From IMG/VR virus record IMGVR_UViG_3300042453_005121, positions 32,001 through 96,000 of that record: a stretch of 64,000 bases of DNA; one strand, written 5' to 3'. Every line of letters begins with the position of its first letter. Within the stretch, counting starts at the first letter, position 1. Source of the DNA: a virus. Positions 1 through 64,000 of this stretch are shown here, piece after piece. The notes beneath the pieces were generated by a model. That model saw nothing but the letters and a program-made list of their open reading frames with translations. It had not been told where the DNA came from and searched no databases. The translations under genes and the position numbers were made by a program.

Positions 1-48
1 GCCCTTACCTACAAGACCATCTACAAACTCAAATTCCTGAAATGAAAC

Positions 49-80
49 AAAAAACCCCGCAGGTTGCCCTGCGGGGTTTC
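49..80 (-). terminator. Rho-independent terminator
   Basis: Stem CCCCGCAGG/CCTGCGGGG with a 4-nt loop; the A7 run on the left is the U-tract on the minus strand, just downstream of ORF 104..442. Confidence 0.8.
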
Positions 81-103
81 TGTTTTGCTGCCTCAAACAA
101 AAC

Positions 104-442
104 TCAGTTGCAGCAGTTGCAAGCCGGACGGCTCTTGGTCAGAACGAGTGCCTTGGTGCGGCAATCCTTCTTGGAAGGACAATCGCAGTTGCAACAGTCG
201 CGGGCGTCACGGGCCTCCTGGCGGTCGGCCTGGCGGCTGAGACGACGAGACTGCCAAGCGGTGAGCCTTACCTCCTTGGCAGTTTCGCAGCAAGCCGGGG
301 CGGCCGCAACAACGACGGTCTGGGTCGTGGGGGCGGAAGCGAGAACACTGACGGTGTTGTCGGCGGGGGTCGGAACGCCCTCGGCGGCGAAAGCCGCACA
401 GGCAAAGACGCAGAAGGCAACGGTCAAAACAGTCTTAATCAT
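104..442 (-). CDS. Small Cys-rich secreted protein
   Basis: Signal peptide (MIKTVLTVAFCVFACAAFA), CC/CxC clusters, AGGAG SD, own promoter and terminator. Confidence 0.75.
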   Translation of the reverse strand: MIKTVLTVAFCVFACAAFAAEGVPTPADNTVSVLASAPTTQTVVVAAAPACCETAKEVRLTAWQSRRLSRQADRQEARDARDCCNCDCPSKKDCRTKALVLTKSRPACNCCN

Positions 443-490
443 GAAAACTCCTATTGTTTATGTCCAGCGAACCATTCGGGGGACTCGTTC

Positions 491-518
491 ATTATAGTGC
501 AAAAGAGCACGATGTAAA
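491..518 (-). promoter_or_regulatory. Sigma70-type (early) promoter
   Basis: Minus strand TTTACA-16 nt-TATAAT upstream of the gene starting at 442. Confidence 0.65.
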
Positions 519-555
519 GCCGATTTATTTGACAAGCTGGGGCATTTAGAGACGA

Positions 556-1059
556 TCAGGGAATGTTCGCGGAAACATGACTCGTGATAGGACCCGCTTG
601 AATATCCACACAAACTTCTTTCTTTTTTGGATCAAAACTCGTTATTGACCATGGTTTTAATATGTTCTCAAAAAATCTTCTTTGAGGAGTCGGACTGGCC
701 GGTTCTTTCACGGATGTGGCCAAACTCACGACGGCGGACAGGGCGTTGTACCTCTTCCTGAAAACCGAGGGGGCTATGCCGAGGGAGGCGGCCGCAAGCA
801 TCACGTTTGAATTGTTTTCCTCAAGTACCTTTTTAAGTTCTTCTAATTTTTCTTCGTCTCTGAACACCAGTCCGTTTGGAGGCGTGTATTTTTCGGCTCC
901 TATCATGGATAGGAAGGCTTTTTTGTTCAGTCTGTCAAGACCCGAACATGCTCCGTTTCTGTTTTTTTGCGAGTACGATTGTTCGGGCCTATTTCTGAGC
1001 ACGAGGTTCATGCGTGCGAGGACGCATTCTTTGTATGTTTTGTTGGGGCAGTTTTGCAC
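556..1059 (-). CDS. Fis-type HTH DNA-binding protein (start uncertain, possibly 1011)
   Basis: LKKVLEENNSNVMLAAASLGIAPSVFRKRY matches the Fis/HTH_8 pattern. Confidence 0.55.
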   Translation of the reverse strand: MQNCPNKTYKECVLARMNLVLRNRPEQSYSQKNRNGACSGLDRLNKKAFLSMIGAEKYTPPNGLVFRDEEKLEELKKVLEENNSNVMLAAASLGIAPSVFRKRYNALSAVVSLATSVKEPASPTPQRRFFENILKPWSITSFDPKKKEVCVDIQAGPITSHVSANIP

Positions 1060-1132
1060 AATTCTATATAGAATGGATCAAAATGGTTTGGTTAATTCCT
1101 TTCAAATGGCCAAAATTGTACTATTTTATAAC

Positions 1133-1363
1133 ATGGCGTCCATCATACAGCAGGACAGTTATTGGTATTTGGACGGCGAGAACGAAGAAGCCGTCATGAA
1201 CGCCCTGTGTTCCATCTGTGCCAAGAAACAGAAAAAGGGATGGCGGTGGGAAGGTCGGCTCGGATACGGAGATTACGACCTTTTTTGTGAGTCCTGCGGA
1301 AATGCAATCCATTTACGGGGTGAAAATGAAGTCGAGGCTGAAGCCGGTAATAAAAGTAAGTGA
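1133..1363 (+). CDS. Small zinc-ribbon protein
   Basis: CSIC...CESC; ATG at 1133 within track ORF 716..1363. Confidence 0.65.
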   Translation: MASIIQQDSYWYLDGENEEAVMNALCSICAKKQKKGWRWEGRLGYGDYDLFCESCGNAIHLRGENEVEAEAGNKSK

Positions 1364-2057
1364 CAGCAGAAGTCTTGTTTCGGATTGGATAGTTGAAAAA
1401 TTCCCGGAGAACTACAGGGAATTGACATATCTGGAGCCCTTCGTTGGAGGAGGCTCAGTGCTTCTGCACAAAGATCCTTCCGCTGAAGAGATCGTGAACG
1501 ACTCGGATTCGGATCTTGTGGACGCATGGAGGTCCCTGCGGGACGAACACAAGTTGTTTCTGTCCAAGGTGAGGCGCATAGAGCACAAAGAAGCGATATT
1601 TAAAAGGTACCAGAAGAAACAGGAGACGGACTACCTCAACGTCGGAGTGAGGGACTTTGTTCTGAGGCACATGAGTAAAAGCGGGCTCAAGAAGACCTAT
1701 CTCCCCAAGGAAAGGAACGTTAGGTGCGGAGATTGCTGGTGCGACATATTGGAGGTTGTTCCGGACGTGAGCGAGAGGATAAAGGACGTGTTCATGCTCA
1801 ACAGGGATGCTTTGGGCGTGATCAAGGCTTTCAGCCACAAGGACTCGCTCGTCTACTGCGATCCTCCGGCGGCTCAGGGCAAGGACTCGGAGATGGACGT
1901 TGACAAACACGTGGAACTCAGTGAAATGCTCAAGGATTTTAGGGGCAAAGTGATAATAAGTGCTGCGAATTCGGCCCTTTATCGGCGGCTTTACGCGGGC
2001 TGGACGAGGAAGGGTTTCCCGGGCAGCTCCAAGGATTCGATTTGGTTGAATTTTTGA
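1326..2057 (+). CDS. dam: Dam-like (D12 class) DNA adenine methyltransferase, degenerate catalytic motif
   Basis: YLEPFVGGGSV SAM motif, EIVND, YCDPPA instead of DPPY. Confidence 0.8.
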   Translation: MKSRLKPVIKVSDSRSLVSDWIVEKFPENYRELTYLEPFVGGGSVLLHKDPSAEEIVNDSDSDLVDAWRSLRDEHKLFLSKVRRIEHKEAIFKRYQKKQETDYLNVGVRDFVLRHMSKSGLKKTYLPKERNVRCGDCWCDILEVVPDVSERIKDVFMLNRDALGVIKAFSHKDSLVYCDPPAAQGKDSEMDVDKHVELSEMLKDFRGKVIISAANSALYRRLYAGWTRKGFPGSSKDSIWLNF

Positions 2058-2067
2058 ATTCAACAAC

Positions 2068-2073
2068 TAAATA
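2068..2073 (+). promoter_or_regulatory. Putative late promoter hexamer, leaderless
   Basis: TAAATA-catcc-ATG(2079). Confidence 0.65.
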
Positions 2074-2078
2074 CATCC

Positions 2079-2366
2079 ATGTTGACATTCAGGGAATTCA
2101 GGGACTCAGAGTCCTCCAAGGAAGAGGAAAAAGCTCAGGAAGTGGTCAGGAAGGGAATGAACCTTCAGGGCGACAGCGATTTCTGGGATGATTTTTTGAG
2201 CCTGTGCGCGAACGCCTCAGGCATGGCCGCCCTTTTGGACGTGTCGGTGGAAAAGGTGACGGCCTTGGGGGGCAGGATAGGAAAAATGAGAAAGGCGATC
2301 GGCGAGAAGGACGGCCACGACGCCAAAAAGAACTCCAAATTGATAAAAACCGGAGACAAGACGTGA
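2079..2366 (+). CDS. Hypothetical protein with capsid-targeting-like N-terminus
   Basis: Starts MLTFREFRDSE. Confidence 0.7.
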   Translation: MLTFREFRDSESSKEEEKAQEVVRKGMNLQGDSDFWDDFLSLCANASGMAALLDVSVEKVTALGGRIGKMRKAIGEKDGHDAKKNSKLIKTGDKT

Positions 2367-2704
2367 AGAAGTTCAGCGAATGGCGTGATTCCATTGACGA
2401 AAACATGAATGCCTCGGCCCTGCGCGGCACCATCGGGGGCGGTGCTGTGAGTGTGGATCCAATTTTGAGAAGCAAATTGCGATCAAAAATACTTGACATA
2501 GTCAAAGAATTTCCTGACAAAAATCCAGCCGAACTTTTTCAGGAAATAATGGCCGTGGTGGGTCAGCTTCTGACAAAGGGGGGAGGGGCGACCACGTCCT
2601 CCAATAAAATGTACAACCAGTTGAATCAACAGTCGGTACAGAATCCCGTTCAGAAGAATCAACAGGCGCAGGCCCAACAGAACCAACAAGTCCAAAACCA
2701 GTGA
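2363..2704 (+). CDS. Hypothetical tagged protein, Gln-rich tail; paralogue of 2712..3026
   Basis: GTG at 2363 (GTGA overlap with upstream stop), MKKFSEWRDSIDE. Confidence 0.7.
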   Translation: MKKFSEWRDSIDENMNASALRGTIGGGAVSVDPILRSKLRSKILDIVKEFPDKNPAELFQEIMAVVGQLLTKGGGATTSSNKMYNQLNQQSVQNPVQKNQQAQAQQNQQVQNQ

Positions 2705-2711
2705 GGAAAAA

Positions 2712-3026
2712 ATGAAATCAATAAGAGAGTGGATGACGGAAAAGGGAATGATCAGCGAGGAAGTCAGGGGAGTTGACCTAGCCAGATTGCTCGGCGGCAC
2801 CAGTTTCCAGATCAATCGCAAATTGGCGGTGAAGCTGAATCCGAAGCTAGATCAGGTTCTGAAGTCAGAGGAGTTCGAAGGCGAGAGTCCCGAGGAAATG
2901 CTTCGTCAGATCATCGCCATCGCCGCAGAGAAACTCGGCGGTGTCGAAGGAACCACCGTGTCGGCAAACAAGTTGGCCGGGGGACTCAACCAGGCAGAGG
3001 ACCCCATCGCTCAGGAAGTCAGATGA
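2712..3026 (+). CDS. Hypothetical tagged protein
   Basis: MKSIREWMTE; GAGG SD. Confidence 0.7.
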   Translation: MKSIREWMTEKGMISEEVRGVDLARLLGGTSFQINRKLAVKLNPKLDQVLKSEEFEGESPEEMLRQIIAIAAEKLGGVEGTTVSANKLAGGLNQAEDPIAQEVR

Positions 3027-3322
3027 AGTCCTTTCTGGTCTGGTTGGAAGGCGAGGAGAGTCCAGCCCTTTCCGAGCCCCAGCACAAGCAGGGCGAAGCG
3101 AACATGGGCTTGGATTCCATCGTCGAAAGGCGAATGAAGCAGATCATAATGGAATTGGAAGGTTCCGGGAAAGGAACTCAGCAGGAGATACTCGCATCGG
3201 TCCAGAAATACCTCAAGGCGAAAGGAGTGCAGGCCGAGAAACCTGCGTCACAACCTCCTCAGGACGACGCTCAAGGTGCCCAACAGGACGGAATGCAGAT
3301 GCAGCCCGCGATGGCCAATTAG
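3023..3322 (+). CDS. Hypothetical tagged protein
   Basis: MKSFLVWLEGEE; ATGA overlap. Confidence 0.7.
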   Translation: MKSFLVWLEGEESPALSEPQHKQGEANMGLDSIVERRMKQIIMELEGSGKGTQQEILASVQKYLKAKGVQAEKPASQPPQDDAQGAQQDGMQMQPAMAN

Positions 3323-3636
3323 ACATATTTCTCCCTGAACAAGTTCATCTTTATCGTCTCGACGTAGTCGTAAAGACACGTGTCTCCTTCGGACTTTATC
3401 TCCCTGAGCCTGTACACTGCCACCTTCTGACTGCCGTCTATCTGGTCATTGGTGAGGTATTCTATGAGTTTCTCGCCGAGTGTCTCGCGGGATATCTCGT
3501 TTCCGTCCACAATGCGCTTGAGTATTAGAGGCGGCTCCTCACCGTTTATCTCTATGACCCTGTCGAGGCATCCGTCCGCAGGGCCTCCGATGAGAAGGGC
3601 GTCCCATTCATATCCGTATCCTTCTTCCTTTTTCAT
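3319..3636 (-). CDS. Hypothetical protein
   Basis: IGGPADG motif typical of small phage proteins; ATGA overlap with upstream gene. Confidence 0.65.
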   Translation of the reverse strand: MKKEEGYGYEWDALLIGGPADGCLDRVIEINGEEPPLILKRIVDGNEISRETLGEKLIEYLTNDQIDGSQKVAVYRLREIKSEGDTCLYDYVETIKMNLFREKYV

Positions 3637-3956
3637 ATCCAGCCCTCTATCGTTGCCCTCTTTATTTCGTCTACAGCGACTCTCCTGCCAAGTGCTTCGC
3701 TTACTGCCTTGACAAATTCCTTCTCTATTTTTTGTTGTTCTTGGATGAGGTAATTGACGCCTTTTTGTTTGGCCTCCAGAAATCTGACCACATCTATCTT
3801 GAAGTCCAGTTTTCTGCCATCCAAGAAAACGGCTTTCTCCACGCCGTCTTTTTTGGGGTCTGGTCCCAAGGGACGCATTTTGACCTCAAATTTGTGCTTG
3901 AAATTACCGTCTCGGCCAATGGGCGGGACATCTGTTTGTATTTCTCTGTTGGTCAT
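3633..3956 (-). CDS. Hypothetical protein
   Basis: Clean ORF translationally coupled to the next gene. Confidence 0.6.
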   Translation of the reverse strand: MTNREIQTDVPPIGRDGNFKHKFEVKMRPLGPDPKKDGVEKAVFLDGRKLDFKIDVVRFLEAKQKGVNYLIQEQQKIEKEFVKAVSEALGRRVAVDEIKRATIEGWI

Positions 3957-3993
3957 AGAATAAAAGAGTTAAATACGCTCGGTATATAGTCTC

Positions 3994-4521
3994 ATGCAAG
4001 GATTATGGCTTGAGACTTCTATTTCCGAACTTTACACCAACTCCCGGAAGGCATTCCCCGGAACGAGCAAAAGGGAGAACTCCACCGACACGGTGAGGGT
4101 GGAGCACCTTGATTGGGTGCCTTTTGAAGGCGTCCGGACTCTTTTCGTGAAGGCGACCGTGAACAACGAAGGAAGGAAAAATGAATCAATAATACTTTTC
4201 AAGGGAGTCAACTACGGAAAGGCCGAAGGCAAGGGCTTCGTGCCACTGATGTCGTCATCGGGACGAAAGGTTTTCGTGGAGAGGCTCTCGGTCTCCGACG
4301 ACGAAGTGCTGGTGAGATGCACATGTGGAGACTTCTTCTGGCGTTTCAACTACTACAACTCCGTGGACAAGTCGCTCTTTGGAAGAAAAAGATCCAAGTA
4401 CGAGGGTCAGAACCTTTGGAAGGCCAACCCCACGGAGAGTTCCGGGATGTGCAAACACCTCATGAAATTGGCTAAAATCCTGCGGGAGGCCGATTTATTA
4501 ATCGCCGGCCGGAATATATAG
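3994..4521 (+). CDS. SWIM zinc-finger protein
   Basis: VRCTCGDF...MCKHL (CxC...CxH); preceded by TATATA-N5-ATG. Confidence 0.75.
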   Translation: MQGLWLETSISELYTNSRKAFPGTSKRENSTDTVRVEHLDWVPFEGVRTLFVKATVNNEGRKNESIILFKGVNYGKAEGKGFVPLMSSSGRKVFVERLSVSDDEVLVRCTCGDFFWRFNYYNSVDKSLFGRKRSKYEGQNLWKANPTESSGMCKHLMKLAKILREADLLIAGRNI

Positions 4522-4527
4522 ATCAGT

Positions 4528-5091
4528 ATGACACACATGATCAATCCTAAAATAACCCAGGGCCAAAGGTTCCTGATAATAGGAACCATACTGGGCGGCA
4601 GCTCAATAATAAAGCCGAAGAAGGGCAAAAACTGCTACCTCTCCATGAGGGACAAGGACCTTTCGTGGCTCAAGTTCAAGGCCGATCAACTGAAGGAACT
4701 CACTTCTCAGTCGCCCTTGACCATAGAAAAGACCAACAGGTGGCATTCCGTCTGTTATCCTCTTTTCAACGAGTATTACGAGATGTTCTACAATGGAAAG
4801 AACAGGTCCCTCAAGGCCGAAAGTCTCAATCTTCTGCACGATTCAAGCATTGCGATATGGTTCGGCGATGCCGGGAAGTGCAAGAACGACAACGTCGTTC
4901 TGAACACGAACATATGGGGCAAGAAAGGCACCGAGACCATTGTTGAATATTTTGACAGCCTTGATTGGAAGGCTGGGATATTCATGGAGAGGAAGAACTA
5001 CAGGGTAAGGATGGACGAGGAGTCATCCAAGGACTTCCTGAAACTGGTCGGGCCTTACCTTCCCAAGAACAGAAAGTGTGGAAGGGACTGA
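4528..5091 (+). CDS. LAGLIDADG-type (LAGLIDADG_2-like) homing endonuclease, probably degenerate
   Basis: IIGTILGGSSI and IAIWFGDAG correspond to the LLGDG / WxMDDG helices; WLKFK and LNT motifs. Confidence 0.65.
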   Translation: MTHMINPKITQGQRFLIIGTILGGSSIIKPKKGKNCYLSMRDKDLSWLKFKADQLKELTSQSPLTIEKTNRWHSVCYPLFNEYYEMFYNGKNRSLKAESLNLLHDSSIAIWFGDAGKCKNDNVVLNTNIWGKKGTETIVEYFDSLDWKAGIFMERKNYRVRMDEESSKDFLKLVGPYLPKNRKCGRD

Positions 5092-5092
5092 T

Positions 5093-5515
5093 ATGGCGGG
5101 CGCCGGTATATTCTTCACCGACGGAAAGAAGGTGCTTCTTCTGAAGCGCGGAGGCGAAGAACGCAACAAGGGAACGTGGGGACTTCCCGGCGGTGGTGTG
5201 GAAGAAGGAGAATCTGCCATTCAGGCGGCTCGCAGGGAGTCCGTGGAGGAATGCGGCCGTGTACAGGGCAGGCGATTCGGCAGCCTCGTGGAAAAGGACG
5301 ACGACCACGAGTGGACGACATTCTTCTTCAGAATCAAAAAGCCATTCAAGTGTAAACTGAGCGACGAACACACCGATTGGAAATGGTTTGATCTAGACGA
5401 TCTTCATAATTTGAATCTGCACCCTAAGTTCAAAAAGAATATGGAGAGGCACCTTTCTTTTCTCAAGAAAAGAAAGTCTTTCAGCGAGTGGCTGGAGATC
5501 CGGGAATCTTGTTGA
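5093..5515 (+). CDS. NUDIX hydrolase
   Basis: Nudix box WGLPGGGVEEGESAIQAARRESVEECG; LSDEH..W.W. Confidence 0.9.
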   Translation: MAGAGIFFTDGKKVLLLKRGGEERNKGTWGLPGGGVEEGESAIQAARRESVEECGRVQGRRFGSLVEKDDDHEWTTFFFRIKKPFKCKLSDEHTDWKWFDLDDLHNLNLHPKFKKNMERHLSFLKKRKSFSEWLEIRESC

Positions 5516-6242
5516 TCATATATCCATTTTCAATAACGAAATCTTGGGTGCGTCGTATGCTCTGTGGAGTGCCCATGTCGCTCCAGAATCCCTTGACCAC
5601 GGATACGTCCATTGATTTTGACTCGCAGTAATGCTGGTTGACGTCCGTGATTTCAAGTTCTCCGCGCTTTGAAGGAATTAATTTTTCGGCTATATCGTAG
5701 ACCTTTGGGTGATACAAATAAAGGCCGGTGACTGCCATGTTGCTTTTGGGATTCTTCGGCTTTTCTTCTATCTCGCCCTCGTGGTACACGCCGAACCGCT
5801 CGGGATCATCAACTTCCTTGAGGAATATACGCGCGCTGTTGGGACATGAACCTTTGAAGAAGGTCATTTCGTCCGAGAAGGAATCCTCGTAGAAGTTGTC
5901 GCCCAATATGACCGCGAACGGATCATCGCCCGTGAAGCCTTGAGCAAGCTTGAGTGCCGATGCTATGCCGAGTTCCACCCGCATGACGTCTTGTATCTTG
6001 TAGGTGAATCTGGCTCCGAAGGCGTGTCCGTCGCCGAGATTGTGTATTATGGGTCCCGAGTGGTCACGCGAAGATATGATGAGTATTTCTTCTATCCCGC
6101 TGCTGACGAGCGTGTTTATAGGATAGAAGATCATGGGCAACGCTCCCTGATCCGTGTATATCGGCAACAGGTGCTTGTTGGTCACGAAGGTGGCGGGTTT
6201 CATCCTGCTGCCGGTGCCACCGGCGAGTATAACGCCCTTCAT
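5481..6242 (-). CDS. rmlA: Glucose-1-phosphate thymidylyltransferase (RmlA/RfbA family)
   Basis: GVILAGGTGSR, NKHLLPIY, LGDN, EEKP, SKRGELEITD, WSDMGT. Confidence 0.9.
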   Translation of the reverse strand: MKGVILAGGTGSRMKPATFVTNKHLLPIYTDQGALPMIFYPINTLVSSGIEEILIISSRDHSGPIIHNLGDGHAFGARFTYKIQDVMRVELGIASALKLAQGFTGDDPFAVILGDNFYEDSFSDEMTFFKGSCPNSARIFLKEVDDPERFGVYHEGEIEEKPKNPKSNMAVTGLYLYHPKVYDIAEKLIPSKRGELEITDVNQHYCESKSMDVSVVKGFWSDMGTPQSIRRTQDFVIENGYMINKIPGSPATR

Positions 6243-6255
6243 GCACGCCCCCTGC

Positions 6256-6705
6256 TCAGTCCCTGATGATCGTGATTCCCGCCATCGGATCTTCCGTGAA
6301 CAATTTTTCCTTGTCTTCCGTCTCGTCGCTCGGCCCCGTCTCGTTCAAGGGCAGGTCTTCGCGCACCACGGAGTGTTCCACCTTTCCCGAACGGGTAATC
6401 TGCTCGGGCTGGTCTAGTATCAGTTTCTCTGGCATTTTTTGCTCCTTGTTATCCGGGGCGGTGAGGGCCTCAACCAACACGGCCTCCTTTGGAACCATGG
6501 AGAGGAAATAACTGTCGCCCTCCCAAGTTCCATTGGGACCCACCCACCTTTTGCCGTCCCTTGAGGGCTTCGGCAATTCTAGGGAGGCCACAGAGCTTCT
6601 GTTTCTGAACCTGTAGAGCCCCGTTCCTTCCTGGTGGTATTCGAGTATCCTCTTGTTTTGTTCGGCCCTCTCGTACCTGTTGGCTTTTTTCCCCGCCTTC
6701 TTCAT
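6256..6705 (-). CDS. Hypothetical protein
   Basis: Intact ORF co-oriented with rmlA. Confidence 0.65.
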   Translation of the reverse strand: MKKAGKKANRYERAEQNKRILEYHQEGTGLYRFRNRSSVASLELPKPSRDGKRWVGPNGTWEGDSYFLSMVPKEAVLVEALTAPDNKEQKMPEKLILDQPEQITRSGKVEHSVVREDLPLNETGPSDETEDKEKLFTEDPMAGITIIRD

Positions 6706-6762
6706 GCCTTGGCCTTTCTTTGGGAATGCATTCTATATTAAACAGAGTATCTAGGTCTCAAT

Positions 6763-7107
6763 ATGTCAAAAATTAAACCAAAAAAGTGGACCGATGTGTA
6801 TCCGGCGGGGTCGGAGGAGGGCGACGAGGAATCAAGGTTCTTCAAGAGCCTTGCGAGGCACCCCAAGTATGAATGGAAGAGTACGGCTGCCTTGGCCAAG
6901 GAAAGCGGACTCACTCAGAAGAGGGTGGAGGAGATAATGGCCAAGTACATCAAGTTGAACATGGTGTTCCAGAATCCAAACAACGAGGAACACTGGGGCT
7001 ACTGGGAGCGTGTGCCTCACATGCTCCCCGACTCCTACGTGAGCGTTTCCGACGAGGATAAACAAAAAAGGATATCTCGGGCTTCCGGCAAGTCGGGATC
7101 AGAGTGA
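6763..7107 (+). CDS. Hypothetical protein, possible winged HTH
   Basis: WKSTAALAKESGLTQKRVEEIM. Confidence 0.6.
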   Translation: MSKIKPKKWTDVYPAGSEEGDEESRFFKSLARHPKYEWKSTAALAKESGLTQKRVEEIMAKYIKLNMVFQNPNNEEHWGYWERVPHMLPDSYVSVSDEDKQKRISRASGKSGSE

Positions 7108-9426
7108 CATCGGCGTTTTTTTGAGGTGATCGCAAACGAACTTGAGCCCGTCGTTCAGCCACTGCCAAGTCGTAGAGGTACTTATTTCTCCTCCTCCCTG
7201 ATCTGGATTGCCCGGTCCGTACATCTTCGTCGTGATGGACTTTATGATGTCGTGCATTTGTTTCAAACTGACCTCTCTGTCGCTGATTGAACTGAGGTAT
7301 TGAAAGCACTTGTCGCCTCTGTTCCTTGTTGACATCCCAAAGAACCTTTCCAATGACTCATCGCTTATTTCTCCGGAATTCATGATGGCAGTTCCAGTGT
7401 TTGCGTCGTATGGAAGTTGCAGCTTCACGCAAACTGCCAAGGCCTGCCACAATGGTGCTGGCCTGCCTCCTGGTCCTGGTTTTTTTCTCATCCCCATTTG
7501 AGAGCCCTTAGCATTCAAGGCTCTGATTGCGTCGTAGATATATCTCATCATCTGCCTTTTTCTTTCCTTGTCCAACGCTATGGCCGTGGGTGTCGTGCTC
7601 GTGCTCGCTCCCGAGAAAATTCCTGGTCTTTCCTGGACATCGTCGTCTGACCTGGCCTTGGCCAGCGCGTCCAATCCCTGACTGAGGTCGTCCCCGCCGG
7701 ATTCCTTGTCGCCGGACTGACCTGCGAACAAAAGTTTGGCTCGACCCTTGCTGGCGTAGTGGTCCCTGTACGTCTCGAGGGTTTGGATTATGTCATTCGG
7801 ATTTAACGTTATACCTATCTGGGGAGCGGCCTTGATCACGACCTGCTTCATGAGTTCAAGTCTGTATTTGTCTTCTCCGGAGGCCGTGATGCCTTCCTCT
7901 GTGCCCTTGCGCACCGCGTCCAGATATTTCATATGAAATCTGAGCGACGAGTACGGGTCGGCGATCATGCGCTTCAATTCATTCTCGTCAACCTTCATCA
8001 TTTCGGCCACTTCAGACTCGGGTCGTCCTCTTTCCAACATTGATTTGGCGTAGAGTGCTCGCTTGGCCGCGTTTATGTCCTTGTTCATCCTGCTGTTGAC
8101 TTCGTTTCTTCGATTGACTTCGTCCCTTCTGTGAGCGGTGGGAGATCTTAGTTCTTGGGCGGCCGTTCTTGCGAGGCCGAATATTCTTTGTCTCCAAGAC
8201 TTGAGCATGGATTCCGAGTCATCGTCTATAGCCCCCCATGATTTGGCCTTGCCTTCCAGCGTCACCTTTCTTCCGGCGAGCATCTGCAGCATTCGGGTCG
8301 TGAATTCATTCGCGACTTCCTCGGGATCGGAGAAATACATGTGTCCTTGCACTCCCTTCTTGGCTCCCCTGAAGGAAGAGGTGTTATTCGCAACCACGCT
8401 GCGGAAGGCTCCTCTGAAGGTGTCCGGTGCTGATTCTTCCAGGCCAGATAAATCCTTTATCAGTTTTTCCTTGGCAGAATCCACCTTTTCGGAGGGTCTC
8501 ATCTTGGTTCTTCCCCAACGATCAACAATTGCATTGCCTTCTTTGTCCGTTACGGGCACGATTAGATCGGCGGATTTTATGTCGGATGGAATGTCGTTGT
8601 CTTGCTCTTTCAGAGCGTTGTTGATGGCCTTTATGGTTTCCGATTCCCTTTTTTCGTCCTTCTTGATTCTTGCTAGATTTTCCGGCCTGAGGTAGCCGAG
8701 ACGGACCAATATCTCTTCCGCCTCCTCTAGTATTTTCTTCTTTTTTTCGTCGTCTTCTTCGTCGTCGTCGTACGAAAGGAAGGACTCGGAAACTGGGCTG
8801 ATCTTTTTGTAGTCGGACAAGAGTTCTTTGAGCCTATCTATTTCCCTCTTGCGGTCCATCATCGCGTGCCAACGCACCCAGAGGGCGTTGTTCTTCAGTC
8901 TCGTGGCGAATTCTCTTTGCGAATCGGACATGCGGTATTCGCCTTTCTTCTTGCGCTCCTCTTCTTCTTCCGCTGCGGCGCGGGCCTTTTCGGCATCTTC
9001 CTTTTCCTTCTGTATGGCTTCGTCGTCTATTTCGGTAGGCTTGGCATCTTCATCCCCGCCGGCGAACGGGTCGGGCATCTCCACGACCTCGGCCTTGCCG
9101 CACTTGGGACACACGTTCTGGTCGTCCTTCTCGTCAAATTTTCCGACGTAGGGGCAGTGCTCGCATTCCCTTATGTCGGCGTCCGATACTTTTTCCTGGC
9201 ACTGGGGGCATTCCAGGCCCTCCCGTTCCTTGTCCTCGAATCGTCCGTGGTAGCCGCACTTGTGGCAATCAAGTTCGTGGTCCTTGTAGTAGTTTTCACC
9301 CACGGCCTCGCAGAATTGCCTGAAAAATTCCTCAAGCACGACCTCGGCGTTCATCTGGGTCTGGACGGGCCTAATTATGTCGTTTATTACGCTCTCAATT
9401 ATCAGCCATTCCTTGAAACTGCTCAT
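7099..9426 (-). CDS. Large tagged protein with two zinc ribbons and sigma-factor-like regions 2 and 4
   Basis: MSSFKEWLIIES start with AGGAG SD; CHKC..CPQC and CEHC..CPKC; DPEEVANEFTTRM...WRQRIFGLARTAAQELR; C-terminal EISTSTTWQWLNDGLKFVCDHL. The sigma assignment is tentative. Confidence 0.6.
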   Translation of the reverse strand: MSSFKEWLIIESVINDIIRPVQTQMNAEVVLEEFFRQFCEAVGENYYKDHELDCHKCGYHGRFEDKEREGLECPQCQEKVSDADIRECEHCPYVGKFDEKDDQNVCPKCGKAEVVEMPDPFAGGDEDAKPTEIDDEAIQKEKEDAEKARAAAEEEEERKKKGEYRMSDSQREFATRLKNNALWVRWHAMMDRKREIDRLKELLSDYKKISPVSESFLSYDDDEEDDEKKKKILEEAEEILVRLGYLRPENLARIKKDEKRESETIKAINNALKEQDNDIPSDIKSADLIVPVTDKEGNAIVDRWGRTKMRPSEKVDSAKEKLIKDLSGLEESAPDTFRGAFRSVVANNTSSFRGAKKGVQGHMYFSDPEEVANEFTTRMLQMLAGRKVTLEGKAKSWGAIDDDSESMLKSWRQRIFGLARTAAQELRSPTAHRRDEVNRRNEVNSRMNKDINAAKRALYAKSMLERGRPESEVAEMMKVDENELKRMIADPYSSLRFHMKYLDAVRKGTEEGITASGEDKYRLELMKQVVIKAAPQIGITLNPNDIIQTLETYRDHYASKGRAKLLFAGQSGDKESGGDDLSQGLDALAKARSDDDVQERPGIFSGASTSTTPTAIALDKERKRQMMRYIYDAIRALNAKGSQMGMRKKPGPGGRPAPLWQALAVCVKLQLPYDANTGTAIMNSGEISDESLERFFGMSTRNRGDKCFQYLSSISDREVSLKQMHDIIKSITTKMYGPGNPDQGGGEISTSTTWQWLNDGLKFVCDHLKKTPMSL

Positions 9427-9523
9427 CAAATTAACTCCTGTATTGCGGCACAAGGCTATATATGGCGACGAAAATTATTATGCGGATGCTATATAAGACG
9501 AGGTCTCATTTTTGGAGAAAGAT

Positions 9524-9751
9524 ATGAAGTCATTTTTGAACTGGGTTAAGGAAGAGAAACTTGAGCTTCCCGTGATCGACGCGCCGGAGGCCGAGAAGAC
9601 CGTTGAAGAGAAGACCAAGAGGACGGGGCTGAGTGCGAATTATCCGCCAGCCTATGTCTCGAGTCAGTATCCTCACAAGTACTTTAATCCGAGCAAGGCG
9701 ACCGCCGACCTTGACATACAGAACATCAAGAAGAAGGACGTGAATTCCTGA
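9524..9751 (+). CDS. Small tagged hypothetical protein
   Basis: MKSFLNWVKEE; GGAG SD. Confidence 0.7.
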   Translation: MKSFLNWVKEEKLELPVIDAPEAEKTVEEKTKRTGLSANYPPAYVSSQYPHKYFNPSKATADLDIQNIKKKDVNS

Positions 9752-9752
9752 T

Positions 9753-9992
9753 ATGGGGTGCGGGTGCGGCGGAGGAAGGAGGAACGTAGGATCTAGGGCT
9801 GCATCTGCTCAGCCGCAGCCGCAGACCCAGCCCGGATCGACCAGGGTCGTTCAGAACCAGGCCGCTAGGCAGGCCCTCGTGCAACAGGCCAAGGAAAGGC
9901 TCATGCAGAATGCACCGCAGAATAACAATGAGGCCGAACGGAAGCGCAGGATTCAGGTCTCGCTCAGAAAAAGAAACCAGGGAAAGAGTTAA
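9753..9992 (+). CDS. Small basic protein with MGCGCG N-terminus
   Basis: Coupled to previous gene; Arg/Gln-rich. Confidence 0.65.
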   Translation: MGCGCGGGRRNVGSRAASAQPQPQTQPGSTRVVQNQAARQALVQQAKERLMQNAPQNNNEAERKRRIQVSLRKRNQGKS

Positions 9993-10720
9993 AAGTTTTC
10001 CAGGTTCACTCTGGAAAGTTCCGTGGGAATGGACGTATCGGGAACGACTCCGCTGTTTATGATGATGTCTCCCATCGATATGGTCGCCGAAATTCCCTCG
10101 TCGTGCCATGTTATTCTGATTTTAGACGGAAGCGTGAATTCCCGATGTTTTTGGAATTCCTCTACCTTCATCGTCGCCACGAGTTTGTTTCCGACGCGAA
10201 ATTGCTGACGAACGATAAGCCCGTTGTGCAGTTCAATCTCGCGATTGAATCCGTCCTCTTCGGTCGCAATCCTGCGTCCGTCCGGCGTGTCTATCACCGT
10301 TGATTTCTCAATCTCGTCCACACAGAACATCGCGGCCGCCAAGCAAGGATGAAATGCAGGCTTGAGTCTGGTTTCATTTATCCTGCTCCGGTCGCAGTAA
10401 TAGACGGAACTTCGGTCAAACGAACGACACCAGAACCAGAATGTGTTCCGGTCGGCCGCCGCCTTCATCTCGGTTCTGCCCCCGAGGCTTGAATCCAAGC
10501 GGATCGCCGTCTTCTTCTTGTATTCCACGCTTGTTTTCAAAGGTCCGTGGACCACGTTCGGGGCACGAAGGTCCTTTATGTCCGAAACCATGGAATTAAA
10601 ACGGTCCATTTCGGACGAAATGTCGCCGACTTGAGGTTCCGGAGACCCCGTATTAAGGAATAAGGCCACGACGGTCAGAAGCAGCAGGAACAGAGACAAT
10701 ATCCGATAAAATTGATTCAC
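9989..10720 (-). CDS. Membrane-anchored/exported hypothetical protein
   Basis: N-terminal hydrophobic helix; GTG start with TATATA 6 nt upstream. Confidence 0.6.
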   Translation of the reverse strand: MNQFYRILSLFLLLLTVVALFLNTGSPEPQVGDISSEMDRFNSMVSDIKDLRAPNVVHGPLKTSVEYKKKTAIRLDSSLGGRTEMKAAADRNTFWFWCRSFDRSSVYYCDRSRINETRLKPAFHPCLAAAMFCVDEIEKSTVIDTPDGRRIATEEDGFNREIELHNGLIVRQQFRVGNKLVATMKVEEFQKHREFTLPSKIRITWHDEGISATISMGDIIINSGVVPDTSIPTELSRVNLENF

Positions 10721-10764
10721 GCTTCATATATATCTGGTCATCTTAACAAACAACGGAGTTGTCC

Positions 10765-12051
<1,287 letters not shown>

Positions 12052-12056
12052 ATCAA

Positions 12057-12209
12057 ATGATTAAGGAACAAGTCCTCATACTCAAAGTCCTCTACGACGA
12101 CGATAAGGACAAGGCTCCACACACATGGAATTGGACCGAGATCGTTGATAAAGACTACGAGATTGAGGTCATGAACCACGGTGTAGCCGAGCCTTCAAAA
12201 TCAAATTGA
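12057..12209 (+). CDS. Small hypothetical protein (50 aa, not in ORF track)
   Basis: MIKEQVLILKVLYDDDKDKAPHTWNW...; fills the gap co-directionally. Confidence 0.55.
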   Translation: MIKEQVLILKVLYDDDKDKAPHTWNWTEIVDKDYEIEVMNHGVAEPSKSN

Positions 12210-12255
12210 ACATCTGAACTGATATATAAGATGGGTAAGCAACAAGGAGGTTGTG

Positions 12256-12726
12256 ATGTTCAAGGAGTATGCCAATCCGGTGGGAGAACCGCACAGGATT
12301 GAGGAGGTAGAGAACAAGGTTCAATTCTATTGCCGTCTTTGGGACTCAAGAAAAGACCACAAGTCAATGTGGCTTCCCAAGGTGAGCATGTCGGCCGTGA
12401 CCAACTTCCTGCTCATGGCCCTTGATGATTTCGTGGTCGCCGTGAGCGCGGTGGTCATATCGGGGCCTGACAAGAAGGCGACGGTACTGGACGCCATAAG
12501 CAGGCTTTACGACTACACGGTGGCCGAGGCGATTCCAATCTGGCTTAAGCCTTTCGCTGCTCCTCTAAAGAATTACATAGTCTACGTCCTCGTCTCAAAC
12601 GCCATTGACTGGATGGTGGCCAAGTACAGGAACGGCAGTTGGAAATATGGCCAGAGTGCCATGGAGAGGGTTCTCATGCTCGCAGACTTGAGGATGTCCG
12701 TTTGCAATGCAAGGAGGCAAAAATGA
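12256..12726 (+). CDS. Hypothetical protein
   Basis: AAGGAGG SD, TATATA upstream, coupled to the protease gene. Confidence 0.7.
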   Translation: MFKEYANPVGEPHRIEEVENKVQFYCRLWDSRKDHKSMWLPKVSMSAVTNFLLMALDDFVVAVSAVVISGPDKKATVLDAISRLYDYTVAEAIPIWLKPFAAPLKNYIVYVLVSNAIDWMVAKYRNGSWKYGQSAMERVLMLADLRMSVCNARRQK

Positions 12727-13664
12727 AGAAAATAAACAAGAGATGCAGTCTTTTCCCGTATGAAAGGGAAGAAGTCCTGTCCATACAGGACGCCATTCAA
12801 AAATACGGCTGGAGCATAAACGCGTTTGATCTTCCGGGCGCGTGGAGTAAAAGCAAGGGCGAGGGAGTCAGGGTCGCCGTTCTTGATACCGGCGTGGACC
12901 TTGATCATCCGGACTTGGCGAAGAACATACTTCCGGGATTCAATTTTATAGACCCGAAGAATCAGCCTTGGGACGACAATCACCATGGAACTCACGTTGC
13001 CGGGATCATAGCTGCCGCCAACAACGAGATCGGAATGGTCGGAGTCGCTCCGGAGGCGAAGATCGTTCCGGTCAAAGTCCTGAACAAGAGCGGAAGCGGA
13101 AATCTCGTGGATGTAGCCAAGGGAATCAGGTGGGCTGTGGATGAGGGGAAGGTTGATTTGATCTGCATGTCACTCGGTTCTCCCAACCCGGTTCAGGAGG
13201 TGAGAAAGGCCGTGCAGTACGCCCTGTCCAAGAAGGTCGTGTGTTTCGTCGCCGCAGGCAATTCGGGAGTGACCAAGGAAGTCTTTTATCCGGCGAATTA
13301 TCCGGAGACCATAGCGATAGGGTCCATAGATGAGAACCTGTCGAGGTCCGGCTTCAGCAACACCGGGGAGAATCTTGACTTCATGGCTCCGGGAGGAAGG
13401 ATATTCTCCACGGTGCCAGACAACTGGTACGCAGTGCTGAGCGGCACCAGCATGGCGGCTCCGTTCGCCGCCGGTGTCGCGGCCTTGGTGTTGTCCTATG
13501 TAAGGAACAACGGCAAGAACATCAAGCTTGAAACGAACACTGATTACATAGAAATGTTCAAGAAGCACACTGTGCCGGTTACGAACAAGGACCTCAAGAA
13601 CAAGCAATTCTACCAGGGATTTGGAATACTAGAGCCGAAGAAGGTTCTAGAGGCCCTCGGCTGA
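12723..13664 (+). CDS. Subtilisin-family (S8) serine protease, intracellular ISP-like
   Basis: Triad VAVLDTG / HGTHVAG / GTSMAAP; no signal peptide; N-terminal LFPY resembles the ISP LIPY motif. Confidence 0.92.
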   Translation: MKKINKRCSLFPYEREEVLSIQDAIQKYGWSINAFDLPGAWSKSKGEGVRVAVLDTGVDLDHPDLAKNILPGFNFIDPKNQPWDDNHHGTHVAGIIAAANNEIGMVGVAPEAKIVPVKVLNKSGSGNLVDVAKGIRWAVDEGKVDLICMSLGSPNPVQEVRKAVQYALSKKVVCFVAAGNSGVTKEVFYPANYPETIAIGSIDENLSRSGFSNTGENLDFMAPGGRIFSTVPDNWYAVLSGTSMAAPFAAGVAALVLSYVRNNGKNIKLETNTDYIEMFKKHTVPVTNKDLKNKQFYQGFGILEPKKVLEALG

Positions 13665-14207
13665 TTCGGCTTCCCTGTATATGAAGATGAGATCGGCGAG
13701 CTCTTGTCGCAAGACAAGGGCTCGTTCTCCATTTGCTTCGTGGTATTCCGACAACTTGACCATGAACGAATCCAATAATGATTTGAATTTGGCGGCGGTT
13801 TTATAGTCCTCGTTCTTTTTCGCAATCTTCATCTTCTGACTGAGTTCGGTGGCAAAAGAGACCGGGTCGGCTTGGTCGGCCTGTTGTCTGCGCCACGACT
13901 CGGGTGACCGTCCAGTGTGAGATTCCGTGGTGGCCTGAACTGACGAGATAATGTACTGCATGGAGTGCTTGAAGTTGTCGTAGCAATTAGCACAACCGAC
14001 CCTGCTGTCCTTGACTATTTCTCCTAGAGTCTTGTTGCACGTGGAGCATTTGCTTTCTTCTTGTATTATTTCCACGTTGGTCTTAGAGGCATTGAGATAA
14101 AGGCAGTCCTCGCAGACCTGAGAGGTGTTTAGTTTGTCGCCGTGCTTCTCGGTTATATAGAAGCCTTTATACTTTGAACAGGGCTTGCCACTGATTGGGC
14201 AGTTCAT
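13647..14207 (-). CDS. mcsA: McsA-like protein (CxxC motifs plus UVR domain)
   Basis: CEDC, CSTC..RVGCANCYDNF, HTGRSP, KNEDYKTAAKFK UVR-like helix. Confidence 0.75.
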   Translation of the reverse strand: MNCPISGKPCSKYKGFYITEKHGDKLNTSQVCEDCLYLNASKTNVEIIQEESKCSTCNKTLGEIVKDSRVGCANCYDNFKHSMQYIISSVQATTESHTGRSPESWRRQQADQADPVSFATELSQKMKIAKKNEDYKTAAKFKSLLDSFMVKLSEYHEANGERALVLRQELADLIFIYREAESAEGL

Positions 14208-14704
14208 ATGAATGGTTTTCCGGTTATCTTTAGGACGAAATTGTCCAGTTCTTTGAAATCTGTCTCGGGCGAGGTCGTCCTTCTTATCCACACCGGAACG
14301 ATTGATTCGGGGCCGACGTCGCCCAAGATTATTCTTGAGCCGGAACTGGTCTCTTCAAATGTGACGTCATAAGGAGCCAGTGTGTCAACCGCGATGGACG
14401 GAGCCGTGGTGTCCACGGGGGTGGGCGAGGTTCCTATCTCTATGGTTGAGCCACCGGAAGACTGCGAGTAGACGTATATTCCGGCGTCGTACAGCGAGTC
14501 GGACACGCTTATGTTTTTGATGTACACGCACCTGTAGTCGGTGCGACCCGACGAGGCCTGCTCGGTAGTGATATCAGAAAAGATGTTGTTCAGCGTCCCT
14601 AGGACGGGAGTATTTGATATTTCTCCTCCCAAGGAAAGATTCGGATTTGAATTGCTTGAACCACCCGAAAGAAAAAATTGTATTTGGTTTGACGTTATTG
14701 TCAT
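14204..14704 (-). CDS. Probable virion structural (tail-associated) protein
   Basis: SNPNLSLGG, GRTDYRCVYIKN, VWIRR; Ser/Thr-rich; TAGATA-N5-ATG. Confidence 0.6.
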   Translation of the reverse strand: MTITSNQIQFFLSGGSSNSNPNLSLGGEISNTPVLGTLNNIFSDITTEQASSGRTDYRCVYIKNISVSDSLYDAGIYVYSQSSGGSTIEIGTSPTPVDTTAPSIAVDTLAPYDVTFEETSSGSRIILGDVGPESIVPVWIRRTTSPETDFKELDNFVLKITGKPFI

Positions 14705-14773
14705 GTTGGTATCTATTGATCTGCTTGATTTTTGGACAAAATGGAATAAACTACGGCGACACGAGGCCAAGCC

Positions 14774-15748
14774 ATGGAATTCACATTTGGAACGGACCCT
14801 GAGTTTATCCTTTCCGACGAAAAAGGCAAGTTGAAAAGTGCTATAGGCGTGGTGCCAGGTGACAAAAACAATAAATTTGAATGCGACGGCGATTTATTCT
14901 TTCATGACAATGTGCTGGCGGAGTGCGTGGTCCGGCCGGGATCTGATCCGGGAGAGTTGGTGTGCAACCTCGGGGATTCGCTCCGTTCCTTGGCAAAAAT
15001 CGTCGCTCCTCTGAAAATAACGAACCTTGCCGCCGGTAATTTTGAAGAAGACGAGATGAGGGACGAAGAGGCGAGGAAGGCGGGGTGCGCCGTGGAAATG
15101 TGTGCTTACGAAATGAGGACAATACCCCCCGGAAAGATAAAGAAACTCTTCAAGAAGGAGAATTTCAGGACTGCTGGTGGTCATGTCCACTTGGGGACCG
15201 GACTCGGAAAGGATCACGAGAAGTGTTTGATGCTGGTCCGGATGCTTGATCTTTTCCTTGGGGTGCCGATGCTCGTGATTGACGATTCCCCCATGACGAT
15301 TGAAAGAAGAAAAATCTATGGACGGGCCGGAAGATACAGGCAGCCGGACCACGGGATTGAATATAGAACGCCCGGCAATTTCTGGATTTCAAGCCCCAGA
15401 ATAGTGTGTCTTTTCTTTGAAATATGCAGAGAAGTAGTGAAACTTACGGAAGAGCGAGTGTATGACGACTTCTGGAAAGTGGATCACGACACTCTGAATT
15501 CCGACGATTTCTGGAACGAATGCGGCGATCCTTCAAAGTGCCACGAGTGTCACGGCTACGATGTGAAATTGTTGAGGGACGCCTTCGGCATGGAGCGGTC
15601 CGAGATGAAATCAAAGACCAAAAAAATTCTGGATGTTGTCTTCAGATATCTGCCGAAAAAAATCAGGAACGAGGTTATGAGTCTGGAGGGTTCCAAGTTT
15701 GACATCTATGAGGAATGGAATCTTACTTCGGGCCGCGCTTCATCTTGA
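14774..15748 (+). CDS. phiEco32-like COOH-NH2 ligase type 2
   Basis: FGTDPEF, DNVLAEC, RTAGGHVHLG, RRKIYGRAGRYR, GIEYRTPGNFW. Confidence 0.85.
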   Translation: MEFTFGTDPEFILSDEKGKLKSAIGVVPGDKNNKFECDGDLFFHDNVLAECVVRPGSDPGELVCNLGDSLRSLAKIVAPLKITNLAAGNFEEDEMRDEEARKAGCAVEMCAYEMRTIPPGKIKKLFKKENFRTAGGHVHLGTGLGKDHEKCLMLVRMLDLFLGVPMLVIDDSPMTIERRKIYGRAGRYRQPDHGIEYRTPGNFWISSPRIVCLFFEICREVVKLTEERVYDDFWKVDHDTLNSDDFWNECGDPSKCHECHGYDVKLLRDAFGMERSEMKSKTKKILDVVFRYLPKKIRNEVMSLEGSKFDIYEEWNLTSGRASS

Positions 15749-16181
15749 CCGGCTTGAGCTTCTCTTGGTGCCTGTCCGGCTCGTCCTTCAAACGGTGCAT
15801 CATGTTCATCAATTCCTTGACCATCTCAGAAGGGGTGTCGTTCTTGCACTTCTCAGACCTCTGAACGGCTATGCTCTTGCGGTCCTTGTTATAGAAGCCG
15901 TTTGATATTATGAAACAACCGCCGTCCTCCCGGCCGCTGTAACTCACCATCCCGACCCACTCGCCGTCGTCCCAGTTCCTGGACGAGGCCATGATTCTGA
16001 TGGGTCCGTTGTCAAATACCTGCTTCACGTGGTAGCCGCGTTTCTTGACGGCCGCGCTCACGTAACCGAGGGCTATGCGGGCGAAACCTTCAAGGACCTC
16101 CTTTGTCTTGGTCCTGTAGTTTACTTCCACGCTGTAGCGGTGGTCTCCCTCGTTCAGTTTCATCCAGTCGTGGAACCTCAT
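15723..16181 (-). CDS. Tagged hypothetical protein
   Basis: MRFHDWMKLNEG; TATATA-N5-ATG. Confidence 0.7.
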   Translation of the reverse strand: MRFHDWMKLNEGDHRYSVEVNYRTKTKEVLEGFARIALGYVSAAVKKRGYHVKQVFDNGPIRIMASSRNWDDGEWVGMVSYSGREDGGCFIISNGFYNKDRKSIAVQRSEKCKNDTPSEMVKELMNMMHRLKDEPDRHQEKLKPVKMKRGPK

Positions 16182-16200
16182 ACCACTATATATGAATGAA

Positions 16201-16323
16201 TCAGGCCTTCTTCACCGGCTTTTTATCGGTCTTCTTTCCGAAAATACGCTCCCAATTTCTGGCCCAGATATCTTCGTTCACCGTCTTCTTTCTGGGCGTA
16301 TCGCCCTTCCCGTTCTGGCTCAT
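16201..16323 (-). CDS. Small phage protein (40 aa, not in ORF track)
   Basis: MSQNGKGDTPRKK...ARNWERIFGKK; the GKGxxPR...NWxRIF pattern is common in large phages. Confidence 0.6.
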   Translation of the reverse strand: MSQNGKGDTPRKKTVNEDIWARNWERIFGKKTDKKPVKKA

Positions 16324-16362
16324 GCGATATTAGAGCGAACCAAAAAAAATTTAGATCGTACT

Positions 16363-16473
16363 TATATATCGCGAACAGTCCCCTTGGGGATGTCCTCCGG
16401 AGCCGCCTCGTGGCGGGCCGGATGGTGGATTTTGGTTAGACCCGAGAAGGGTCGTAATGACAAGGAGAATGAT
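16363..16473 (+). promoter_or_regulatory. Late-type promoter and structured 5' leader of hsp20
   Basis: TATATA at 16363; three hairpins (16378-16391, 16396-16422, 16439-16453); AAGGAG SD. Confidence 0.5.
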
Positions 16474-16956
16474 ATGAGCGGTTTAATTTCTAGGAACGGT
16501 TTTGCTCCTCGCAGGGTTGATCTTTTCTCTGAGGTGAGCAAAGAGTTGGACCACATGTTCAACGAGGTTTTTTCCCCGCAGTTCTTCGCGGGAAAGAAGG
16601 GTCGGGGTTACCCATTGCTGGACGCCGTGAGATCCAACAATTCATTGACCCTGCAGTACACTGTCCCGGGCGTGAAATTGGAAGACATGGACGTGGAGGT
16701 GACTCGGGACGACCAAGGAAGACTATTGACCGTGTCCGGCAGGCTATCGCAGGATTACCTGCACAGCGAGGGCGACTACCACATCAGGGAGTTGTCCAGC
16801 AAGGAGTTCCGCAGGGTGATACGGCTTCCCGAGGACATAACCGAGGAAGAGCCGGAGGCAGTGCTCAGGGACGGGGTCTTGAAGTTGACCTTCAAGACCA
16901 GTTCGCGGGAACAGGAACTCGTACAGACTAAGAAACTGAAGATCAAGTCAGAATGA
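16474..16956 (+). CDS. Small heat-shock protein Hsp20 (alpha-crystallin domain)
   Basis: YPLLD, VPGVKLEDMDV, FRRVIRLPE, AVLRDGVLKLTF. Confidence 0.9.
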   Translation: MSGLISRNGFAPRRVDLFSEVSKELDHMFNEVFSPQFFAGKKGRGYPLLDAVRSNNSLTLQYTVPGVKLEDMDVEVTRDDQGRLLTVSGRLSQDYLHSEGDYHIRELSSKEFRRVIRLPEDITEEEPEAVLRDGVLKLTFKTSSREQELVQTKKLKIKSE

Positions 16957-16982
16957 ATTCGGTAGATTCGCTCTTTTGAGCG

Positions 16983-17024
16983 GGCCGGGCCCACGGGTTA
17001 AACTCCCGGGGTCCGGCCTTTTTT
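16983..17024 (+). terminator. Rho-independent terminator
   Basis: GGCCGGGCCC/GGGTCCGGCC stem followed by T6. Confidence 0.75.
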
Positions 17025-17029
17025 GTATT

Positions 17030-18121
17030 TCACTGGTGGGTTTGACCGGTTATCTCCGACAACAGAGTCTTGAACGCCTTCTCCGCCACGGCGGGCACGA
17101 CGCCGTTGCCGAGCATCCTCAACTCGTCCTGCCTGTTGTCGAGGGAGATGTACAACTCGGCATCGTCCATCCCACGGGCAGCCCCATCAGTGCTTCCACC
17201 CAGCGGGGATTGAGCAGCCCCCCGGTGACGTTCTGGTTTCCTGATGGTTCTGGGGGGTTCCCACCAGAACTGGCTTCTTCCCGGTCCTTCTGGCCAAGCA
17301 TGTACACCAACCTTGGTAGCAGGTCCGTCCTGTCCCTGTGCGATCCGTCCGGATTCTTGGAGGACATTGACATTCCCGGGCTGTCCTTCCAGTCCCTGGA
17401 TGTGGCCGTCGGCCACATCCTTACCGAGGAACTCAGTCTTAGGTCTCCTTTTCCTCCCTTTTGATTCGGACCTCCCTTGCTTCCGTCCGTTGCCAAGGGC
17501 GTGGGCCACGTCGCGACAACGGTCTGTAGATTCGGTCCTCCATCCCTCCCCTGTTGTCCCGGTCCGGTGAAACAGTTCGTGTGGGGAGTCGGCCAGCCAT
17601 TCTTTCCTTCCGGCGAGGATAAAGACCCGTTTTCGTTGATGTGGAGCGCCAACTTCAGACGCACTGAATATTCCCCACGACACCTTGTAACCCAGTTCTT
17701 CCAAGTCGCTGACGACCGTAGAGAGTCCCAGCGAGATATGTCCTTCGACGTTCTCAAAGAAGCAGATTTTTGGTCCGCAGGCTTTGATTCCTTCTGCAAT
17801 CCATGGCCAGAGGTGACGGGGGTCGTCTTTTCCTTTTCGCTTTCCTGCGGCAGAGAATCCTTGACATGGATAACCGCCAGAGATGATATCCACCAGTCCG
17901 TGAAATTCTTTGAATGGGAAGGTCTTAAGATTTGTCCATATCGGGGCAGTGTCAATTTGCCCGTTTTCCATGCGCGACGCCAGGACCGAGCAGGCGAACT
18001 CTTCGATCTCCGAGTAAGCGACCGTTCGCAGATTTGGAATGCATCCTCGGAGTCCCAATTGTATACCGGCATATCCGGCGCAGAGCTCAATAGCTTTAAA
18101 GCATTTGGAATTATCCAGCAT
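17030..18121 (-). CDS. dcm: DNA cytosine-5 methyltransferase, alpha chain (motifs I-VIII and X)
   Basis: LCAGYAG, GGYPCQGFS, ENV, HQRKRVF, RMLGNGVVP. Confidence 0.9.
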   Translation of the reverse strand: MLDNSKCFKAIELCAGYAGIQLGLRGCIPNLRTVAYSEIEEFACSVLASRMENGQIDTAPIWTNLKTFPFKEFHGLVDIISGGYPCQGFSAAGKRKGKDDPRHLWPWIAEGIKACGPKICFFENVEGHISLGLSTVVSDLEELGYKVSWGIFSASEVGAPHQRKRVFILAGRKEWLADSPHELFHRTGTTGEGWRTESTDRCRDVAHALGNGRKQGRSESKGRKRRPKTEFLGKDVADGHIQGLEGQPGNVNVLQESGRIAQGQDGPATKVGVHAWPEGPGRSQFWWEPPRTIRKPERHRGAAQSPLGGSTDGAARGMDDAELYISLDNRQDELRMLGNGVVPAVAEKAFKTLLSEITGQTHQ

Positions 18122-18135
18122 CCGTTTTGTTCCAT
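17119..18135 (-). CDS. Overlapping-frame C5-MTase beta chain (WPTP repeats plus motif IX); start uncertain
   Basis: WPTPHT, WPTPLATD, WPTATSRDWKD, GLLNPRWVEALMGLPVGWT in a different frame from the alpha chain. Confidence 0.7.
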   Translation of the reverse strand: MEQNGCWIIPNALKLLSSAPDMPVYNWDSEDAFQICERSLTRRSKSSPARSWRRAWKTGKLTLPRYGQILRPSHSKNFTDWWISSLAVIHVKDSLPQESEKEKTTPVTSGHGLQKESKPADQKSASLRTSKDISRWDSLRSSATWKNWVTRCRGEYSVRLKLALHINENGSLSSPEGKNGWPTPHTNCFTGPGQQGRDGGPNLQTVVATWPTPLATDGSKGGPNQKGGKGDLRLSSSVRMWPTATSRDWKDSPGMSMSSKNPDGSHRDRTDLLPRLVYMLGQKDREEASSGGNPPEPSGNQNVTGGLLNPRWVEALMGLPVGWTMPSCTSPSTTGRTS

Positions 18136-18186
18136 CGTTTTTCTCAATTGATAATTTTAGATTAAATTTTTCATGTTGGCAATATC

Positions 18187-18225
18187 AAAAAAAACGGCCC
18201 CGAGTTTCCCCGGGGCCGTCCTTTT
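18187..18225 (-). terminator. Rho-independent terminator (possibly bidirectional)
   Basis: ACGGCCCCG/CGGGGCCGT stem flanked by A8 and T4. Confidence 0.8.
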
Positions 18226-18247
18226 AAAAGTCATTCAAAATTGGAAA

Positions 18248-18676
18248 TCAGGCAAAAGCCACCACTATGTACTTCTTGCCGCTAGTCACGGTTGCCACAA
18301 CGTTGGTAGTCGTATGTGTTCCTTCGGAAACAACATAGACGCCCTCCGTGGCGACGCTGGTGTCGGTCGGGTAGACCATCACGAGTCCCGGGACCACACC
18401 CAGACCGTGCGCTATGTTCTGGGCAGAGCCGCTGCCGGTCTGCTCGGCGGACTTGAACACCTTCATCTTGGAGACAGTCACCGCCTGATCGGCAATCTTG
18501 ACGTTGGTGACAGCAGCGTCATTTAGCTTTTCCGTGGTGACGGCAGAGTTCGCCACGTCGGCAGTGATGACCGTGCTCGGGTCAATATTCTCGGTTCTGA
18601 CGACGCCGTTGAAAATTCTGGGTCTGACGTTTTCTACCGACCCGTTGCCCGTTCCTTCCGTAGTTGTAGCAGCCAT
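18248..18676 (-). CDS. Probable virion fibre/decoration protein
   Basis: AVTTEKL/AVTNVKI/AVTVSKM repeats, HGLGVVP; AAAGGAGG SD. Confidence 0.65.
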   Translation of the reverse strand: MAATTTEGTGNGSVENVRPRIFNGVVRTENIDPSTVITADVANSAVTTEKLNDAAVTNVKIADQAVTVSKMKVFKSAEQTGSGSAQNIAHGLGVVPGLVMVYPTDTSVATEGVYVVSEGTHTTTNVVATVTSGKKYIVVAFA

Positions 18677-18754
18677 TTTAACCTCCTTTGTTATTTGGTC
18701 GCTATAAATATGTATGAATTGAAAAGATGATCAACTTGGGTGTTTGTTTGAAAT

Positions 18755-21598
18755 TCACACCGGCCAGTACTCCTCCACCACCGCCAGATAATCCTTGAAC
18801 GATTCTGACATAGCTTCTTCCGCTCCGGGAATTTGCGCAGCCACTGCCGCCTGCATTTCCTTGTCTATCTTCTTGATTTCCTTCTGGGCGTCTACGATCT
18901 TCTTGAGTGCCTCGGGATCGTGTTCGGCATCGTGATAATGCTTCCTGTATCTTTGTATTATCGCGGCGATCTCTCTTTTCTTCTGAACCCTGTCAAACAA
19001 ATCCCTGTCCAAGCCAGAGCCCACGATGTACTGTATGTTGACGGGATGGTTCGTGTTGATCCTGTATATCCTGCCTTCGCTCTGCTCGGCTGACTCCGGC
19101 GTCCAATCAAAGTCGTTGATGACCATGTGTTGGGCCGCGTTCGGGAAGTCTATGCCCGTTCCGCCCATCTTCATGCTCATGACCAGAACCTTGGCGTCGG
19201 GATCGTTTGTGAATCTGGACTTGACCTTTTCCCTGTCGGCCTTCTTTGTGTCGGACAGGTAAGTGAGAACGTGGAACTTCGGGTCTATCTTTTTGAGTGC
19301 CGCATCGATCTTCTCGGCCAGTTGACGGCCCGCCGCGATGAAATTGCTGAACACGACTGTCTTGCTGGCTGCGGGTGGTTTGTCCTTTCCCTCGTTGACG
19401 ATCCTTATGACCTCTGCGGTCGTCTTGTCGGTTTTTAATTGCGCCACGGCTTCCCTTGCCGCTATGAGACGGGATATGGGAAGACTCGGGTCTTTGTATC
19501 CCGATATCCTGTCGGAGAATATGCCTTGGAACTTGTCTTGATCTATGGAGGCTCCTTGATTTGAAACCGACAAGTTCGGCATGTCCCTGATGTCTTCCTT
19601 GCTTCTTCTCACGTATACGCCCGAAAGGTTGAGCCACTTGTTGAGCCTTTCTGCGGCGCGTATCTCATCCTCGTCGCTGTCGCTCTTCTGCAGCGATCCT
19701 CCGTATCCGCCTCCCACCATGCCTGCAAAGTCCCTCTTGAACTTGGCCTCGCTGACCCTTCCGAGGTGATGGCCTGTCATGGCGAGTTGATTCCTGACGT
19801 CCATGGGCTTGTTGGACGATACGGTGGCGGAGGCTCCCCACTTGGTCGGTATTTTCTCAACGACCTTGGCGATGTTCTGGCTTCTCTTGCTCTTGCTGTG
19901 CTTCACCTTGTGCAGTTCGTCGAAGATCACGATTCCGAATCCGGTGCCGGAAAGCTTGGAGACGACTTGGTCCAGGTTCTTTCCGCTGGAGAAGTTTTCG
20001 TAGTACAAGACCGTCCATTTGCCGGGATTGAGCGGGTCCGTGGAGATTTTGGATTTTTCTTCATCTCCTACGACGTTCGTTATTTCTTCCACCCACTGCT
20101 TCTGGGTGGCTTTGAGTGTGACGACGAGAACGGGCTTGCCGTCCCTCTGCATCCTGAGAGCAGCGGCGCTGACAAGTTGGATCGTCTTGCCCACGCCAGT
20201 TGCGTCACCGAGTATCGCGTGGTCGCGTCCGTAGAGGAAGGCTATGCCCTTCTTCTGCGCGTCGTACAATTCAAATTTGCTTTCAGGAAGTTTGTCCTCG
20301 ATCTTGGACGCGAATTCTTCGTCGTCGTCGTGCTTTCCTTCCCACACGGATTCCTGAAGTCTTCCGTCCTTGAGCTTAGCCCGGACTATGTCTCTCAACT
20401 CGGACACCTCGTATCCGAACCTCTTGAGCAGTCTTCCGAAATTGACGTACTGCTTGTAGTTTCCCGAAACCGTGTAGTAGAAATCCGCCCTGTTCCATTC
20501 GTAGTCCGGGAATGTGTATTGTATTGACTCCTTGATGAATTCCTTCCTTCCCTGATCCAAGGCCCTGTAGTTGACCCTTATCCTCAACTTGTCCCCGCTG
20601 TCGTCGGTGAATTTGATCACGTCGGAGGTGGATCGCGGGGTTTCGGTGGGCGTGGTCTTTTCTCTGGCGAATTTCTCAAGCGATGTCGTGTCGTATCCTT
20701 GGCGGATGAGTTCGTCGGCCACGGACCGGAAATTGGCCGAGTCGGTGTCTATGAGGAACCTTGAAGGCCCCGGCTTATAGGATATTCCCTTGGGAGAAAG
20801 ACCCTTGCTCTTCATTGCTTCAAAAGTGGCCTTGCTTCGTTCGTACGGAACGTTGAACCTGATGGCTATCTTTGTGCCGAAGTCTGTCTTCTCCTCACCT
20901 ATGATTTCTATTTCATCAGCTTTGGAGGGAGTCGCCTGCTGCGAAGCCGGGAGAGATGGTTCGGAACCAGATTCGTACTCCACATCCATGCCTTTTGATT
21001 TGATGACCTGTGCGATTTGGGGGAGTATGCCCTTGTGCACCCTGTAGGTGTGCATGCCGGTCCTGTCCTGGGAGAATTTCTTGAACCGAGGGAGTTTCAT
21101 GTTGCCATAGGCGTCCTGCGAACGTTCGGCACCCTCGGCCTCGAGAGCGGCGTCCACGATCCTGTTTATCTGGATCGTCATGGACCTGTCCACCCCGTGG
21201 GGGATGTAGACCTTCACCTTGCCGTACTCAAGCGGCTGTTTGTCGTACACAACGGCCTTGTCGCCGGACGAACCCGCACGAACGGCCTCCATGTCCTTGG
21301 CAACCAGAGAACTGATCTGCTGGTAATTGGGGACTTGGGTATTGCGGTAGTGGGACAGCATCCGGAGCATGAGGTCGGCAGCCCTTACGGGTACCGATAT
21401 GCTGTCGATGTGTCCGTTGGCGAGAAGGGATTGGTAGGAGGTCCAGTCCCCCTTGTTGAATCCGTAATCGTTGAATTCCTTGGGGACTCCCCTAGAGGCC
21501 ATGTCCCTCATCGCGGCCTGAAGGGCCTTGATGCCCGGCCCGGTGACCGTGGACTCAACCGACTCCCTTATCCCCATCCAATCAGAAAAACCCATCAT
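18755..21598 (-). CDS. SNF2-family (HARP/SMARCAL1-like) helicase/ATPase with tagged N-terminus
   Basis: LYDAQ, GDATGVGKT, DELH, SAT, GGTGIDF, QSEGRIYRI; MMGFSDWMGIRES; TAGATA-N5-ATG. Confidence 0.88.
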   Translation of the reverse strand: MMGFSDWMGIRESVESTVTGPGIKALQAAMRDMASRGVPKEFNDYGFNKGDWTSYQSLLANGHIDSISVPVRAADLMLRMLSHYRNTQVPNYQQISSLVAKDMEAVRAGSSGDKAVVYDKQPLEYGKVKVYIPHGVDRSMTIQINRIVDAALEAEGAERSQDAYGNMKLPRFKKFSQDRTGMHTYRVHKGILPQIAQVIKSKGMDVEYESGSEPSLPASQQATPSKADEIEIIGEEKTDFGTKIAIRFNVPYERSKATFEAMKSKGLSPKGISYKPGPSRFLIDTDSANFRSVADELIRQGYDTTSLEKFAREKTTPTETPRSTSDVIKFTDDSGDKLRIRVNYRALDQGRKEFIKESIQYTFPDYEWNRADFYYTVSGNYKQYVNFGRLLKRFGYEVSELRDIVRAKLKDGRLQESVWEGKHDDDEEFASKIEDKLPESKFELYDAQKKGIAFLYGRDHAILGDATGVGKTIQLVSAAALRMQRDGKPVLVVTLKATQKQWVEEITNVVGDEEKSKISTDPLNPGKWTVLYYENFSSGKNLDQVVSKLSGTGFGIVIFDELHKVKHSKSKRSQNIAKVVEKIPTKWGASATVSSNKPMDVRNQLAMTGHHLGRVSEAKFKRDFAGMVGGGYGGSLQKSDSDEDEIRAAERLNKWLNLSGVYVRRSKEDIRDMPNLSVSNQGASIDQDKFQGIFSDRISGYKDPSLPISRLIAAREAVAQLKTDKTTAEVIRIVNEGKDKPPAASKTVVFSNFIAAGRQLAEKIDAALKKIDPKFHVLTYLSDTKKADREKVKSRFTNDPDAKVLVMSMKMGGTGIDFPNAAQHMVINDFDWTPESAEQSEGRIYRINTNHPVNIQYIVGSGLDRDLFDRVQKKREIAAIIQRYRKHYHDAEHDPEALKKIVDAQKEIKKIDKEMQAAVAAQIPGAEEAMSESFKDYLAVVEEYWPV

Positions 21599-21666
21599 GT
21601 TTCTATCTAGCAAAACTGACACTCATTTGCGCGTTCTAAAACCATCACATTTTGATATATATCAAC

Positions 21667-22923
21667 ATGATGAATTTCAGAAAATGGTTGAACGAGGCCG
21701 CGATGTTGATGAGTCCCGCCGAGGCCGTGCGCGAACTTGGACTGGCACCCGAGGGAACTCTGGAGAGGGAGACGCTGAATGCAGTCTACAGGAAGATCGC
21801 TCTGGAGACGCACCCGGACAGGAATCCCGACCCCGAGGCGGCGGCAAGGTTCAAAAGGGCGGCAGAAGCCTACGAGGTGCTTCTTCCTTTCGTGGGAGGA
21901 CCCGTGCCGGGCGAGGGTTCCGTGCCTCCGGAAAGAAAATACGAATACGACCCAGAAAATGACGCCAGAAACGAATTCTACAAACAATGGGCAAGGCATT
22001 TGGCTCCAACTGGACAATACTCCATGGGAGAGTTTGACGAATGGATCAGGCAGATCGTTGAAAACCAATTCTTTCAGGTGAAGGTAAGACAGACGGTCGG
22101 CTACGTTACGTGGGGCATGAAGATCGGAAAGGACGAGCACACGATGCCCCTCGGTAGCGTCAACAGGACCTTCAGGGTGACAGGATACGCAAAAAAAGGC
22201 ACGGGCGTCCAGAAATCGCCGATGGACTCAATCAAGGAACTCTTCGCCCCATACATGTCAAGGCTTCCGGAGTTCATAGTGGACATGAAGATAAAAAACA
22301 GCGCTAATTGGCGGGAGGCGTGGATAACCATGGAACTCCCGAGCGGCAAATACCAATCGGTCAGTTTCTTCCCGGTGGAGAAGAAGGAGAAGAAGGCTCC
22401 AGGCGTGGGTATGAAGAAGGACGAAGTTTCGGAACACTTGCGATCTTCGGGCTTGACGTTCGCGGGGAGTTACACGGCCGGTGACAACTACGGCGTGTCC
22501 GAATCGCCAATGGGTTACTTCGTTCAACTCGGGCCGAAGGTCATAAGGATAATAAGGAGATACAGGGGAGACTACCACGGGAAGAAGACGATAGAGACCG
22601 TGAACGTTGCGTCCGAGCACTACGGAAACATGACAAAGGAACTTCTTGACAAGTACGTTGCGACCGTACGGAGGAGGTCGCAGCAAAACGAGGCGTTCGT
22701 TCACAGTAGCGATATGAACCCTAACTTCGCCATGGCCGTATATTCAATAATGCACAACAAGGCCTCGGCTGCAGACTGGAATCTTATTGACAGCATCCCG
22801 AAGGACAAAGCCCTAGGAATGATCAGAGGGATTCTGGAGGACAACGGCGTGGAGGGCGAAGAACTGGATCGTGAGATGGAGTGGTGGGGAAAACAAATAG
22901 CCTCAACCGGGAAGTGGAACTGA
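21667..22923 (+). CDS. J-domain (DnaJ-like) protein with tagged N-terminus
   Basis: YRKIALETHPDRNPDPEAAARFKRAAEAYEVL; MMNFRKWLNEA; TATATA-N5-ATG. Confidence 0.85.
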   Translation: MMNFRKWLNEAAMLMSPAEAVRELGLAPEGTLERETLNAVYRKIALETHPDRNPDPEAAARFKRAAEAYEVLLPFVGGPVPGEGSVPPERKYEYDPENDARNEFYKQWARHLAPTGQYSMGEFDEWIRQIVENQFFQVKVRQTVGYVTWGMKIGKDEHTMPLGSVNRTFRVTGYAKKGTGVQKSPMDSIKELFAPYMSRLPEFIVDMKIKNSANWREAWITMELPSGKYQSVSFFPVEKKEKKAPGVGMKKDEVSEHLRSSGLTFAGSYTAGDNYGVSESPMGYFVQLGPKVIRIIRRYRGDYHGKKTIETVNVASEHYGNMTKELLDKYVATVRRRSQQNEAFVHSSDMNPNFAMAVYSIMHNKASAADWNLIDSIPKDKALGMIRGILEDNGVEGEELDREMEWWGKQIASTGKWN

Positions 22924-22939
22924 TCGGTCTTTTGTGCAA

Positions 22940-23446
22940 TCAACCCACCTTCCCGGGTTGGTTGTACGTTATTTCGTACTCGCGCTTGGCGATCCTGTAG
23001 TATTTGCCGTCTTCCTCGCGAACGAGGTAATCTCCCGGCTTCAAAACCATGCTTTCTCCCCAAGGCGCCAAAAAATTAACCACGGCATTGCCCGTGTAAG
23101 CGGCGACGTTCCTCGGACTCTGCTCCGGGTGCACAGGGTCTCCCATCTGGCCAACGTACATCTTCTGGAACTTGGCGGGCTTGATCGCATATTTCTCTCT
23201 GCTCGGGCCGCTAATGATGATATCGTTCTGTTCGGCCACGTTCTGCGTCTCCTTACCGTCGCTGGTCATTGTGGTCACGGTCATTCGTTCGGGAGCGACC
23301 GCATAACTCATTGCCGGCATGTCGGTACTGTATTGGACGAAGTTGTAAACTAGTTTTTTCTTTGTGGTGGGCAGGAAATTAAGACCGGCGGCGATCTGGT
23401 TGATGTCAATCTGGTTCTCAAGCATCCATTCGTTGAATTTTTTCAT
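22940..23446 (-). CDS. PGDYG-like protein with tagged N-terminus
   Basis: MKKFNEWMLEN; APWGE..PGDYLV, YRIAKREYEITY. Confidence 0.65.
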   Translation of the reverse strand: MKKFNEWMLENQIDINQIAAGLNFLPTTKKKLVYNFVQYSTDMPAMSYAVAPERMTVTTMTSDGKETQNVAEQNDIIISGPSREKYAIKPAKFQKMYVGQMGDPVHPEQSPRNVAAYTGNAVVNFLAPWGESMVLKPGDYLVREEDGKYYRIAKREYEITYNQPGKVG

Positions 23447-25362
23447 GTTTTGATCTCCCATCGTGTCTTGCCGCAGTCCCATATGCGGGACAAACCGCGC
23501 TGGTTGGCCCACTCAAGTTCGGTCATGCCCTGCGGGCATTCGGAGTTCTTCTTGCTCTGGCTCTGCTTGCTGATTCTGCGCTTAGGATTCTTCATGTTCA
23601 CATAGTAATAATCGGGAGGCAGGTCCTCGGTCCTCTTGAAGCCGAGATTCTCGTACACCTTTCCGTCGCTGTACCTGTTATCGCTCCATGATACGACGTT
23701 TTTGATATCGTTTTCACGACACCACTCTAGGCACCTCTTGAACAGCTTGCCAGATCCTCCCACTATCTGAAGACCTTTTTTGAAGCAAAGCCTTGTGAGT
23801 ACGACCGAATACTTGTCCTTCTTCCTGTGGTGTCTGCCGAGGTCCACCACTCCCACCAATTCCTCCCCGTGGAAGAGGCCGAAGCAGACGCGGCTGAGTT
23901 TGTTTCCCCCTTGAAGGTGGTGAAGGTCGCAGAATTCACTCATTTCCTTCTTGGTGATTTCCCTAACCTCGCACTTCCTAGCTTGGATTCTTTGCGAGAA
24001 TATGCCAAGCTTGGAAAGGATGAGGCTCTTGCATACTTCTTGCTTCTGGTTCCACTCGTCGTCAAATATGGTAATGAGTTGTATTTCCTTCTCCCTGCAT
24101 TTTTTCCATTTGTCGTGATGGTAAGAACGAGTCCGTGGTTGAGGCGAGTTCTCATTGTGCCAGTAGAGGCCGCAGTATTCTAATGCTAATTTTTGATCTT
24201 GATCGTACAGATCAAGTTCTTTTCCCTCAAGAACTGAGACGTCTGGATTGAAATTAAACCCAGAGGAATTGAGCCATGATTTAATTTTACTCTGAGTCTT
24301 GCCATATTTCCATGCTGGGTATGGCGTGCCATATTTTTCTATCTTTGTTTCTATTGACTTTTTTCTTATGTCTTCGGAAGAAAAAGTATGTTCATGTCCG
24401 TATCTTTCAAGATTAGTTCGCCTTATCTTTTCTTGAATTTCAGGACTTTTAAGAGTGCATTCAACTCCATATTTCTTTAGATTGGTTATTTTTATTTTTT
24501 CTTTGGTCTCAGGTAGCGACAGATTGCATTCAACTCCGTACCTATCCACATTTGTTTTTATGGCCTTTTGTCTAACCAAAGGACTTTTTGAAGGATTTTC
24601 ATATCCATATTTTTTGAGGTTTGTTTTTTTTGTTTTTTCTTTGATGACTATAGACTTGCTTGGATGTTCAACTCCGTACCTATCAACATTTGTAGATTTA
24701 ATTTTTTCCTTTACATGTTCTGATTTGAACAAATTATCAACACCGTATTTTTGAAGAACTGTGCGATTAATTTTTTCTCTAATTTGCTTAGAAGATGCCG
24801 CTTGTTCTGATCCATATTTGTCAAGATTTGTTCTTTTTATTCTTTGCTTGACTTCTTGAGATGATAGAAAATCTTCTACACCATACCTTTCAATATTTGT
24901 ATTTCTTACTTTTTTCTTGAACTTATCAAGTTGTATTGGGAATGAAGACCCATGTCTTTTAAGGCTCGTGTCTTGAGCCTTTTTGAGTATCAATTTGTTT
25001 TGGAGTGCATGTTCTACTCCATGATTCTTAATGCACGTGGCTCTGCTTTTGGCTCTTATTTCAGAATTTTGTTGAGCGTATTCAACGCCATATTTTTCAA
25101 GGTTTGAATTCTTAATTTTTTTCTTAACATCTTCTCTTTGAAATGGATTTTCAACTCCATATTTAAGCAAATTTATTTCTGCAAGTTTTTTCTTGGAACA
25201 AACATCTTTAGAGCAAGAATCTTTTTGTATTGTTTTTCTACTTTTCTGTATTTTGCTTTTGAGTTTTTGAACTTCTTGTCCACAATAATCGCATTTCACG
25301 GGAACGCGGGCTTTCCACTTTATCTTTTCGTACGGTACATCCAATTTTTCGTGCAGTATCAT
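23443..25362 (-). CDS. Putative homing endonuclease: KYGVE-repeat region plus PD-(D/E)xK nuclease and GNAT-like C-terminus
   Basis: About 13 TNLxKYGVExP repeats, ELDLY..ALEYCGLYWH, LITIFDDEW, SWSDNRYS; AT-rich N-terminal half. Confidence 0.75.
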   Translation of the reverse strand: MILHEKLDVPYEKIKWKARVPVKCDYCGQEVQKLKSKIQKSRKTIQKDSCSKDVCSKKKLAEINLLKYGVENPFQREDVKKKIKNSNLEKYGVEYAQQNSEIRAKSRATCIKNHGVEHALQNKLILKKAQDTSLKRHGSSFPIQLDKFKKKVRNTNIERYGVEDFLSSQEVKQRIKRTNLDKYGSEQAASSKQIREKINRTVLQKYGVDNLFKSEHVKEKIKSTNVDRYGVEHPSKSIVIKEKTKKTNLKKYGYENPSKSPLVRQKAIKTNVDRYGVECNLSLPETKEKIKITNLKKYGVECTLKSPEIQEKIRRTNLERYGHEHTFSSEDIRKKSIETKIEKYGTPYPAWKYGKTQSKIKSWLNSSGFNFNPDVSVLEGKELDLYDQDQKLALEYCGLYWHNENSPQPRTRSYHHDKWKKCREKEIQLITIFDDEWNQKQEVCKSLILSKLGIFSQRIQARKCEVREITKKEMSEFCDLHHLQGGNKLSRVCFGLFHGEELVGVVDLGRHHRKKDKYSVVLTRLCFKKGLQIVGGSGKLFKRCLEWCRENDIKNVVSWSDNRYSDGKVYENLGFKRTEDLPPDYYYVNMKNPKRRISKQSQSKKNSECPQGMTELEWANQRGLSRIWDCGKTRWEIKT

Positions 25363-25389
25363 GAGACAATTATACCAAATACAAAGTTT

Positions 25390-26283
25390 TCAATCAAGAC
25401 TGATGTAGGGTAGATCACCAAACTTGTAAATCAAGTCCTCAAACCATTTTTGCCTGTCTTCTCTGGCCTCTTGAAGAAGCGTTGATCCGTCAAGAGCCAC
25501 AGAGCCACCAGCTCCTGGCACGCTCTGGTATTTGCTTCTTATTCTGCCCAAAATTTCTTTCGCATACGTAAGCGAACCCTCTTGAATTGCTTGGGTAACT
25601 TCACCCCAGTCCTTATTTCTCTGCAAATAATGAACCATGACTTTTTGTATCCTGTAGGGAACGGGATAGAGTTTGATTGAATTAAGTCCGCCTAGGAACT
25701 CCCAACCGCCCAAAGCCGAACTCATTCTACTGTACATTTGTTCATACTGCTTGTAAAGGGTCCATTCTCCTGCGCGGCCCCATATCGGCTGAATCGGATC
25801 TATTAATCCACCTTGAATTGAATTATAGGAACCACCTGGGTAAAAATATTCTATGGGGATGCTACCTCCAAGATCGCTAGCCTGGAATGCGTAACTTCCT
25901 ACTTCTTTGTAGAACACATTTCTTATTATTCCAACTTCATCCGGCATCTGATACACGCTCTTTCCGGGGACCGAGTCAAACACGTAGTACTGGAAGTATT
26001 CCCTGCCAGCATAGTCCTCAAATATCTTCATTGCCTGGTCTACGGCGAAGTCCAGGTTCTGGGCATCCAGTTCCAATTTGACCACTGGGGCTCCGAGCAT
26101 GTGGAGGCAGTAGTCCTTTATTTGTTCCCTTACCTTTTCTCTTTGCCTTCTGGGACCCAGTTTGCTTTTATTGAGGGGGTCTGCGTGTCCAAGTTCGCTG
26201 CATGTGCTGTTGCACTGCACGCTCGCCATGTTGGTCATGCTTGGTCTGTTGACCGCCAAGGTATTGTTTCCGTTACAACTCAT
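25390..26283 (-). CDS. Neck protein (T4 gp13-like)
   Basis: IKDYCLHMLGAPVVKLELD..D.A...F.DY; LGRIRSKY..PG.GG.V.LDG. Confidence 0.85.
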   Translation of the reverse strand: MSCNGNNTLAVNRPSMTNMASVQCNSTCSELGHADPLNKSKLGPRRQREKVREQIKDYCLHMLGAPVVKLELDAQNLDFAVDQAMKIFEDYAGREYFQYYVFDSVPGKSVYQMPDEVGIIRNVFYKEVGSYAFQASDLGGSIPIEYFYPGGSYNSIQGGLIDPIQPIWGRAGEWTLYKQYEQMYSRMSSALGGWEFLGGLNSIKLYPVPYRIQKVMVHYLQRNKDWGEVTQAIQEGSLTYAKEILGRIRSKYQSVPGAGGSVALDGSTLLQEAREDRQKWFEDLIYKFGDLPYISLD

Positions 26284-26341
26284 TTGTATTCCTCCTTGTG
26301 TATATATGGCGAGTGCGATAGCTAATCAAAAAGGACCAAAA

Positions 26342-26746
26342 ATGACGAAGCAGGACGATCCCATGCCGCTCGGCGAGTTGTCGGGATACATCAAGTCGGC
26401 GAGGGAGAGCGGCCAGGGCGACTACGTTCCAGTGGTGGAGATGGGGAGTATCGTGGACGACAGGCCGCGTAGGTCTTGGATGAGGCCGCTGGCTTTGGCC
26501 TCAGCGGCCTGTCTTTTATTGGCCGTAGCAGGCGTATATGTTTCCACGAGGGAAATCACTATCGTCTCGGGAGCGGGAATTCAGGCCGTCTCGGAAATCG
26601 TGGCCGGAGACGGAGGAAGGGTGATGTCCGTAAGAACGGAAGAAGACGGATCCTACAGGGTCAGGGTTTTTACTTTCGGAGGGATGAAATCTCTCATTGA
26701 GAAACTGCGAGATAACAAGGAATTTGACAGCGTGGGAGTGAATTAA
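26342..26746 (+). CDS. Single-TM protein resembling an anti-sigma factor membrane segment
   Basis: RPRRSWMRPLALASAACLLLAV. Confidence 0.55.
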   Translation: MTKQDDPMPLGELSGYIKSARESGQGDYVPVVEMGSIVDDRPRRSWMRPLALASAACLLLAVAGVYVSTREITIVSGAGIQAVSEIVAGDGGRVMSVRTEEDGSYRVRVFTFGGMKSLIEKLRDNKEFDSVGVN

Positions 26747-26747
26747 G

Positions 26748-27155
26748 GTGGAAATGAAGCATCTTGAAGAAGTGAACATGAGTTACGCAGGTCACTTGGG
26801 GCTCGCCATGTTGAATTCATTGCGGCTGCTTGTTTCCTCCGTGGCTCTTTTTATCCATGCATTATTTCCATTTTTATTCACTCACACGGCCTCCGGTCTT
26901 ATGGAGGATGTTCGGAACTCATTTCCCAAGGTTGGTAATGACAGGATACTGGTGAGATTCAACACCAAGTGGAAAGAAGACCCGGAGAAGAGGCAATGGA
27001 GGGTTTTGGTAAACGGCGTGGAGACTTTGGCTAATGATGTCTTTATAAAAAATGGCTCCGAGACAGTGGAGGAAGAAATATCTGGGGAGAAGAAGTTTCA
27101 TTTCTTGTGTTTTGGCAAAGTCACATGGCAAGATGGTTCGGCAACTATAACATGA
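26748..27155 (+). CDS. DUF6356-like membrane protein fused to a small C-terminal domain
   Basis: HLEEVNMSY..HL...IHALFPFLF..TAS. Confidence 0.65.
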   Translation: MEMKHLEEVNMSYAGHLGLAMLNSLRLLVSSVALFIHALFPFLFTHTASGLMEDVRNSFPKVGNDRILVRFNTKWKEDPEKRQWRVLVNGVETLANDVFIKNGSETVEEEISGEKKFHFLCFGKVTWQDGSATIT

Positions 27156-28126
27156 ACAAAATCAACTTCAGAAAATGGTTTGAGTCCTCCGGCCTTGACG
27201 CCCTCTTGTCGGTGATTAGCGACAAGCACCCGGGATTGAAGATATATGCCTATGAGGGCAGGGAAAAGATTGAACTCATGGAGATAAAGGTCCCCGAGGA
27301 ATCTAGGGGCAAGGGAGTCGGCACCGAGGTCATCAAGATGATTCAGGACTACGCCCGTTCGGTCGGAAAGCCAATAGTCCTGAGGCCCGAGGCTGATAGG
27401 GGGAGGAAGGGCGACCTAGAGAGGTTCTACAGGGGCTTGGGATTTGTTCACAACAGGGGGAAGAACACGGACTTCGTTCTTTCTTCTCCCACGAGCAGGA
27501 CCATGTACTGGAGGCCTAGCGTGGACGAGTCTGTTCGCGTGACGGACACGTGGCCCATTAACAAATTGTTTTATGACATGGACAATCCCAAGGAAAGAAG
27601 GCAGTACGAGAAGGATTTGCAGGACCGTTTAGAAAGACTTAAAAAGCCCGAAAAGAAGATCGTTTCAGAAAAGTTGATGAGGGAGCCGTACACCATAACG
27701 TGCTGGCGTGGGTTTGACATGAGATCATTTGAGAGGGATGTATCGCTAGATTCCGGGGCACTGCGAATCAAGGGCGACAGGGCGATGGAGGGAATGCTTT
27801 GGTTCACTCACTCGCTCCAGCCGCGTCATGAATTTGACCCGAAGGAATATGCGATCGGACATGCGCGAGGAGACGGCTATTTGCTCACGTATCCATTGGT
27901 GTGCGAGAGAAGATACAAACTGATAACGTACGACGACGGTTCTACGTCAACGGATGGCCCAGATGAGCGTGTGAATCAGACGGAATTGAGCGACAAGGGA
28001 TTTTTCTGGGGTTCTCTTTACGACCTTCCTCCCGGGTGGTTCTTCACATGGCAGGTTCAAAAGCACATTGGATTCAAGGGATTATTGAAAATTGACATGG
28101 GCATGCTTGAGAGGATAGAGGAATGA
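27152..28126 (+). CDS. Tagged GNAT acetyltransferase plus ADP-ribosyltransferase-like C-terminal domain
   Basis: NFRKWFES; VPEESRGKGVGT, LERFYRGLGF; WRG...LWFT...YA...GYLL. Confidence 0.7.
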   Translation: MNKINFRKWFESSGLDALLSVISDKHPGLKIYAYEGREKIELMEIKVPEESRGKGVGTEVIKMIQDYARSVGKPIVLRPEADRGRKGDLERFYRGLGFVHNRGKNTDFVLSSPTSRTMYWRPSVDESVRVTDTWPINKLFYDMDNPKERRQYEKDLQDRLERLKKPEKKIVSEKLMREPYTITCWRGFDMRSFERDVSLDSGALRIKGDRAMEGMLWFTHSLQPRHEFDPKEYAIGHARGDGYLLTYPLVCERRYKLITYDDGSTSTDGPDERVNQTELSDKGFFWGSLYDLPPGWFFTWQVQKHIGFKGLLKIDMGMLERIEE

Positions 28127-29004
28127 TGGGATTTTCGGAGTGGTTTTTGAGCGAGGCTCGGACTCCAAAGGTCATCATGTACCACGGAACGGCGTTCAGG
28201 AACTTGAGGCCGATAATGTCGCACGGACTTCTTCCCAATCCAAAGGGAAGGGCGTGGCAGGAAGATCCCGACTCGTCGTTCCACAGCGCCAGCAGGGCTT
28301 CTCTAGATGGCATATATCTCACCCGAAATCTGATGACTGCTCTTTCTGCTGCCAGCAACGGGGCCAATAGGAAATACATCAAAGAGGGCGATCTTTTGGT
28401 TGCGGTGGAGATGCAGCCGAAGACCGCGTTTGCCGACGAGGATGACCTCAACTTCATGGCTACCGTATCCAACATGGAGATGAGGGTGGCCGATTTGTAT
28501 TATTCATTGGAGAAGGGCGGTCCGGAAGGTCATTTGGAGGCTGCCAAGAACGAGTACAAGGATAGGTTCTTCTCCAGGGTGGGTTCGGAGGTTTCCTTGA
28601 ATCCCCTCGTCAAGGAACGTCTTGATTCAATGGTGGACTCTGTATTTGAGGCCGCGCTGAGGAGGCAGGCCGCCTATGTGGGCTACTACATGAAAAACTA
28701 TTTCAAAGACATCGGTATTCCCGACAAGAACGAAGCCGAAAGAAATTTCATGATGGCGAGGGAGGCATTGACGAGGACGCTCAAGTCGCTCGCAAATCCA
28801 TTCAACTACAAAAACGAGCCGTTCAATCTCACGGCAAGGGTGGAGGAGCCCATAGGATTCAGGGGATCAAACAGGATAGTTTGCATTTTGCACGTGCCGT
28901 TTGATTACAAGGAAAAGCCGAGGCTCGTGTACGGAACGGTCCCAGAAGATTTGATCAAGCAATGGGGGGAACGAAAGGGCGAGTGGAAGGGCGCTACCAC
29001 CTGA
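28123..29004 (+). CDS. Tagged ADP-ribosyltransferase-fold (PARP/Tpt1-like) protein
   Basis: MMGFSEWFLSEA; MYHGT...IMSHGLLP...GIYLT. Confidence 0.7.
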   Translation: MMGFSEWFLSEARTPKVIMYHGTAFRNLRPIMSHGLLPNPKGRAWQEDPDSSFHSASRASLDGIYLTRNLMTALSAASNGANRKYIKEGDLLVAVEMQPKTAFADEDDLNFMATVSNMEMRVADLYYSLEKGGPEGHLEAAKNEYKDRFFSRVGSEVSLNPLVKERLDSMVDSVFEAALRRQAAYVGYYMKNYFKDIGIPDKNEAERNFMMAREALTRTLKSLANPFNYKNEPFNLTARVEEPIGFRGSNRIVCILHVPFDYKEKPRLVYGTVPEDLIKQWGERKGEWKGATT

Positions 29005-29329
29005 GGTCGTCGGGCAGCCTTTCGTATATCTTGTCGCACTCCTCCTCGTGTCGGAGTGCTTCTCCCATGTTTCCCTTGATTCTTTCTTCCATGGCGTGCA
29101 TTTTGTTTGTTGCGTAGACGGCTAGCAGTTTGGTGGCCTCCATGGCCATTTCCGGCTCGCTGATTCCGGTGAGGTGGACGGATTCGTCTGGCCTTGGGTT
29201 TCTGTACATGAGCACGAAGCTCTTGAGTTGATCTGCGGTCATGGCGTCCAGATTCGGCACATTGGTCTCGGCGTACTGGCTTTCGCTGATTATTCCGGCG
29301 AGTAGCATTTCATATTTTGTCTTCTTCAT
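28994..29329 (-). CDS. Hypothetical protein
   Basis: LAGIISES; ATG 5 nt from the shared TATATA. Confidence 0.65.
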   Translation of the reverse strand: MKKTKYEMLLAGIISESQYAETNVPNLDAMTADQLKSFVLMYRNPRPDESVHLTGISEPEMAMEATKLLAVYATNKMHAMEERIKGNMGEALRHEEECDKIYERLPDDLRW

Positions 29330-29334
29330 GCAAC

Positions 29335-29340
29335 TATATA
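29335..29340. promoter_or_regulatory. Bidirectional palindromic late promoter
   Basis: CAT-gcaac-TATATA-tcccc-ATG: 5 nt to each divergent start codon. Confidence 0.75.
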
Positions 29341-29345
29341 TCCCC

Positions 29346-29609
29346 ATGGATTCCAACCTTGTTGAAATTTCCGGTTGGGTTGGTTCGGTGCTGCTCGCCT
29401 TCTGCGGCCTTCCTCAGGCATTGGAGTCATGGAGGACTGGGTCTTCTTCTGGCGTGACGTGGGGGCTTCTATTGATGTGGGGGGTCGGAGAGGTCTTGAC
29501 TCTGGTCTATGTGTTGCCGAAGATGGAGATTCCCTTGCTTTTCAATTATGCGGCCAACATCGTCTTCCTTTTGGTCATAACCTATTTCAAGGTCTGGCCG
29601 AGGTCTTGA
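29346..29609 (+). CDS. PQ-loop / SemiSWEET-like membrane protein
   Basis: GWVGSVLLAFCGLPQA, three TM helices, NY..N. Confidence 0.8.
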   Translation: MDSNLVEISGWVGSVLLAFCGLPQALESWRTGSSSGVTWGLLLMWGVGEVLTLVYVLPKMEIPLLFNYAANIVFLLVITYFKVWPRS

Positions 29610-29947
29610 TTTTTGATTAGTAGTTCTCCGACGACCTCCATGCGTCCGAGAAGTTCTTGAAATCCTTTCATGTCTGTTTTTTCTATCTTGTCCATCATGG
29701 AGTGCAGTTGTGAGCAGAGATCAACGTATTCTTTCTTGAGTTTTTCGGGGTTAAATTTGCCTTCTTTCGCTTGCTTGTAATATGGCAATTTGACCCTGAA
29801 ATGGTCGCGAGTAAGAAGTGCTGCTCCTCCTTTTTCTTCTGCTGCGTCCGCAATCTTCTTGGCGCCGTCAAACCTTTTGCCGGAGAATTCTTTTAATTCT
29901 GATTCTGATGATTCGTTGATTCCTGACAGTACAATCCAATCGTTCAT
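29582..29947 (-). CDS. Hypothetical protein
   Basis: Intact ORF with GGGGAG SD; ..SGINES. Confidence 0.65.
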   Translation of the reverse strand: MNDWIVLSGINESSESELKEFSGKRFDGAKKIADAAEEKGGAALLTRDHFRVKLPYYKQAKEGKFNPEKLKKEYVDLCSQLHSMMDKIEKTDMKGFQELLGRMEVVGELLIKNQDLGQTLK

Positions 29948-29972
29948 GTGAATTCTCTCCCCTTATTATGGT

Positions 29973-31133
29973 TCATCCAGTCTTGAACTTTTCCTTTCTC
30001 AAGTCATCCATCAGGTCGCGATCGGACATGATTTCCTGCGAGTCCTTGAGCGACGCTGTTATGTAGTGCACAGTTCCCCCGTACCCTCCTTTTTCCGAGT
30101 ACTTCTTTGCGTCGCCGAAATCTGCATCGGGGCGTCTCAGTCTCACCAGTTCCTTGAGTTTATAAAAGTTGTCCTCCAAGTCGTCGGGATATGTGCTGCT
30201 GATCGTGACGGATGATCTGGAGAATCTCACGACGCCCCTAGATGTTTTCTTTGGTTCGGGTTTGAATTCGTTGGGCTTTGCATCCAAGCTCTTGTCTTCT
30301 TCTATGTCGTCGAATGCCTCTCCGAAGAGTCTTTCCATTGCTCTCTTGTCGGCGAAGTGGAATCCAGGCTTGTTGTGGGCCTTCAATGCGGCGATTACGT
30401 CGTGGAGTCTGGATTCGGAAAGGCCGTATTTCTTCGCATTCTTTTCCATCCATTCCGAAAGGTTTTGATTATCAGAAGGGTTGGCCGAATGTCCTTGGCC
30501 GAACTTCTTGAGTGAAGATATCTTGTCCACCATTCTCTGTATGTTCGGCGGAAGTGGAACGGATCTACCGAGCGGGAATCTTCTCGCCGGGTGATACTTT
30601 CCTGAGGTGAACGCGTCGTGCTTGTCCTTTATGACTAGGTCTTGCTGGTCTTGTGGAGTGGTGGGGTGGAACTGAGCACTTGTGATGTCTATGTAATGTC
30701 CCTCGGCCTCCACCCACCAGTGTTGTTGGGGGCTCTTCATGTTGTGGCCCTTTGGTGGGTTGGCGTCGTTGAGTCCGATCGCATACCCGGCGTGGTATCC
30801 CGGCTCTGGGGTTCCGTACCATCCGGCAACCTTTCTTGCCTTGAACCCTTTTTCCCTCAGGAATTTTGCTAGGTCGTCCGCCGCGTTAACGCACGTGAAG
30901 GATAGCGGATGGTGCTTGAATGGAACCACTCCCAAACTCTTGTCGTAATCCGTTCCGAGTTCGTCCTCAACGTGTTTTGGATTGTTTGGATCAAAGTGCA
31001 TGTTCTTTGGGCGCGTGATGTAATAGCACTTTTGGGCTCCGGGCTTTTTGACGAGATATTCTTTTACTGCGGCTTCAAGACGTTCCTTCATGCTCGGGGA
31101 AGGGTCGGCGAGCCACTCCATGAATGTCTTCAT
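29973..31133 (-). CDS. Tagged transglutaminase/papain-like (Cys-His-Asp) protein
   Basis: MKTFMEWL; TCVNAADDL, QHWWVE, YIDITSAQF. Confidence 0.7.
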   Translation of the reverse strand: MKTFMEWLADPSPSMKERLEAAVKEYLVKKPGAQKCYYITRPKNMHFDPNNPKHVEDELGTDYDKSLGVVPFKHHPLSFTCVNAADDLAKFLREKGFKARKVAGWYGTPEPGYHAGYAIGLNDANPPKGHNMKSPQQHWWVEAEGHYIDITSAQFHPTTPQDQQDLVIKDKHDAFTSGKYHPARRFPLGRSVPLPPNIQRMVDKISSLKKFGQGHSANPSDNQNLSEWMEKNAKKYGLSESRLHDVIAALKAHNKPGFHFADKRAMERLFGEAFDDIEEDKSLDAKPNEFKPEPKKTSRGVVRFSRSSVTISSTYPDDLEDNFYKLKELVRLRRPDADFGDAKKYSEKGGYGGTVHYITASLKDSQEIMSDRDLMDDLRKEKFKTG

Positions 31134-32629
31134 TTCTCACCTACTTCACTCTTGAGTGATACCTTGGCATTGTCCAGGAACATCTCCTTGTCAAAGCCGG
31201 AAAACCCTCCGTATGGGGATTCAAACTTGAAGCTTTCCTTGTTTTGTAAATAGTCCTCCAAATCCAACTCCTCGGTCTTGGATATGAAGTCCGAAAGGTC
31301 CTGGCTGTGAATCTGGAGTCTGTACGGGTGGTTCTCCATGTCCACCCAGAATCCATTTTCATCGCTGCTGTCCATGGCCTTCTTGAACGATTCCCACGCG
31401 TCCTTCTCGGAGCCGGATACGTACGCGTCTTTGTATGCCGACGAAAGGGCTTCGCGCACCGAATTACTCGCATCCCAAGCAGCCTCTGCGTCATCTACCT
31501 CGTGGCCCTCCTCCTTGGCGACCCTGATCATCGTATCTTCCAGTTCATCATCGGCTTTATGGGACATGTCGTTCCAACTTATGTCCCAACTTATGTTATC
31601 GGCAAAGTCCATGTCGCCGCCGAACCAGTGACCGAAACCTCCCATGCCTTCCTTGTCGTCTGTAGAAACTATGTTCCCCAAATCCTCAAGGTCGTACTGC
31701 TTCAGCGTCACCGTGTCTCCTTCAAGGCTCATGTCTTTCGGGACGAGGCTTAGATGGCTGGCTATCTCATATTTTCTGCCTGTTTGCAGCATGTGCTTTA
31801 CCATATTGCCTATGTTTGGCTTTATCGCCTCTATGATCTTGCGGTCGGTTTCTTGGAGGTCTTTGAGGCTGAAGTTCCTTTCCGGGGCATATCCTCCTCC
31901 CTTGATCACGTGTATGGACGGGTGCTTTAGAAGCTCCATGATCGCCGGATGGTATCTCTTGGATGGCTTGCTGTTGCCTCTGCCCTTCATTTCGCCGAGA
32001 ATTCCGTCGTTGACTATGAACGTGAGATGAGCCTTGCCTTCTGGGTCTCTCAATGAAAGTATGTTGTCGCCTTCTATCGCGCCGGAATTACCGCAGTGGC
32101 CCATGGCTTTGGCTTCTTGCGAACAGTATCCCCTTCCGAGTGAAGCCCATTTCCATCCTTGCCACGGACCTTTGAGTTCTATGAAAGTTTCATATTCATC
32201 CGAGGGCATCTCTGCCTTCCTCGCGGCGATGTCCTCGTGCCACATGTCCGAATCGGCCTTAAGTTGCATTGTCGTGTAGGATGCGTTGTTGAGTTTGCTC
32301 TTGGTCTGCGGCCATGTTCCGAATATGAAGTCCCCGAACCTGTTCATTAACTGGTTTGCGTGATTGGCTACGAGCGTATCCATCCTGACCTTGTCGGAGA
32401 TCGGTGCACCTTTTCTCGGAAGAGACGATTTCATTTCCTCTAGGGTGTTCTTTGTGAGAAAATTAACGAGATAATCCCCTTCCGGCCCTAGTTTCTTGAA
32501 TTGCTCCATCTTTTGCAGATGATGCCTGACTGCATTTTTGATGTCGGGAATATTGGGATCATTTTTGGCCTTCAATAATTGGGCCACGGTCGCGTTCTCG
32601 TGGAACAGCCACTCCATGAATGTCTTCAT
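31130..32629 (-). CDS. Tagged PcfJ-like domain protein
   Basis: MKTFMEWLFHEN; EAKAMGHCG, ILSLRD, GEMKGRGN; TAAATA-N5-ATG. Confidence 0.6.
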   Translation of the reverse strand: MKTFMEWLFHENATVAQLLKAKNDPNIPDIKNAVRHHLQKMEQFKKLGPEGDYLVNFLTKNTLEEMKSSLPRKGAPISDKVRMDTLVANHANQLMNRFGDFIFGTWPQTKSKLNNASYTTMQLKADSDMWHEDIAARKAEMPSDEYETFIELKGPWQGWKWASLGRGYCSQEAKAMGHCGNSGAIEGDNILSLRDPEGKAHLTFIVNDGILGEMKGRGNSKPSKRYHPAIMELLKHPSIHVIKGGGYAPERNFSLKDLQETDRKIIEAIKPNIGNMVKHMLQTGRKYEIASHLSLVPKDMSLEGDTVTLKQYDLEDLGNIVSTDDKEGMGGFGHWFGGDMDFADNISWDISWNDMSHKADDELEDTMIRVAKEEGHEVDDAEAAWDASNSVREALSSAYKDAYVSGSEKDAWESFKKAMDSSDENGFWVDMENHPYRLQIHSQDLSDFISKTEELDLEDYLQNKESFKFESPYGGFSGFDKEMFLDNAKVSLKSEVGEK

Positions 32630-32660
32630 GGGGATATTTAGATGGATACTAGTTTATTTC

Positions 32661-32969
32661 ATGTTCCCATTCATGTTCCAAAATCCCCAGTCAATAGCCA
32701 TAAAGAAGTATCTTTTTGAGATTCTCAAGGAGAGGTACGGAAGGAACGAAAGATTCATAGAGAGGATTTCTACGTTGATAGCCACCAAGGAAGATTATGA
32801 TGGGTTCGGTTCGTTCATTACAGACATATATGAGACGGGCTTCCTAAAGGCGGTGAACGAATACAAGGATCAATTCCACAAGATGGGAATGAAAGTAAGT
32901 GTTGTTCCTGAGGAAAGGCCCAAGGACCCGGGCAACAGGATATTCGGTCAATCGGAGAAGTCGGGCTGA
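32661..32969 (+). CDS. Hypothetical protein
   Basis: Intact ORF MF(PFMF)QNP... Confidence 0.65.
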   Translation: MFPFMFQNPQSIAIKKYLFEILKERYGRNERFIERISTLIATKEDYDGFGSFITDIYETGFLKAVNEYKDQFHKMGMKVSVVPEERPKDPGNRIFGQSEKSG

Positions 32970-33595
32970 TTGTCGGATGGAACGGCCCTGAATAGCCATC
33001 CTCCCTCGTCTATTTTTTTCTTCTCTGAGACCTTCCACCATCTGTATTCGTCGTATGGTACGCGGTCGTATGATTCTGTGTTTGAGTTATACACCTCGTA
33101 AGCAAATGGATATATGATGCTCTTCTCACTTATCTGTTCGTTTGGATCACTCGTCCAAAATTCTATTGAAAAGTCGGTGGCTTCGGTCATGACGGAAGGA
33201 AAAACCATCTTCTTTCCGTATGTGACTTTCATCCATGATTCGCCGTAAAATTTGTCGGTTTTCCTGTCCACCTTGGCCGGCAAGCAGTATGAAAGAACCT
33301 TGTGTTTGATGTGGGGCAATTCAAAATCGGGCTTGGATTCTTCGGGCTGCACTTCTTTGTATTCTTCTACGTGTGGTTCTTGGATCGGTTGCGGTTTTTT
33401 TGTGACCGGTGGCGGTTCGGCCACGGTTGTGGAGGTGCGTGACCATTCCGTAGGGCGTTGACCCCTAGTTATTGTTTCATCCCAATTGAAATTGTGGAAA
33501 ACCAACTTGGAGCGGTCCCAGTTGACCTGCTTTTTTACGAGAGGATTGGGGCCTTCTAGAATGTATGCCTTTCCGTCTTTGTTGAATATCGCCAT
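32948..33595 (-). CDS. Hypothetical protein
   Basis: Intact 215 aa ORF downstream of TATATA at 33612. Confidence 0.65.
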   Translation of the reverse strand: MAIFNKDGKAYILEGPNPLVKKQVNWDRSKLVFHNFNWDETITRGQRPTEWSRTSTTVAEPPPVTKKPQPIQEPHVEEYKEVQPEESKPDFELPHIKHKVLSYCLPAKVDRKTDKFYGESWMKVTYGKKMVFPSVMTEATDFSIEFWTSDPNEQISEKSIIYPFAYEVYNSNTESYDRVPYDEYRWWKVSEKKKIDEGGWLFRAVPSDNQPDFSD

Positions 33596-33641
33596 TTCTA
33601 ACTCTTATTGATATATAGTTTGTTCCAGATAGGAGAGTAAA

Positions 33642-34043
33642 ATGACGTTGGTTGTACCGGACGAGGGCGAGAGAAGGCTTCTTAGTTATATAGTTAACAA
33701 GTCGTCGCCGACCAATCTCGTGCTTCATCTTTATGTGAACAACGTGAGTCTCGGAGCCGAGACTTTCACGGGCGCGAGTTTCACTGAAGCGAGTGCGTCT
33801 GGGTATGCGGCAGTGACCCTCACTGGTTCCAACTGGACCGTTGGTACGACCACAGGAGTTTCTTCTGCGACGTACAACAGCAGCATCACATTCACATTCA
33901 GCGTCGGCCAGAGCGTTTACGGCTATTACGTGACCGACACCTCGGGAAATATCCTGTGGGCCGAGGAGTTTCCTGGTGCCCCTTTCGCCCTTCCTGGGGG
34001 CGGCGGGGAGATATCGGTGACTCCGCGACTCCAATTGAACTGA
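33642..34043 (+). CDS. Virion structural (tail-associated) protein
   Basis: LHLY, FTEAS.SGYA, TFTF..YGYYV, WAEEF pattern; AGGAG SD. Confidence 0.7.
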   Translation: MTLVVPDEGERRLLSYIVNKSSPTNLVLHLYVNNVSLGAETFTGASFTEASASGYAAVTLTGSNWTVGTTTGVSSATYNSSITFTFSVGQSVYGYYVTDTSGNILWAEEFPGAPFALPGGGGEISVTPRLQLN

Positions 34044-34639
34044 TGGGCGGCTTCGGACGTTGGTTGGAAGCCAGAGTCAGGGGTTCTGTGGCCGGTGAGG
34101 CGATGAAGAGAACTCTAGATTTCAAGGTCCAAGCAGAGTGGATTGAGTGGAAGGTGGAACCCAAGGGATGGATCACGGACAAGGGGACCAAGGATTCTTT
34201 TGATCTACAGGCCGCATTCTACAATCCAAAGGTCCCAAAGCCAGCCTTCTTTTATATTCGGGCCCACGCCATCCTTGATAAGCCAGACGCGGAGTACGAC
34301 TCCGTATCGGGGTCCGACGAAATGAAAATCAAGGCGTCGCTCTTCATTTTCAACGGCAAGACTGGATTGGGTGGAGTAAAAACTACCGGCGGTCCTGGGA
34401 GTATGCGCGCACTGTTGGACAGGGATGGACACATCAGACTCAGCGAGAGGGACGACGCGATAAACTTTCCCGGAGCACTATCGGAGTTTGACGGGCCTTC
34501 GTTGAAAACTCCGCTTCAACTCGCGGAGTGGATAAACAAAGTGATAGATCACACGGACATCGGAGGCGACGATGACGGAGAAGAAGAGCCCGAACCGCCG
34601 CTGGTCCCGGACGCCGGAGGAAGATTGATCGGAGTTTGA
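34043..34639 (+). CDS. Tagged hypothetical protein
   Basis: MGGFGRWLEAR; TGATG overlap. Confidence 0.65.
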   Translation: MGGFGRWLEARVRGSVAGEAMKRTLDFKVQAEWIEWKVEPKGWITDKGTKDSFDLQAAFYNPKVPKPAFFYIRAHAILDKPDAEYDSVSGSDEMKIKASLFIFNGKTGLGGVKTTGGPGSMRALLDRDGHIRLSERDDAINFPGALSEFDGPSLKTPLQLAEWINKVIDHTDIGGDDDGEEEPEPPLVPDAGGRLIGV

Positions 34640-34666
34640 TCTATATAATCAAGGAGGAGAAACAAT

Positions 34667-35218
34667 TTGCTCAAGAACCCGGATGGAACCCCGTACAAGC
34701 CCACTGGAAGTCTGGAGCAGTTTGATCCGGACAATCCGGAGCGCTGCCTGTGGAACGATTGGGATGCGGAGATCATGAAGATATACGGATCGCCCGTGTT
34801 CTACTACGAGGTGTTCATACAGACCGGTTCCCTAGACAAGTTGTACAGGGAGGACCGGGGCAAGATATGGTCCAATAATCCCATAACACTGTACGCCAGT
34901 TACGAGCCGGTGGTGGGGCAGAATTACCAGAGCGCGTTCGGCATAGACTCGCCGGATGAAATCATATTTGATTTTAACTACAGAGATGTCGTGAAGAGGA
35001 TAGGTCATCCCCCAAAGATAGGATCAAGGATTTTCACGCCCCACAGGAACGAGGACTGGGTGATCATCCAGCGGAATGTCGGCGAGCAAATGCTCTGGAG
35101 TCAGATGCGGATGCAGGTATTGTGCCAGCGTTTCCAGGAGAGCGTCACGACCGGCGAGGGCAAGGTCACGCAGAAGAAGCCGGATTTTGATTTGAACGAT
35201 TTGAACAACCGCTCATGA
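34667..35218 (+). CDS. Neck/head-closure protein (T4 gp14-like)
   Basis: EIMKIYGSPVFYY, LYRED, FGIDSPDEIIF; TTG start with AGGAGG SD. Confidence 0.75.
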   Translation: MLKNPDGTPYKPTGSLEQFDPDNPERCLWNDWDAEIMKIYGSPVFYYEVFIQTGSLDKLYREDRGKIWSNNPITLYASYEPVVGQNYQSAFGIDSPDEIIFDFNYRDVVKRIGHPPKIGSRIFTPHRNEDWVIIQRNVGEQMLWSQMRMQVLCQRFQESVTTGEGKVTQKKPDFDLNDLNNRS

Positions 35219-35362
35219 TTCCAGTCTGATGTTTTTGTTCTCGTGCACGTCCCAGAAAACGACCTTGGGAAACTTTGGTTTGGGAAGCGTCGTTCTTATT
35301 CCCTCTTTTATGAACGTTCTCTTCTTTGATCCGTTGTGCTTCTTTATGGGGAGATGTCTCAT
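35213..35362 (-). CDS. Small basic protein (49 aa, not in ORF track)
   Basis: MRHLPIKKHNGSKKRTFIKEG...; ATGA overlap with upstream stop. Confidence 0.5.
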   Translation of the reverse strand: MRHLPIKKHNGSKKRTFIKEGIRTTLPKPKFPKVVFWDVHENKNIRLES

Positions 35363-36213
35363 TTCTTTTTAGATGAGAACAGTCTTCGCGGTATTTTTGT
35401 CCTGATCTTTGGGGGTGGGGTGGAGGCTCTTTTTTCTATGGTCTTATCCACTCCTTCATATCCTTCCTTGGCATATGCCCCGGAAAGCACCTTGTATTTG
35501 TTGTCGAAGGAGAGGTGCTTGTGATCACGCCAGACGTGAGTTGCTATCTTGTGTCCGTAACTATTTATTTTTCTTTCTCTTCCTTCCCTCTCCGACCTCT
35601 CCTCTTCGGTGAATGGGATCATTTCCGCGTTGTTCTTTTGGGGCAGGAACAACACTTGTCCGTAGGGCTCGCCCTTTCTAAAGATGTGGAGCTCGCCCTC
35701 CCTTGGTGCCTTGAACACTACGAAGAATATTCTGGACCACCATCGTTGTATGTGTCCGGGAACGAGGCACGGAACCGTTCCTGTGTCGTCGGTGTAGAAC
35801 CTTGGGTGCGGTTCGGTGCGTAACACGTATCCTTCGGGCGGCTCCATGTCCAAGGCACTAGACATTCCGTAGTGACCCGGAGCGAAACTCATCATCGGCG
35901 GAGTGATCTTCTTTGGCTCGTCGCCGGTCTGCGTCGTTCCTTCTTCATTGATCATCCACGGTTCTTCAGAGAAGTCGCCTTCGAAAACAAGTTCCCCATT
36001 GATCCTTTTGACGCGGCACTCGCTATTGTATGGATATACGAGTTCATGGCCGTATGTGCTTCCTTCCACGAAAGGAGGACAGTGCCACGGCTGGGGCTCG
36101 GCACCGTTCTCGTGGTCGCGGTCCTTGCCGGACCAGCCCGGTATCTGAAGCCGTATGGGCCTGGGGGGCTGGCCGTTGTGCCACGTCCGGTATTTGACCT
36201 GAATTTTTTCCAT
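35359..36213 (-). CDS. DUF6065-like protein
   Basis: WHCPPFVEGSTYGHELVYP, PPEGY, FRKGEPYGQV. Confidence 0.65.
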   Translation of the reverse strand: MEKIQVKYRTWHNGQPPRPIRLQIPGWSGKDRDHENGAEPQPWHCPPFVEGSTYGHELVYPYNSECRVKRINGELVFEGDFSEEPWMINEEGTTQTGDEPKKITPPMMSFAPGHYGMSSALDMEPPEGYVLRTEPHPRFYTDDTGTVPCLVPGHIQRWWSRIFFVVFKAPREGELHIFRKGEPYGQVLFLPQKNNAEMIPFTEEERSEREGRERKINSYGHKIATHVWRDHKHLSFDNKYKVLSGAYAKEGYEGVDKTIEKRASTPPPKIRTKIPRRLFSSKKK

Positions 36214-36244
36214 AATCAACTAGATATTGTATCGAGGTAAATGC

Positions 36245-37228
36245 ATGCCTGTCAATCCCGGCAACCACCAGGACAAGAAACTGAACGAGTGCGACTCAAT
36301 ACCGCCTGCGGAGACCAGCAGGAACAGGGAAGGGCCCTCTAGGGATTGTCCGGGTCCGGAGGGCCTCGGTCTAGGGTGGGTGGAGAGAGCCGCCAAGTCC
36401 AAGGTCGGCGTCGGAAGAGAGGCCCAGTGCGATCCCATGCAGACGGGTCAAATTGTAGAAGATGTAAACAATCCCGAACGCCAAGTTTTATACAGGTATT
36501 CAAAAAGTCTTCGCGGGTGCGACGAAGCAATGCTTGATCTTTTCAGCAATCTGGTTGTTCTGGACGAGGATGGAAAGGCCCACAAGGTACCGATCATATG
36601 GGGCACTCAGGAAAGGGCCGTGGCTTGGATACTTCAGGACAACGTACGCAAGGATGGAAGTCTGGTTGTGGAGCGTATAAGGCTTCCCATGATGACGATA
36701 TATTCTTCGGGAATTGAGTTTGACCAAAGCAGGTACACGTATCACAAGGCGTTGGACTTGATGAGGAGATTGGACCCCAAAGGAAGGCCGGGATTGCACG
36801 GCAGCGAGAAGTTTGAGAGAGACACGGTTTTCGGCGTGGCGCGAGGAATTCCCGTGAATAAATCATACACGCTCATAGCCTGGACCATGTACATGGAGGA
36901 CATAGATCAAATTTTGGAACAGGTCATGCTAAAATTTTCTCCAGTTGCATACATACGTGTGCGAGGAGTCAATTGGGAGACTTCGGTGTCCCTGGATTCT
37001 GTGGCAAACAACGTGGATTATGAGCCCGGCGATCAAAACCAAAGAATCATAAAATTTGAGTTTAATTTGACCGCAAGATCATACATACCACAACCAATGG
37101 TCCGTAACAAGTCGGTCTTGGGCACGAAAGTGGATATCCACAACAGTGTTGAGGAACAGGACATTACGGAGGTTTTGGCGAGGATAGAGGACAGCGTCAA
37201 AGACGTGGAAAGGCAACTTAATGATTGA
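36245..37228 (+). CDS. Tail terminator / sheath stabiliser (T4 gp15-like)
   Basis: KVPIIWGTQE, RIRLPMM..SGIEFD, DQILEQV, RIIKFEFNLT; located just upstream of the sheath gene. Confidence 0.8.
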   Translation: MPVNPGNHQDKKLNECDSIPPAETSRNREGPSRDCPGPEGLGLGWVERAAKSKVGVGREAQCDPMQTGQIVEDVNNPERQVLYRYSKSLRGCDEAMLDLFSNLVVLDEDGKAHKVPIIWGTQERAVAWILQDNVRKDGSLVVERIRLPMMTIYSSGIEFDQSRYTYHKALDLMRRLDPKGRPGLHGSEKFERDTVFGVARGIPVNKSYTLIAWTMYMEDIDQILEQVMLKFSPVAYIRVRGVNWETSVSLDSVANNVDYEPGDQNQRIIKFEFNLTARSYIPQPMVRNKSVLGTKVDIHNSVEEQDITEVLARIEDSVKDVERQLND

Positions 37229-37445
37229 GATCAGAAACAAGACGAGAAGCCCGGTGCAGATACTGATCAGGTCAAGAAGGTCGCCCAGAGCGTTTACGAC
37301 GTTGAACGTTCCAGGCATAGGGGCTGGATGCAACACCTATATGCTGGAAGACGAGAGGAATACGGAATATGTGGAGAGGGCCGAGAAGATGGGCCTGATC
37401 TCAACGCGGCACTTAACAAAAAAAGAATTGAACAAGGGAGAATAA
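37221..37445 (+). CDS. Small hypothetical protein
   Basis: Between gp15 and sheath, coupled to both. Confidence 0.65.
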   Translation: MIEIRNKTRSPVQILIRSRRSPRAFTTLNVPGIGAGCNTYMLEDERNTEYVERAEKMGLISTRHLTKKELNKGE

Positions 37446-37449
37446 CGTC

Positions 37450-40260
37450 ATGGCAATCCTAAAGGGCTTTCCGCCCTCCAACTTGATTTCACCGTCGGTC
37501 CGCATCACGGAGAAGGACCTGAGCTTCATCGCTCCAGATCAGTCCTTCCATAGGGCGGGACTAGTGGGCTTCGCAAGCAAGGGCCCGATCAACATCCCGA
37601 CCGTGGTTTCTTCAAGAAGGCAGCTCAATACAATATTCGGATATCCGCATCCTGAGCAGGGCGATCCTTACCTCGTTTACGCAGCAGAGCAGTATCTGCT
37701 TGTGGCGAGTGAACTATACGTGGTTCGCGTTGCAGACACCGACGCTGTGAGCTGGGAGCGTGCCAAGACCGCTCAGGTTGAGGTTCCTTCGGCTGGCGGC
37801 GAGGTTTCAATTCTTTCAAGCGTCGCTGGCCCCTATAATCTGGGAAGCGATATGTATTTCCGTTGGAAACTCAACGGAATTCTTGCTTCTAAGACGCTGG
37901 TTGCCTTGTCTGATGCGAATCATCCAGATCCGGTCGTCCAAAGTTCGGGGTACAGTGCTCCGCAACTCGCCGAAGACCTCAATCTCCAACTTGATCCCTC
38001 AATCGACGGAATTGAGTTCTTTGCGACAGATGAGCAAATCACGCTGGTAGAGGACGAGATACAATCAACGAGCCAGACCGATACGGACGCAAATTTCATA
38101 TTGAACAAGGGTTCCGTAACCGTTGTGGTTAGTTCTTCTTCGTCCACATCATCCAACGGCAATACGATTGTTGCGGGATCAGTTGGAGGAACTGTTGTGA
38201 TCGGGGGAGTCGTTGTACAGAGATTCACAGTTTCTGAAGACGGCGAGTTCAAATTTACTTCACTTGTAAACAATCCTTCCGTCAAGGCCGTGTCCGGAGT
38301 GATAAACAACTCGACGGGCGTTATAACCCTAACTTACAACACGAACCTTTCAGCCGCTCCGGTTGGAGCCAGTGTTCCTTATAACGGCATAAGCGTTAGT
38401 TACGAGTACCTGACTAGCCACACGAACAATAGGCTGGGCGTGAGGACTACATTCTCTTTCGGTCCAAGAGCCAGCCTAGAGTTGGTTTCGGTTGCCGATT
38501 CGTTGTATGGACCCACCTCTGTTGATCCGGGCAGCGAGGTTCACGTAGGTCCGACCGGGCTTGGTTCCGGAATGACCGTGGCTCAAATGACGGGCAGTGC
38601 AGAAGACACATTTGACTTCACGACTCTGACTAATCACGACCTTCAGGTGGTTGTGGACGGAACCGACAACGTTCTGATTGACAATGTCGTTCAGGTCGTA
38701 AGTCTTTACGACTTGGCCGCAGATACTTCAGCTTCGGCATCTGACGTCGTGGACGCGATCAACGCAGAAATAAACGCCGGAAATGTTCCCGGAGGATTTG
38801 AGGCGGTTGCTGTTGGTGATTTTGTGTCTCTCCGCACGCTTCACGCAGGAGCAGACGCCAGACTTCTCGTCAAGGACGAGAGTGCGGCTTTTGAACTCCT
38901 TGGATTTGACGCTCCGCTGGTGGACCCGACTGATGCCGGTTCCGATGCGGGCGACTACGTTACCGCCGAGGGTTCTTCTCCGGACGGCATAAGCAGCGAT
39001 TCGGCCGTTTCAACGTACGGCCTCGTGAGGGGCGACACCAACAGGTTCGGGGACGTGTCAGTCACAGTGACCGCCGACTCGCCGGGCATAGATGGAAACG
39101 GAACGCAAGTTGTGATCAAGAACAACATCCGAGAGGGCAATTTTTCCCTCGAGGTGTTCAGCAATGGTGTGCAGGTTGAGGCTTGGGGAAACCTGAGCAA
39201 GGACGAGACCAGCAGATTCTACGTGGAAACCTTCCTGAGCCTCGTTTCGGATTACGTCAAGGCCTTGGACAACACCTCTAATCCATCACCTCCGCTTGAC
39301 GGAGTGTACAGCCTCGTTGGCGGCAATGACGGCATACCCGCCGATCCGGACGATCAGGACCTTCTGCTCATCGGAAGCAATGTCGGATACACCGGCATGT
39401 ACGCTCTGAGCGAGCCGGAACAAATTGACATTGACCTGATAGCCGTTCCGGGCCACAGCAGCACCGGTGTGGTGATGGCTTTGATTGATCTTTGTCAGAA
39501 TTACAGAATGGACTGCATGGCGATTGTGGATGCTCCGTTCGGACTCACGGTCAAGGAGATCGTGCAGTGGCAGAACGGTGCTCATCCGCTCAACAACACG
39601 CGGTTTGATTCCGACTTCGCTGCCCTTTACTGGCCGTGGGTCAAGATTCGCGACACGTTCAACAACGTTGACGTTTGGGTTCCGCCGTCTGGCTCGATCA
39701 TGGCCGTGTACGCGAGAAACGACTCGCTGGCGGCTCCGTGGTTCGCTCCGGCCGGCGTGAATCGTGGCGTGGTGCCGGGCATAACCGACGTGTTCAGTCG
39801 TCCGACCCTGGAAGAGAGGGACTACATGTATGGCAACAGGAACGCGGTCAATCCGATCGTTCAATACGCCGACTTCCAGGACTTCGTTGTCTGGGGTCAA
39901 AAGACGCTGCAGCGCAAGCCGACGGCTCTGGATCGCGTGAACGTGAGGCGACTGATGTTCGTCATAGAGAAAAGAATCAGGCGTGCCTCTAGGGAACTCC
40001 TGTTCGAGCCGCACGACGATATATTCCGCGACAAGTTCGTGGATATAGCGACGAGAATATTGCGAGAGGTTCAGGTTGGTAGAGGACTCACGGCCTTCAT
40101 TATCAAGGCCGACGAAGAGTTGAACACGCCTGACGTGATTGACAGGAATGAGTTCAGGGCCAGAATCGGCGTTCAGCCGACAAGGGCGGTTGAATTCATG
40201 TTCATCGAGTTCAGCATCCACAGGACTGGAAGCTTCGAGGCTGGTTCAGACACCTTCTGA
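37450..40260 (+). CDS. Contractile tail sheath protein (gp18-like)
   Basis: SPSVRITEKD, KGP, YWPWV, PPSG, WFAPAG..RG, WGQKTL, DRVNVRRL. Confidence 0.95.
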   Translation: MAILKGFPPSNLISPSVRITEKDLSFIAPDQSFHRAGLVGFASKGPINIPTVVSSRRQLNTIFGYPHPEQGDPYLVYAAEQYLLVASELYVVRVADTDAVSWERAKTAQVEVPSAGGEVSILSSVAGPYNLGSDMYFRWKLNGILASKTLVALSDANHPDPVVQSSGYSAPQLAEDLNLQLDPSIDGIEFFATDEQITLVEDEIQSTSQTDTDANFILNKGSVTVVVSSSSSTSSNGNTIVAGSVGGTVVIGGVVVQRFTVSEDGEFKFTSLVNNPSVKAVSGVINNSTGVITLTYNTNLSAAPVGASVPYNGISVSYEYLTSHTNNRLGVRTTFSFGPRASLELVSVADSLYGPTSVDPGSEVHVGPTGLGSGMTVAQMTGSAEDTFDFTTLTNHDLQVVVDGTDNVLIDNVVQVVSLYDLAADTSASASDVVDAINAEINAGNVPGGFEAVAVGDFVSLRTLHAGADARLLVKDESAAFELLGFDAPLVDPTDAGSDAGDYVTAEGSSPDGISSDSAVSTYGLVRGDTNRFGDVSVTVTADSPGIDGNGTQVVIKNNIREGNFSLEVFSNGVQVEAWGNLSKDETSRFYVETFLSLVSDYVKALDNTSNPSPPLDGVYSLVGGNDGIPADPDDQDLLLIGSNVGYTGMYALSEPEQIDIDLIAVPGHSSTGVVMALIDLCQNYRMDCMAIVDAPFGLTVKEIVQWQNGAHPLNNTRFDSDFAALYWPWVKIRDTFNNVDVWVPPSGSIMAVYARNDSLAAPWFAPAGVNRGVVPGITDVFSRPTLEERDYMYGNRNAVNPIVQYADFQDFVVWGQKTLQRKPTALDRVNVRRLMFVIEKRIRRASRELLFEPHDDIFRDKFVDIATRILREVQVGRGLTAFIIKADEELNTPDVIDRNEFRARIGVQPTRAVEFMFIEFSIHRTGSFEAGSDTF

Positions 40261-40295
40261 TAAACAAGAGAAACAATAAATAGGAGAACAAGAAA

Positions 40296-40850
40296 ATGCC
40301 GATTAACATGGGTTTGGGTAGGATAGGTCAGCCGGACATCATCCATAAGAGGAAGTTTCGGTGGACCTTCGAAGTGACCAGAAGTGGTCGTGGTGGCGTG
40401 CCGACAAGTTTCGTCAAAATGGCGGCCAGGCCAAATCTCAGCATAGAAGAAACCGAAATCAATTTCCTCAACGGTAAGACCTATATTCCCGGTAAGGGCA
40501 CATGGGAGACCATCACGGTCACTTATTACGACGTGACAGGAAATGACAACGTTCCTCTTTGGAGCTGGATCGCCGACGTTTATGACTACACCAATCCGGT
40601 TACGCTGACGCAGAGTTCAAAGAGAGAGTGCTATACCGGAAGCGGCATATGCACCCTGTATGATGGTTGCGGCAATCCCCTTGAAAAATGGGAGTTGCAG
40701 GACTGCTGGCCCCAGGCGGTCAACTTCGGAGAACTGGATTACGCTTCGTCCGAGGAAGTGACCATAGAGGTCACGATACGCTACTCGGGCGTCAGGTACC
40801 AGAACCTTTGCGGCAACAATCCTGATTCGCAGTGCTGCGGTTGCAGTTGA
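40296..40850 (+). CDS. Tail tube protein (gp19-like) 1
   Basis: KRKFRW, ARP, GK..W..ITVT.YD, LYDGCG, WPQ.VNFGELDY. Confidence 0.88.
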   Translation: MPINMGLGRIGQPDIIHKRKFRWTFEVTRSGRGGVPTSFVKMAARPNLSIEETEINFLNGKTYIPGKGTWETITVTYYDVTGNDNVPLWSWIADVYDYTNPVTLTQSSKRECYTGSGICTLYDGCGNPLEKWELQDCWPQAVNFGELDYASSEEVTIEVTIRYSGVRYQNLCGNNPDSQCCGCS

Positions 40851-40875
40851 GTTGTTTTTGATCACATATCACACG

Positions 40876-40907
40876 ATGGGGCCGGGCAAACCGGCCCCAT
40901 TTTTTTT
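40876..40907 (+). terminator. Rho-independent terminator between tube genes
   Basis: ATGGGGCCGG/CCGGCCCCAT stem followed by T7. Confidence 0.85.
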
Positions 40908-40933
40908 GCATCGGACTCAATTATGGCGGAGGA

Positions 40934-41458
40934 ATGATAATGGGAAGAAACATGGGTCTCGGCAAGATAGGATCAGACAGCATTTGTATGATGCGCAAGT
41001 TCCGTTGGCTATTCAAGATAGACGGAGTGTGCGATGACGGGACCAGTGCTCTACCTCCAGACAAGGGGGCCAGACCCAGCCTTAATTTCAAAGAGATAGA
41101 GGCACAACACCTCAATGAGACGATTTATTTCGCTGGAAAACCCGACTGGAAACCGGTGACATTGACGTTGTTTGACCTTAAGGGAAACGGCAACCCAATA
41201 TTCAAATGGCTCAAGGAGCAGTACGAGCCTTGCCAAGACAAAGGCACTTGGAAACGCCCGGCTGGAACTGCTTGGAAAAAGAAAGCAAGACTTGAGATGT
41301 ACGACGGATGCGGAAACGTTATGGAACGATGGATATTTATGAACGTGTGGCCCAATAACATAGAATGGGGCGATCTGGACATGAGCAACAACGATTACGT
41401 GACCGTGGAACTGACGCTCCGGTACGACCGGGCTTGGACCGAGGATTGCTCCGGTTGA
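40934..41458 (+). CDS. Tail tube protein (gp19-like) 2
   Basis: RKFRW, ARP, GKPDW, YDGCG, WP..IEWGDLD, LRYDRA. Confidence 0.85.
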   Translation: MIMGRNMGLGKIGSDSICMMRKFRWLFKIDGVCDDGTSALPPDKGARPSLNFKEIEAQHLNETIYFAGKPDWKPVTLTLFDLKGNGNPIFKWLKEQYEPCQDKGTWKRPAGTAWKKKARLEMYDGCGNVMERWIFMNVWPNNIEWGDLDMSNNDYVTVELTLRYDRAWTEDCSG

Positions 41459-41686
41459 TCACTCCATATCCTTCTTCAACAACTCTCTCATCTCCGCGAG
41501 TTTGTCTTCCAACTGCTTTGCTTTCAGCTTGAGTCTTCTGCATGCTCCGCTTTTGTTGAGCCTGCCTTTTTTTGTATAGACCTTCTTTTCGTCGTCCAGA
41601 AGGGCCTGTACTATGTCTCCATATCCATTTTCTATAAGTTTCTTTATTAGTTCTTGTCTTTCAAGATATTCTATTCCGCTGCTCAT
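41459..41686 (-). CDS. Small HTH-like protein
   Basis: YTKKGRLNKSGACRRL; directly downstream of gp55. Confidence 0.65.
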   Translation of the reverse strand: MSSGIEYLERQELIKKLIENGYGDIVQALLDDEKKVYTKKGRLNKSGACRRLKLKAKQLEDKLAEMRELLKKDME

Positions 41687-41753
41687 TAAAAGTTGTCCTT
41701 TTTCTATCGCTTGCTTGCATTGTAAATGAATTTATTAATATTATCAACATCAA

Positions 41754-42284
41754 TTAATTTTGATTGTCAAACATGGGCTTTCCATTCTTGAATGAAGAAT
41801 TACCCTCAAGCATTTGTATATGGTTTAGGTACTTCTTTTTTAGTTCATTGTAATTCCTTGCAGTCCTATAGAGTTGCCTGAAATGATTCAATATACACGT
41901 GGTCATGTAGTTGAATGCCTTGCCCTTTCGGGAATCAAATCGGTCTATTTTGTCAAAGCATATCATCACACCTTCCTGAACGGCGTCATCCGTGTCTATG
42001 AGTTGAAATTTGGCATACCTGACTATGTTCTCCGAAAGGGTGAAGAAGGCCACCGCCAGCTTGCTTTTTGATTCGTCGTGGTCTTGGGACGCAAGGGCGA
42101 GGAGAGACTCTTTTTCTTTCAATCTTGATTTGTCATTGGACGCGGGCACTTTTCTTATTTTCTTGCGAGATATGGTTTCGGATATCTCGCTCATCAAAAT
42201 ATCAAGCCTCACCTTGCTTTTCTTTGAATCTTGGAACTGATTTATTATTTTCTCAAAAACCTTGTTGTTCAGATACTCGTTCAC
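41754..42284 (-). CDS. Late-transcription sigma factor (T4 gp55-like)
   Basis: YLNNK, DDAVQEGVMICF..IDRFD...KAFNYMT....HF; region 2 only. Confidence 0.85.
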   Translation of the reverse strand: MNEYLNNKVFEKIINQFQDSKKSKVRLDILMSEISETISRKKIRKVPASNDKSRLKEKESLLALASQDHDESKSKLAVAFFTLSENIVRYAKFQLIDTDDAVQEGVMICFDKIDRFDSRKGKAFNYMTTCILNHFRQLYRTARNYNELKKKYLNHIQMLEGNSSFKNGKPMFDNQN

Positions 42285-43151
42285 TTAAACCGCCTTTTTG
42301 TTTTCGTTCTTCCATGAACGTATTCTTTCCTCGGCTTCGGCCTTTGACTCGTCAAACCATTTCTTGGCGGTTTCGTAGTAGGCCGGAGCGTACAGCATTC
42401 CGAGGCTGATGCTTCTGGAATGGTCTATATTTTCATCTTTGTTTCTTTGGAAGTTTTTTTCTCTTCCTATTATTTTAGTTCTTATTTCGTTTTGTCTCAG
42501 TATCAAATTTCCCAATATTTCTGTGTCGGGCCAATTGGGTCTGTCGGGGTGGGGCTCCTGATTTTCCAATCCATATATAGCCGTGAGCCTCCTCATGCTC
42601 CATCCGAATCCGATTTGATCAAGAGTTCGCAGGTGATACATGGTGGCCGTATGGCTGATCATTCCTCTCCAATCGTCGTGCTGTCTGGGGCTCATCTCGT
42701 AGCCCACGACTGGGTATTTTTCGGGCTCATCGCCACAGATTGACAGTAGATTTTCCAAGAAGTTTCTGCGCATCAGAAAAACATCAGAATGGGTCGCGAA
42801 CATGTATTTGGTGCGACAAAGGCTCTGGGCTAGGTCCATGGCCATGCACACGGTATCGGAGGGATGGAGGGTTCCGTTTACCCTTATGGAATGGACCTCC
42901 AAATCTTCGTCGTGCATTGACATGATCTTTTTCAGATTTTCGGCACGACTTCCTGTGTCTACGACGATTATGTAGGGTCTTACCGTCTGGAGCCTTAATA
43001 TTTCCACGCACAACTTCAGCGAATCATGCGTGTCTATCACCGGTATGACCGCGGTTACGTCGTATTCCCACGGTTTTTTTCGGCATTCGCCCCGCCATGG
43101 CGCATCATTTACGTCCCTGTTCCTTAGTGGGGCCAATTTTTTGAAACTCAT
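42285..43151 (-). CDS. Glycosyltransferase family 2
   Basis: VTAVIP, IIVVDTGS, HSDV. Confidence 0.75.
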   Translation of the reverse strand: MSFKKLAPLRNRDVNDAPWRGECRKKPWEYDVTAVIPVIDTHDSLKLCVEILRLQTVRPYIIVVDTGSRAENLKKIMSMHDEDLEVHSIRVNGTLHPSDTVCMAMDLAQSLCRTKYMFATHSDVFLMRRNFLENLLSICGDEPEKYPVVGYEMSPRQHDDWRGMISHTATMYHLRTLDQIGFGWSMRRLTAIYGLENQEPHPDRPNWPDTEILGNLILRQNEIRTKIIGREKNFQRNKDENIDHSRSISLGMLYAPAYYETAKKWFDESKAEAEERIRSWKNENKKAV

Positions 43152-43196
43152 CGCTCATCTATACTAGCGTGGTTTTTAACTTTTGAAGGAGAAATC

Positions 43197-43415
43197 ATGG
43201 ATTTAAAGCACACTACGATAACGGTTGACGGAAGATGCCTAGACCTTTTGATGACAGATGATGAAATAGCGACATGCTTCGAGCGTTCGTTGGCTGAGCA
43301 CAATCAGAAATACATGGACCAGAACAAGTGTTGTGCTTGTTGGCCCGTGAACAAGCCGCCGGAATGTCCTTTCTGGAGAAGGATTCTCGGTATATGCCAG
43401 AATTGCGATCAATAG
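43197..43415 (+). CDS. Small Cys-rich protein
   Basis: AAGGAG SD; CCAC, CPFW, CQNC. Confidence 0.6.
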   Translation: MDLKHTTITVDGRCLDLLMTDDEIATCFERSLAEHNQKYMDQNKCCACWPVNKPPECPFWRRILGICQNCDQ

Positions 43416-43594
43416 AATGGGATGATTGTCTGAGGGCTTTTTCTTTGATAATAGAGAATCCTATGGCGGAGAAGGGATACTCAGATTTGAAGAATTTCTA
43501 TTTGAAATTTGGAATGAATCAAAACGCCGAAACTATTGGGTTTTTGACAAAGAATAGATTCTATGATCACGATCCAGATTTTGGTTCGAAATGA
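43394..43594 (+). CDS. Hypothetical protein
   Basis: ATG at 43394 within the track ORF. Confidence 0.45.
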   Translation: MPELRSIEWDDCLRAFSLIIENPMAEKGYSDLKNFYLKFGMNQNAETIGFLTKNRFYDHDPDFGSK

Positions 43595-44498
43595 CGAGAA
43601 TACGATACGGGCGGCACTTGAATCGCTTGGGTCCTTGGATGCCAGGATTGTGGTCGGAGATTTGGGCAGCAGAGACGGCACTTTGAGCATATGCAGGTCC
43701 TTCGGTGCAGATGTCGTAAAGCCCAGATGGGACAACGACTATTCAAAAATAAGAAATGAATTGGCTTCGGACGGACTCAACATGTACCTAGATCCTTGGG
43801 AGGTGCTCGCCAAGGGTCACGAACTCATCGCCGGCATAGAGGCCAATTCTGCCGTTTATGTGGTGAGAAATGGAATGGTTTCCAAGGAAATACGCCTGTG
43901 GGCGGGTTCGTCTTTTGTGAATCCCGTTTACGAAACGATAGTGGACAAGGACGCCCAATGCTTTCCGGGGATAGCGGTGATCGGAGGACCCGGACCAGAC
44001 TTGAGGGAGGAAAGATCGCGTATCGTCGCAGATTGGATGCAAAGAAATCCGACTTCTCCCGAGCCTTACTATTACACAGCGATTTCAAGGCTTGAGAACA
44101 GGAAGTACGAGGATTTCTGCGCTTTCGCGAGGCAGTATCTCGCCATGGAAAAAAACGCGGGCGCCACGGCGGTGATGCTTTATTACCACATCGCCCAGAT
44201 AGAACTTCACACCGGCGACTTGGGCTCCGCAGTGAATCAACTTCTTAGGTGCCTTTCTCTTCATCCGGACATGGCCGAGTTCTGGTGTTTGCTCGGGGAC
44301 ATGCTTTACAAGGTCCAGAAGTACGAGAATGCCGCCGCAATGTATGAAAACGCGATGATTTTGGGAAAAAGAAGGAGAGGAGACGATCCTTATCCGGTGG
44401 ATGTGGCCAAATACGGAGTGTATCCTTCCAAGATGATACAAAACATAAAAAATTTGCTTGATGACACGGGATTAATTATCTCAAAATCAGACGCCTAG
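43563..44498 (+). CDS. GT2-like glycosyltransferase with TPR repeats
   Basis: ILVRNDE..I...LES, VGDLGSRDGT, W.NDYS..RN, TPR helices (AEFWCLLGD). Confidence 0.75.
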   Translation: MITIQILVRNDENTIRAALESLGSLDARIVVGDLGSRDGTLSICRSFGADVVKPRWDNDYSKIRNELASDGLNMYLDPWEVLAKGHELIAGIEANSAVYVVRNGMVSKEIRLWAGSSFVNPVYETIVDKDAQCFPGIAVIGGPGPDLREERSRIVADWMQRNPTSPEPYYYTAISRLENRKYEDFCAFARQYLAMEKNAGATAVMLYYHIAQIELHTGDLGSAVNQLLRCLSLHPDMAEFWCLLGDMLYKVQKYENAAAMYENAMILGKRRRGDDPYPVDVAKYGVYPSKMIQNIKNLLDDTGLIISKSDA

Positions 44499-44536
44499 AT
44501 ACTTGTAGGGACTTTTGTTTCGACAAGGAGGGATCG

Positions 44537-44794
44537 TTGGCAAGATTCAAGGTTCTTGTTAAATACGGGCATTCGTCTGAGGAGATTTGGGAGATAGAAG
44601 CCGAGAACAGGTCTCTGGCGGGGTTGCGGTGCGAGGAAATCAAAGAGGAAAACCGCAAACTCGTGGAGAAGTGCGAGAAGAACGGAGTTTTCGTGGGAAA
44701 GAAAATAAAGGAATGCGTGCTGTGCAGAATGGAACTTAAGGACGACCTTCAGGTGTGTAACGGAATATTGAACGGACTAGAAAACTATGTCTAG
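44537..44794 (+). CDS. Hypothetical protein
   Basis: TTG with AAGGAGG SD; TAGATA at 44496. Confidence 0.55.
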   Translation: MARFKVLVKYGHSSEEIWEIEAENRSLAGLRCEEIKEENRKLVEKCEKNGVFVGKKIKECVLCRMELKDDLQVCNGILNGLENYV

Positions 44795-45166
44795 ATCGTT
44801 GACTACCACGGTAACCTGATCCTCCCACCTGGCCACGTCCAATTGTTTTCGTCCGGGTCCGAGTTTACTTAATCTCTTTTCCAGTTCGTCCACATGACAA
44901 TTGATCACGGACCAATTGTTCTCGGCCAACTTCCTGAGTTCGTCGTCGTGATCGGGAACTTCCAATTCAGGATAGTACTTGCCGATTTGCTCCCTGCATT
45001 CCTTGACTATTTTCCTGTAGAGCGGGACGTGACACGCACATCCGGGATTGTTCAAGAATTCGTCTATTTCCTTGTCCATATCCTTTGGTAGGGTCATTCT
45101 GAACCTGGAGTCCTTGAGTGCCCTCTTCACGTCGTTAAGCGTTATCTTTTTTGATTCTTTGCTCAT
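44777..45166 (-). CDS. Hypothetical protein
   Basis: NPGCAC motif; coupled operon. Confidence 0.65.
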   Translation of the reverse strand: MSKESKKITLNDVKRALKDSRFRMTLPKDMDKEIDEFLNNPGCACHVPLYRKIVKECREQIGKYYPELEVPDHDDELRKLAENNWSVINCHVDELEKRLSKLGPGRKQLDVARWEDQVTVVVNDLDIVF

Positions 45167-45447
45167 TGTTCTTCCCTCTTAAATTCCTTTTGAAATTTTA
45201 TGTTCTCTTCTATCCATTTTCTGCTCTCTTCCTTGAGTCTCTCCCCTTCTTTTTTCCTATTCTGTTCTTCCTGTGGGTCTGATGTCTTTCGAGGTACGAC
45301 TGCTCGGCCACATCTTGGACATCTGAACTTGCGGGGGCCCATGGAGTCGTTCTTCAATTCATGAAGAGCAACGTCAGAAAGGTCGGAAACAAGTTTCCAA
45401 CTGCAGGACTGGCACAAAAGTATGTGTTTGTCAGGCATCTTCTTCAA
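45163..45447 (-). CDS. Zinc-ribbon protein
   Basis: CQSC...CPRCG. Confidence 0.65.
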   Translation of the reverse strand: MKKMPDKHILLCQSCSWKLVSDLSDVALHELKNDSMGPRKFRCPRCGRAVVPRKTSDPQEEQNRKKEGERLKEESRKWIEENIKFQKEFKREEQ

Positions 45448-45769
45448 CGCTTATGATGCTCTTGGCCTCTAGATAGTTCATGTACGTAGCCGAGAAGGTG
45501 GCCAAGAAACTTCCCGCCATGCCGCACAGGAACACTACCTCTGGCTTGTGGCTGACAAGAATGTAGCCGCAGAGAAATCCGACCCACGTGCCCGAGCACT
45601 GATAGCATGACACGAGTTTGTCCAACCACTTGGGCATTCTTTTCTCTATGAAGTTCCTTACGGGCTGCATTATTGTGGCGGGGTCCACAATTATATTGGT
45701 GAGTCCTATCACCGAAATACAGAATAAAAGCAGGGAAAAGGGCGGTATGTCCGACATCGTCATCTCCAA
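45431..45769 (-). CDS. DUF1360-like membrane protein
   Basis: LVSCYQCSGTWVG between TM helices. Confidence 0.65.
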   Translation of the reverse strand: MEMTMSDIPPFSLLLFCISVIGLTNIIVDPATIMQPVRNFIEKRMPKWLDKLVSCYQCSGTWVGFLCGYILVSHKPEVVFLCGMAGSFLATFSATYMNYLEAKSIISVEEDA

Positions 45770-46119
45770 AATGTTATGTGTATGTCTTCCTTGGTGCGGT
45801 AACAGCTGAATCCCGTATAAATCTCAGCGTCTTCCAAGTCAGGTTCTTCGCTCACCTTGAAAGATTTGTTGGCGACAAGGTGTCTGTCTATCTTATCAAT
45901 AGTCACTTGAGTTCCGAAGTACTCGGAGAGTGAATCTTCGTGGGTTTCCTTGGCGTTTCTGAGGAAGTCCAGAACGGATTTCCTGCCCAGTGCTCTGAGC
46001 ATGGGCGTCATCATACTCATCCTCCACTGGTCGCGGAGGTGTATCAGTTCTGGCATTTTCTTCCATACTTCCTTGTTTTCAAATACCAGTTCTTCGACGT
46101 TTTGAATGTTTATTCTCAT
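45760..46119 (-). CDS. Hypothetical protein
   Basis: Intact ORF heading the minus-strand operon. Confidence 0.65.
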   Translation of the reverse strand: MRINIQNVEELVFENKEVWKKMPELIHLRDQWRMSMMTPMLRALGRKSVLDFLRNAKETHEDSLSEYFGTQVTIDKIDRHLVANKSFKVSEEPDLEDAEIYTGFSCYRTKEDIHITFWR

Positions 46120-46208
46120 GGGTTTTGAATTAGATTAGATCGCATCCAAGTTTTTTAAATGGAAATACTATTGTACTTGAGGCATCAAAAAATCCAAAAG
46201 GAGATCAA

Positions 46209-47297
46209 ATGGCAGATGAGACTTTCAGGCCGCAGAAGAGGCCGGTTTCGCAGGAAGACGTGCAGGACAATGGACAGAATGCTTCGGAGCAACTCGCGAG
46301 CATGGCGGCGTTCCGCCAGAGGGCCGCGGAAGAGGGCGGCGAAGAATTCGCGAATCCCGAGGGTGAATCCGGGGTCAAGATAACGGGTAAGGTTCCGGAG
46401 GGGTTCAAGAAAGCTCTCGCCCAGAACAAGATGCAAAAAAACAACCAAACCAGACCTGCCGAAATGCGGGTGACCGGGAGCAGCAAGTTAGAAGAGCTGA
46501 TCGCCGGTATCGGCGCCAAGGGCAGCATGGTGTACGAAAGGGTGGAATTGCCTTCCAAGGGAAAGTTTTACAACGGCGAGGACGGACCGTCGGACGGAAT
46601 CGTGCACCTGCGTCCCATGACGGGAGAGGAAGAGGAGATTCTCGCCACTCCTAGGTTCGTGCGCAAGGGACAAGCCATCAATATGATCTTCAACAGATGT
46701 ATGAAGGAGAACTTTGACAGTTCTAACTTCCTGACACAGGACAGGACCTACATGCTGATTTATCTGCGTGGTATTTCCTACACGCCCGATTACGACGTTG
46801 AGGTCAGGGACCCAGAGAGCGATCAGACGTTCGCCACGACGATAAACCTCAATGATCTTTATGTGGATTATTGCGGATCGGATTTCGGAGCGGATAATCT
46901 GACGGACGTTCTGCCCACGACCGGATATAATTTCCGGTACAGGTTGGCGGTCGGAAGGGACGAACAGGATATTCAGGAGTATCGTGAGCGTAGGGCGAAG
47001 AACTTTGACCTGAGCGGTCAGGCTGACGACACGCTACTCTACAGAACGGCACACCTCATAGAGGAAATAGAGGGTCTGGGCGACAAGACTGAAATACAGA
47101 CATTGCTCAAGAAACTCCCGATCCAGGACGTGGCATACCTAAGGACCGTGGTGAATGAGCCTCCGTTCGGGGTGGACACGAAGATCAGCATCACCAACCC
47201 ATACACGCTCAGGGACTTTGAGATTGAGCTTCCGTTGGAGTCAAATTTTTTCTTCCCACGGGCAAAAAGGAAGAAGACGTCGAAAACTCAAGCCTAG
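46209..47297 (+). CDS. Baseplate hub / tail assembly chaperone (T4 gp26-like)
   Basis: VELPSKGKFY, LRPMTGEEEEIL, DR.YMLIYLR.ISY, C-terminal NFFFP. Confidence 0.75.
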   Translation: MADETFRPQKRPVSQEDVQDNGQNASEQLASMAAFRQRAAEEGGEEFANPEGESGVKITGKVPEGFKKALAQNKMQKNNQTRPAEMRVTGSSKLEELIAGIGAKGSMVYERVELPSKGKFYNGEDGPSDGIVHLRPMTGEEEEILATPRFVRKGQAINMIFNRCMKENFDSSNFLTQDRTYMLIYLRGISYTPDYDVEVRDPESDQTFATTINLNDLYVDYCGSDFGADNLTDVLPTTGYNFRYRLAVGRDEQDIQEYRERRAKNFDLSGQADDTLLYRTAHLIEEIEGLGDKTEIQTLLKKLPIQDVAYLRTVVNEPPFGVDTKISITNPYTLRDFEIELPLESNFFFPRAKRKKTSKTQA

Positions 47298-47299
47298 AG

Positions 47300-47482
47300 T
47301 TGTGGAAGAATCTCATGGAGGAGATGTTCTTCTTCATGTACCACCTCAGGCAGAACAGAGAGTCGTTCCTTGCTTTGCCCATAAATGAGAGAAAATGGAT
47401 CATCAGCAGGTTCATAGAACAGAAGGACAAAGAGAATAAGGCAATGGAGGATGCCAGGAGAAAGGCGAAGAGTAAGAAGTAA
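47300..47482 (+). CDS. Small baseplate/tail chaperone domain, possibly expressed by -1 frameshift
   Basis: EMFFFMYH...FLALPINERKWII; the -1 frame is open from 47228. Confidence 0.65.
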   Translation: MWKNLMEEMFFFMYHLRQNRESFLALPINERKWIISRFIEQKDKENKAMEDARRKAKSKK

Positions 47483-47484
47483 CC

Positions 47485-48234
47485 ATGTCGCAGAAAGAAA
47501 GAAACCAGAATCCTGTCGTCGGGGACGTGCTCAACCTGCGTTTGTTCACCTACAACGCCAACCAAAGGCAGGCGGTGGACGACGTGGAAAAGGTAGAGAT
47601 ATACAGGCTGGACCCTACGTGTGTCACGGAGGACAATAAGGAGGGAAGGAGCCTTGTGGCCACCGTGGATGGTGGCGATGTTGAAATTGTCTCGGACCCT
47701 TTCGGAGGCCACTACAAGGTGTCCGTGGAACTGGAGTCGGAGTCCTACACCATAGGCAAGTATGTTGATGTCTGGAGTGTGAGGTTCAGTGCAAATCAAT
47801 CAGGCTCAATAACAAACGGATTTCGCATTCTTCCTGAGTTGTGGTATGCGGACTCCATGCCCGTGGTCTATGACTTCAGTTTTGGATTCAGGCCTAACAG
47901 GGTGAGGAAAGGGGAGCGGAGATGGCTCACAATTGACGTGATCCCGAACGTGCCCGGAGCGTCCGACATGGAGAGGTACTACTCCAACCTTGCTCTCGCG
48001 AGTCCGGTGAAGATATTTGTTGAGAAACTCTGTGGGGACTGCGTACCCAAGGAGAAAGACCTCCGAATGGTTGTGGAAGGAGGGGATGTGGAGCATCGGC
48101 ATGACTCCGAGGGCTATTTCTTTCTGGACACAGGGGAACTCGAGATGGATTGTGGAATTTATAATGTGTGGTTTGAGTTGGAGTTCGGAGAAAACAAGTT
48201 TATCTCCGACAACCTCCAGTTGCAGGTCTTCTGA
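47485..48234 (+). CDS. Probable virion structural protein
   Basis: Beta-rich, G.Y.D.W and G.YNVWF repeats. Confidence 0.6.
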   Translation: MSQKERNQNPVVGDVLNLRLFTYNANQRQAVDDVEKVEIYRLDPTCVTEDNKEGRSLVATVDGGDVEIVSDPFGGHYKVSVELESESYTIGKYVDVWSVRFSANQSGSITNGFRILPELWYADSMPVVYDFSFGFRPNRVRKGERRWLTIDVIPNVPGASDMERYYSNLALASPVKIFVEKLCGDCVPKEKDLRMVVEGGDVEHRHDSEGYFFLDTGELEMDCGIYNVWFELEFGENKFISDNLQLQVF

Positions 48235-48361
48235 ATACCTTTCTTCAGCAAATTTCCCATATTGCCCTCCGTGCATGCGGACGAATTCTCTCTGAGTCCA
48301 AGAGCGATACGCCAAAAATAGCGGAAAAAACCGAGTTTGCTAAAAATTTGCTTCGGTGCGG

Positions 48362-48389
48362 TTGACATTACGCACGGGCGACGTACAAC
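48362..48389 (+). promoter_or_regulatory. Sigma70-type promoter
   Basis: TTGACA-16 nt-TACAAC; AAGGAG SD downstream. Confidence 0.45.
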
Positions 48390-48431
48390 CTTTTAGTAGA
48401 CCGAGTTCGCCTGTTCGCAAGGAGAAGCAAA

Positions 48432-49445
48432 ATGAATACGTCGGTGGACCTGAAGTCCCAGCGTCAGTCAATCCTCTCGCAACTTGAGGAGATGGGCTTT
48501 TCTTCGGAAGACATAACCGGAAAGCGGCACTTCATCCCAAAGCCTGCGGAGGTTGCGAGCGAGAGGAAGGCCGTTGAAGACAACGAGTCCAGTGCCCTGC
48601 AGAACCAACGGCTTTATGTCGCCCAAGCGAGAAAGAGCGGCAAGCCTTGGTTCCACCATCCGAAGCAAAAGCACCAGTACAGCGAATTTGTTCTGGTCAC
48701 GCCCGAAATGGCCAAAAGCCTTTTGGAGCACAACCGCAATCCACGGAAAAAGATCATGCAGGCCGTGGTTGATCGTTATCGCTCCGACATGGCTGCCGGA
48801 GAATGGAATGACAACAGTTCTGCGGTTGCCATTGACTACAACGGCCACATGCACAACGGTCAGCACCGCATTTCCGCGATCGTCCAACTTGGAAAGCCTC
48901 AGAGGCTCTGGTTTACCTTCCAGACGCTCGTGAGTGCGAGAGAAGACGAGGATATGGGGGCACCTAGGAAGCCAGCGGTGCAGATTGAGCAGAAACTGCA
49001 CAACAGGATCGGAAACAAGCTTCCGGCCGTATGCAGGTCTGCCATGCGAGGGGTTTCGGGCTCCACAAAGAGGATTTCTTCGGCCCAGTTGGCTGACTTT
49101 GCTGAACTTTACGGAGCCGAGATTGAGTGGCTTGAGCGGACTTGTCCGACGTACCGGAGCGACATTCTTGGGGCATTCCTCAAGTCCGTGCTCTGGTACG
49201 GGGCAGATAGGATGGAGCCGTTCCTGAAGCGTTTCGGCGATGTTTTGTTTGATAGCAAAGAGGACCCGGCTAGGCTCCTCCACGCAGTCGCGAAAGGAAG
49301 CGGCGGCAAGACGCGGATGAACCTCTACAAAAAGGCCCTCGCCGCGATTCATTACAACATAACGGGCAAGCGGGTCTCAAAGCTCGTTGAACGAGAGGTT
49401 GATATTTTTGAATGGGAGACCGGTTGGAAGGTTCCCTCACGCTGA
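48432..49445 (+). CDS. ParB/Srx-like (DGQHR-type) domain protein
   Basis: VTPEMA..LL..N...R, Y..DM..G.W, NGQHR..AI. Confidence 0.7.
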   Translation: MNTSVDLKSQRQSILSQLEEMGFSSEDITGKRHFIPKPAEVASERKAVEDNESSALQNQRLYVAQARKSGKPWFHHPKQKHQYSEFVLVTPEMAKSLLEHNRNPRKKIMQAVVDRYRSDMAAGEWNDNSSAVAIDYNGHMHNGQHRISAIVQLGKPQRLWFTFQTLVSAREDEDMGAPRKPAVQIEQKLHNRIGNKLPAVCRSAMRGVSGSTKRISSAQLADFAELYGAEIEWLERTCPTYRSDILGAFLKSVLWYGADRMEPFLKRFGDVLFDSKEDPARLLHAVAKGSGGKTRMNLYKKALAAIHYNITGKRVSKLVEREVDIFEWETGWKVPSR

Positions 49446-49458
49446 ACTGGAGGACAAG

Positions 49459-51222
49459 ATGTCAGAAGCCCAAGAATTCCGGATATCCTTTGAAAACTTG
49501 TTCAGGCGGGCCGAAAAGAAAATAGCCGGACCCACCGTAGATCTCCTCCGGGTGATCCTGAAAAACGCCTGCCTGGACGAGGGCGAATGGGTGCTCAAAG
49601 ACTCCCGCAGGATCAAAAAGAAGGGTCGGGGAAAGTTCCATGCCATAAGGGTGGAATCTAGGTCTGGGGCTAAATCCGTCAGGGTGTGGTGCAAGCCCAG
49701 GGGCAACGATTCCTGTTTTGAATATTCGTTAGTTCCTCCTCATGAAATATCTGCCGAGGAGGTTTTCAAGATACTCGAAAGAGCCAATCCGGTTTCCTTG
49801 GAGGTTCCGGAGTCGCCCGCATTGCCCGGTGCTTTCCTGAGTCACGTCATTGACGTGCCGCCACACATCAACCCCCCGGAAAAAGTCAAGGTTTTTGAAG
49901 TCTCAGAAAACAGTTTCCAAGATGTTTCTGGGGAGGTTCCCATGGGCGAATCTCAAACTAAAGGAGCCGGGCACAATGTTATCCCCGGCATCGTGATGGC
50001 GATTGATTCGGACGAGGTTTTTGTCGCTTTGCCCAACGGCAACGCCGGCATTATAAAAAAGAGCGATTACGATCTCAAACAGCACATTACAAGGCACGAT
50101 CTGGCAGAAGAAGGCAGGGCGATTAGGGTCAGCATAAGTGGCTCGACCGCCAAAACCGGCCAGCCATTCAGGCTGGAGCTTGACGCCCGATACCTTGAGG
50201 ACGGACAATCTTCCGGCTGGACGGTTTCTGACCAGCAGATATTGGGGGAAATATGCGAGGAGTTCAATACGCCCGCAGAGAGAATCCAGGCGTGGAAAGA
50301 AAGGGCAGGGGGTGTTCCGAGGGGGGAGACGGCAGAAAGGCCGCCAGAGGCCCTCACAGAGGCCCCAGAGGGCTCATTTGCCTTCTCCATGGTTCTGGAC
50401 GAGCCTTGTTTGTTGTCAGATCAGGAGGTTATGGACAAGGCCTTAGTCGCCATGAGTTCGGCGGTCGATGAAAGCGGATACATCAAGAAGAACGACGCCT
50501 CCAATTCCATCATAGAAAAACTCGGGATCAGGAATTTTGTAGAGAACGTCAGTGGCGGCACCTACACTTCGGTGGAGGGTGCAATGAGGGCACTCACGAT
50601 GGCTCTTACAAACCGGGGACACTACATCCAAAGGATTCACTATCCTTCCGGCTTCAACGTCAGAGGCTATAAATTGACAGCCAAGGCCGAGAGGAGAATA
50701 AAGGCCCTCAAGGAAAAGTACATGGCAGAGGAGGGGCGGCCTACAACCAAGCTGGGGTCGGTCGGGACCACGGAGTTGCAGGACGCCGAAAACAAACCAA
50801 ATGCCAGCTCGGACGAGCTTCATTCGGAAGGCATGACTGCCCCAGAAATCAAAGCGGAACTTGAGCGATTTGATTCGAATGCTCTGGACCGTCTCCAATC
50901 GCTCATATCCGAGTGCAAGGAGGCCGAAAATCACATCAAGGAGGTTGACTCCGTAATCGCAAATCTTGAGTCCGAGATATCGGACCTCAAGATAGATTTA
51001 GAGGCCCTTGATCTGGCCGAGAAGGAAAGAGTAAGGCAGATGGAGGAATTGACTCGCGATATTGGGCGGATCAGATCCAAGAAGGAGCCGATCATCAAAT
51101 CCATAGAACAGAAGGTCCGCGATAGGGAAGAATGGGAAAGGGAGAAGGCCCCGGTCTTGTCCAAAAAATCAAAAGTTGAGATAGAAATTTTCGGCGTCAC
51201 TGGGCACAGGCGGGCGAACTGA
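49459..51222 (+). CDS. Multidomain protein with an S1-like OB fold and C-terminal coiled coil
   Basis: VIPGIVMAIDSDEVFVAL..GNAGII; heptad-rich C-terminus; GGAGG SD. Confidence 0.6.
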   Translation: MSEAQEFRISFENLFRRAEKKIAGPTVDLLRVILKNACLDEGEWVLKDSRRIKKKGRGKFHAIRVESRSGAKSVRVWCKPRGNDSCFEYSLVPPHEISAEEVFKILERANPVSLEVPESPALPGAFLSHVIDVPPHINPPEKVKVFEVSENSFQDVSGEVPMGESQTKGAGHNVIPGIVMAIDSDEVFVALPNGNAGIIKKSDYDLKQHITRHDLAEEGRAIRVSISGSTAKTGQPFRLELDARYLEDGQSSGWTVSDQQILGEICEEFNTPAERIQAWKERAGGVPRGETAERPPEALTEAPEGSFAFSMVLDEPCLLSDQEVMDKALVAMSSAVDESGYIKKNDASNSIIEKLGIRNFVENVSGGTYTSVEGAMRALTMALTNRGHYIQRIHYPSGFNVRGYKLTAKAERRIKALKEKYMAEEGRPTTKLGSVGTTELQDAENKPNASSDELHSEGMTAPEIKAELERFDSNALDRLQSLISECKEAENHIKEVDSVIANLESEISDLKIDLEALDLAEKERVRQMEELTRDIGRIRSKKEPIIKSIEQKVRDREEWEREKAPVLSKKSKVEIEIFGVTGHRRAN

Positions 51223-51763
51223 AGAAGAAATCGTCCTCAAACTTCATAAGGTCGTCATAAAGGACGACCTTCCAGTCCCTGTATTTCATCTGGTAGGCGA
51301 ACGAATCCACGAGGTCCGACTCCCTCAGAAAGGCGAGTCTGGGCTTGCGATCCTTTTTCCAGAGCAGCATTGGTTTTCTCTGGCACCTGGTCGAGTCATC
51401 GGTGACCTGCCGGAGAAACTCATCCAACTCTGCGTGGCCTCCCTCAAAGGCCGATACTAGGTCAATGTCGTTATATCCACCTTTGCTCTCTAAAACAAAA
51501 TTGAAGTTGTCGGGACAAACTATATCACCAGAATAGATGTTTTTGGCGGTATGCGACAGGTGCACGTTCTGTGCTCCCCAGCGGTTTCCGCTGCCCACCG
51601 ATCGCGAAAATTTTCCCCACGTCGGGTTGGAAGAAAGGATGCTGGCGAATCGCAGATTCAGGTTTTTTACAAGTTCAAGTTCTACTCTTTTGCCCTTGAT
51701 TCCTGATTTTATCTTTTTCGGCTTCTTTTGAAATATATCATCCACATCAAGTTCTTCATCCAT
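51197..51763 (-). CDS. Holliday junction resolvase-like PD-(D/E)xK nuclease
   Basis: KGKRVELEL, RSVGSG, GDIV, FVLESK; TATATA-N5-ATG. Confidence 0.75.
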   Translation of the reverse strand: MDEELDVDDIFQKKPKKIKSGIKGKRVELELVKNLNLRFASILSSNPTWGKFSRSVGSGNRWGAQNVHLSHTAKNIYSGDIVCPDNFNFVLESKGGYNDIDLVSAFEGGHAELDEFLRQVTDDSTRCQRKPMLLWKKDRKPRLAFLRESDLVDSFAYQMKYRDWKVVLYDDLMKFEDDFFFSSPACAQ

Positions 51764-51768
51764 CAAAA

Positions 51769-51774
51769 TATATA
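51769..51774. promoter_or_regulatory. Bidirectional late promoter
   Basis: CAT-N5-TATATA-N6-ATG between divergent genes. Confidence 0.65.
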
Positions 51775-51780
51775 GGAATA

Positions 51781-52062
51781 ATGAAATCAATAATCCTGAT
51801 GACTACATTTTTGATGATTTTCCTTGTGTGGGAATCCAAGCAACCCGTGGCGGTCAAAAAGAACGAACCAGACCTGAGGACGAGGGTCAAAGAGATAGAG
51901 TTTCAAAAGGCGGAAGAGATATATCTCTACCACCGTAGCAGATGCGAACAACTCAGAGAGGTCCACCAGCCAAATCACAAAGACATGATGGAAGCCGAGT
52001 TGAAATTGAAACTCAGCCGTCTTGATCTGGAGCTTGCCTCAATAAACAAAGAGTTGGACTGA
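51781..52062 (+). CDS. Hypothetical protein with N-terminal TM/signal
   Basis: MKSIILMTTFLMIFLVW. Confidence 0.6.
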   Translation: MKSIILMTTFLMIFLVWESKQPVAVKKNEPDLRTRVKEIEFQKAEEIYLYHRSRCEQLREVHQPNHKDMMEAELKLKLSRLDLELASINKELD

Positions 52063-52088
52063 GGCCCGAAGCGTCCATGCCCCGAACC

Positions 52089-52457
52089 TCAATTTTCGTC
52101 TTCAGGCTCTTCTTCAGAAGGCCCTATGTCATTGACCGGGGCCTCGCCAGAAATAGATTCCATTTGCTGCTGGACGGCTTTCAGGACGTCCTTCAATTCG
52201 CCTTTCTCTTCTATGGCCTTCATTATTGCAACTCCACATTTCTGAAGGACGGTCAAGTTTGACCGTTCGCTGTCAGGCCAATGAGTGTGGATCGTGCGCC
52301 TGATCTGGTTGACTATGGTCTCGGCATTGCTTACCAGATGACGAGGACCCATATCCTCGGCATTGTCATTGAGGTCTTGGAGGGCACTCAGTATGTCTGA
52401 GACCCTCTGGGCAAAGAATGCTTTGCTTTCGTCAAGTATGAATTCCTTGAATTGCAT
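52089..52457 (-). CDS. Tagged hypothetical protein
   Basis: MQFKEFILDES; TAGATA-N5-ATG. Confidence 0.7.
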   Translation of the reverse strand: MQFKEFILDESKAFFAQRVSDILSALQDLNDNAEDMGPRHLVSNAETIVNQIRRTIHTHWPDSERSNLTVLQKCGVAIMKAIEEKGELKDVLKAVQQQMESISGEAPVNDIGPSEEEPEDEN

Positions 52458-52474
52458 GCGCTTATCTAGGGCCT

Positions 52475-52825
52475 TCAGGCGATATTCCATGACGCTCCGG
52501 GTCTTTTATTGATTTTTTTGGAAGGACGAACCCCTTTGCATGCTTTCTCTACGGCGGCCACAGACAGTTTTGCCTGCCTGAGTGTCTCGGAAGCCCCCGA
52601 ATCGTACAATTCTTTGGGTGTATGAATATTTTGTGGCGAATATTCAACTTCCAAGTCTTCCTTGACACTTCCGTCCTTGCCGTAAATCTGATTGCTCGTC
52701 TTGGGTGCGAAATAGCATGTGAAACACATGATGGGATATGTCCTTCCGTCCACGAACGGAGAATTCTTGTGGGCCGTCGTGTACAAATCCAGTTTCTGAT
52801 GACAGAGAGGACATGTCTTTTTCAT
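52475..52825 (-). CDS. Zinc-finger protein
   Basis: CPLC...CFTC. Confidence 0.6.
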   Translation of the reverse strand: MKKTCPLCHQKLDLYTTAHKNSPFVDGRTYPIMCFTCYFAPKTSNQIYGKDGSVKEDLEVEYSPQNIHTPKELYDSGASETLRQAKLSVAAVEKACKGVRPSKKINKRPGASWNIA

Positions 52826-53205
52826 AGTTTCACTTTTTGGATGTCGCGCGACACAAACCAATCGGGCCCGTAATTAACGGTCAACTGCTGTCCTGGTTCT
52901 ATGTCCTTTATGGCCATTACGGCCATGAGCCTATCGTGGTAATTCATTGAGAACACGCAGTTGTTGTCATCGCTGTGATTGTACAGCATGATCCAACCGA
53001 GCACCACGGCCAACTGGCCTTCCCAAGCCACGACATAGTTCATGAGATTGTGGTCAATTTCACCGGAGGGCATGAAGACCACCGCCGGGGCTATCTCGAC
53101 AAAAGTCTGATTTTTTATTGATTCTTTTGTGAAGACGCAGTGGCCCAAGTCTTCTGTCCACCCCATGAAGAGGCGACTGTCAATGAACGGGGTGTATTCG
53201 TTCAT
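52822..53205 (-). CDS. SET-domain protein-lysine methyltransferase
   Basis: LYNHSDDNNC, AIKDIEPGQQLTVNYG. Confidence 0.85.
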   Translation of the reverse strand: MNEYTPFIDSRLFMGWTEDLGHCVFTKESIKNQTFVEIAPAVVFMPSGEIDHNLMNYVVAWEGQLAVVLGWIMLYNHSDDNNCVFSMNYHDRLMAVMAIKDIEPGQQLTVNYGPDWFVSRDIQKVKL

Positions 53206-53636
53206 CTTCCTGTCGATCCGAATCCGCCTTCGCCGCGTTGAGTTGAAGAGAGTTCGTTCACTTCTACAAAATCAAAGTTGTAGTGTTTTTCAATAATCAT
53301 CTGGGCTATTTTATCACCCTGTCTGATGTTGAACGTCTCTTCCTTGTCGGTGTTGAAAAGTATGACTCTGATCTCGCCTCGGTAGGAGGAATCCACGACT
53401 CCGGCAAGAACGTCAATCCCGTATTTGAGCGCCAGTCCGCTTCTAGGGGCAACGCGACCATAATAGCCCTCCGGTATTTCCATGGAGATGCCGGTGGATA
53501 CCACGACCCTTGACAACGGCGGTATGGACTTTTCTTCTGCGCTCATCAAATCCATTCCTGCGTCGGTTGGATTTGCCCTCGTGAGCGGATTCTTGCAGGC
53601 GGATGGTGTTCTTGTGTAATTGATCTGCATTTTCAA
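53202..53636 (-). CDS. dut: dUTPase (trimeric)
   Basis: AGMDL, PRSGLA, GVVDSSYRGE, RGEGGFGSTG. Confidence 0.95.
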   Translation of the reverse strand: MKMQINYTRTPSACKNPLTRANPTDAGMDLMSAEEKSIPPLSRVVVSTGISMEIPEGYYGRVAPRSGLALKYGIDVLAGVVDSSYRGEIRVILFNTDKEETFNIRQGDKIAQMIIEKHYNFDFVEVNELSSTQRGEGGFGSTGR

Positions 53637-55282
53637 GCCTCACACGAGGAGCAAGTGAGGATTGAACGGGCCAATTCCTGTGCCGGGTTGGCAGACCTCT
53701 GGTAATAGAAGGTCTTAATCCCCATCTCCCAACCCTCTATGAGTAGGCTGTTGACGTCCTTCGGCGACGCAGAGGGAGGGATCGTCAGGTTCAGCGACTG
53801 GGACTGGTCTATATACTTCTGTCTCTGGGCGGCTTGGATGACGATCTCCTTCTGACTAATCTCTCCGAAGGTCTTGAAAACGTCCTTTTCCTCCTTTGAG
53901 AGGAAGTCAAGGTGCTGAACTGATCCTCCCTTAATGAGGATGCTCTTCCACGTATCGTCATCGTTCCTCTCGTGTTTCTTGAGGATTTCTTTGAGATAGG
54001 GATTCTTGTAGGTGAACTTCCCCTTGGCGAGGTTCTTTACGAAGTAGTTGCTGTTGAGCGGTTCAATGCTCGGGCTGACTTGGCCGAGTATGAAGCTGCT
54101 CGAGGTCGTCGGGGCTACAGCGAGGGTCGTTACGTTCCGCCGCCCGTACCCTTTGAGCAATTCGGGCTCGCCGTATTCCTTCGCCATCTCCTCTGTGGTA
54201 TTGTCGGACCTCTCCCTTATCGTCTTCCATATCTCGGAATTGAGAAGCTTCGCCTGCATGCTCTCAAACGCGATCATCTTGCTCTGGAGGTAGGAGTGCC
54301 AGCCGAGGACGCCGAGGCCGAGGGCCCGCTGTTTAATGGCGAAGTTTCTGGCGGCCTCCATGTATTTCACGCCTTCTGTCTTCCTTATGAACTCCTCGCA
54401 CACGGCATCAAGGAATCTCACCATGGTCTCTACGGCATCGGTTTCCTTGATTTCGTCCCAATGTAGGAGATTAAGGCTGGACAAGACACAAACGAATGAA
54501 TTGTTTTCGTCTGAAAAAAGCTGAATCTCGCTGCAGAGGTTTGAGGCCTTTATCTTGAGTTTGTTGTCCTTGTAGACCTTCGGAGCATTCTTGTTGGTCG
54601 TATCAACAAACATGATGTATGGATAGCCGGTTTCAAACCTCTTCTGGATGACTTTGGCCCATATTTTCCTCTTGTCCTTGTCGCCTTCTACGAGTTCCTT
54701 CATGAACTTATCGGTCACAGTCACGCCGATGCTCATATTCTGAATACTGTGTCCTTCGCTCCTGATCTGAAGGAATTCCTCTATGTCCGAGTGCTCTATG
54801 GGCATGTAGGCGGCGAAAGACCCTCTTCTTGCACTGCCCTGACTGATCACCTCGGCGACCTTGTCGAATATCTCCATGAAGTGGACGGCGCCGCTGCTCT
54901 CCCCACCCACGCTGATCTTGGTGCCTCGAGGGCGGAGGTCTCCGAAGAAACCACTCGTGCCTCCCCCCATCTTACTCATGATTCCTACCTCGGCAGACTT
55001 TGTCAGTATGGCCTCCATGTTGTCGGAAATGAAACTTCCGAAGCAACTGACGGGCAGGCCTCGCTTGTTGCCGAAGTTGGTCCAAACCGGCGTTGCTAGG
55101 GAATAGAATCCCCTGCTCATGTAGTTTTCAAACTTGTCGGCAAAACCCTTGATCTTGAGTATCTTCTCGGCGTTTTCTGCTATCTGCCTGATTCTCTGCT
55201 CTGGCGTCGTGTCCGGCTCCAAATAGCCTCTCTCAAGAAAGAGACGGCTGTGGGAGTTTAGCCAGTAATATTCTTTGGTCAT
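53633..55282 (-). CDS. nrdA: Ribonucleotide reductase class I alpha subunit (short, no ATP cone)
   Basis: VSCF, SNLCSEI, APTTSS, KTFYY, C-terminal CSSC. Confidence 0.93.
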   Translation of the reverse strand: MTKEYYWLNSHSRLFLERGYLEPDTTPEQRIRQIAENAEKILKIKGFADKFENYMSRGFYSLATPVWTNFGNKRGLPVSCFGSFISDNMEAILTKSAEVGIMSKMGGGTSGFFGDLRPRGTKISVGGESSGAVHFMEIFDKVAEVISQGSARRGSFAAYMPIEHSDIEEFLQIRSEGHSIQNMSIGVTVTDKFMKELVEGDKDKRKIWAKVIQKRFETGYPYIMFVDTTNKNAPKVYKDNKLKIKASNLCSEIQLFSDENNSFVCVLSSLNLLHWDEIKETDAVETMVRFLDAVCEEFIRKTEGVKYMEAARNFAIKQRALGLGVLGWHSYLQSKMIAFESMQAKLLNSEIWKTIRERSDNTTEEMAKEYGEPELLKGYGRRNVTTLAVAPTTSSSFILGQVSPSIEPLNSNYFVKNLAKGKFTYKNPYLKEILKKHERNDDDTWKSILIKGGSVQHLDFLSKEEKDVFKTFGEISQKEIVIQAAQRQKYIDQSQSLNLTIPPSASPKDVNSLLIEGWEMGIKTFYYQRSANPAQELARSILTCSSCEA

Positions 55283-55324
55283 TTTTGTCTTTCTGGGTTG
55301 GTTTTCTACTAGAGTACAGGCGGA

Positions 55325-56296
55325 TCAAAACAACTCTTCGGCGGCGAAACTTTTTGAACGCTTTGAATACTCCACAGGTCTTGAATGAAAAAAATCTGAT
55401 TGATTATTTCCCAAAACCTGCTCGTCAAACCACGTTGTTTTTGAGATTAATTCTTTGTTTACGTCAAATATTTTCTTGAATCCTATTTCTTTGAGAGACT
55501 CGTTCATTCTGTTTTTGACAAATTCCTTGAGAATTTCAGAATTAAGTTTCTCCTCGCCGTACCCATTGACAATCCACTCTATGATTTGGAGTTCATATTT
55601 GACTGCCTCGTTGGCCTCGTGAATGATCTTCTCCTTGAGTTCTTCATCAAAGAGTTCGGGGTGCTCCTTCTTGATCACGTTGATTATTTTCATCCCGATC
55701 ATCGCGTGGAGATTTTCTTCTCGGCTCGTGTATTCAACTTGCTTGTTCGTGTCTTTGAGAACATTCTTGTACCTTCCGAACCAGCTTATTGTATAGAACT
55801 GGGAGAAGAGGGCGATGTTTTCCACGAAAAGCGTGAAGAGTATCAGCGAGTAAATGAACTGTTTCTTGTTGTCCGCATGGAACTTGTGAAGATGCTTCCT
55901 GAGGTAGTTGACCCTACCCTTTATGATATCCAATTCTAGTATTTCGTCAAACGCATCATCTATGCCGAGCACTTCAAGAAGACGTTCGTAGGCGTCGCCG
56001 TGGATGACCTCCGTGTTCGCCATGACGTATCCCATGTCGTTGATGCTCGGGTGGGGGAGGTTGTCGCCGAGTTTGGCCCAAAACTTCTTTACGCTGATCT
56101 CTAGTTGTCCGATCGTAGCGAGAGCACGGGTCATTATCTGCTGCTCCTGCTCTGTGAGAGACACCCTGAAGTCTTGAATGTCGCTTGAGAAACTGAATTC
56201 CTTGTCGGTCCAGAAACCATTGTGCATGGCCTCTATGAAATCTTGGGTCCACGGATATCGGTCAGGCTTCCTGCTAATCTGTTCTTCAAAAATCAT
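55325..56296 (-). CDS. nrdB: Ribonucleotide reductase class I beta subunit
   Basis: FWT..E, EVIHGDAY, EENLH, DFF..RPVEY. Confidence 0.93.
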   Translation of the reverse strand: MIFEEQISRKPDRYPWTQDFIEAMHNGFWTDKEFSFSSDIQDFRVSLTEQEQQIMTRALATIGQLEISVKKFWAKLGDNLPHPSINDMGYVMANTEVIHGDAYERLLEVLGIDDAFDEILELDIIKGRVNYLRKHLHKFHADNKKQFIYSLILFTLFVENIALFSQFYTISWFGRYKNVLKDTNKQVEYTSREENLHAMIGMKIINVIKKEHPELFDEELKEKIIHEANEAVKYELQIIEWIVNGYGEEKLNSEILKEFVKNRMNESLKEIGFKKIFDVNKELISKTTWFDEQVLGNNQSDFFHSRPVEYSKRSKSFAAEELF

Positions 56297-56367
56297 TTTT
56301 TGTTTTCCTTATTGTAATAAACGACGAGGTATCTAAGATTGTTAATCAAAATTTTGCATCCGATTGA

Positions 56368-57222
56368 TTAATAATAATTTTTTCTGCTACTTATGGCCGT
56401 GGAAACAAGTTCCCAAGCTCTTCTGCACGCATTTTCAAATGTGAATTTTTCAGAACAAAATTTCAAAAGTCTAGCGGCCATGTCGTTCAGCAATTCTTGA
56501 TTGTTGTCCGCCCACTCGTATTTTTCAAATATATCGCCCATGTCGTGTCTCACCGGCACATGTAGATTTTGCTCCAAAATGAGCGTGTCGCTCCAGGCCA
56601 GAATTGGTCGTTCTGCTATAAACAGTGGCCTGTTGCAGAAAGGCAGCATTTTCAATCTCCCACTACATCCTGTTCCAGAAAGGTCAATAAGATATTTGTA
56701 GCCGCAGAAGTCTTTCATGGGAGTGAATTTAGTGGGGGTTCTGCCGTGGTTCGTCCACCACATTGAATCTCCAGCGAATTTGTCGGGATGAGTCTTGCAG
56801 AGTTCCACGTATTTGATTCTCTGGGGGACTCCTTGCAGGTTGCCCTTCCAGAACATTCTTTGATCCTTGATGTTCTTCGGATCATTGTTTTCAACTATTT
56901 CGCGAATGAAACTATCAAAATTCACGAGGCCTATGTGCCACCAGTTTCCGAATATGTAATCAGGAAACAACTTTTGGTCTCTACCGAAAGAAGAAGTGTC
57001 AAACTCAATGAAATTAGACGCGTTCTCTTTTGGACTATCCTTAGTGGGTCCGTCGGCCGTATTTATTCTTATGGTATAAGTCTGGTTCAATTCGCCCGAC
57101 TCTTGGAGCATCTCAAAAACCCTGGTCATTATTTTGAGAAGACCTGCGTTTCTGCACTCCCACATAGACTTGGTCATGAAGGAAAGGCTGTCGGGCGATA
57201 TTGAAAATTCAACGTAGTTCAT
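56368..57222 (-). CDS. Glycosyltransferase family 90 / CAP10-like protein
   Basis: FPDY.F..W, FWKG, YKYLIDLSGTGCSGRLKML, HVPV..D..D. Confidence 0.75.
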   Translation of the reverse strand: MNYVEFSISPDSLSFMTKSMWECRNAGLLKIMTRVFEMLQESGELNQTYTIRINTADGPTKDSPKENASNFIEFDTSSFGRDQKLFPDYIFGNWWHIGLVNFDSFIREIVENNDPKNIKDQRMFWKGNLQGVPQRIKYVELCKTHPDKFAGDSMWWTNHGRTPTKFTPMKDFCGYKYLIDLSGTGCSGRLKMLPFCNRPLFIAERPILAWSDTLILEQNLHVPVRHDMGDIFEKYEWADNNQELLNDMAARLLKFCSEKFTFENACRRAWELVSTAISSRKNYY

Positions 57223-59228
57223 TTCTTGTCCTTCATGGTTGTGAATCCTTTTCTCTTTTCAAGACTTATCAATTCACACCCATCCAGCATTTCAAGTAGA
57301 TTTTGATCGTGCGTTGTTATGAACACTTGTCTATCTTTAGCAAGCTCCGAGATCATATTGTATACCCCAACCACCCCAATTTGGTCAATGTTGGTTGTGA
57401 CCTCGTCCAAGAAAACTAGACTTGGACACATGCCTGAATTCAACATCATGACGTGAGCGAACGCTTGGGACACGGCCAAGTTCAATCTTCTTCTTTCTCC
57501 GCCGCTCATCGCATAATAAACGAATGGGTCGCCATCACTAGGGCTTCGTTGTATCTTCTCCTCCAGCTCATTGTCGAATTCCAATTTTATTTTACCATCT
57601 ATCAAAAACTGAAGCCAGTAGGAGACCCTAGAATTTAATGCCGGTATGATTCCTTCTATCACGAACTTTCTTATTCCTGTGTCGCCGAAAGCGGTTGTCC
57701 AGAACTCGTAATAGGGAAGTTCCTTTTCAAGCGAATCCAGCTCTAGTCCTTTGTTCTCAAATTCCTCCAACTTGGATTTGATCTCCGAAGAAAGGGAATC
57801 AATCATTGGCCTGAAAGGGGTCTGACCCTCCAATTCTGATTTCTTTGACTCGGCCTGCTCCTTCAATCCATCAATCTGCTGTTCAAGGAGTTTGTTCTTA
57901 ACATCATCAGATTGGGGCTTTTCAATCTTGTTGAGTTCCGAGAGTTCTTTTCTTTTTTCCGAAAGTTCTCTTGAAGTCTTGAGCATATTGTTCTTGGCAG
58001 AATCCAGGCCGACCGATATCTTGGACAGAGTCTCGTTCAAATCCTTAAGCCGGCTCTCTGATTTTATTTTTTCGGCTCGCTCCGAATCGCACTTCTCCTT
58101 CGTCTCCTTCGTCTTGGCGAGCAGTTGTTTTGTGTATTTTCCGTAATTATCTTTTGAGACAGTGCCAAAGCATAGTTTGCATGTGGCGCCTTCGTTCTTT
58201 TCAAGTCTGGAGATTTCTTTTTCATCGTCAGAAATCTGGACTTCCAGGCCCTTTATCAAAGACTCAGACTTAGATATCAATATTTGAAGTTCATTCTGCT
58301 TTTGTTTGTTTGAAGAAAACTTCTCTTGAGCCAGATCAAGAATCTCCTGTATCTTTATCTGTTTGCCTTCTGATTCTGGTATTTCGTTATTGAGTTCGGC
58401 TATTCTTTCTTGGGCTGATCTATATCTTGAGGACTCCGCTCCGTCCGAGGTAGATTCAAGTTGTGATTTTATTTCTTTAATTCTAGCGATTAGGTCCTTG
58501 AGTTCTCCCTTTCTCTGTTCTGTCCATTTTTCCTCTTGTTCAATCGCCATCTTGAGTCTTGAACGCGAAACTTCCAACTCTTGTCTGGCGGTTTCGTGGG
58601 ATTGTTGGGCGAGTTTTATGGCATCCTTTTTGTCTTTCCTGAGGTTTTTTGCCCTTTCGGCGAAGTTCTTGTATTTGTCCAAGGAAAGAAGATTTTCAAC
58701 TATCTCTCGCTTGCTCGCCGCATCGCATTCAAGAAAGCTGCCAGTGTTGTTATCGGTGAATACGACAACGTTCACGAAAGTTTCGTAGTTGAGGCCGAGT
58801 TTATCTTCGAGTAACTTTTGAGTCGCCGGCTGTCCTCCGAGGCTTATTTCAGTGCTGTCGTCCCACGTCCCTTCTGCGCTCTCCCATAATCTCAGGGAAT
58901 CGGGCTTTCTGGTTCTTACCGCCCTGAAGTTCCCCCACCTTACCTCCGTCTTGAGACCCTTTCCGATTTGATTATTTATAACGTCCTTGTGATTGACTTT
59001 TTTGGGGTGTTTTATAGTCTTGCCGAAAAGGGTGTAGACTATGATTTCTGGGATGCTGCTTTTTCCAACTCCGTTGCTTGCGACCCTTGAGTCGCTGTCC
59101 ACGACGTCAAAATTGCTTCCCCTGACGAGGACTATGTTCCCGTAATTGGAGAAATCCAACTCAAAGCCTTCGGGGCCGAAGCAAAGAAAATTCTGGGCTT
59201 GGACGTACTTGATGTCAAGACTTTTCAC
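57219..59228 (-). CDS. Recombination ATPase (T4 gp46 / Rad50 / SbcC-like)
   Basis: NGVGKSS, CKLC hook, MSGGE, LDE, ITTH. Confidence 0.93.
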   Translation of the reverse strand: MKSLDIKYVQAQNFLCFGPEGFELDFSNYGNIVLVRGSNFDVVDSDSRVASNGVGKSSIPEIIVYTLFGKTIKHPKKVNHKDVINNQIGKGLKTEVRWGNFRAVRTRKPDSLRLWESAEGTWDDSTEISLGGQPATQKLLEDKLGLNYETFVNVVVFTDNNTGSFLECDAASKREIVENLLSLDKYKNFAERAKNLRKDKKDAIKLAQQSHETARQELEVSRSRLKMAIEQEEKWTEQRKGELKDLIARIKEIKSQLESTSDGAESSRYRSAQERIAELNNEIPESEGKQIKIQEILDLAQEKFSSNKQKQNELQILISKSESLIKGLEVQISDDEKEISRLEKNEGATCKLCFGTVSKDNYGKYTKQLLAKTKETKEKCDSERAEKIKSESRLKDLNETLSKISVGLDSAKNNMLKTSRELSEKRKELSELNKIEKPQSDDVKNKLLEQQIDGLKEQAESKKSELEGQTPFRPMIDSLSSEIKSKLEEFENKGLELDSLEKELPYYEFWTTAFGDTGIRKFVIEGIIPALNSRVSYWLQFLIDGKIKLEFDNELEEKIQRSPSDGDPFVYYAMSGGERRRLNLAVSQAFAHVMMLNSGMCPSLVFLDEVTTNIDQIGVVGVYNMISELAKDRQVFITTHDQNLLEMLDGCELISLEKRKGFTTMKDKK

Positions 59229-60310
59229 GATTCAACTCTCTGGCATATTTCTGAGCCTATCTTGATGAGGAATTTTTTGTCTAAACCCTCTACGTTAGCC
59301 TGCTCCACATAACGCTCCAGCATCTCTTCCTCCTTGTAGAGTATGGCTTTTGCGTCCTTGATCATATGATCTTCTTTTTTTTGCGATTGCTTGATTTCAA
59401 GCGTGGCGACCTTGGAACCTTCGGTGAGCCGTTGGCGGATGTCGGACATCTGCTTGTCTGCTAGGTCACTGACTTCAAGCCGAACGAACTGTCCTTCAAG
59501 TTCATGGTCGGAAATTTCATCCTCGTTCAAGATATAGTGCTTCGGACTAAAGGTGTTTTTGACGTATTCTTTTTCGTCAGATTCCGTGTCATATATGATT
59601 AGATGCTTGTCTTGGAAGGCCTCTCCGAAGCTCAATTGCAGTGGCGATCCGACGTATTCCACCTTCTCGTTCAATTTCTGGGCTGCGTGATAGTGACCCA
59701 GAAAAACTCTATCCCAAGAATCAAATATCTCGGGGCCGACCCTGACCATGTCTCCATCGTGCTCTATCGCCACATCACTGGTGGTGTTGTATCGCACGTT
59801 CCATATCGCGCCGTCAACGGACACATGGCCTCCGAGTATCTTTTGATTCTTTGGATTTTTGCTATTCCACTCTTGATCTATCTTTTTCAAATCCTCAATT
59901 GGATTATGTGTGTAAGGAAGCATTGCAAAAAAGAATTTTTCTTCCTTGTCAGATAGAACTTCTACGGAAGGCGAGTTCACAATTCTGACCCCCGGAAGAT
60001 TTCTGAGCGGGTTGACGCTTGAGACATCCAATTTTTGGTAGTGCCACAGGTCGTGGTTTCCAAGCAAAAGAGTCAGATTTAATTCGTTTCCGCAGAGGTG
60101 TTCTTCAAATATTTCAAAAGTCTTTTGGTAGGTCAACACGTCTATTTTTTGGCGATCATGAAAGAGATCCCCCAAAAAGACTATATTTTTGATCTTTTTT
60201 TCCAATGCGGTCCTGAACGTCCAGTCAAGGGTTTGGATACAATGATCAAGCCGTTCGGCCGATTTCTTGTGAGGGTGGATGTGAATGTCGCTGAAAATGA
60301 TTATTTTCAT
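59225..60310 (-). CDS. Recombination nuclease (T4 gp47 / Mre11 / SbcD-like)
   Basis: SDIH, GDLFH, GNHD, GHYH, YVGSP. Confidence 0.92.
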   Translation of the reverse strand: MKIIIFSDIHIHPHKKSAERLDHCIQTLDWTFRTALEKKIKNIVFLGDLFHDRQKIDVLTYQKTFEIFEEHLCGNELNLTLLLGNHDLWHYQKLDVSSVNPLRNLPGVRIVNSPSVEVLSDKEEKFFFAMLPYTHNPIEDLKKIDQEWNSKNPKNQKILGGHVSVDGAIWNVRYNTTSDVAIEHDGDMVRVGPEIFDSWDRVFLGHYHAAQKLNEKVEYVGSPLQLSFGEAFQDKHLIIYDTESDEKEYVKNTFSPKHYILNEDEISDHELEGQFVRLEVSDLADKQMSDIRQRLTEGSKVATLEIKQSQKKEDHMIKDAKAILYKEEEMLERYVEQANVEGLDKKFLIKIGSEICQRVES

Positions 60311-60391
60311 GGATTTTAGCATGATCTTACCAAGACACGCCCAAGCAGTCCATAGATGTTCGTATCAATATTTTAGAATTGAACAATAAAT

Positions 60392-61150
60392 ATGAATATC
60401 ATGAAACTAGTCATAAATTCAAATGTGAATTACGAAAAACCACTTCGCAAATTGTTTTTGTCCTTGCGTGGAGCGGGATTCAGGGATTACAAGAACATAA
60501 TCGTTGTGAGGGGCCAATCAGAGTCTGACGAGGAGCCCAAAAAGGTCAAAATTTCCAAGGTTGTGAAATTGGGCATTCGTGATGAACTGACGTTAATCAA
60601 CATGCGTTTGAATAACTTTGACTACACTGGGTATCATGCCCTGAATGTTTATAAAGAACACCCCCTCGTGAGTTCAGACTGGTATATGTACATTTTGGAC
60701 ACCGTTACGGTGAACAGCCTATTCGTGTCGTTCATCAATTCGGCATGCCCTGATCCGGATGAGTTGATGATCACCATGCGTCCTCATTCAAACATATGTG
60801 CATTTGGCAGTGAGGTGATAAAGAACTACGGAAACAATTTCGGCACGCCGTTGACAAAGGACGAGGCAATAAGACTTGAGTTTGATTCGCCGATAGAAAA
60901 AAACGTAGCGAGCATATCAAGGTTCGGAAGAATAACTCAGATGAATACGAGATATTTGGTAGGAGAGGCCGACATATATGGAACGGGACATCCAAGAAAA
61001 AATCTTTATTACCCAGACTTCGGATTGAGCAAATGGATATTCTGGGGGAGGACTGGTGATATCTTGGGAGACGTCCAAGAGAACAAAGTGTGGACGAGCG
61101 ACGAGATCGCCAGATTCAAAAAAGAAAACAAGCCCGAATCATTTTTTTAA
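60392..61150 (+). CDS. Hypothetical protein, possibly glycosyltransferase-related
   Basis: NNFDYTG, WYMYILDT; AT-rich region near other GT genes. Confidence 0.55.
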   Translation: MNIMKLVINSNVNYEKPLRKLFLSLRGAGFRDYKNIIVVRGQSESDEEPKKVKISKVVKLGIRDELTLINMRLNNFDYTGYHALNVYKEHPLVSSDWYMYILDTVTVNSLFVSFINSACPDPDELMITMRPHSNICAFGSEVIKNYGNNFGTPLTKDEAIRLEFDSPIEKNVASISRFGRITQMNTRYLVGEADIYGTGHPRKNLYYPDFGLSKWIFWGRTGDILGDVQENKVWTSDEIARFKKENKPESFF

Positions 61151-61453
61151 CGATTTGCTCAAAGCGGTCCAGACGTCAGAACTTTTTATCTTTTGAACCG
61201 TCGTTCCGCCTGGTTGCGGCGAACTGGGATCGCCTGGGGCCGATGGCGCTCCTATGGAAGGTCCTCCCATGGGCGGTCCTCCCAAGCCCATAGGCGGACC
61301 ACCGCCCCCTAAGCCTGGCGGAGGGCCGCTGCCAAATCCGGGGATGCTCGGCCCTCCCGGAGGTGGGCCTGGTGGGGGTGGTGGCTTTCCTCCACTTGGT
61401 GGAGGAGCCGGTGGAGTCGCTTCTAATATAAGGAATTGGTGAAAAGTAAGCAC
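61139..61453 (-). CDS. Tagged Pro/Gly-rich protein
   Basis: MLTFHQFLILEA then PPPPPGPPPGG; GTG with TATATA 4 nt upstream. Confidence 0.65.
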   Translation of the reverse strand: MLTFHQFLILEATPPAPPPSGGKPPPPPGPPPGGPSIPGFGSGPPPGLGGGGPPMGLGGPPMGGPSIGAPSAPGDPSSPQPGGTTVQKIKSSDVWTALSKSLKK

Positions 61454-61506
61454 GAATTATATAGCCCAGATAATAGATATATTTGTATGCAACAAGGAGT
61501 GTTTAA

Positions 61507-61677
61507 ATGGACGCAAAGGATTTGATGACCTTTATTGTTACCCTTTTCGTTCCGCCTCTCGGGGTGGCTCTGAAATCGGGATTCGGAACTCATTTTTGGG
61601 TGAATCTGGCTCTTACGGTGTTCGGTTTTTACATTGCGGGGATGGTTCACGGCGTTTACGTCGTGCTCAAGGACTAA
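61507..61677 (+). CDS. YqaE/Pmp3-family membrane proteolipid (56 aa, not in ORF track)
   Basis: LFVPPLGVAL..G....FWVNLALT..G...G..HG.YVV; AAGGAG SD. Confidence 0.85.
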   Translation: MDAKDLMTFIVTLFVPPLGVALKSGFGTHFWVNLALTVFGFYIAGMVHGVYVVLKD

Positions 61678-62264
61678 AAATTAATTTGCGGAATCCTTGA
61701 TATCACCAAATTCCAGTTCGTCGAAACCCATTTCTTGAATGTTTCTTCGGCCTTTTTGGGGCCGACCTCATCGGTTTTGCCTTTGGTCTGAAACTCTATC
61801 TCGTGGGTTGTTTCGTGTATTATGGTGCTAGCTATTTCCAGAACGGCTTCTTTTGTGTCGCCAAACTCCCTGACTATCTTTTGTACGTTCACGTGAATCA
61901 CGTCACTAGGGGCGAGCTGTCTTTCATCTATATCTGGAATGTATTGTTTTATAACTGAATTTGGTATTCTTTGTAAGTTTTGCTGTTGTGCAGCGGAATG
62001 GCCGAATTTGAACCTTATTTTATTAGAAGCGGCAGGACCTATGATTTTTTTGTTTTCTGAAGAGTTGTATAGCCCATAAACTCCGGAATATAGGGGTGCA
62101 ATGGTACTTATGTTGTTCAAAAGCTTCTGTCCTGTTGATTTGGAGTACAACTGGACCAGTTTTATTGCATACTTTGCCTTGTCGTACAACTGGTCTATTC
62201 TGCTTTCCACATTTTCTGTTCCGAGGGTGGAATTCTCCCCGAGCCATGATTTGAAATGTCCCAT
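61674..62264 (-). CDS. Tagged HExxH metallopeptidase-like protein
   Basis: MGHFKSWLGEN; IIHETTHE...DE..P. Confidence 0.65.
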   Translation of the reverse strand: MGHFKSWLGENSTLGTENVESRIDQLYDKAKYAIKLVQLYSKSTGQKLLNNISTIAPLYSGVYGLYNSSENKKIIGPAASNKIRFKFGHSAAQQQNLQRIPNSVIKQYIPDIDERQLAPSDVIHVNVQKIVREFGDTKEAVLEIASTIIHETTHEIEFQTKGKTDEVGPKKAEETFKKWVSTNWNLVISRIPQINF

Positions 62265-62292
62265 TTGAATTATATATAATCGGGAGAAAAAA

Positions 62293-62499
62293 ATGGACAT
62301 TTCGTATTTTTCAATGTGGCTTTTTCCTTTGTTGTTTATTTTTTCTTTGGTTGCTATTTTTTTGCACAACAAACGAAAATCCGAGACTTTGCAGTCTCAA
62401 TTCGTAGTCACAGGTTGCCTTCTAATGATTTTTTATACCGTGTGTTTTCTTTCTGGAATATGCACGATTCTTAATTTCTTATGGCGATGGGTATTATGA
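62293..62499 (+). CDS. Small two-TM membrane protein
   Basis: Two hydrophobic helices; GGGAG SD. Confidence 0.6.
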   Translation: MDISYFSMWLFPLLFIFSLVAIFLHNKRKSETLQSQFVVTGCLLMIFYTVCFLSGICTILNFLWRWVL

Positions 62500-63209
62500 A
62501 AAATTTGAATCTTCTCATACGCGGGCATATAAGAAATTCTTTTGATGATGACAAATTCATCAATCTTATACGTGCGTTCTCAGAAAGCTACAAACTAGAT
62601 ATATTCATACACACTTGGAACATAGTCCAGAACAACATAAGTTGGCGTCACGTTCCCGAAATAAAAAATGACGTCAGTGAGGAACATATTCGTTTGTACT
62701 TTAAGGAGTTTGAAAAAAACATAAAGTCAATCCAGATAGATGACGACAGCAAGATAGAACATCGCGGAAATACTTCGGGAAACATAGGTTTTACTCCGTG
62801 TCCCGTTCTTGCGTGGAAAAATATGTATTATGGTAAAATGCGTCTAGTGGATAGAGTGGCAGAAAAAGTTAATGGAAACGAAGTGGCAGTACAGACTAGA
62901 TTTGATCTCCTTTCAAATAGTTTCAGTCCAGAAGTGCATGATGTAATAAGATTTTTGAAGGAAAATTATGATTCAATAGCTGAAGGCGACAACCAAGAAA
63001 AATTAAGGTTCATATGGATGCATCCATTCATAGGTATTGACAACATATACATGGCTTCAATAAGAAACATGCAGAAATTCGTAAGATACATGTATTTTGA
63101 CATGGACAGAATACTAGAATTTCACAAAGAAACACGTCATCAAGAACACATAAGCTTTCACGAAAGGTTTTCGCCGTTCATAAATACACATCATAGTCTA
63201 GGCGAATGA
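62496..63209 (+). CDS. Glycosyltransferase-like protein
   Basis: LLIRGHIRN, DIFIHTW, TRFDL pattern seen in phage/viral glycan-related proteins. Confidence 0.55.
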   Translation: MKNLNLLIRGHIRNSFDDDKFINLIRAFSESYKLDIFIHTWNIVQNNISWRHVPEIKNDVSEEHIRLYFKEFEKNIKSIQIDDDSKIEHRGNTSGNIGFTPCPVLAWKNMYYGKMRLVDRVAEKVNGNEVAVQTRFDLLSNSFSPEVHDVIRFLKENYDSIAEGDNQEKLRFIWMHPFIGIDNIYMASIRNMQKFVRYMYFDMDRILEFHKETRHQEHISFHERFSPFINTHHSLGE

Positions 63210-63978
63210 TCCTGTGGGTGGCTTTTGAACCGCCACCGAGGAATGGACCGGAATATTCGTTATCGTTCTTTTTGTAAAGTACGCATGTTGGTTTGCCAAC
63301 ATCATCATAAAAAGTTATTGAATCTCCAGAGGCAGACCAGAACGTCTCGTTGTGATGATGGTACATTCCGATCTTGCCGTCCTCTCTCAATTTTATGGTT
63401 CCATAGTGCCTATTGCCGTCGGAACCACCCCAGAAACTGTAACAGTTGTGGGGTCTTTTGGATTCGGATTTGTCCATATTGAAGATGTAATACCATAGTC
63501 TTTCGCAATAGTGTCCGCACTCAGGATTGATTGTGGCAAGTTCTTTTTGTATGAGATTTATGTATCTTGAAATATTTGATTCAAGAATAAGTTTCACAGA
63601 TACTCCGAAGCAGCCGTTCCAGAATATGGGCAAAGATGTTGACATTCCGGCCCTCACGTGTTTTTCGCACCATTCTTTGACGTTGCAATTTGCCGAACTT
63701 GTTTCTCCCGCCCAACTGGGACATCTTCCCGCATTCAAGAAGTCGTAGGGATTTGACATCCTGTAGTTGTACGTGTAGTCAAGATTTTCTTCGGCCACAG
63801 CATCAATCCACCTCATTATGTTTTCTGCGTCCATTCCGTGTGGACTTCCTTGTACAAAAAAAATGAAATCCGAAGATTCTTTGGACTTCAACTCGTCCCA
63901 ACGATTGACGCAGTGCCAGATGTACGTGTGAGATTCCCTTCCGACGTTCGTCAGATAAGAATGACACGTTTTTTCCAT
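63178..63978 (-). CDS. DUF3431-like protein (probably extends beyond the window end)
   Basis: NVGRESHTYIWH, FVQGSP, FGVS, ERLWYYIF. Confidence 0.7.
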   Translation of the reverse strand: MEKTCHSYLTNVGRESHTYIWHCVNRWDELKSKESSDFIFFVQGSPHGMDAENIMRWIDAVAEENLDYTYNYRMSNPYDFLNAGRCPSWAGETSSANCNVKEWCEKHVRAGMSTSLPIFWNGCFGVSVKLILESNISRYINLIQKELATINPECGHYCERLWYYIFNMDKSESKRPHNCYSFWGGSDGNRHYGTIKLREDGKIGMYHHHNETFWSASGDSITFYDDVGKPTCVLYKKNDNEYSGPFLGGGSKATHRIIRLDYDVYL

Positions 63979-64000
63979 TGAAGAGAGATCGGGCTCTTGT

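Follow-up and report, generated by a model that had tools for sequence, protein, structure and literature searches.

In a huge phage, a short box of consensus (A/C)TA(T/A/G)ATA precedes many gene starts at one of two ranges of distance. We put at roughly two in three the probability that it is a T4-late-type, -10-only promoter, likely read by a phage sigma factor, giving leaderless transcripts where it lies 4–6 nt from an ATG and transcripts with a Shine-Dalgarno (SD) leader where it lies 13–36 nt from the start. The genes that it abuts are probably made as leaderless mRNAs. The window, the whole stretch of DNA analysed, is 64,000 nt of a 150.8-kb contig (G000) used for wider counts, itself a fragment of an uncultivated huge myovirus (~28% complete by CheckV). 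Genes were called with a home-made codon-usage caller, and the nearest public relative of the contig is the 595-kb complete phage genome LR756511.

A Box at a Preferred Distance from Start Codons

The window contains 12 matches to TA(A/T/G)ATA-N5-ATG, compared with 0.55 ± 0.70 expected and a maximum of 3 in 100 dinucleotide shuffles. The initial annotation had listed 11 of these sites; all are present, and ten are credible gene starts, 29346 (+) being the exception. The twelfth (21648–21661, minus strand) is the opposite strand of a palindromic TATATA at 21656 and has no gene behind it. A peak at 5 nt in the distances from TADATA to start codons, relative to shuffled controls, had also been predicted, and it is found on the 150.8-kb contig: across spacings k = 0–30, k = 5 has 15 sites and the other spacings 4.0 on average (Poisson P ~2e-5), with no spacing peak for GTG, TTG or CTG starts in the same scan. 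LR756511 has 45 sites at k = 5 and 33 at k = 4, versus ~21 elsewhere. ORFs of at least 60 aa are opened by 14/15 N5 sites in the contig and by 36/45 N5 and 28/33 N4 sites in LR756511; at most other spacings the share is ~20%–30%.

In an unbiased comparison of all hexamers between -60 and +30 of ORF starts, TATATA comes out on top (33 found where 3.6 would be expected), followed by TAGATA (13 versus 1.4); TAAATA is enriched as well (12 versus 2.3). TATATA loci are concentrated at gene 5' ends, with 27 of 38 falling in 12.5% of the genome. Directly 5' of the box, 51/63 gene-proximal sites have A or C, versus 52/91 others (P = 0.003); with this base the consensus is a heptamer. No -35 partner accompanies the box sites (zero information content at -35), nor does a TGn element, and sigma-70-type promoters are not above shuffles. 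Judged by its sequence context, the hexamer acts like a promoter made up of a -10 element only.

Genes Preceded by the Box

The box lies 4–6 nt (mostly 5) 5' of the ATG of ~20 genes in the contig and ~64 in LR756511; many stand alone, one gene to a unit, where the coding strand switches. On the plus strand of the window, N5 boxes stand before a 95-aa gene with the tag-like start MLTFREFRDSE and no SD 4-mer upstream (2079–2366; TAAATA-CATCC-ATG, 2068–2081), a 175-aa gene (3994–4521; TATATA-GTCTC-ATG, 3983–3996) and a 418-aa gene opening with MMNFRKWLNE (21667–22923; TATATA-TCAAC-ATG, 21656–21669). The last is divergent from a minus-strand SNF2-type helicase gene of 947 aa (18755–21598, MMGFSDWMGIRE; TAGATA-GAAAC-ATG, 21596–21609). 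Also on the minus strand are a 166-aa gene matching phrog_13135 (14204–14704; TAGATA-CCAAC-ATG, 14702–14715), a 152-aa core gene, MRFHDWMKLNE (15723–16181; TATATA-GTGGT-ATG, 16179–16192), a 499-aa gene, MKTFMEWLFHE (31130–32629; TAAATA-TCCCC-ATG, 32627–32640), and a 122-aa gene, MQFKEFILDE (52089–52457; TAGATA-AGCGC-ATG, 52455–52468).

Some divergent starts, 10–17 bp apart, have a single palindromic TATATA in common. One such hexamer (29335–29340, within 29327–29348) is at N5 from an ATG in both directions, serving a 111-aa gene (28994–29329, minus) and an 87-aa ORF (29346–29609, plus), the latter missed by the codon-usage caller and of uncertain gene status. Another (51769–51774, within 51761–51783) is at N5 from a RusA-like gene (51197–51763, minus) and N6 from 51781–52062 (plus), in a gap of 17 bp. 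The near-variants reported in the initial annotation were likewise recovered: N6 at 51781 (+); TATATA-N7-ATG (4515–4530, plus) before a 187-aa gene (4528–5091); TATATA-N6-ATG (62262–62278, minus) before a 196-aa gene, MGHFKSWLGE (61674–62264); an N6 GTG at 10720 (-); and TATATA-N4-GTG (61451–61463, minus), which breaks the ATG rule, before a tagged 104-aa gene, MLTFHQFLILE (61139–61453).

The same box occurs 13–36 nt before SD-led genes at 9426, 12256, 26283, 33642, 34667, 36245, 40296 and 44537, as had been noted earlier. At 12256 (+) a TATATA precedes the ATG by 27 nt that include AAGGAGG (12223–12258). At 36245 (+) a TAGATA precedes it by 18 nt with GAGG (36221–36247), a leadered use of the box ahead of a tail operon of sheath stabiliser, sheath (37450–40260) and tube genes. 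A palindromic TATATA (33612–33644, plus) lies 16 and 24 nt from the divergent starts at 33595 (-) and 33642 (+), the latter head-protein-like. At 40296 the box is 13 nt off and overlaps the SD, and a promoter role there is doubtful. The head operon (G000 5727) and ribonucleotide-reductase genes (56335, minus) are also preceded by the box, and it is absent upstream of the DnaB, SSB, UvsX and PolA-like genes. Late timing of the box genes is what we infer from its position before the head and tail operons and from the cargo tags described below.

A Candidate Sigma Factor

The most likely reader of the box is the host's RNA polymerase, bound to a small, region-2-only phage sigma. A gp55-like sigma had been proposed at 41754–42284 (minus), and this 176-aa protein is indeed small, with region 2 only and a gp55-like architecture; its role as box reader is a guess, because the complete relative LR756511 carries three sigma-region-2 ORFs (169, 192 and 335 aa). 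Its sole Pfam match is Sigma70_r2 (6e-6), it matches phrog_234, "late sigma" (E = 4e-7), and, with more than 1,100 homologues, it is among the clade's highly conserved core genes. The AF2 model has four helices (pLDDT 85), and Foldseek places sigma domain 2 and, in BFVD, T4-like late sigmas (E 0.015–0.13) at the top of its matches. A PDB sequence search returns SigA region 2 only (E = 0.039). No RNA polymerase beta-prime domain is detected in the phage by Pfam.

It is unlikely that the box, though a real promoter, depends instead on the housekeeping sigma of the host or on a different phage sigma, in a programme that is not specifically late. The three sigma ORFs of LR756511 fit such a reading, as do the best PDB Foldseek matches of the 176-aa sigma, which are to housekeeping sigma-A domain 2 with the T4 gp55 chain outside the top 50. 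Pfam also finds neither a gp45 clamp (PF09116) nor a beta clamp (PF02768) in the contig or LR756511, although divergent clamps may escape Pfam, and a gp33-type co-activator is not among the proteins identified. The boxed ribonucleotide-reductase genes point the same way. Ribonucleotide-reductase genes are early in T4. Against this, the hexamer ends in A, whereas sigma-70 needs T at -7; -35 and TGn elements are absent, as is any excess of sigma-70-type sites; boxes precede the head and tail operons but not the replication genes DnaB, SSB, UvsX and PolA-like; and the 176-aa sigma is conserved across the clade.

Start-Codon Signatures and Conservation

Under the late-promoter reading, a box 4–6 nt before an ATG would have transcription begin on or beside the A of the AUG, giving a leaderless mRNA, and a box 13–36 nt before the start would give a short leader with an SD, as at the head and tail operons, among others. 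The T4 late box TATAAATA lies at -13 to -6 and the Aeh1 box CTAAATA starts from -12 (PMC1524935); the N5 geometry equals T4-type late promoter spacing and so would set +1 on the A of the ATG. In other organisms, with dRNA-seq as the check, leaderless genes are recognised by a -10 box ~10 nt from the start codon, the accepted signature (PMC6028130). N4, N6, N7 and N8 spacings also occur, suggesting that some transcripts would carry 1–3 extra bases or start inside the codon. Counting against a T4-late-type promoter, the contig spacers are not AT-rich, while the DNA downstream of T4 late boxes is (PMC2988020).

The initial annotation's observation that N5 leaves no room for an SD is borne out: an SD 4-mer is missing from 20 of the 21 genes. 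The base at -1 is a pyrimidine in 12/14 and 28/36 N5 genes, compared with 47% and 44% of SD-type controls (P = 0.005 and 1e-4), alongside a purine at +1. ATG is the start codon in 14/15 and 36/40 N5 genes, versus 46% and 71% in controls. Starts fixed independently through the N-terminal tag yield the same N4/N5 peak. The leaderless late programme proposed at the outset is thus supported in part: sequence and comparison back its -10-only behaviour, N5 geometry, lack of SD, ATG and pyrimidine bias, conservation and the presence of a small sigma, whereas transcription starts at the AUG and late timing are predictions and the protein that reads the box is a guess. The further suggestion that leaderless mRNAs could be translated during a shutdown of canonical initiation is speculative.

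The N5 pattern recurs in LR756511, with peaks at N5 and N4, and dozens of IMG/VR orthologues keep the box-ATG arrangement despite divergence of their spacers and flanks. The 152-aa core gene has 58 non-redundant orthologues, of which 35 carry TANATA at N3–9, 19 of them at N5; of these 19, 17 have a pyrimidine at -1. Spacers and flanks are unrelated. For the 175-aa gene (3994–4521), all ten distinct orthologues have TA(T/A)ATA at N4–N6. Three close relatives share the N7 spacing of 4528–5091, and LR756511 has N5 there. The SNF2-type helicase has TAAATA-N5-ATG in L002 and is SD-led in L001. Where the N-termini of contig and LR756511 proteins clearly align, the box is kept in five of seven pairs at 33%–48% protein identity. 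In LR756511, the orthologue of 52089–52457 has TACATA-N5-ATG, that of 61674–62264 has TAGATA-N5-ATG, and the RusA-like protein, with its first residue at the equivalent position, is preceded by TATGAT-N5. The box is absent from some orthologues (in L001, in L176, and of the 34079 gene in LR756511), which counts against the main reading.

The sharp spacing and the pyrimidine at -1 are properties of a transcription start rather than of a ribosome site. This weighs against a translational role, in which longer transcripts begin upstream and the AT-rich hexamer offers an unstructured, S1- or bS21-friendly site for SD-independent ribosome entry. Several N5 genes do have a same-strand gene upstream (2079 and 4528, plus; 52457, minus), and the lineage encodes IF1, IF3 and bS21; huge phages carry such translation factors, sometimes without SD sequences (PMC7162821). 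Yet the same hexamer lies 13–36 nt before strong-SD genes, where it could not act as a ribosome site, and at divergent pairs 10–17 bp apart there is no gene upstream on the same strand from which a leader could come. Orthologues also toggle between N5 and box plus SD: four orthologues of the 152-aa core gene have TATATA at N13–16 with an SD instead. We regard this translational reading as very unlikely.

A Putative Capsid-Targeting Tag on Box Genes

About half of the box-abutting genes begin with a T4-like capsid-targeting peptide, M-x-x-F-x-E/D-W-L..E (for example MKTFMEWLFHE, MLRFKEWLISE and MGTFKEWLINE), with aromatics at 4 and 7, L/I at 8 and E at 10–11; there are about 20 or more tagged genes per 150 kb. 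In T4 IPIII the targeting sequence is the first 10 residues, positions 4 and 7 serving targeting and 8 and 10 cleavage (PMC9026906). A gp21-like prohead protease gene (G000 7596–8309; phrog_207, 1e-48) adjoins the major capsid gene (9266–10693). The common tag, and two neighbouring genes that both open with MKTFMEWL, are what one would expect if the pattern were a by-product of copying one 5' module (box, ATG and tag) among paralogues, but this, like chance in AT-rich intergenic DNA, is scarcely credible: N5 spacers and flanks all differ from one another, untagged N5 genes exist (RusA-like; 3994, plus; 14704, minus), shuffles give 0.55, and the spacing is retained in orthologues at 33%–74% protein identity despite diverged flanks.

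If the box is a leaderless late promoter, then box, AUG and tag would form a very compact module to express and package cargo proteins. A more speculative extension, which we consider quite unlikely, is that these ~45 nt, with a ten-residue tag, act as a portable module across the huge-phage clade, turning a captured ORF into late-expressed, packaged and injected cargo, while the phage's own IF1, IF3 and bS21 retune host ribosomes late in favour of leaderless mRNAs.

Comparison with Known Systems

Several features resemble T4-type gp55 late promoters: a -10-only, TATA-like box ending in A with no -35 element, a small region-2-only phage sigma, boxes before head and tail operons and, if N5 sets +1 on the A of the ATG, an equal distance to +1. 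The preference for A or C directly 5' of the box recalls the Aeh1 late box CTAAATA. Unlike T4 with its TATAAATA, this phage has a core of TATATA, TAGATA or TAAATA, and no gp45-type clamp is detected here by Pfam; the PolA-like polymerase and DnaB helicase indicate that the replisome is not T4-type. T4 late genes have leaders with an SD, whereas a large subset here lacks one.

In Actinobacteria and Deinococcus, leaderless genes (the "group C" of GeneMarkS-2, with a Pribnow box ~10 nt before the start codon) likewise combine a fixed short distance with the absence of an SD, and they too share their genomes with SD-led genes. Here, in contrast, the box is phage-specific and probably read by a phage sigma, other genes have a strong AAGGAGG-type SD, and single-gene cargo units are over-represented in the predicted leaderless class. 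Among phages, leaderless mRNAs include lambda cI from PRM and P2 gene V, isolated regulatory genes transcribed with host sigma-70. The transcripts predicted here would likewise begin at the A of AUG, but from dozens of genes per genome and in a clade-conserved arrangement.

The tag matches the T4 IPIII targeting sequence in its aromatics at 4 and 7, L/I at 8 and E at 10–11, and in the gp21-like protease gene beside the major capsid gene. Far more genes are tagged than in T4, including the 947-aa SNF2 helicase, a predicted cargo, and many tags are fused directly to a putative leaderless promoter. In T4-type phages, mobile regulatory cassettes consist of promoter-early stem-loops flanking novel ORFs. 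Both are short regulatory modules on single accessory genes in plastic regions; those cassettes are early promoters with stem-loops, whereas here a late-type box abuts the ATG.

Genome and Relatives

The window covers positions 32001-96000 of one 150,762-bp virus record (the contig, G000 in coordinates; 48.5% GC) that CheckV rates as ~28% complete. Its head genes include a portal, a gp21-like prohead protease, and a gp23-like major capsid protein; its tail genes include a sheath, two tail tube proteins, a baseplate hub, and a sheath stabiliser; DnaB, SSB, UvsX, a PolA-like polymerase, and ribonucleotide reductase are also encoded. The major capsid protein shares 78.6% identity with that of the uncultured 595,163-bp phage LR756511.1 (LR756511), the nearest public genome, and this identity together with the gene content indicates that the contig is a fragment of a huge myovirus, with T4-like head and tail genes and a replisome that is not T4-like. 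A megablast search with 20 kb of the window matched no GenBank phage. A codon-usage gene caller finds 170 genes and 67 strand switches in the contig, implying many short transcription units. The phage PrkA (G000 139227-141305) has its best match (70%) on L246 (CALFYV010000090.1), a 546-kb contig binned in a Bacteriovoracaceae MAG that is probably another huge phage of the same clade; this match is a weak hint at a Bacteriovoracaceae host, and the remaining bacterial PrkA matches, at 52%–57%, are scattered across many phyla. Another gene (window 23443-25362, -) encodes a candidate DNA-modification enzyme, a 639-aa protein in which DUF7487 repeats are joined to a Mom-like/GNAT acetyltransferase domain.

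A Hexamer at Fixed Spacing from Start Codons

The initial annotation reported the hexamer TA(A/T/G)ATA (TADATA, the box) exactly 5 nt before ATG (spacing N5) at 11 gene starts. The window contains 12 such matches, those 11 and one that arises from reading a palindromic TATATA on its other strand, against 0.55 +/- 0.70 in dinucleotide shuffles. Over the whole contig and spacings of 0–30 nt, there are 15 matches at N5 compared to a mean of 4.0 elsewhere (P ~2e-5), and 14 of the 15 open ORFs of at least 60 aa; the same scan with GTG, TTG, and CTG gives no spacing peak. When hexamers are counted from -60 to +30 of ORF starts, with no motif presupposed, TATATA comes out on top (33 observed, 3.6 expected), followed by TAGATA (13 versus 1.4), with TAAATA also enriched (12 versus 2.3). 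TACATA is at background level near gene 5' ends, and 27 of the 38 TATATA loci fall within -65 to +30 of a gene 5' end, a zone covering 12.5% of the genome. Genome-wide over-representation of hexamers, computed without gene context, was uninformative.

Distances between the box and the following in-frame start have two modes, a sharp one at 5 (with 6) and a broad one at 13–36 nt. The broad mode agrees with the earlier observation that the box also precedes Shine-Dalgarno (SD)-led genes at greater distance, the SD lying between box and start. Sites aligned on the hexamer have no -35 element and no TGn, and show a mild A/T-rich patch around -16 to -19; A or C lies directly upstream of the box in 51 of 63 gene-proximal sites versus 52 of 91 others (P=0.003). 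The box is a poor fit to sigma-70, which needs T at -7 where the hexamer ends in A, and sigma-70-type promoters are not above shuffles in promoter scans.

Two local arrangements were also seen. At window 16181(-)/16192(+), divergent starts lie 10 bp apart, and the plus-strand TATATA abuts its ATG directly (TATATATG), so the plus-strand gene cannot use this box at N5. At G000 113959-113975, two TAGATA boxes form an inverted repeat (atctagaatatactcTAGATAa / atctagagtatattcTAGATAa) in a large gap upstream of the PolA-like gene.

Conservation among Relatives

In LR756511 (42% GC), the spacing scan gives 45 matches at N5 and 33 at N4 against a background of ~21 (P ~4e-6). ORFs of at least 60 aa are opened by 36 of the N5 and 28 of the N4 sites, versus roughly 20%–30% at most other spacings, and 21 and 13 of these ORFs, respectively, begin with a capsid-targeting-like N-terminal peptide, M-x-x-F-x-E/D-W-L..E (the tag). 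Seven orthologue pairs between the contig and LR756511 have a clearly aligned N-terminus (33%–48% protein identity): five retain the box at N4–N5, one has TATGAT at N5, and one is now SD-led.

For a 152-aa core gene (window 15723-16181, -), 58 non-redundant IMG/VR orthologues have a tag-defined ATG. TANATA stands at N3–9 in 35 of them, at exactly N5 in 19 (with a pyrimidine at -1 in 17 of the 19), and spacers and flanks are mutually unrelated; TATATA-N5-ATG occurs in all nine closest relatives with an aligned N-terminus. Four orthologues carry TATATA at N13–16 followed by a GAGG-type SD, and eight have an SD alone. The apparent switching of orthologues between leaderless and short-leader forms behind one box would be difficult to account for if the box were not a promoter. 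A 175-aa gene (3994+) has the box at N4–6 in 10/10 distinct orthologues, and the next gene along (4528+) has it at N7 in three close relatives and at N5 in LR756511.

Two more distant relatives lack a clear N5 peak. TATATA is enriched upstream of genes in one (G001); in the other (G003, IMGVR_UViG_3300036876_000145, L012-L017), which shows no N5 peak at all, the top upstream hexamer is GTATTA (19 observed, 4.3 expected), and a different promoter specificity may be in use. The L001 helicase orthologue is SD-led and lies within an operon. An IMG/VR scan for TATATA-N(0-30)-ATG-tag returned at least 117 matches; those listed are mostly chance plus one repeated N8 family, and among them other contigs, some of 250–570 kb, have the box 3–8 nt before tagged starts but yield no usable spacing statistic.

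Predicted Position of the Transcription Start

T4 late promoters have a -10-like element and no -35 (PMC2988020; PMC7892883); the T4 late box, TATAAATA, lies at -13 to -6, and an Aeh1 variant, CTAAATA, runs from -12 (PMC1524935). With T4-type geometry, TADATA would occupy -11 to -6, five bases would follow, and the A of ATG would be +1. An SD 4-mer is absent in 20 of 21 N5 genes, and the start codon is ATG in 14/15 (contig) and 36/40 (LR756511) of them, versus 46% and 71% in SD-type controls. Bacterial RNA polymerase prefers to initiate at a pyrimidine(-1)/purine(+1) dinucleotide; a pyrimidine precedes ATG in 12/14 and 28/36 N5 genes of the two genomes, versus 47% and 44% of controls (P=0.005 and 1e-4). 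The N4/N5 peak is recovered in both genomes when starts are anchored on the tag, a peptide that opens many N5 genes and so identifies the start codon without reference to the promoter. Most N5 genes, we estimate with a probability of roughly two in three, have their transcription start no more than about one base from the AUG. A tagged gene beginning MLTFHQFLILE (window 61451-61463, -), with a GTG start 4 nt past TATATA, is an exception to the ATG rule of the leaderless class. A reading of the hexamer as an archaeal TATA box was rejected, as such a box lies ~26 nt from leaderless starts (PMC6028130).

Sigma Factor, Timing, and Translation

The proposed reader of the box was a gp55-like sigma at window 41754-42284(-). 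This 176-aa ORF has sigma region 2 as its sole Pfam match (6e-6), matches the PHROG "late sigma" family (4e-7), and has >1100 homologues at 68%–84% identity, some on contigs of 260–470 kb. Its predicted model has four long helices (pLDDT 85), and its best Foldseek matches in PDB are all sigma domain 2 chains (E ~6e-3, probability 1.0). Late sigma factors of T4-like phages are among the best viral structure matches (E 0.015–0.13), and a PDB sequence search returns SigA region 2 alone (E=0.039). T4 gp55 itself is absent from the top 50 Foldseek matches in PDB. A region-2-only sigma fits a -10-only promoter. LR756511 has three sigma-region-2 ORFs (LR756511.1 299966-300178(-), 464536-464706(+), and 153144-153323(-); ORF lengths are 169, 192, and 335 aa), so the reader of the box cannot be assigned to one sigma. 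Pfam searches of the contig and LR756511 found no RNA polymerase beta-prime domain, gp45-type clamp, or beta clamp; with no clamp detected in either genome, the clamp coupling that is a hallmark of T4 is not supported.

The head operon, with the protease, scaffold-position, and capsid genes, has a box upstream (G000 5727), as does the tail operon (window 36221); no box precedes the DnaB, SSB, UvsX, and polymerase genes. A box before the ribonucleotide-reductase genes counts against a late programme. The tags speak for one, since prohead-bound proteins must be made late, and we infer late timing. Judged by N-terminal peptide, the tag opens ~20 unrelated proteins, including a 947-aa SNF2 helicase; tagged starts lie at window 2079, 3023, 9426, 9524, 10765, 16181, 21598, 21667, 23446, 28123, 31133, 32629, 52457, 61453, 62264, and others, part of them leaderless-type and part SD-led. 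The T4 capsid-targeting sequence, which the tags resemble, uses residues 4 and 7 for targeting and residues 8 and 10 for cleavage (PMC9026906), and a gp21-like protease is encoded here. Two adjacent genes both start MKTFMEWL: the upstream one (31130-32629, -) is N5-type, and the downstream one (29973-31133, -), which overlaps its stop codon, has no box.

The suggestion that leaderless mRNAs could still be translated once canonical initiation is shut down finds no support in the window. LR756511 encodes IF3 (93 bits; LR756511.1 325993-326250(-)), IF1 (95 bits; 180009-180197(-)), and bS21 (27 bits; 332226-332384(-)); none of these genes lies within the 150-kb fragment. Initiation-factor and bS21 genes are known in huge phages (PMC7162821), and their interplay with initiation is worth testing, though their presence proves nothing.

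Comparison with Known Systems

For this large and widespread clade of uncultivated huge phages, these results provide the first promoter definition at sequence level. A sizeable share of the clade's genes lack a ribosome-binding site, and gene callers that depend on the SD will probably misplace such starts and miss N-terminal tags. One very compact element would tie together transcription, translation initiation, and virion packaging of cargo proteins, offering a testable reason for initiation factors and bS21 in such phages, and phage engineers working in laboratory strains could turn box plus tag into a minimal cassette for expression and packaging.

Single leaderless phage mRNAs are textbook cases. 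In many bacteria, a -10 box ~10 nt before the start codon is an accepted mark of leaderless genes, validated by dRNA-seq (PMC6028130). For phiKZ, dRNA-seq found no leaderless transcripts (PMC8244752), and our literature searches turned up no paper describing leaderless transcription in a huge phage. What is new is the combination: a T4-late-like phage box, leaderless-type genes by the dozen in each genome, conservation across a large uncultivated clade, and enrichment among capsid-tagged cargo genes.

Follow-up and report, generated by a model that had tools for sequence, protein, structure and literature searches.

About thirty otherwise unrelated proteins encoded on a 150.8-kb contig, or ∼28% of a phage genome of ∼540 kb, carry a common peptide tag of 10 to 12 residues. 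Most probably, this tag is a variant, specific to this clade, of phage T4's capsid targeting sequence (CTS), and its carriers would be docked on the prohead scaffold, cut by the prohead protease and delivered with the DNA. Because the tag closely matches the T4 head-loading signal, the phage probably delivers into its host, along with its DNA, a far larger ready-made set of proteins than T4 does.

A common tag at the starts of unrelated genes

The window that we analyzed is a stretch of 64,000 nucleotides within this contig, and its tagged genes are listed in the table below. Each of the 19 tagged N-termini reported for the window in a first-pass annotation translates exactly from its assigned position. 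Seven are read on the plus strand from the listed base and nine on the minus strand, and the other three deviate slightly, with GTG starts at 2363 and 61453 and, at 27152, a start at the ATG of MNKINFRKWFE. According to independent gene calls, all 19 tags head plausible genes, whose starts are backed by a Shine-Dalgarno site, a TATATA element just upstream or orthologues. Over the whole contig, we counted ∼31 tagged starts, corresponding to roughly 16% of genes, with 12 of them lying beyond the window.

The general consensus of the tag is M-K-[ST]-F-x-E-W-L-x(1-3)-E-[SAGN]. For the 23 tags whose first hydrophobic residue occupies position 4, it reads M1 K2 [ST]3 F4 [KR]5 E6 W7 L8 .. E10-12, with F4 in 19, W7 in 16 and Leu or Met as residue 8 in 15. 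The motif begins at residues 3 to 6, the Glu follows 5 to 9 residues past the first aromatic residue, and the tag as a whole is acidic and amphipathic. The positions richest in information are F (4.3 bits), W (5.5 bits) and L (2.8 bits). A six-frame search with a strict pattern, M-x(1,2)-F-x-x-W, gave matches at 43 of 15,378 start codons, ∼24 of these matches being at or beside real gene starts. When we scored the contig with a position matrix derived from these tags at a threshold of ≥8 bits, we observed a clear concentration at gene starts, with 29 of 187 scoring compared to 1 of 711 internal Met codons. Past the first 16 residues, no similarity among the tagged proteins was detected by BLAST. 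All of them are hydrophilic, and none has membrane segments. As the first-pass annotation had claimed, gene calls showed the sheath, tube, Nrd and gp46/47 proteins to be free of the tag.

Tagged genes of the window and one gene with a C-terminal copy of the motif (a slash marks the candidate cut)
Position (nt)	Strand	Length (aa)	Tag	Remarks
2079..2366	+	95	MLTFREFRDSES	First of four tandem small tagged genes; G001 orthologue with weak tag
2363..2704	+	113	(M)KKFSEWRDSIDE/N	GTG start
2712..3026	+	104	MKSIREWMTE	
3023..3322	+	99	MKSFLVWLE/G	
5093..5515	+	140	..KSFSEWLEIRESC (nt 5480-5512)	NUDIX-like; motif at C-terminus; PWM 19.9 bits
7099..9426	-	775	MSSFKEWLIIE/S	N-terminal part Cys-rich, zinc-ribbon-like
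9524..9751	+	75	MKSFLNWVKEE	G001 orthologue also tagged
10765..12051	+	428	MLSYKEYKLLNE/S	Poly(Asp/Glu) tract of ∼70 residues
15723..16181	-	152	MRFHDWMKLNE/G	
18755..21598	-	947	MMGFSDWMGIRE/S	SNF2/DEAD-type helicase core, residues 441-848
21667..22923	+	418	MMNFRKWLNE/A	J-domain, residues 33-72; TATATA 5 nt upstream
22940..23446	-	168	MKKFNEWMLE/N	Weak PGDYG-domain match
27152..28126	+	324	MNKINFRKWFE/S	GNAT-like domain, residues 32-99, below Pfam cutoffs
28123..29004	+	293	MMGFSEWFLSE/A	Clade-only family; invariant E11, YHGT motif
29973..31133	-	386	MKTFMEWLADPS	Without canonical cut motif
31130..32629	-	499	MKTFMEWLFHE/N	Tag-like MGGFGHWF internally, residue ∼328
34043..34639	+	198	MGGFGRWLE/A	
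52089..52457	-	122 (from internal ATG)	MQFKEFILDE/S	G001 orthologue starts MRFKEFLLIE
61139..61453	-	104	(M)LTFHQFLILE/A	GTG start; Pro-rich; TATATA 4 nt upstream
61674..62264	-	196	MGHFKSWLGE/N	Weak VLTF3-like zinc-finger match; HETTH motif; TATATA upstream

Some of the enzymatic identities proposed earlier for the tagged proteins held up. The SNF2 ATPase was recovered by Pfam (SNF2-rel_dom, 2.9e-10; Helicase_C, 1.3e-13), as was the J-domain protein (DnaJ, 8.2e-10). The GNAT assignment has weak backing, its domain scoring below Pfam cutoffs and its fused relatives carrying precomputed GNAT Pfam hits. We could not confirm the transglutaminase-like protein, nor the ART fold, for which the AlphaFold2 (AF2) model was poor and gave no fold match. 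For the 293-residue protein at 28123..29004, the AF2 model reached a pLDDT of 62.7 and matched no fold. The supposed sigma-like protein yielded just the weak VLTF3-like match, and the supposed metallopeptidase came down to one protein with an HExxH motif and nothing more.

The codons of the tag vary synonymously (TTC or TTT, GAA or GAG, four Leu codons), leaving the amino acids unchanged, and the upstream contexts differ among tagged genes, including Shine-Dalgarno sites, coupled operons and GTG starts; the signal thus lies in the peptide. Both observations speak against the tag being conserved for an RNA or translation-initiation need, such as that of leaderless late mRNAs, or as a DNA-level recombination cassette. 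The idea draws on several tagged genes that begin 5 to 8 nt past TATATA and may be leaderless. This element, a late-promoter-like motif common to tagged genes and the head operon, precedes 10 of 30 tagged genes and is not found ahead of the nrd or gp46/47 genes, but untagged genes have the same context too (17 of 158), and we regard this explanation as extremely improbable. We give equally little credence to the tag being a RiPP-like recognition leader for a modifying enzyme, since no radical-SAM gene (PF04055) was found on the contig, a complete relative yielded one subthreshold match, and the tag lacks a Ser/Cys/Thr-rich target stretch. The tag also is not serine-rich and is unrelated in sequence to a radical-SAM-paired serine-rich leader.

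Cut motifs and head genes

In the T4 genome, we verified the leader of the internal proteins IPII and IPIII as M K T Y Q E F I A E/A. For IPIII, residues 4 and 7 govern targeting and residues 8 and 10 govern processing (review PMC9026906). The best-conserved positions of the tag, namely, F4, W7, L8 and Glu10-12, coincide with these targeting and processing positions. Like the T4 CTS, the tag sits as an N-terminal leader on unrelated proteins; at positions 4 and 7 it typically carries hydrophobic or aromatic residues and at position 8 an aliphatic one, which would form a gp21-type site together with the Glu, and a small residue comes behind.

Most tags had been said to continue with Glu and then S, A, N or G, and one of these four residues indeed follows the Glu in 19 of 28. 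A hydrophobic-x-E-[ASGN] site within residues 7 to 18 was present in 16 of 29 tagged versus 5 of 149 untagged proteins (p = 4e-11), and protease-type sites directly after the motif occurred at ∼17 times the background rate. About one-third of the tags lack the canonical cut motif. The contig also encodes a gp21-type protease (Peptidase_S77, 2.8e-27) and a Gp23 capsid protein (1.1e-84), both within a portal-protease-scaffold-major capsid protein (MCP) operon. The Gp23 model match begins at residue 56 of the capsid protein and therefore implies a propeptide; four [LI]-x-E-[ASGN] sites lie within the first 48 residues of the MCP. Per 100 residues, the scaffold has 2.3 copies of this motif, the portal 1.8, the protease 1.7 and the MCP 1.05, compared to 0.28 genome-wide. 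The scaffold, which has no Pfam or PHROG match, thus has 8 times the mean density, and the same statistic applied to T4 ranked gp22 first, with high values for gp68, gp23 and gp21. A scaffold-like protein dense in the cut motif and a gp21-family protease thus accompany the tag, as in the T4 system.

The first-pass proposal of a T4-type leader removed by the prohead protease passed every sequence-level test applied here, and from these we infer scaffold binding, packaging into virions, cleavage and injection of the tagged proteins. TATATA, enriched ahead of tagged genes and also preceding the head operon, would be compatible with joint late expression of the carriers and the head proteins. In such a mechanism, the first part of the tag, a short amphipathic helix with Phe 4, Trp 7 and Leu or Met 8, would dock the new protein on the scaffold core as the prohead assembles late in infection. 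Directly after the helix, the second part would be an [L/I/M/F/W]-x-Glu site followed by [Ser/Ala/Gly/Asn], which the gp21-type (Peptidase S77) prohead protease would cut after shell closure, freeing the mature protein within the head for later exit with the DNA. An N-terminal signal for stability or degradation that times the removal of tagged proteins appears very unlikely to us: N-terminal degrons exist in bacteria, but the acidic, amphipathic tag is unlike the known N-end-rule or ClpX N-motifs, and a degron would leave unexplained the match to T4, the small residue after the Glu and the link with the cut motifs of head genes.

Conservation, portability and other positions of the motif

We observed the same enrichment in a complete independent relative of 532,729 bp (G001), where the tag matrix scored ≥8 bits at 30 of 881 gene starts versus 2 of 2,205 internal Met codons and ≥10 bits at 19 gene starts versus no internal Met. 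The cut-site statistic was likewise reproduced there, with 8 of 30 tagged versus 34 of 813 untagged proteins (p = 5e-5). The tagged proteins themselves are mostly lineage specific, homologues in G001 being found for 6 of 29 tagged versus 59 of 158 untagged proteins. Orthologues retain a tag despite differing linkers. That of the 15723..16181 gene in G001 has the tag and 45 extra residues ahead of the conserved domain, and a 60%-identical orthologue of the SNF2 protein begins MIDFQTWKL. For the 10765..12051 protein, BLAST found no G001 homologue, and its N-terminus is resembled by that of a G001 protein starting MLSYKQWKMLNE/S. In four relatives, the tag, the GNAT domain and the 293-residue protein form one fusion, in which the second F..W helix is lost and L-x-E-A at the joint is kept. 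Such natural swaps and fusions suggest that the tag is portable between unrelated proteins.

The motif is not confined to N-termini. It ends the NUDIX-like protein and its G001 orthologue (..SFSSWL), is C-terminal in three small G001 proteins and forms a conserved internal segment of the portal. These copies would also fit a general docking motif for another phage or host hub (a chaperone, polymerase, clamp or compartment shell), which would gather accessory proteins with no capsid loading, and both the tags without a cut motif and the large number of tagged genes agree with this. We nevertheless judge such a hub to be rather unlikely, since the spacing from the initiator Met is constant in 29 of the ∼31 copies, a protease-type site comes right after the motif far above background, the correspondence with the T4 CTS holds at the level of individual positions, and no candidate alternative hub was identified. 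The C-terminal and internal copies and the one-third of tags without the canonical cut motif count against the CTS reading as well. So do the share of tagged genes, far over the handful of T4, the incomplete specificity of the loose CTS pattern, and the lack of a tag of the present form in phages that share the head type while their capsid protein is more distant (Flavobacterium phage immuto, LR756508.1).

Implications and comparison with known loading systems

Should the tag act as it does in T4, a plain motif would reveal which proteins a huge uncultured phage injects during the first seconds of infection, a class otherwise found only through virion proteomics of cultured phages. It would point to candidates for host takeover and counter-defense, including the SNF2 ATPase, J-domain protein, acetyltransferase, NUDIX enzyme and numerous proteins that have no known relatives, and would help to explain the use of some extra genes in huge phages; that these form a pre-made anti-defense toolkit is speculation. 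It would also mean that the T4 loading rule (targeting by residues 4 and 7, cutting by 8 and 10) applies in a distant lineage that uses another residue pair, and it would aid both the understanding of cargo recognition by the scaffold and the engineering of protein delivery by phage heads. More tentatively, one movable peptide code might serve a clade of ∼500-kb freshwater phages to load a pre-made proteome of thirty or more proteins per genome (among them the SNF2-type ATPase, J-domain cochaperone, acetyltransferase, NUDIX hydrolase and an acidic DNA-mimic-like protein) for delivery with the DNA. The code would then work N-terminally, C-terminally and inside cleavable fusions, and these phages might renew their first-minute takeover and anti-defense tools mainly by gaining, losing and fusing genes at the tag.

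Among the papers that we searched, none describes such an expanded tag set in T4-like jumbo phages. The T4 CTS shares with the tag an N-terminal leader of ∼10 residues, identical M1, K2, T3 and E6, aromatic residues at 4 and 7 and an aliphatic one at 8; in the tag, Glu and a small residue then follow at 10 to 12. In both systems, the carriers are otherwise unrelated and fast evolving, some of them in tandem arrays of small genes, and the lineage-specific tagged proteins resemble the variable internal proteins of T-even phages. Both also have a gp21-type protease, a gp23-type capsid and a scaffold rich in cut motifs. T4 gp24 (MAKINELLRE) and Alt (MELITELFDE) have leaders related to the CTS that are removed by gp21. 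CTS-like starts are not fully specific, and T4 lysozyme and gp61.1, which are not known head proteins, fit the loose pattern. The systems differ in the aromatic pair (Tyr/Phe in T4, Phe/Trp here), in the spacer from residue 8 to the Glu, which varies here by 0 to 4 residues, and in the number of carriers (∼31 in 28% of the genome versus a handful). Further differences are the large enzymes among the putative cargo here (SNF2, 947 residues; J-domain, 418 residues) and the C-terminal copies.

In phiKZ-like giant phages (phiKZ, 201phi2-1, SPN3US), head and ejection propeptides are cut by gp21 homologues after S/A/G-x-Glu. There, too, a protease related to gp21 cuts many of the internal head proteins after a Glu, and the propeptides are thought to direct proteins to the prohead. 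The common leader of SPN3US gp53 and gp54, MANFVKSKLARESVE, resembles MMGFSDWMGIRESVES of the SNF2 protein described here. In contrast to the tag, these propeptides mostly span 80 to 250 residues with no single short common tag, and the phages belong to another capsid lineage, without a recognized gp22 scaffold. The cargo-loading peptides of encapsulins illustrate that a short terminal peptide is enough for unrelated enzymes to be loaded into a shell of the HK97 fold. Unlike the tag, they are usually C-terminal and bind the shell protein itself, without removal by a protease, and the system involves neither DNA nor injection.

A shared N-terminal peptide on otherwise unrelated proteins

The window derives from a single viral contig of 150,762 bp, on which our own gene calls placed 187 genes. 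CheckV estimates this contig to be 28% complete, which implies a genome near 540 kb in size. The major capsid protein it encodes shares 78.6% identity with that of LR756511.1, a 595-kb uncultured phage, and 82 to 98% identity with the capsid proteins of numerous IMG/VR contigs (lengths up to 533 kb), but only 29 to 42% with those of cultured T4-like phages. We thus place the contig in a clade of huge, uncultured phages whose heads are of the T4 type.

The first-pass annotation had listed 19 N-termini carrying a common tag, which it took to mark a packaged and injected set of effectors. All 19 are exact translations at their coordinates, two of them with a GTG start, and tag starts outside the window bring the total on the contig to about 31. 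The strict pattern M-x(1,2)-F-x-x-W matched 43 of 15,378 six-frame start codons, with about 24 of these at or adjoining real gene starts. When the proteome was scanned with a position matrix built from the tags (thresholds of at least 8 and at least 10 bits), scores of at least 8 bits occurred at 29 of the 187 gene starts on the contig versus 1 of 711 internal methionines. The same matrix applied to a complete relative (IMGVR_UViG_3300049215_000771, 532,729 bp) gave 30 of 881 gene starts versus 2 of 2,205 internal methionines at this threshold, and 19 gene starts versus no internal methionine at 10 bits or more. A DNA pattern for M-x-x-F-x-E-W matched 24 times in five related large contigs (reversed control, 0), and a looser pattern matched 16 times in LR756511.1 (control, 2). 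The sharing of the tag is thereby confirmed, far beyond chance. Past their first 16 residues, the tagged proteins showed no mutual similarity in BLAST comparisons.

The codons of the tag vary synonymously, and the tagged genes are preceded by mixed contexts, namely Shine-Dalgarno sites, coupled overlaps or a TATATA element 5 to 8 nt before the ATG. The conserved object is therefore the peptide, and the same two observations make it unlikely that the tag acts as an RNA-level or leaderless-translation signal. A leader for a modifying enzyme was also considered and rejected, since the contig has no radical-SAM gene and the tag is unrelated to the serine-rich leader sequence. That the tag serves as a degron seems very improbable.

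Two phages with the same type of head, Flavobacterium phage immuto and LR756508.1, were examined for the F/W form of the tag; it is missing from the first and not clearly seen in the second, so this form is clade-specific. Scanning IMG/VR for MKTFxEWL returned 87 matches, 74 of them at the head of open reading frames of at least 50 residues, and half of the loci came from the clade of our contig. An S77 protease was found in 9 of 22 other large IMG/VR contigs with an MKTFxEWL start, most of the remainder being fragments. Two recurrent families from unrelated viral contigs in IMG/VR begin with MKTFxEWLKAxGxD.. (455-548 aa) and MKTFFEWFPPG.. (404-424 aa); in both, the N-terminus seems to belong to the family and does not resemble a portable tag.

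Head genes, candidate cleavage sites and TATATA elements

We consider it probable that the tag is a capsid-loading signal resembling the capsid targeting sequence (CTS) of phage T4 internal proteins. Tagged genes cluster in the structural half of the contig, and a tandem array of four small ones recalls the T4 ipIII-ipII pair. The head operon encodes a portal, a protease of the Peptidase_S77 (gp21) family (E = 2.8e-27), an acidic, helical protein of 304 aa and a capsid protein of the Gp23 family (E = 1.1e-84). The Pfam alignment of the last begins at residue 56, implying a propeptide. A second, vertex-type gp23-like gene with a tag was sought on the contig, which yielded a single Gp23 match only.

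The motif [LI]-x-E-[ASGN] occurs at 0.28 per 100 residues across all proteins, whereas the 304-aa protein reaches 2.3, the portal 1.8, the protease 1.7 and the capsid protein 1.05; four of the capsid protein sites fall within residues 1-48, the first being F-L-N-E-A at 7-11. With T4 as a positive control, the same statistic ranked the gp22 scaffold first (3.3 versus 0.32 overall), and gp68, gp23 and gp21 were also high. These densities support the 304-aa protein as a putative scaffold and a T4-like [L/I]-x-Glu specificity of the protease; related giant-phage proteases also cut after Glu. A hydrophobic-x-E-[ASGN] site within residues 7-18 was present in 16 of 29 tagged versus 5 of 149 untagged proteins on the contig (p = 4e-11), and in 8 of 30 versus 34 of 813 in the complete relative (p = 5e-5). 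When tags were picked by the F..W core alone, our count was 14 of 20. The predicted cut falls directly behind the Glu, as in ..WLNE, ..FLSE and ..GIRE. About one third of the tags have no canonical cut site.

The palindrome TATATA is found in 38 copies on the contig, most of them no more than 60 nt ahead of a start codon. The distance is often just 5 to 8 nt, so leaderless mRNAs may occur. Of the 30 tagged genes, 10 have TATATA in front of them, as do 17 of the 158 others. TATATA also lies 57 nt upstream of the portal operon, and does not stand before the nrd or gp46/47 genes. The T4 late promoter is TATAAATA, which TATATA resembles, and a late class common to head genes and tagged genes is plausible.

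Coordinates of the features discussed (genome coordinates refer to the whole contig, L001)
Feature	Position	Strand	Remarks
Four small tagged genes in tandem	window 2079-3322		
Operon of portal, Peptidase_S77, 304-aa protein and Gp23-family capsid protein	genome 5789-10693, just upstream of window (304-aa protein, genome 8314-9228)		
Portal	genome 5789-7585 (L001:5789-7585)		upstream of window
TATATA sites	window 1065, 3983, 4515, 9457, 9490, 10727, 16187, 21656, 26301, 33612, 34642, 51769, 61458, 62271		others elsewhere
TATATA between two divergent genes	window 33612, 51769; genome 11956, 35983		
NUDIX-like protein with C-terminal tag motif	window 5093-5515, tag 5480-5512	+	..KSFSEWLEIRESC / ..KKRKSFSEWLEIRESC, 19.9 bits
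428-aa acidic tagged protein	window 10765-12051	+	
GNAT-like gene and 293-aa protein gene	window 27152-29004	+	overlapping
Protein with internal MGGFGHWF..	window 31130-32629	-	residue ~328
Protein with internal MGEFDEWIRQIVEN	window 21667-22923	+	residue ~120
Gene run of repetitive basic peptides	genome 101759-103729 (window 69759-71729)		past window end
T4 gene 61.1	NC_000866 18966-19130 (L116)		54 aa
Two MKTF.. families, IMG/VR loci	L130, L154, L157, L161, L174, L175, L195, L197; L134, L144, L147, L165, L188, L198, L206		

Tagged proteins, fusions and displaced copies of the motif

All tagged proteins are hydrophilic and without membrane segments, and their pI did not differ from that of other proteins. 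Homologues in the complete relative exist for just 6 of 29, versus 59 of 158 untagged proteins; the tagged proteins thus form a fast-changing periphery, resembling in this the internal proteins of T-even phages. Most received no Pfam assignment, and a PHROGs search with ten tagged or head proteins returned no family. Among the activities proposed for the cargo in the first-pass annotation, the SNF2/DEAD helicase core of the SNF2 ATPase and the J-domain were borne out, and the GNAT assignment stood as a weakly supported domain match; the transglutaminase, metallopeptidase and sigma assignments were not confirmed. Weak matches to PGDYG and to a VLTF3-like zinc finger were also seen. The ART fold suggested for the 293-aa protein was neither confirmed nor excluded by its homologues, their alignment and an AlphaFold2 model (mean pLDDT 62.7), for which a Foldseek search against the PDB gave nothing below E = 0.1. 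In one tagged protein of 428 aa (pI 4.4), about 70 Asp/Glu residues follow one another without a break; a role as DNA mimic or as scaffold-like filler is conceivable. Past the window end lies a run of genes for highly repetitive basic peptides, with the repeats K-V-T-K-A-H and I-K-A/D-I-R-A and a poly-Lys run in a neighbouring open reading frame.

Orthologues in relatives retain the tag even though the linker between tag and domain differs, in one case by 45 extra residues; a SNF2 orthologue of 60% identity begins MIDFQTWKL... For a weakly tagged DUF5856 protein, homologues exist in other phages, some of them with a structural annotation; the alignment with these begins only at residue 27. Homologues of the 293-aa protein, 17 in number, all come from the clade; in them E11 is invariant and F4 and A12 are nearly so. 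In four relatives (P0002, P0006, P0007 and P0011), a single gene of 408-425 aa joins the tagged GNAT domain to the 293-aa protein, the second F..W helix being lost and L/I-x-E-A kept at the joint; on the contig the two are separate, overlapping genes that both carry a tag. This pattern would be expected if one helix per polypeptide sufficed for loading and the joint were then cut, but the evidence is weak, since the domain itself accounts for conservation behind the Glu, and the fused genes depend on the gene calls of the sources. Tag-like stretches inside two other tagged proteins may be remnants of earlier gene fusions.

The motif also occurs away from the N-terminus. A NUDIX-like protein carries it at its C-terminus, as does the orthologue of this protein in the complete relative (..ESFSSWL at the end). 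The relative also has three small proteins with the motif within their last 15-25 residues. Residues ~113-122 of the portal form a similar internal core, L-F-x-E-[W/Y]-[M/L]-x-L-P, kept in some 50 related contigs; this may mean that the tag imitates a contact between portal and scaffold, or the likeness may be a coincidence. Together, the displaced copies suggest a helix that could dock away from the N-terminus, and they keep alive the main alternative, docking to a hub other than the capsid, to which we assign a rather low probability.

Comparison with the capsid targeting sequence of T4

The 23 tags in which position 4 holds the first hydrophobic residue give the consensus M1 K2 [S/T]3 F4 [K/R]5 E6 W7 L8 [I/L]9 x E11 [E/A/S]12; the aromatic pair is shifted one residue earlier in 7 further tags and two later in 2. 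Glu follows the first aromatic residue by 5-9 positions, with Ser, Ala, Asn or Gly next in 19 of 28. The spacing of F, +3 W, +4 L and +7 hydrophobic would put these side chains on a single helix face, and in the one AlphaFold model made, residues 4-12 are predicted, at low confidence, as a helix preceding the first strand of the fold.

Read directly from the T4 genome, IPIII and IPII begin MKTYQEFIAE followed by Ala, gp24 begins MAKINELLRE followed by Ser, and Alt begins MELITELFDE; gp23 has F-L-T-E-A at residues 62-66. On the T4 genome, our matrix gave the internal proteins 4.8 bits (rank 9 of 1,580), not the top rank, since Phe and Trp dominate the matrix. A loose, general CTS pattern was too unspecific, with 24 matches in T4 including lysozyme; gp61.1 fits it as well. 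T4 gp61.1 begins MKTFKEFIKED (F4, F7, I8, E10) and fits the CTS rule as well as the T4 internal proteins do. Neither lysozyme nor gp61.1 is known to us as a head protein, and we are aware of no such report for gp61.1.

The CTS concept is already established for T4. The first 10 residues of IPIII are enough for loading, with residues 4 and 7 mainly governing targeting and residues 8 and 10 processing (PMC9026906, a review of L. Black's work). T4 heads have been loaded via the CTS with beta-galactosidase, GFP and nucleases (PMC9026906; cf. PMC3012670, PMC5694885), and the CTS was suggested to let T4-like phages load varied proteins (PMC9026906). The four best-conserved tag positions, F4, W7, L8 and Glu, correspond to these targeting and processing positions of IPIII, and M1, K2, T3 and E6 are common to both peptides. 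No other single observation argues as strongly for reading the tag as a capsid-targeting peptide as this positional match to the mutational data from T4.

Our literature search found no paper on a short leader shared across dozens of huge-phage proteins. In giant phiKZ-like phages, many head proteins are processed, mostly via long propeptides. Compared with the T4 CTS, the predicted mechanism of the tag is the same and the residue pair differs; its scale would be much larger, with big enzymes among the putative cargo and signs of C-terminal and polyprotein use in the clade.

Follow-up and report, generated by a model that had tools for sequence, protein, structure and literature searches.

A probable sigma-like protein with a capsid-targeting-like tag in a huge uncultured T4-type phage

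Our results show that the open reading frame at 7099-9426 (minus strand) of the window, the 64,000-nucleotide stretch of viral DNA that was analysed, is a genuine gene of a huge uncultured T4-type phage, and structure prediction indicates that its 775-aa product is probably sigma-like. The further reading, that the whole chain is a very divergent sigma70-like factor which is loaded into the head and ejected from it, is put forward tentatively as the likeliest explanation; delivery in the virion is suggested by analogy with T4, on account of a tag resembling the T4 capsid-targeting sequence (CTS), a gp21-type prohead protease and a T4-type head module. Since sigma core folds are predicted in a protein that carries a T4-like head-loading tag, it may be that the phage delivers a promoter-recognition subunit of its own into the cell together with its DNA.

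The gene, its family and its genomic setting

The features of the gene, of its product and of the surrounding DNA are the following.

9524..9751, plus strand: divergent 75-aa gene with the tag MKSFLNWVKEE, a neighbour kept in all relatives examined
9456..9464, minus strand: CATATATAG, an A/T box resembling a T4 late promoter, 30-38 nt upstream of the ATG
9435..9439, minus strand: Shine-Dalgarno sequence AGGAG, 8 nt ahead of the ATG
7099..9426, minus strand: whole gene (protein P0001), 775 codons plus stop, supported by the open reading frame and by full-length relatives
9394..9426, minus strand: capsid-targeting-like tag, residues 1-11 (MSSFKEWLIIE), with aromatics at 4 and 7, Leu8 and Glu11
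9298..9417, minus strand: residues 4-43, a single long N-terminal helix beginning inside the tag in the AF2 model (pLDDT 73-85)
9199..9267, minus strand: zinc ribbon 1, C54xxC57-x15-C73PQC76, absent in the close relatives P0002-P0004
9100..9165, minus strand: zinc ribbon 2, C88xxC91-x14-C106PKC109, retained only in P0001-P0007
8932..9093, minus strand: acidic, Lys-rich linker, residues 112-165, partly helical
8137..8931, minus strand: predicted sigma-2-like domain, residues 166-430 (AF2 fold), with an insert at about 285-365
7603..8136, minus strand: middle region, residues 431-608, which has a helical segment (493-558), a loop that is disordered (561-610) and a conserved stretch, sPS...in.D
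7957..8055, minus strand: HTH-like insert, residues 458-490 (GRPESEVAEMMKVDENELKRMI), in the P0001-P0008 subfamily only
7102..7602, minus strand: predicted sigma-4-like domain, residues 609-775, with an insert at 669-720
6763..7107, plus strand: convergent 114-aa gene, a conserved neighbour of unassigned function that overlaps the end of the 775-aa gene by 9 nt
41754-42284: separate gene for a gp55-like late sigma

The ATG of the 775-aa frame is placed 8 nt past AGGAG. An alternative TTG at 9453 would add 9 N-terminal residues, but every relative begins at MxxFKEWL, so 9426 is taken as the start. The earlier note had described a protein of 775 aa with the tag, two CxxC-x14/15-CPxC ribbons and charged linkers, and this description is confirmed by the open reading frame and by the relatives; the second charged linker lies at residues 219-231. 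Both ribbons were modelled by AF2 as small beta ribbons, and most of the distant relatives have neither of them. When P0001 was searched by sequence against Pfam, PHROGs and PDB, the outcome was weak, sub-threshold matches to zinc-ribbon Pfam families and nothing else.

The family comprises five full-length relatives at 42-52% identity and, in total, 38 metagenomic representatives at E<=1e-3, and the synteny around the gene is kept in relatives as distant as 20-24% identity. Further relatives were sought in IMG/VR and none was found, a second word-indexed search using the family alignment gave no new members, and tblastn of four family members against 50,697 GenBank phage records gave no match, and hence no cultured relative. 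The nearest GenBank record is LR756511.1 (595 kb), whose capsid protein is 78.6% identical; in its syntenic slot the neighbours are present and the 775-aa gene is absent. The factor is therefore dispensable or replaceable, which argues against an essential role.

T4-like jumbo phages rely on phage sigma factors and the host RNA polymerase (PMC7824862). RNA polymerase subunits were sought in the 150-kb record and none was found; since this record is about 28% complete, a phage RNA polymerase may be coded elsewhere in the genome. The A/T box ahead of the gene is kept as ATATATAG in the relative L010 though the flanks diverge. Its orientation is ambiguous, because the box is near-palindromic and the spacer is common to the divergent gene. 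Similar boxes of the form CTAnATA lie in front of the gene upstream of the tail sheath and in front of other tagged genes, and CTAAATA by itself shows no enrichment in the window. A candidate for a second promoter class, TAAAAGG, came out of a k-mer search of intergenic DNA and was dropped, its contexts being unrelated. The window has no tRNA genes, and it also encodes a subtilisin-like protease, a COOH-NH2 ligase, an Hsp20 and a J-domain protein.

Predicted sigma-2-like and sigma-4-like domains

The AlphaFold2 (AF2) model, built on 39 relatives, reached a mean pLDDT of 80.9, and 354 of its residues scored at least 90 (a first run on 6 sequences, at pLDDT 54.7, was too poor for use). In an unbiased structural alignment of this model with 48,161 PDB representatives, the top five matches of residues 169-424 were sigma region-2 domains and residues 615-775 matched sigma region 4; the sigma targets were covered almost fully at 2.1-2.7 Å, and the two domains stand in the correct sigma order. 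Both a sigma-2 and a sigma-4 domain fold, which the earlier note had proposed to look for in a predicted structure, are present in the model; the aligned helices of the sigma-4-like domain are probably 613-643, 657-668, 721-736 and 750-770. According to a protein language model, the nearest named cluster was Sigma70_r2 for residues 165-430 (0.87) and Sigma70_r4 for residues 600-775 (0.85). Foldseek returned nothing at E<=0.001 from PDB and BFVD, its weak top rows being rich in sigma factors, and a fold search of the Atlas gave global matches at low TM only.

Prediction of a complex with RNA polymerase, also put forward in the earlier note as a check, yielded a weak pass with the beta' clamp helices of E. 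coli, used as a stand-in host: residues 165-430 with beta' 225-345 scored 0.41, against 0.00-0.05 in three controls. Of 80 solved complexes, 58 attained the mark, as did 2 of 110 mismatched pairs; with scores of 0.60 or below it was attained by only 7 of the 80 and by both mismatches. The runs shared at least 62% of their contacts, with a partner pLDDT of at least 79. Since sigma-beta' complexes have been solved many times, the pass may reflect likeness only, and we take it as weak support.

The sequence searches gave a different picture. None of the Sigma70 Pfam families (Sigma70_r2, Sigma70_r4 and r4_2) matched P0001 at E<=10 or any of the 39 members at E<=0.01, the 775-aa gene was not hit when all six frames were searched with PF04545 and PF04542, and no sigma factor turned up when PDB sequences were searched by profile. 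When the family or its parts were compared by hhalign with an alignment of six E. coli sigma factors, Prob was <1%, the local registers of the C-terminal part agreeing with region 4 without significance. A search for diverse ECF sigmas from which to make a better profile recovered near-identical RpoE orthologues only and was unhelpful, and no similarity was seen between the 775-aa protein and the gp55-like protein of the same phage. Two likenesses that had been noticed by eye, one to region 2 (residues 366-427) and one to region 4.2 at the C-terminus, fall inside the predicted domains 166-430 and 609-775, respectively, and neither is significant by sequence or profile methods. An internal HTH had also been claimed at residues 469-488; its sole support is a weak BLASTP match (E 0.012) of residues 464-497 to FliA 111-144 (region 3.1, which belongs to sigmas of groups 1-3 only), and the segment occurs as an insert in the closest subfamily alone.

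The best-kept motifs of the family sit in the sigma-2-like domain (LW.RW..R, LGY, A..E.GNDLP, G361, R386 and W397, with Trp397 invariant across the family), and a region 2.2-like D-x-E-E-V-A-N-x-F and W-containing stretches also fall there; helix 404-426, which is region 2.4-like, is poorly conserved. The sigma-4-like domain has conserved cysteines (Cys666, Cys707 and Cys765), and the last of its helices, putatively the one that recognises the -35 element, is not markedly basic. The best structural matches are ECF (group 4) sigmas (M. tuberculosis SigC/SigL, E. coli SigmaE and B. subtilis SigW), in which, as is predicted for the 775-aa protein, sigma-2 is followed by sigma-4. In contrast to these factors, the 775-aa protein is four times the size, gives no Pfam Sigma70_r2 or r4 signal, has large inserts in both domains, adds an N-terminal extension of 165 residues (tag, zinc ribbons and acidic linker), and has a middle region of 180 residues of doubtful equivalence to sigma-3 or to the 3.2 linker.

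The N-terminal tag and the question of virion delivery

The T4 capsid-targeting sequence is MKTYQEFIAE (PMC8442874), in which targeting depends on positions 4 and 7, and processing on positions 8 and 10 (PMC9026906). The N-terminus of the 775-aa protein, MSSFKEWLIIE, matches this targeting-peptide pattern and resembles the peptides of T4 IPI-III and Alt, which are CTS-loaded and gp21-trimmed: about 10 residues long, it has aromatics at 4 and 7, an aliphatic at 8 and then Glu, one position later than in T4 (11 instead of 10), and within it lies a candidate protease site, I-I-E-S, with the cut after Glu. Nine of the 187 predicted proteins of the 150.8-kb record have F..W[LIVM] starting at residues 2-6, against 0.42 expected (Poisson P 7.5e-10). 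Almost every one of the roughly 36 full-length representatives of the family begins with the form F/L-x-x-W/Y-[LIV]-x-x-[E/D] in its N-terminus, and the same orthologues carry the tag in relatives. In contrast to T4, about 10% of the proteins predicted here bear the tag, among them an SNF2 ATPase and the J-domain protein; if it is a packaging signal, it implies many cargo proteins, which counts against virion delivery of a sigma-like factor.

As in T4, a gp21-type prohead protease (Peptidase_S77, PF03420, 96 bits) and a T4-type head module are present: the portal, the protease and a gp23-type capsid protein, which resembles those of T4-like phages, are in T4 order (PHROGs), and two tagged genes separate the portal from the protease. 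T4 Alt is a large ejected protein acting on the host RNA polymerase (PMC9026906). In contrast to IPI-III and Alt, the putative cargo of the phage described here would confer promoter specificity, as a subunit, instead of being an ADP-ribosyltransferase or a restriction inhibitor.

The fold evidence would be identical if the 775-aa protein were a sigma-like factor that is both made and active in the infected cell, for instance as a sigma for middle genes alongside the gp55-like one, unpackaged, and with an N-terminal peptide that is a chaperone- or protease-docking helix, a degron or a localisation signal. Unpackaged sigma factors are usual in jumbo T4-like phages (PMC7824862), the roughly 10% of proteins that are tagged include enzymes that are not necessarily virion cargo, and the subtilisin-like protease, COOH-NH2 ligase, Hsp20 and J-domain protein could use the tag as a handle. 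We nevertheless regard this explanation as rather unlikely, because the tag agrees with the T4 CTS at the targeting positions, two tagged genes lie within the head module adjoining the gp21-type protease, and in almost every member the motif is followed by an acidic residue, as would be expected for the site of a Glu-specific prohead protease.

It is improbable that the protein is a non-sigma helical internal head or scaffold-like protein in which the resemblance to sigma comes from common helical packing. Sigma is indeed unseen by any sequence method, and an acidic, partly disordered composition is typical of internal head proteins. However, two separate domains each pick sigma domains first among the 48,161 chains, with near-complete coverage at 2.1-2.7 Å and in the correct order, the language-model features independently indicate the same two Pfam families, and the complex controls stayed at 0.00-0.05 against 0.41. 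About equally improbable is a head-loaded and ejected decoy or inhibitor (compare T4 Alt) that would shut off host transcription by occupying the sigma sites of the host core RNA polymerase or by titrating host factors: this would fit the sigma-2-like and sigma-4-like folds with their weak beta' prediction, the poor conservation of helix 404-426, the non-basic last helix and the absence from a close relative, which is usual for accessory takeover genes, but domains kept in sigma order to about 20% identity, the invariant Trp397 and the conserved SPS linker motif exceed the needs of a simple blocker.

A proposed mechanism and its meaning

For a sigma-like factor carried in the virion, we infer late expression, packaging, cleavage, ejection, RNA polymerase binding and promoter specificity, in the following manner. 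The T4-late-like A/T box would drive late synthesis of the 775-aa protein, whose tag would dock it onto the prohead core; the gp21-type prohead protease would cut the tag off after Glu11, and the protein would remain in the head and then be ejected with the DNA. In the new cell, the sigma-2-like domain would bind the beta' clamp helices of the host core RNA polymerase and the sigma-4-like domain would bind the flap and promoter DNA, and the host polymerase would read phage promoters prior to any phage protein synthesis. That a clade of huge T4-type phages packages and injects a giant sigma unrecognisable by sequence, with the host RNA polymerase reprogrammed at time zero, is a reading that we hold to be doubtful.

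T4 gp55 and the sigmas of T4-like (group 2) jumbo phages, themselves sigma-like and encoded by the phage, redirect the host core RNA polymerase (PMC7824862), as is proposed here for the 775-aa protein; gp55 has the sigma-2-like part only and is not known to enter the virion. The same concept is followed by N4 and phiKZ-like phages with their virion RNA polymerases, since transcription machinery travels in the particle and, once injected, reads early genes without new protein synthesis (PMC7598289). Whereas these phages inject a whole polymerase, the phage described here would deliver no more than a subunit that gives the host enzyme its promoter specificity.

Sigma-like factors may diverge past the reach of Pfam and profiles and yet stay recognisable by their predicted fold, and because the fold outlasts detectability by these means, phage genomes scored as having no sigma factors may have them. 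If virion delivery is true, the tag would serve as a practical marker of virion cargo in uncultured T4-type phages, and a new class of ejected takeover protein would be defined. A delivered specificity subunit would then be a third strategy, beside the use of host sigma70 (T4) and the injection of a whole polymerase (N4, phiKZ), and early transcription in half-megabase phages would be independent of host sigma factors or host-like promoters, which would explain how infection starts.

The phage, the gene and its family

The phage is a T4-type myovirus. Portal, protease and capsid genes follow the T4 order, the prohead protease being of the gp21 type (PF03420, 96 bits) and the major capsid protein of the gp23 type. 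Other genes in the window encode a tail sheath, a pair of tail-tube paralogues, a ribonucleotide reductase and SbcC. LR756511.1, which comes from an uncultured phage and at 595 kb is the nearest record in GenBank, has a capsid protein 78.6% identical to the one here; for cyanophages and other T4-like phages the figure is about 30%. Since CheckV estimates the 150,762-bp IMG/VR record, whose bases 32001-96000 make up the window, to be 28% complete, the full genome is probably near half a megabase. No RNA polymerase subunit was found in the 150 kb of the record; a gp55-like late sigma gene, whose product has no sequence relationship to P0001, the 775-aa protein studied here, adjoins the tail-tube genes.

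40296-40850 and 40934-41458, plus strand: tandem tail-tube paralogues (phrog_4542), immediately following the 936-aa tail sheath
41754-42284, minus strand: gp55-like late sigma, 176 aa (Sigma70_r2, 26-28 bits; phrog_234, 'late sigma transcription factor')

The window's only low-GC stretch (37.6% at 24001-26000) contains a gene (23443-25362, minus strand) for a 639-aa homing-endonuclease-like protein (DUF7487, phrog_3339) with a Mom/GNAT-like domain at its C-terminus.

P0001 is encoded by a minus-strand ORF (7099-9426), with AGGAG 8 nt before its ATG. A TTG at 9453, which would lengthen the protein, was set aside because all relatives start at the equivalent of the P0001 methionine. The elements listed in the earlier note (775 residues, an N-terminal tag, two zinc ribbons and charged linkers) are all present:

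N-terminus: tag, MSSFKEWLIIE
C54xxC57-x15-C73PQC76: zinc ribbon 1
C88xxC91-x14-C106PKC109: zinc ribbon 2
Residues 112-165 and 219-231: acidic and lysine-rich linkers

Five full-length relatives share 42-52% identity with P0001, and an exhaustive profile search brought the family to 38 representatives (E<=1e-3), with none in 50,697 GenBank phage records and none in IMG/VR besides our own record. Nearly all members start with MxxFKEWLxx[E/D]; the zinc ribbons are confined to the closest relatives, and R185, R192, L240, G244, Y245, A271, E274, N277, P280, G361, R386, W397 and C666 are invariant or nearly so. At identities as low as 20-24% the gene order still holds: the sigma-like gene lies between a divergent small tagged gene and a convergent one of 111-114 aa, which is followed by a 149-aa gene and then by an NTP-transferase/NUDIX/LAGLIDADG block. 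In LR756511.1 the small tagged gene and those of 114 and 149 aa are neighbours (486332-487520; L023, 8323-9520) with no sigma-like gene between them, and the family profile search found none in all 595 kb, a single-protein search of the same kind recovering the gene in our own genome. The sigma-like gene is thus widespread in this lineage yet not indispensable.

Likeness to sigma factors

We consider it likely that P0001 is sigma-like. None of the 39 family members matched the Sigma70 Pfam families, six-frame searches with PF04542 and PF04545 did not match the P0001 gene, a PDB profile search with the family returned no sigma factor, and hhalign against six E. coli sigma factors gave probabilities below 1%. 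The only pairwise sequence match to a sigma factor was that of residues 469-488, previously read as an internal HTH, to FliA region 3.1 (BLASTP E 0.012, shuffle z 5.3); the match is weak, and the residues sit in an insert limited to the P0001-P0008 subfamily (P0001 and its closest relatives) and therefore cannot define the family.

The structure model built from six sequences was poor; that from 39 sequences had a mean pLDDT of 80.9, with 354 residues at >=90. Foldseek gave no significant match to this model, although sigma factors abounded among its weak rows; more was learned by aligning the model, independently of Foldseek, with each of 48,161 PDB representatives. The stretches that the earlier note had likened by eye to region 2, DPEEVANEF... 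(366-384) and SWRQRIF... (410-427), lie within the modelled sigma-2-like domain (166-430) as its last two helices, and the C-terminus likened to region 4.2, VSLKQM... and ...TWQWLNDGLKFVCDHL, forms helices 721-736 and 750-770 of the modelled sigma-4-like domain (609-775). Language-model look-alikes of residues 165-430 were Sigma70_r2 clusters (0.87) and those of residues 600-775 Sigma70_r4 clusters (0.85), scores too low to stand alone; these leads agree with the structure-based reading.

The predicted complex of residues 165-430 with E. coli beta' 225-345 scored 0.41 (best control 0.05), with at least 62% of contacts common between runs and partner pLDDT of at least 79. Of 80 solved complexes, 58 reach the mark that it passes, as do 2 of 110 mismatched pairs; at <=0.60 the mark is reached by only 7 of those solved complexes plus both mismatches. 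The prediction lends sigma-likeness weak support, but sigma-beta' complexes are abundantly solved, so that passing the mark may be due to likeness and not to binding.

The tag and the head module

In the T4 capsid targeting sequence, MKTYQEFIAE (PMC8442874), residues 4 and 7 serve targeting and residues 8 and 10 gp21 processing (PMC9026906). Set against this peptide, the consensus of the P0001 family is MxxFKEWLxxE. The pattern F..W[LIVM] starting at residues 2-6 was observed in 9 predicted proteins (0.42 expected, P 7.5e-10), and looser patterns in 14-20 of 187. The window's closest match to the T4 peptide, MKTFMEWL, starts two adjacent paralogues with no Pfam or PHROG match. Where T4 keeps prohead core genes, between portal and protease, there are two tagged genes here, one of them, just after the portal gene, for a ParB-like protein that is a candidate packaged nuclease. 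The tag is found on the same orthologues in L010, a metagenomic relative whose sigma-like protein is only ~24% identical to P0001.

29973-31133 and 31130-32629, minus strand: MKTFMEWL paralogues, 386 and 499 aa
3193-3645 of the whole record, outside the window, plus strand: ParB-like nuclease-domain protein, 150 aa, start MNLFEWL (phrog_1033, 1.3e-10)
10765-12051, plus strand: 428-aa protein starting MLSYKEYKLLNESL, with a long Asp-Glu repeat run and Cys-rich Lys blocks
5093-5515, plus strand: NUDIX hydrolase, C-terminal end ...KRKSFSEWLEIRESC
18755-21598, minus strand: SNF2-type ATPase, tag-like peptide at both ends (MMGFSDWMGIRE... and ...SESFKDYLAVVEE)

The 428-aa protein, possibly an internal head or scaffold-like protein, has orthologues with the same start in L010 and LR756511.1. 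The NUDIX and SNF2 peptides show that the motif is not strictly N-terminal. An acidic 598-aa protein of the head module, also encoded between portal and protease, outside the window (5789-7585 of the record, plus strand), matches no family and carries a tag-like peptide internally, EEMFSEWLDL near residue 113.

Upstream boxes and the proposed role

A ATATATAG box lies 30-38 nt upstream of the P0001 ATG and is kept in L010, where the flanks have diverged. The record has 53 copies of a related box, CTAnATA, counting both strands; at least 18 of 187 genes have one 11-63 nt before them, among these several tagged genes and the gene that precedes the tail sheath. The boxes show an apparent likeness to the T4 late promoter, TATAAATA, and the CTAnATA box is probably the late promoter class of the gp55-like sigma.

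32635-32641, minus strand: CTAnATA box
Upstream of 36245, 34667 and 18755-21598: further CTAnATA boxes

The tag, head-module and box evidence, all read from sequence, fits late synthesis and head loading of P0001. The main alternative, which we hold unlikely, is that the same sigma-like factor works only intracellularly, its tag having some other function; the remaining probability is divided between a decoy role and chance resemblance. Our own proposal, the likeliest of these readings and as a whole somewhat short of an even chance, is that P0001 is a sigma70-like factor, very divergent and bearing a head-loading tag, which would be ejected together with the phage DNA and would then point the host core polymerase at phage promoters.
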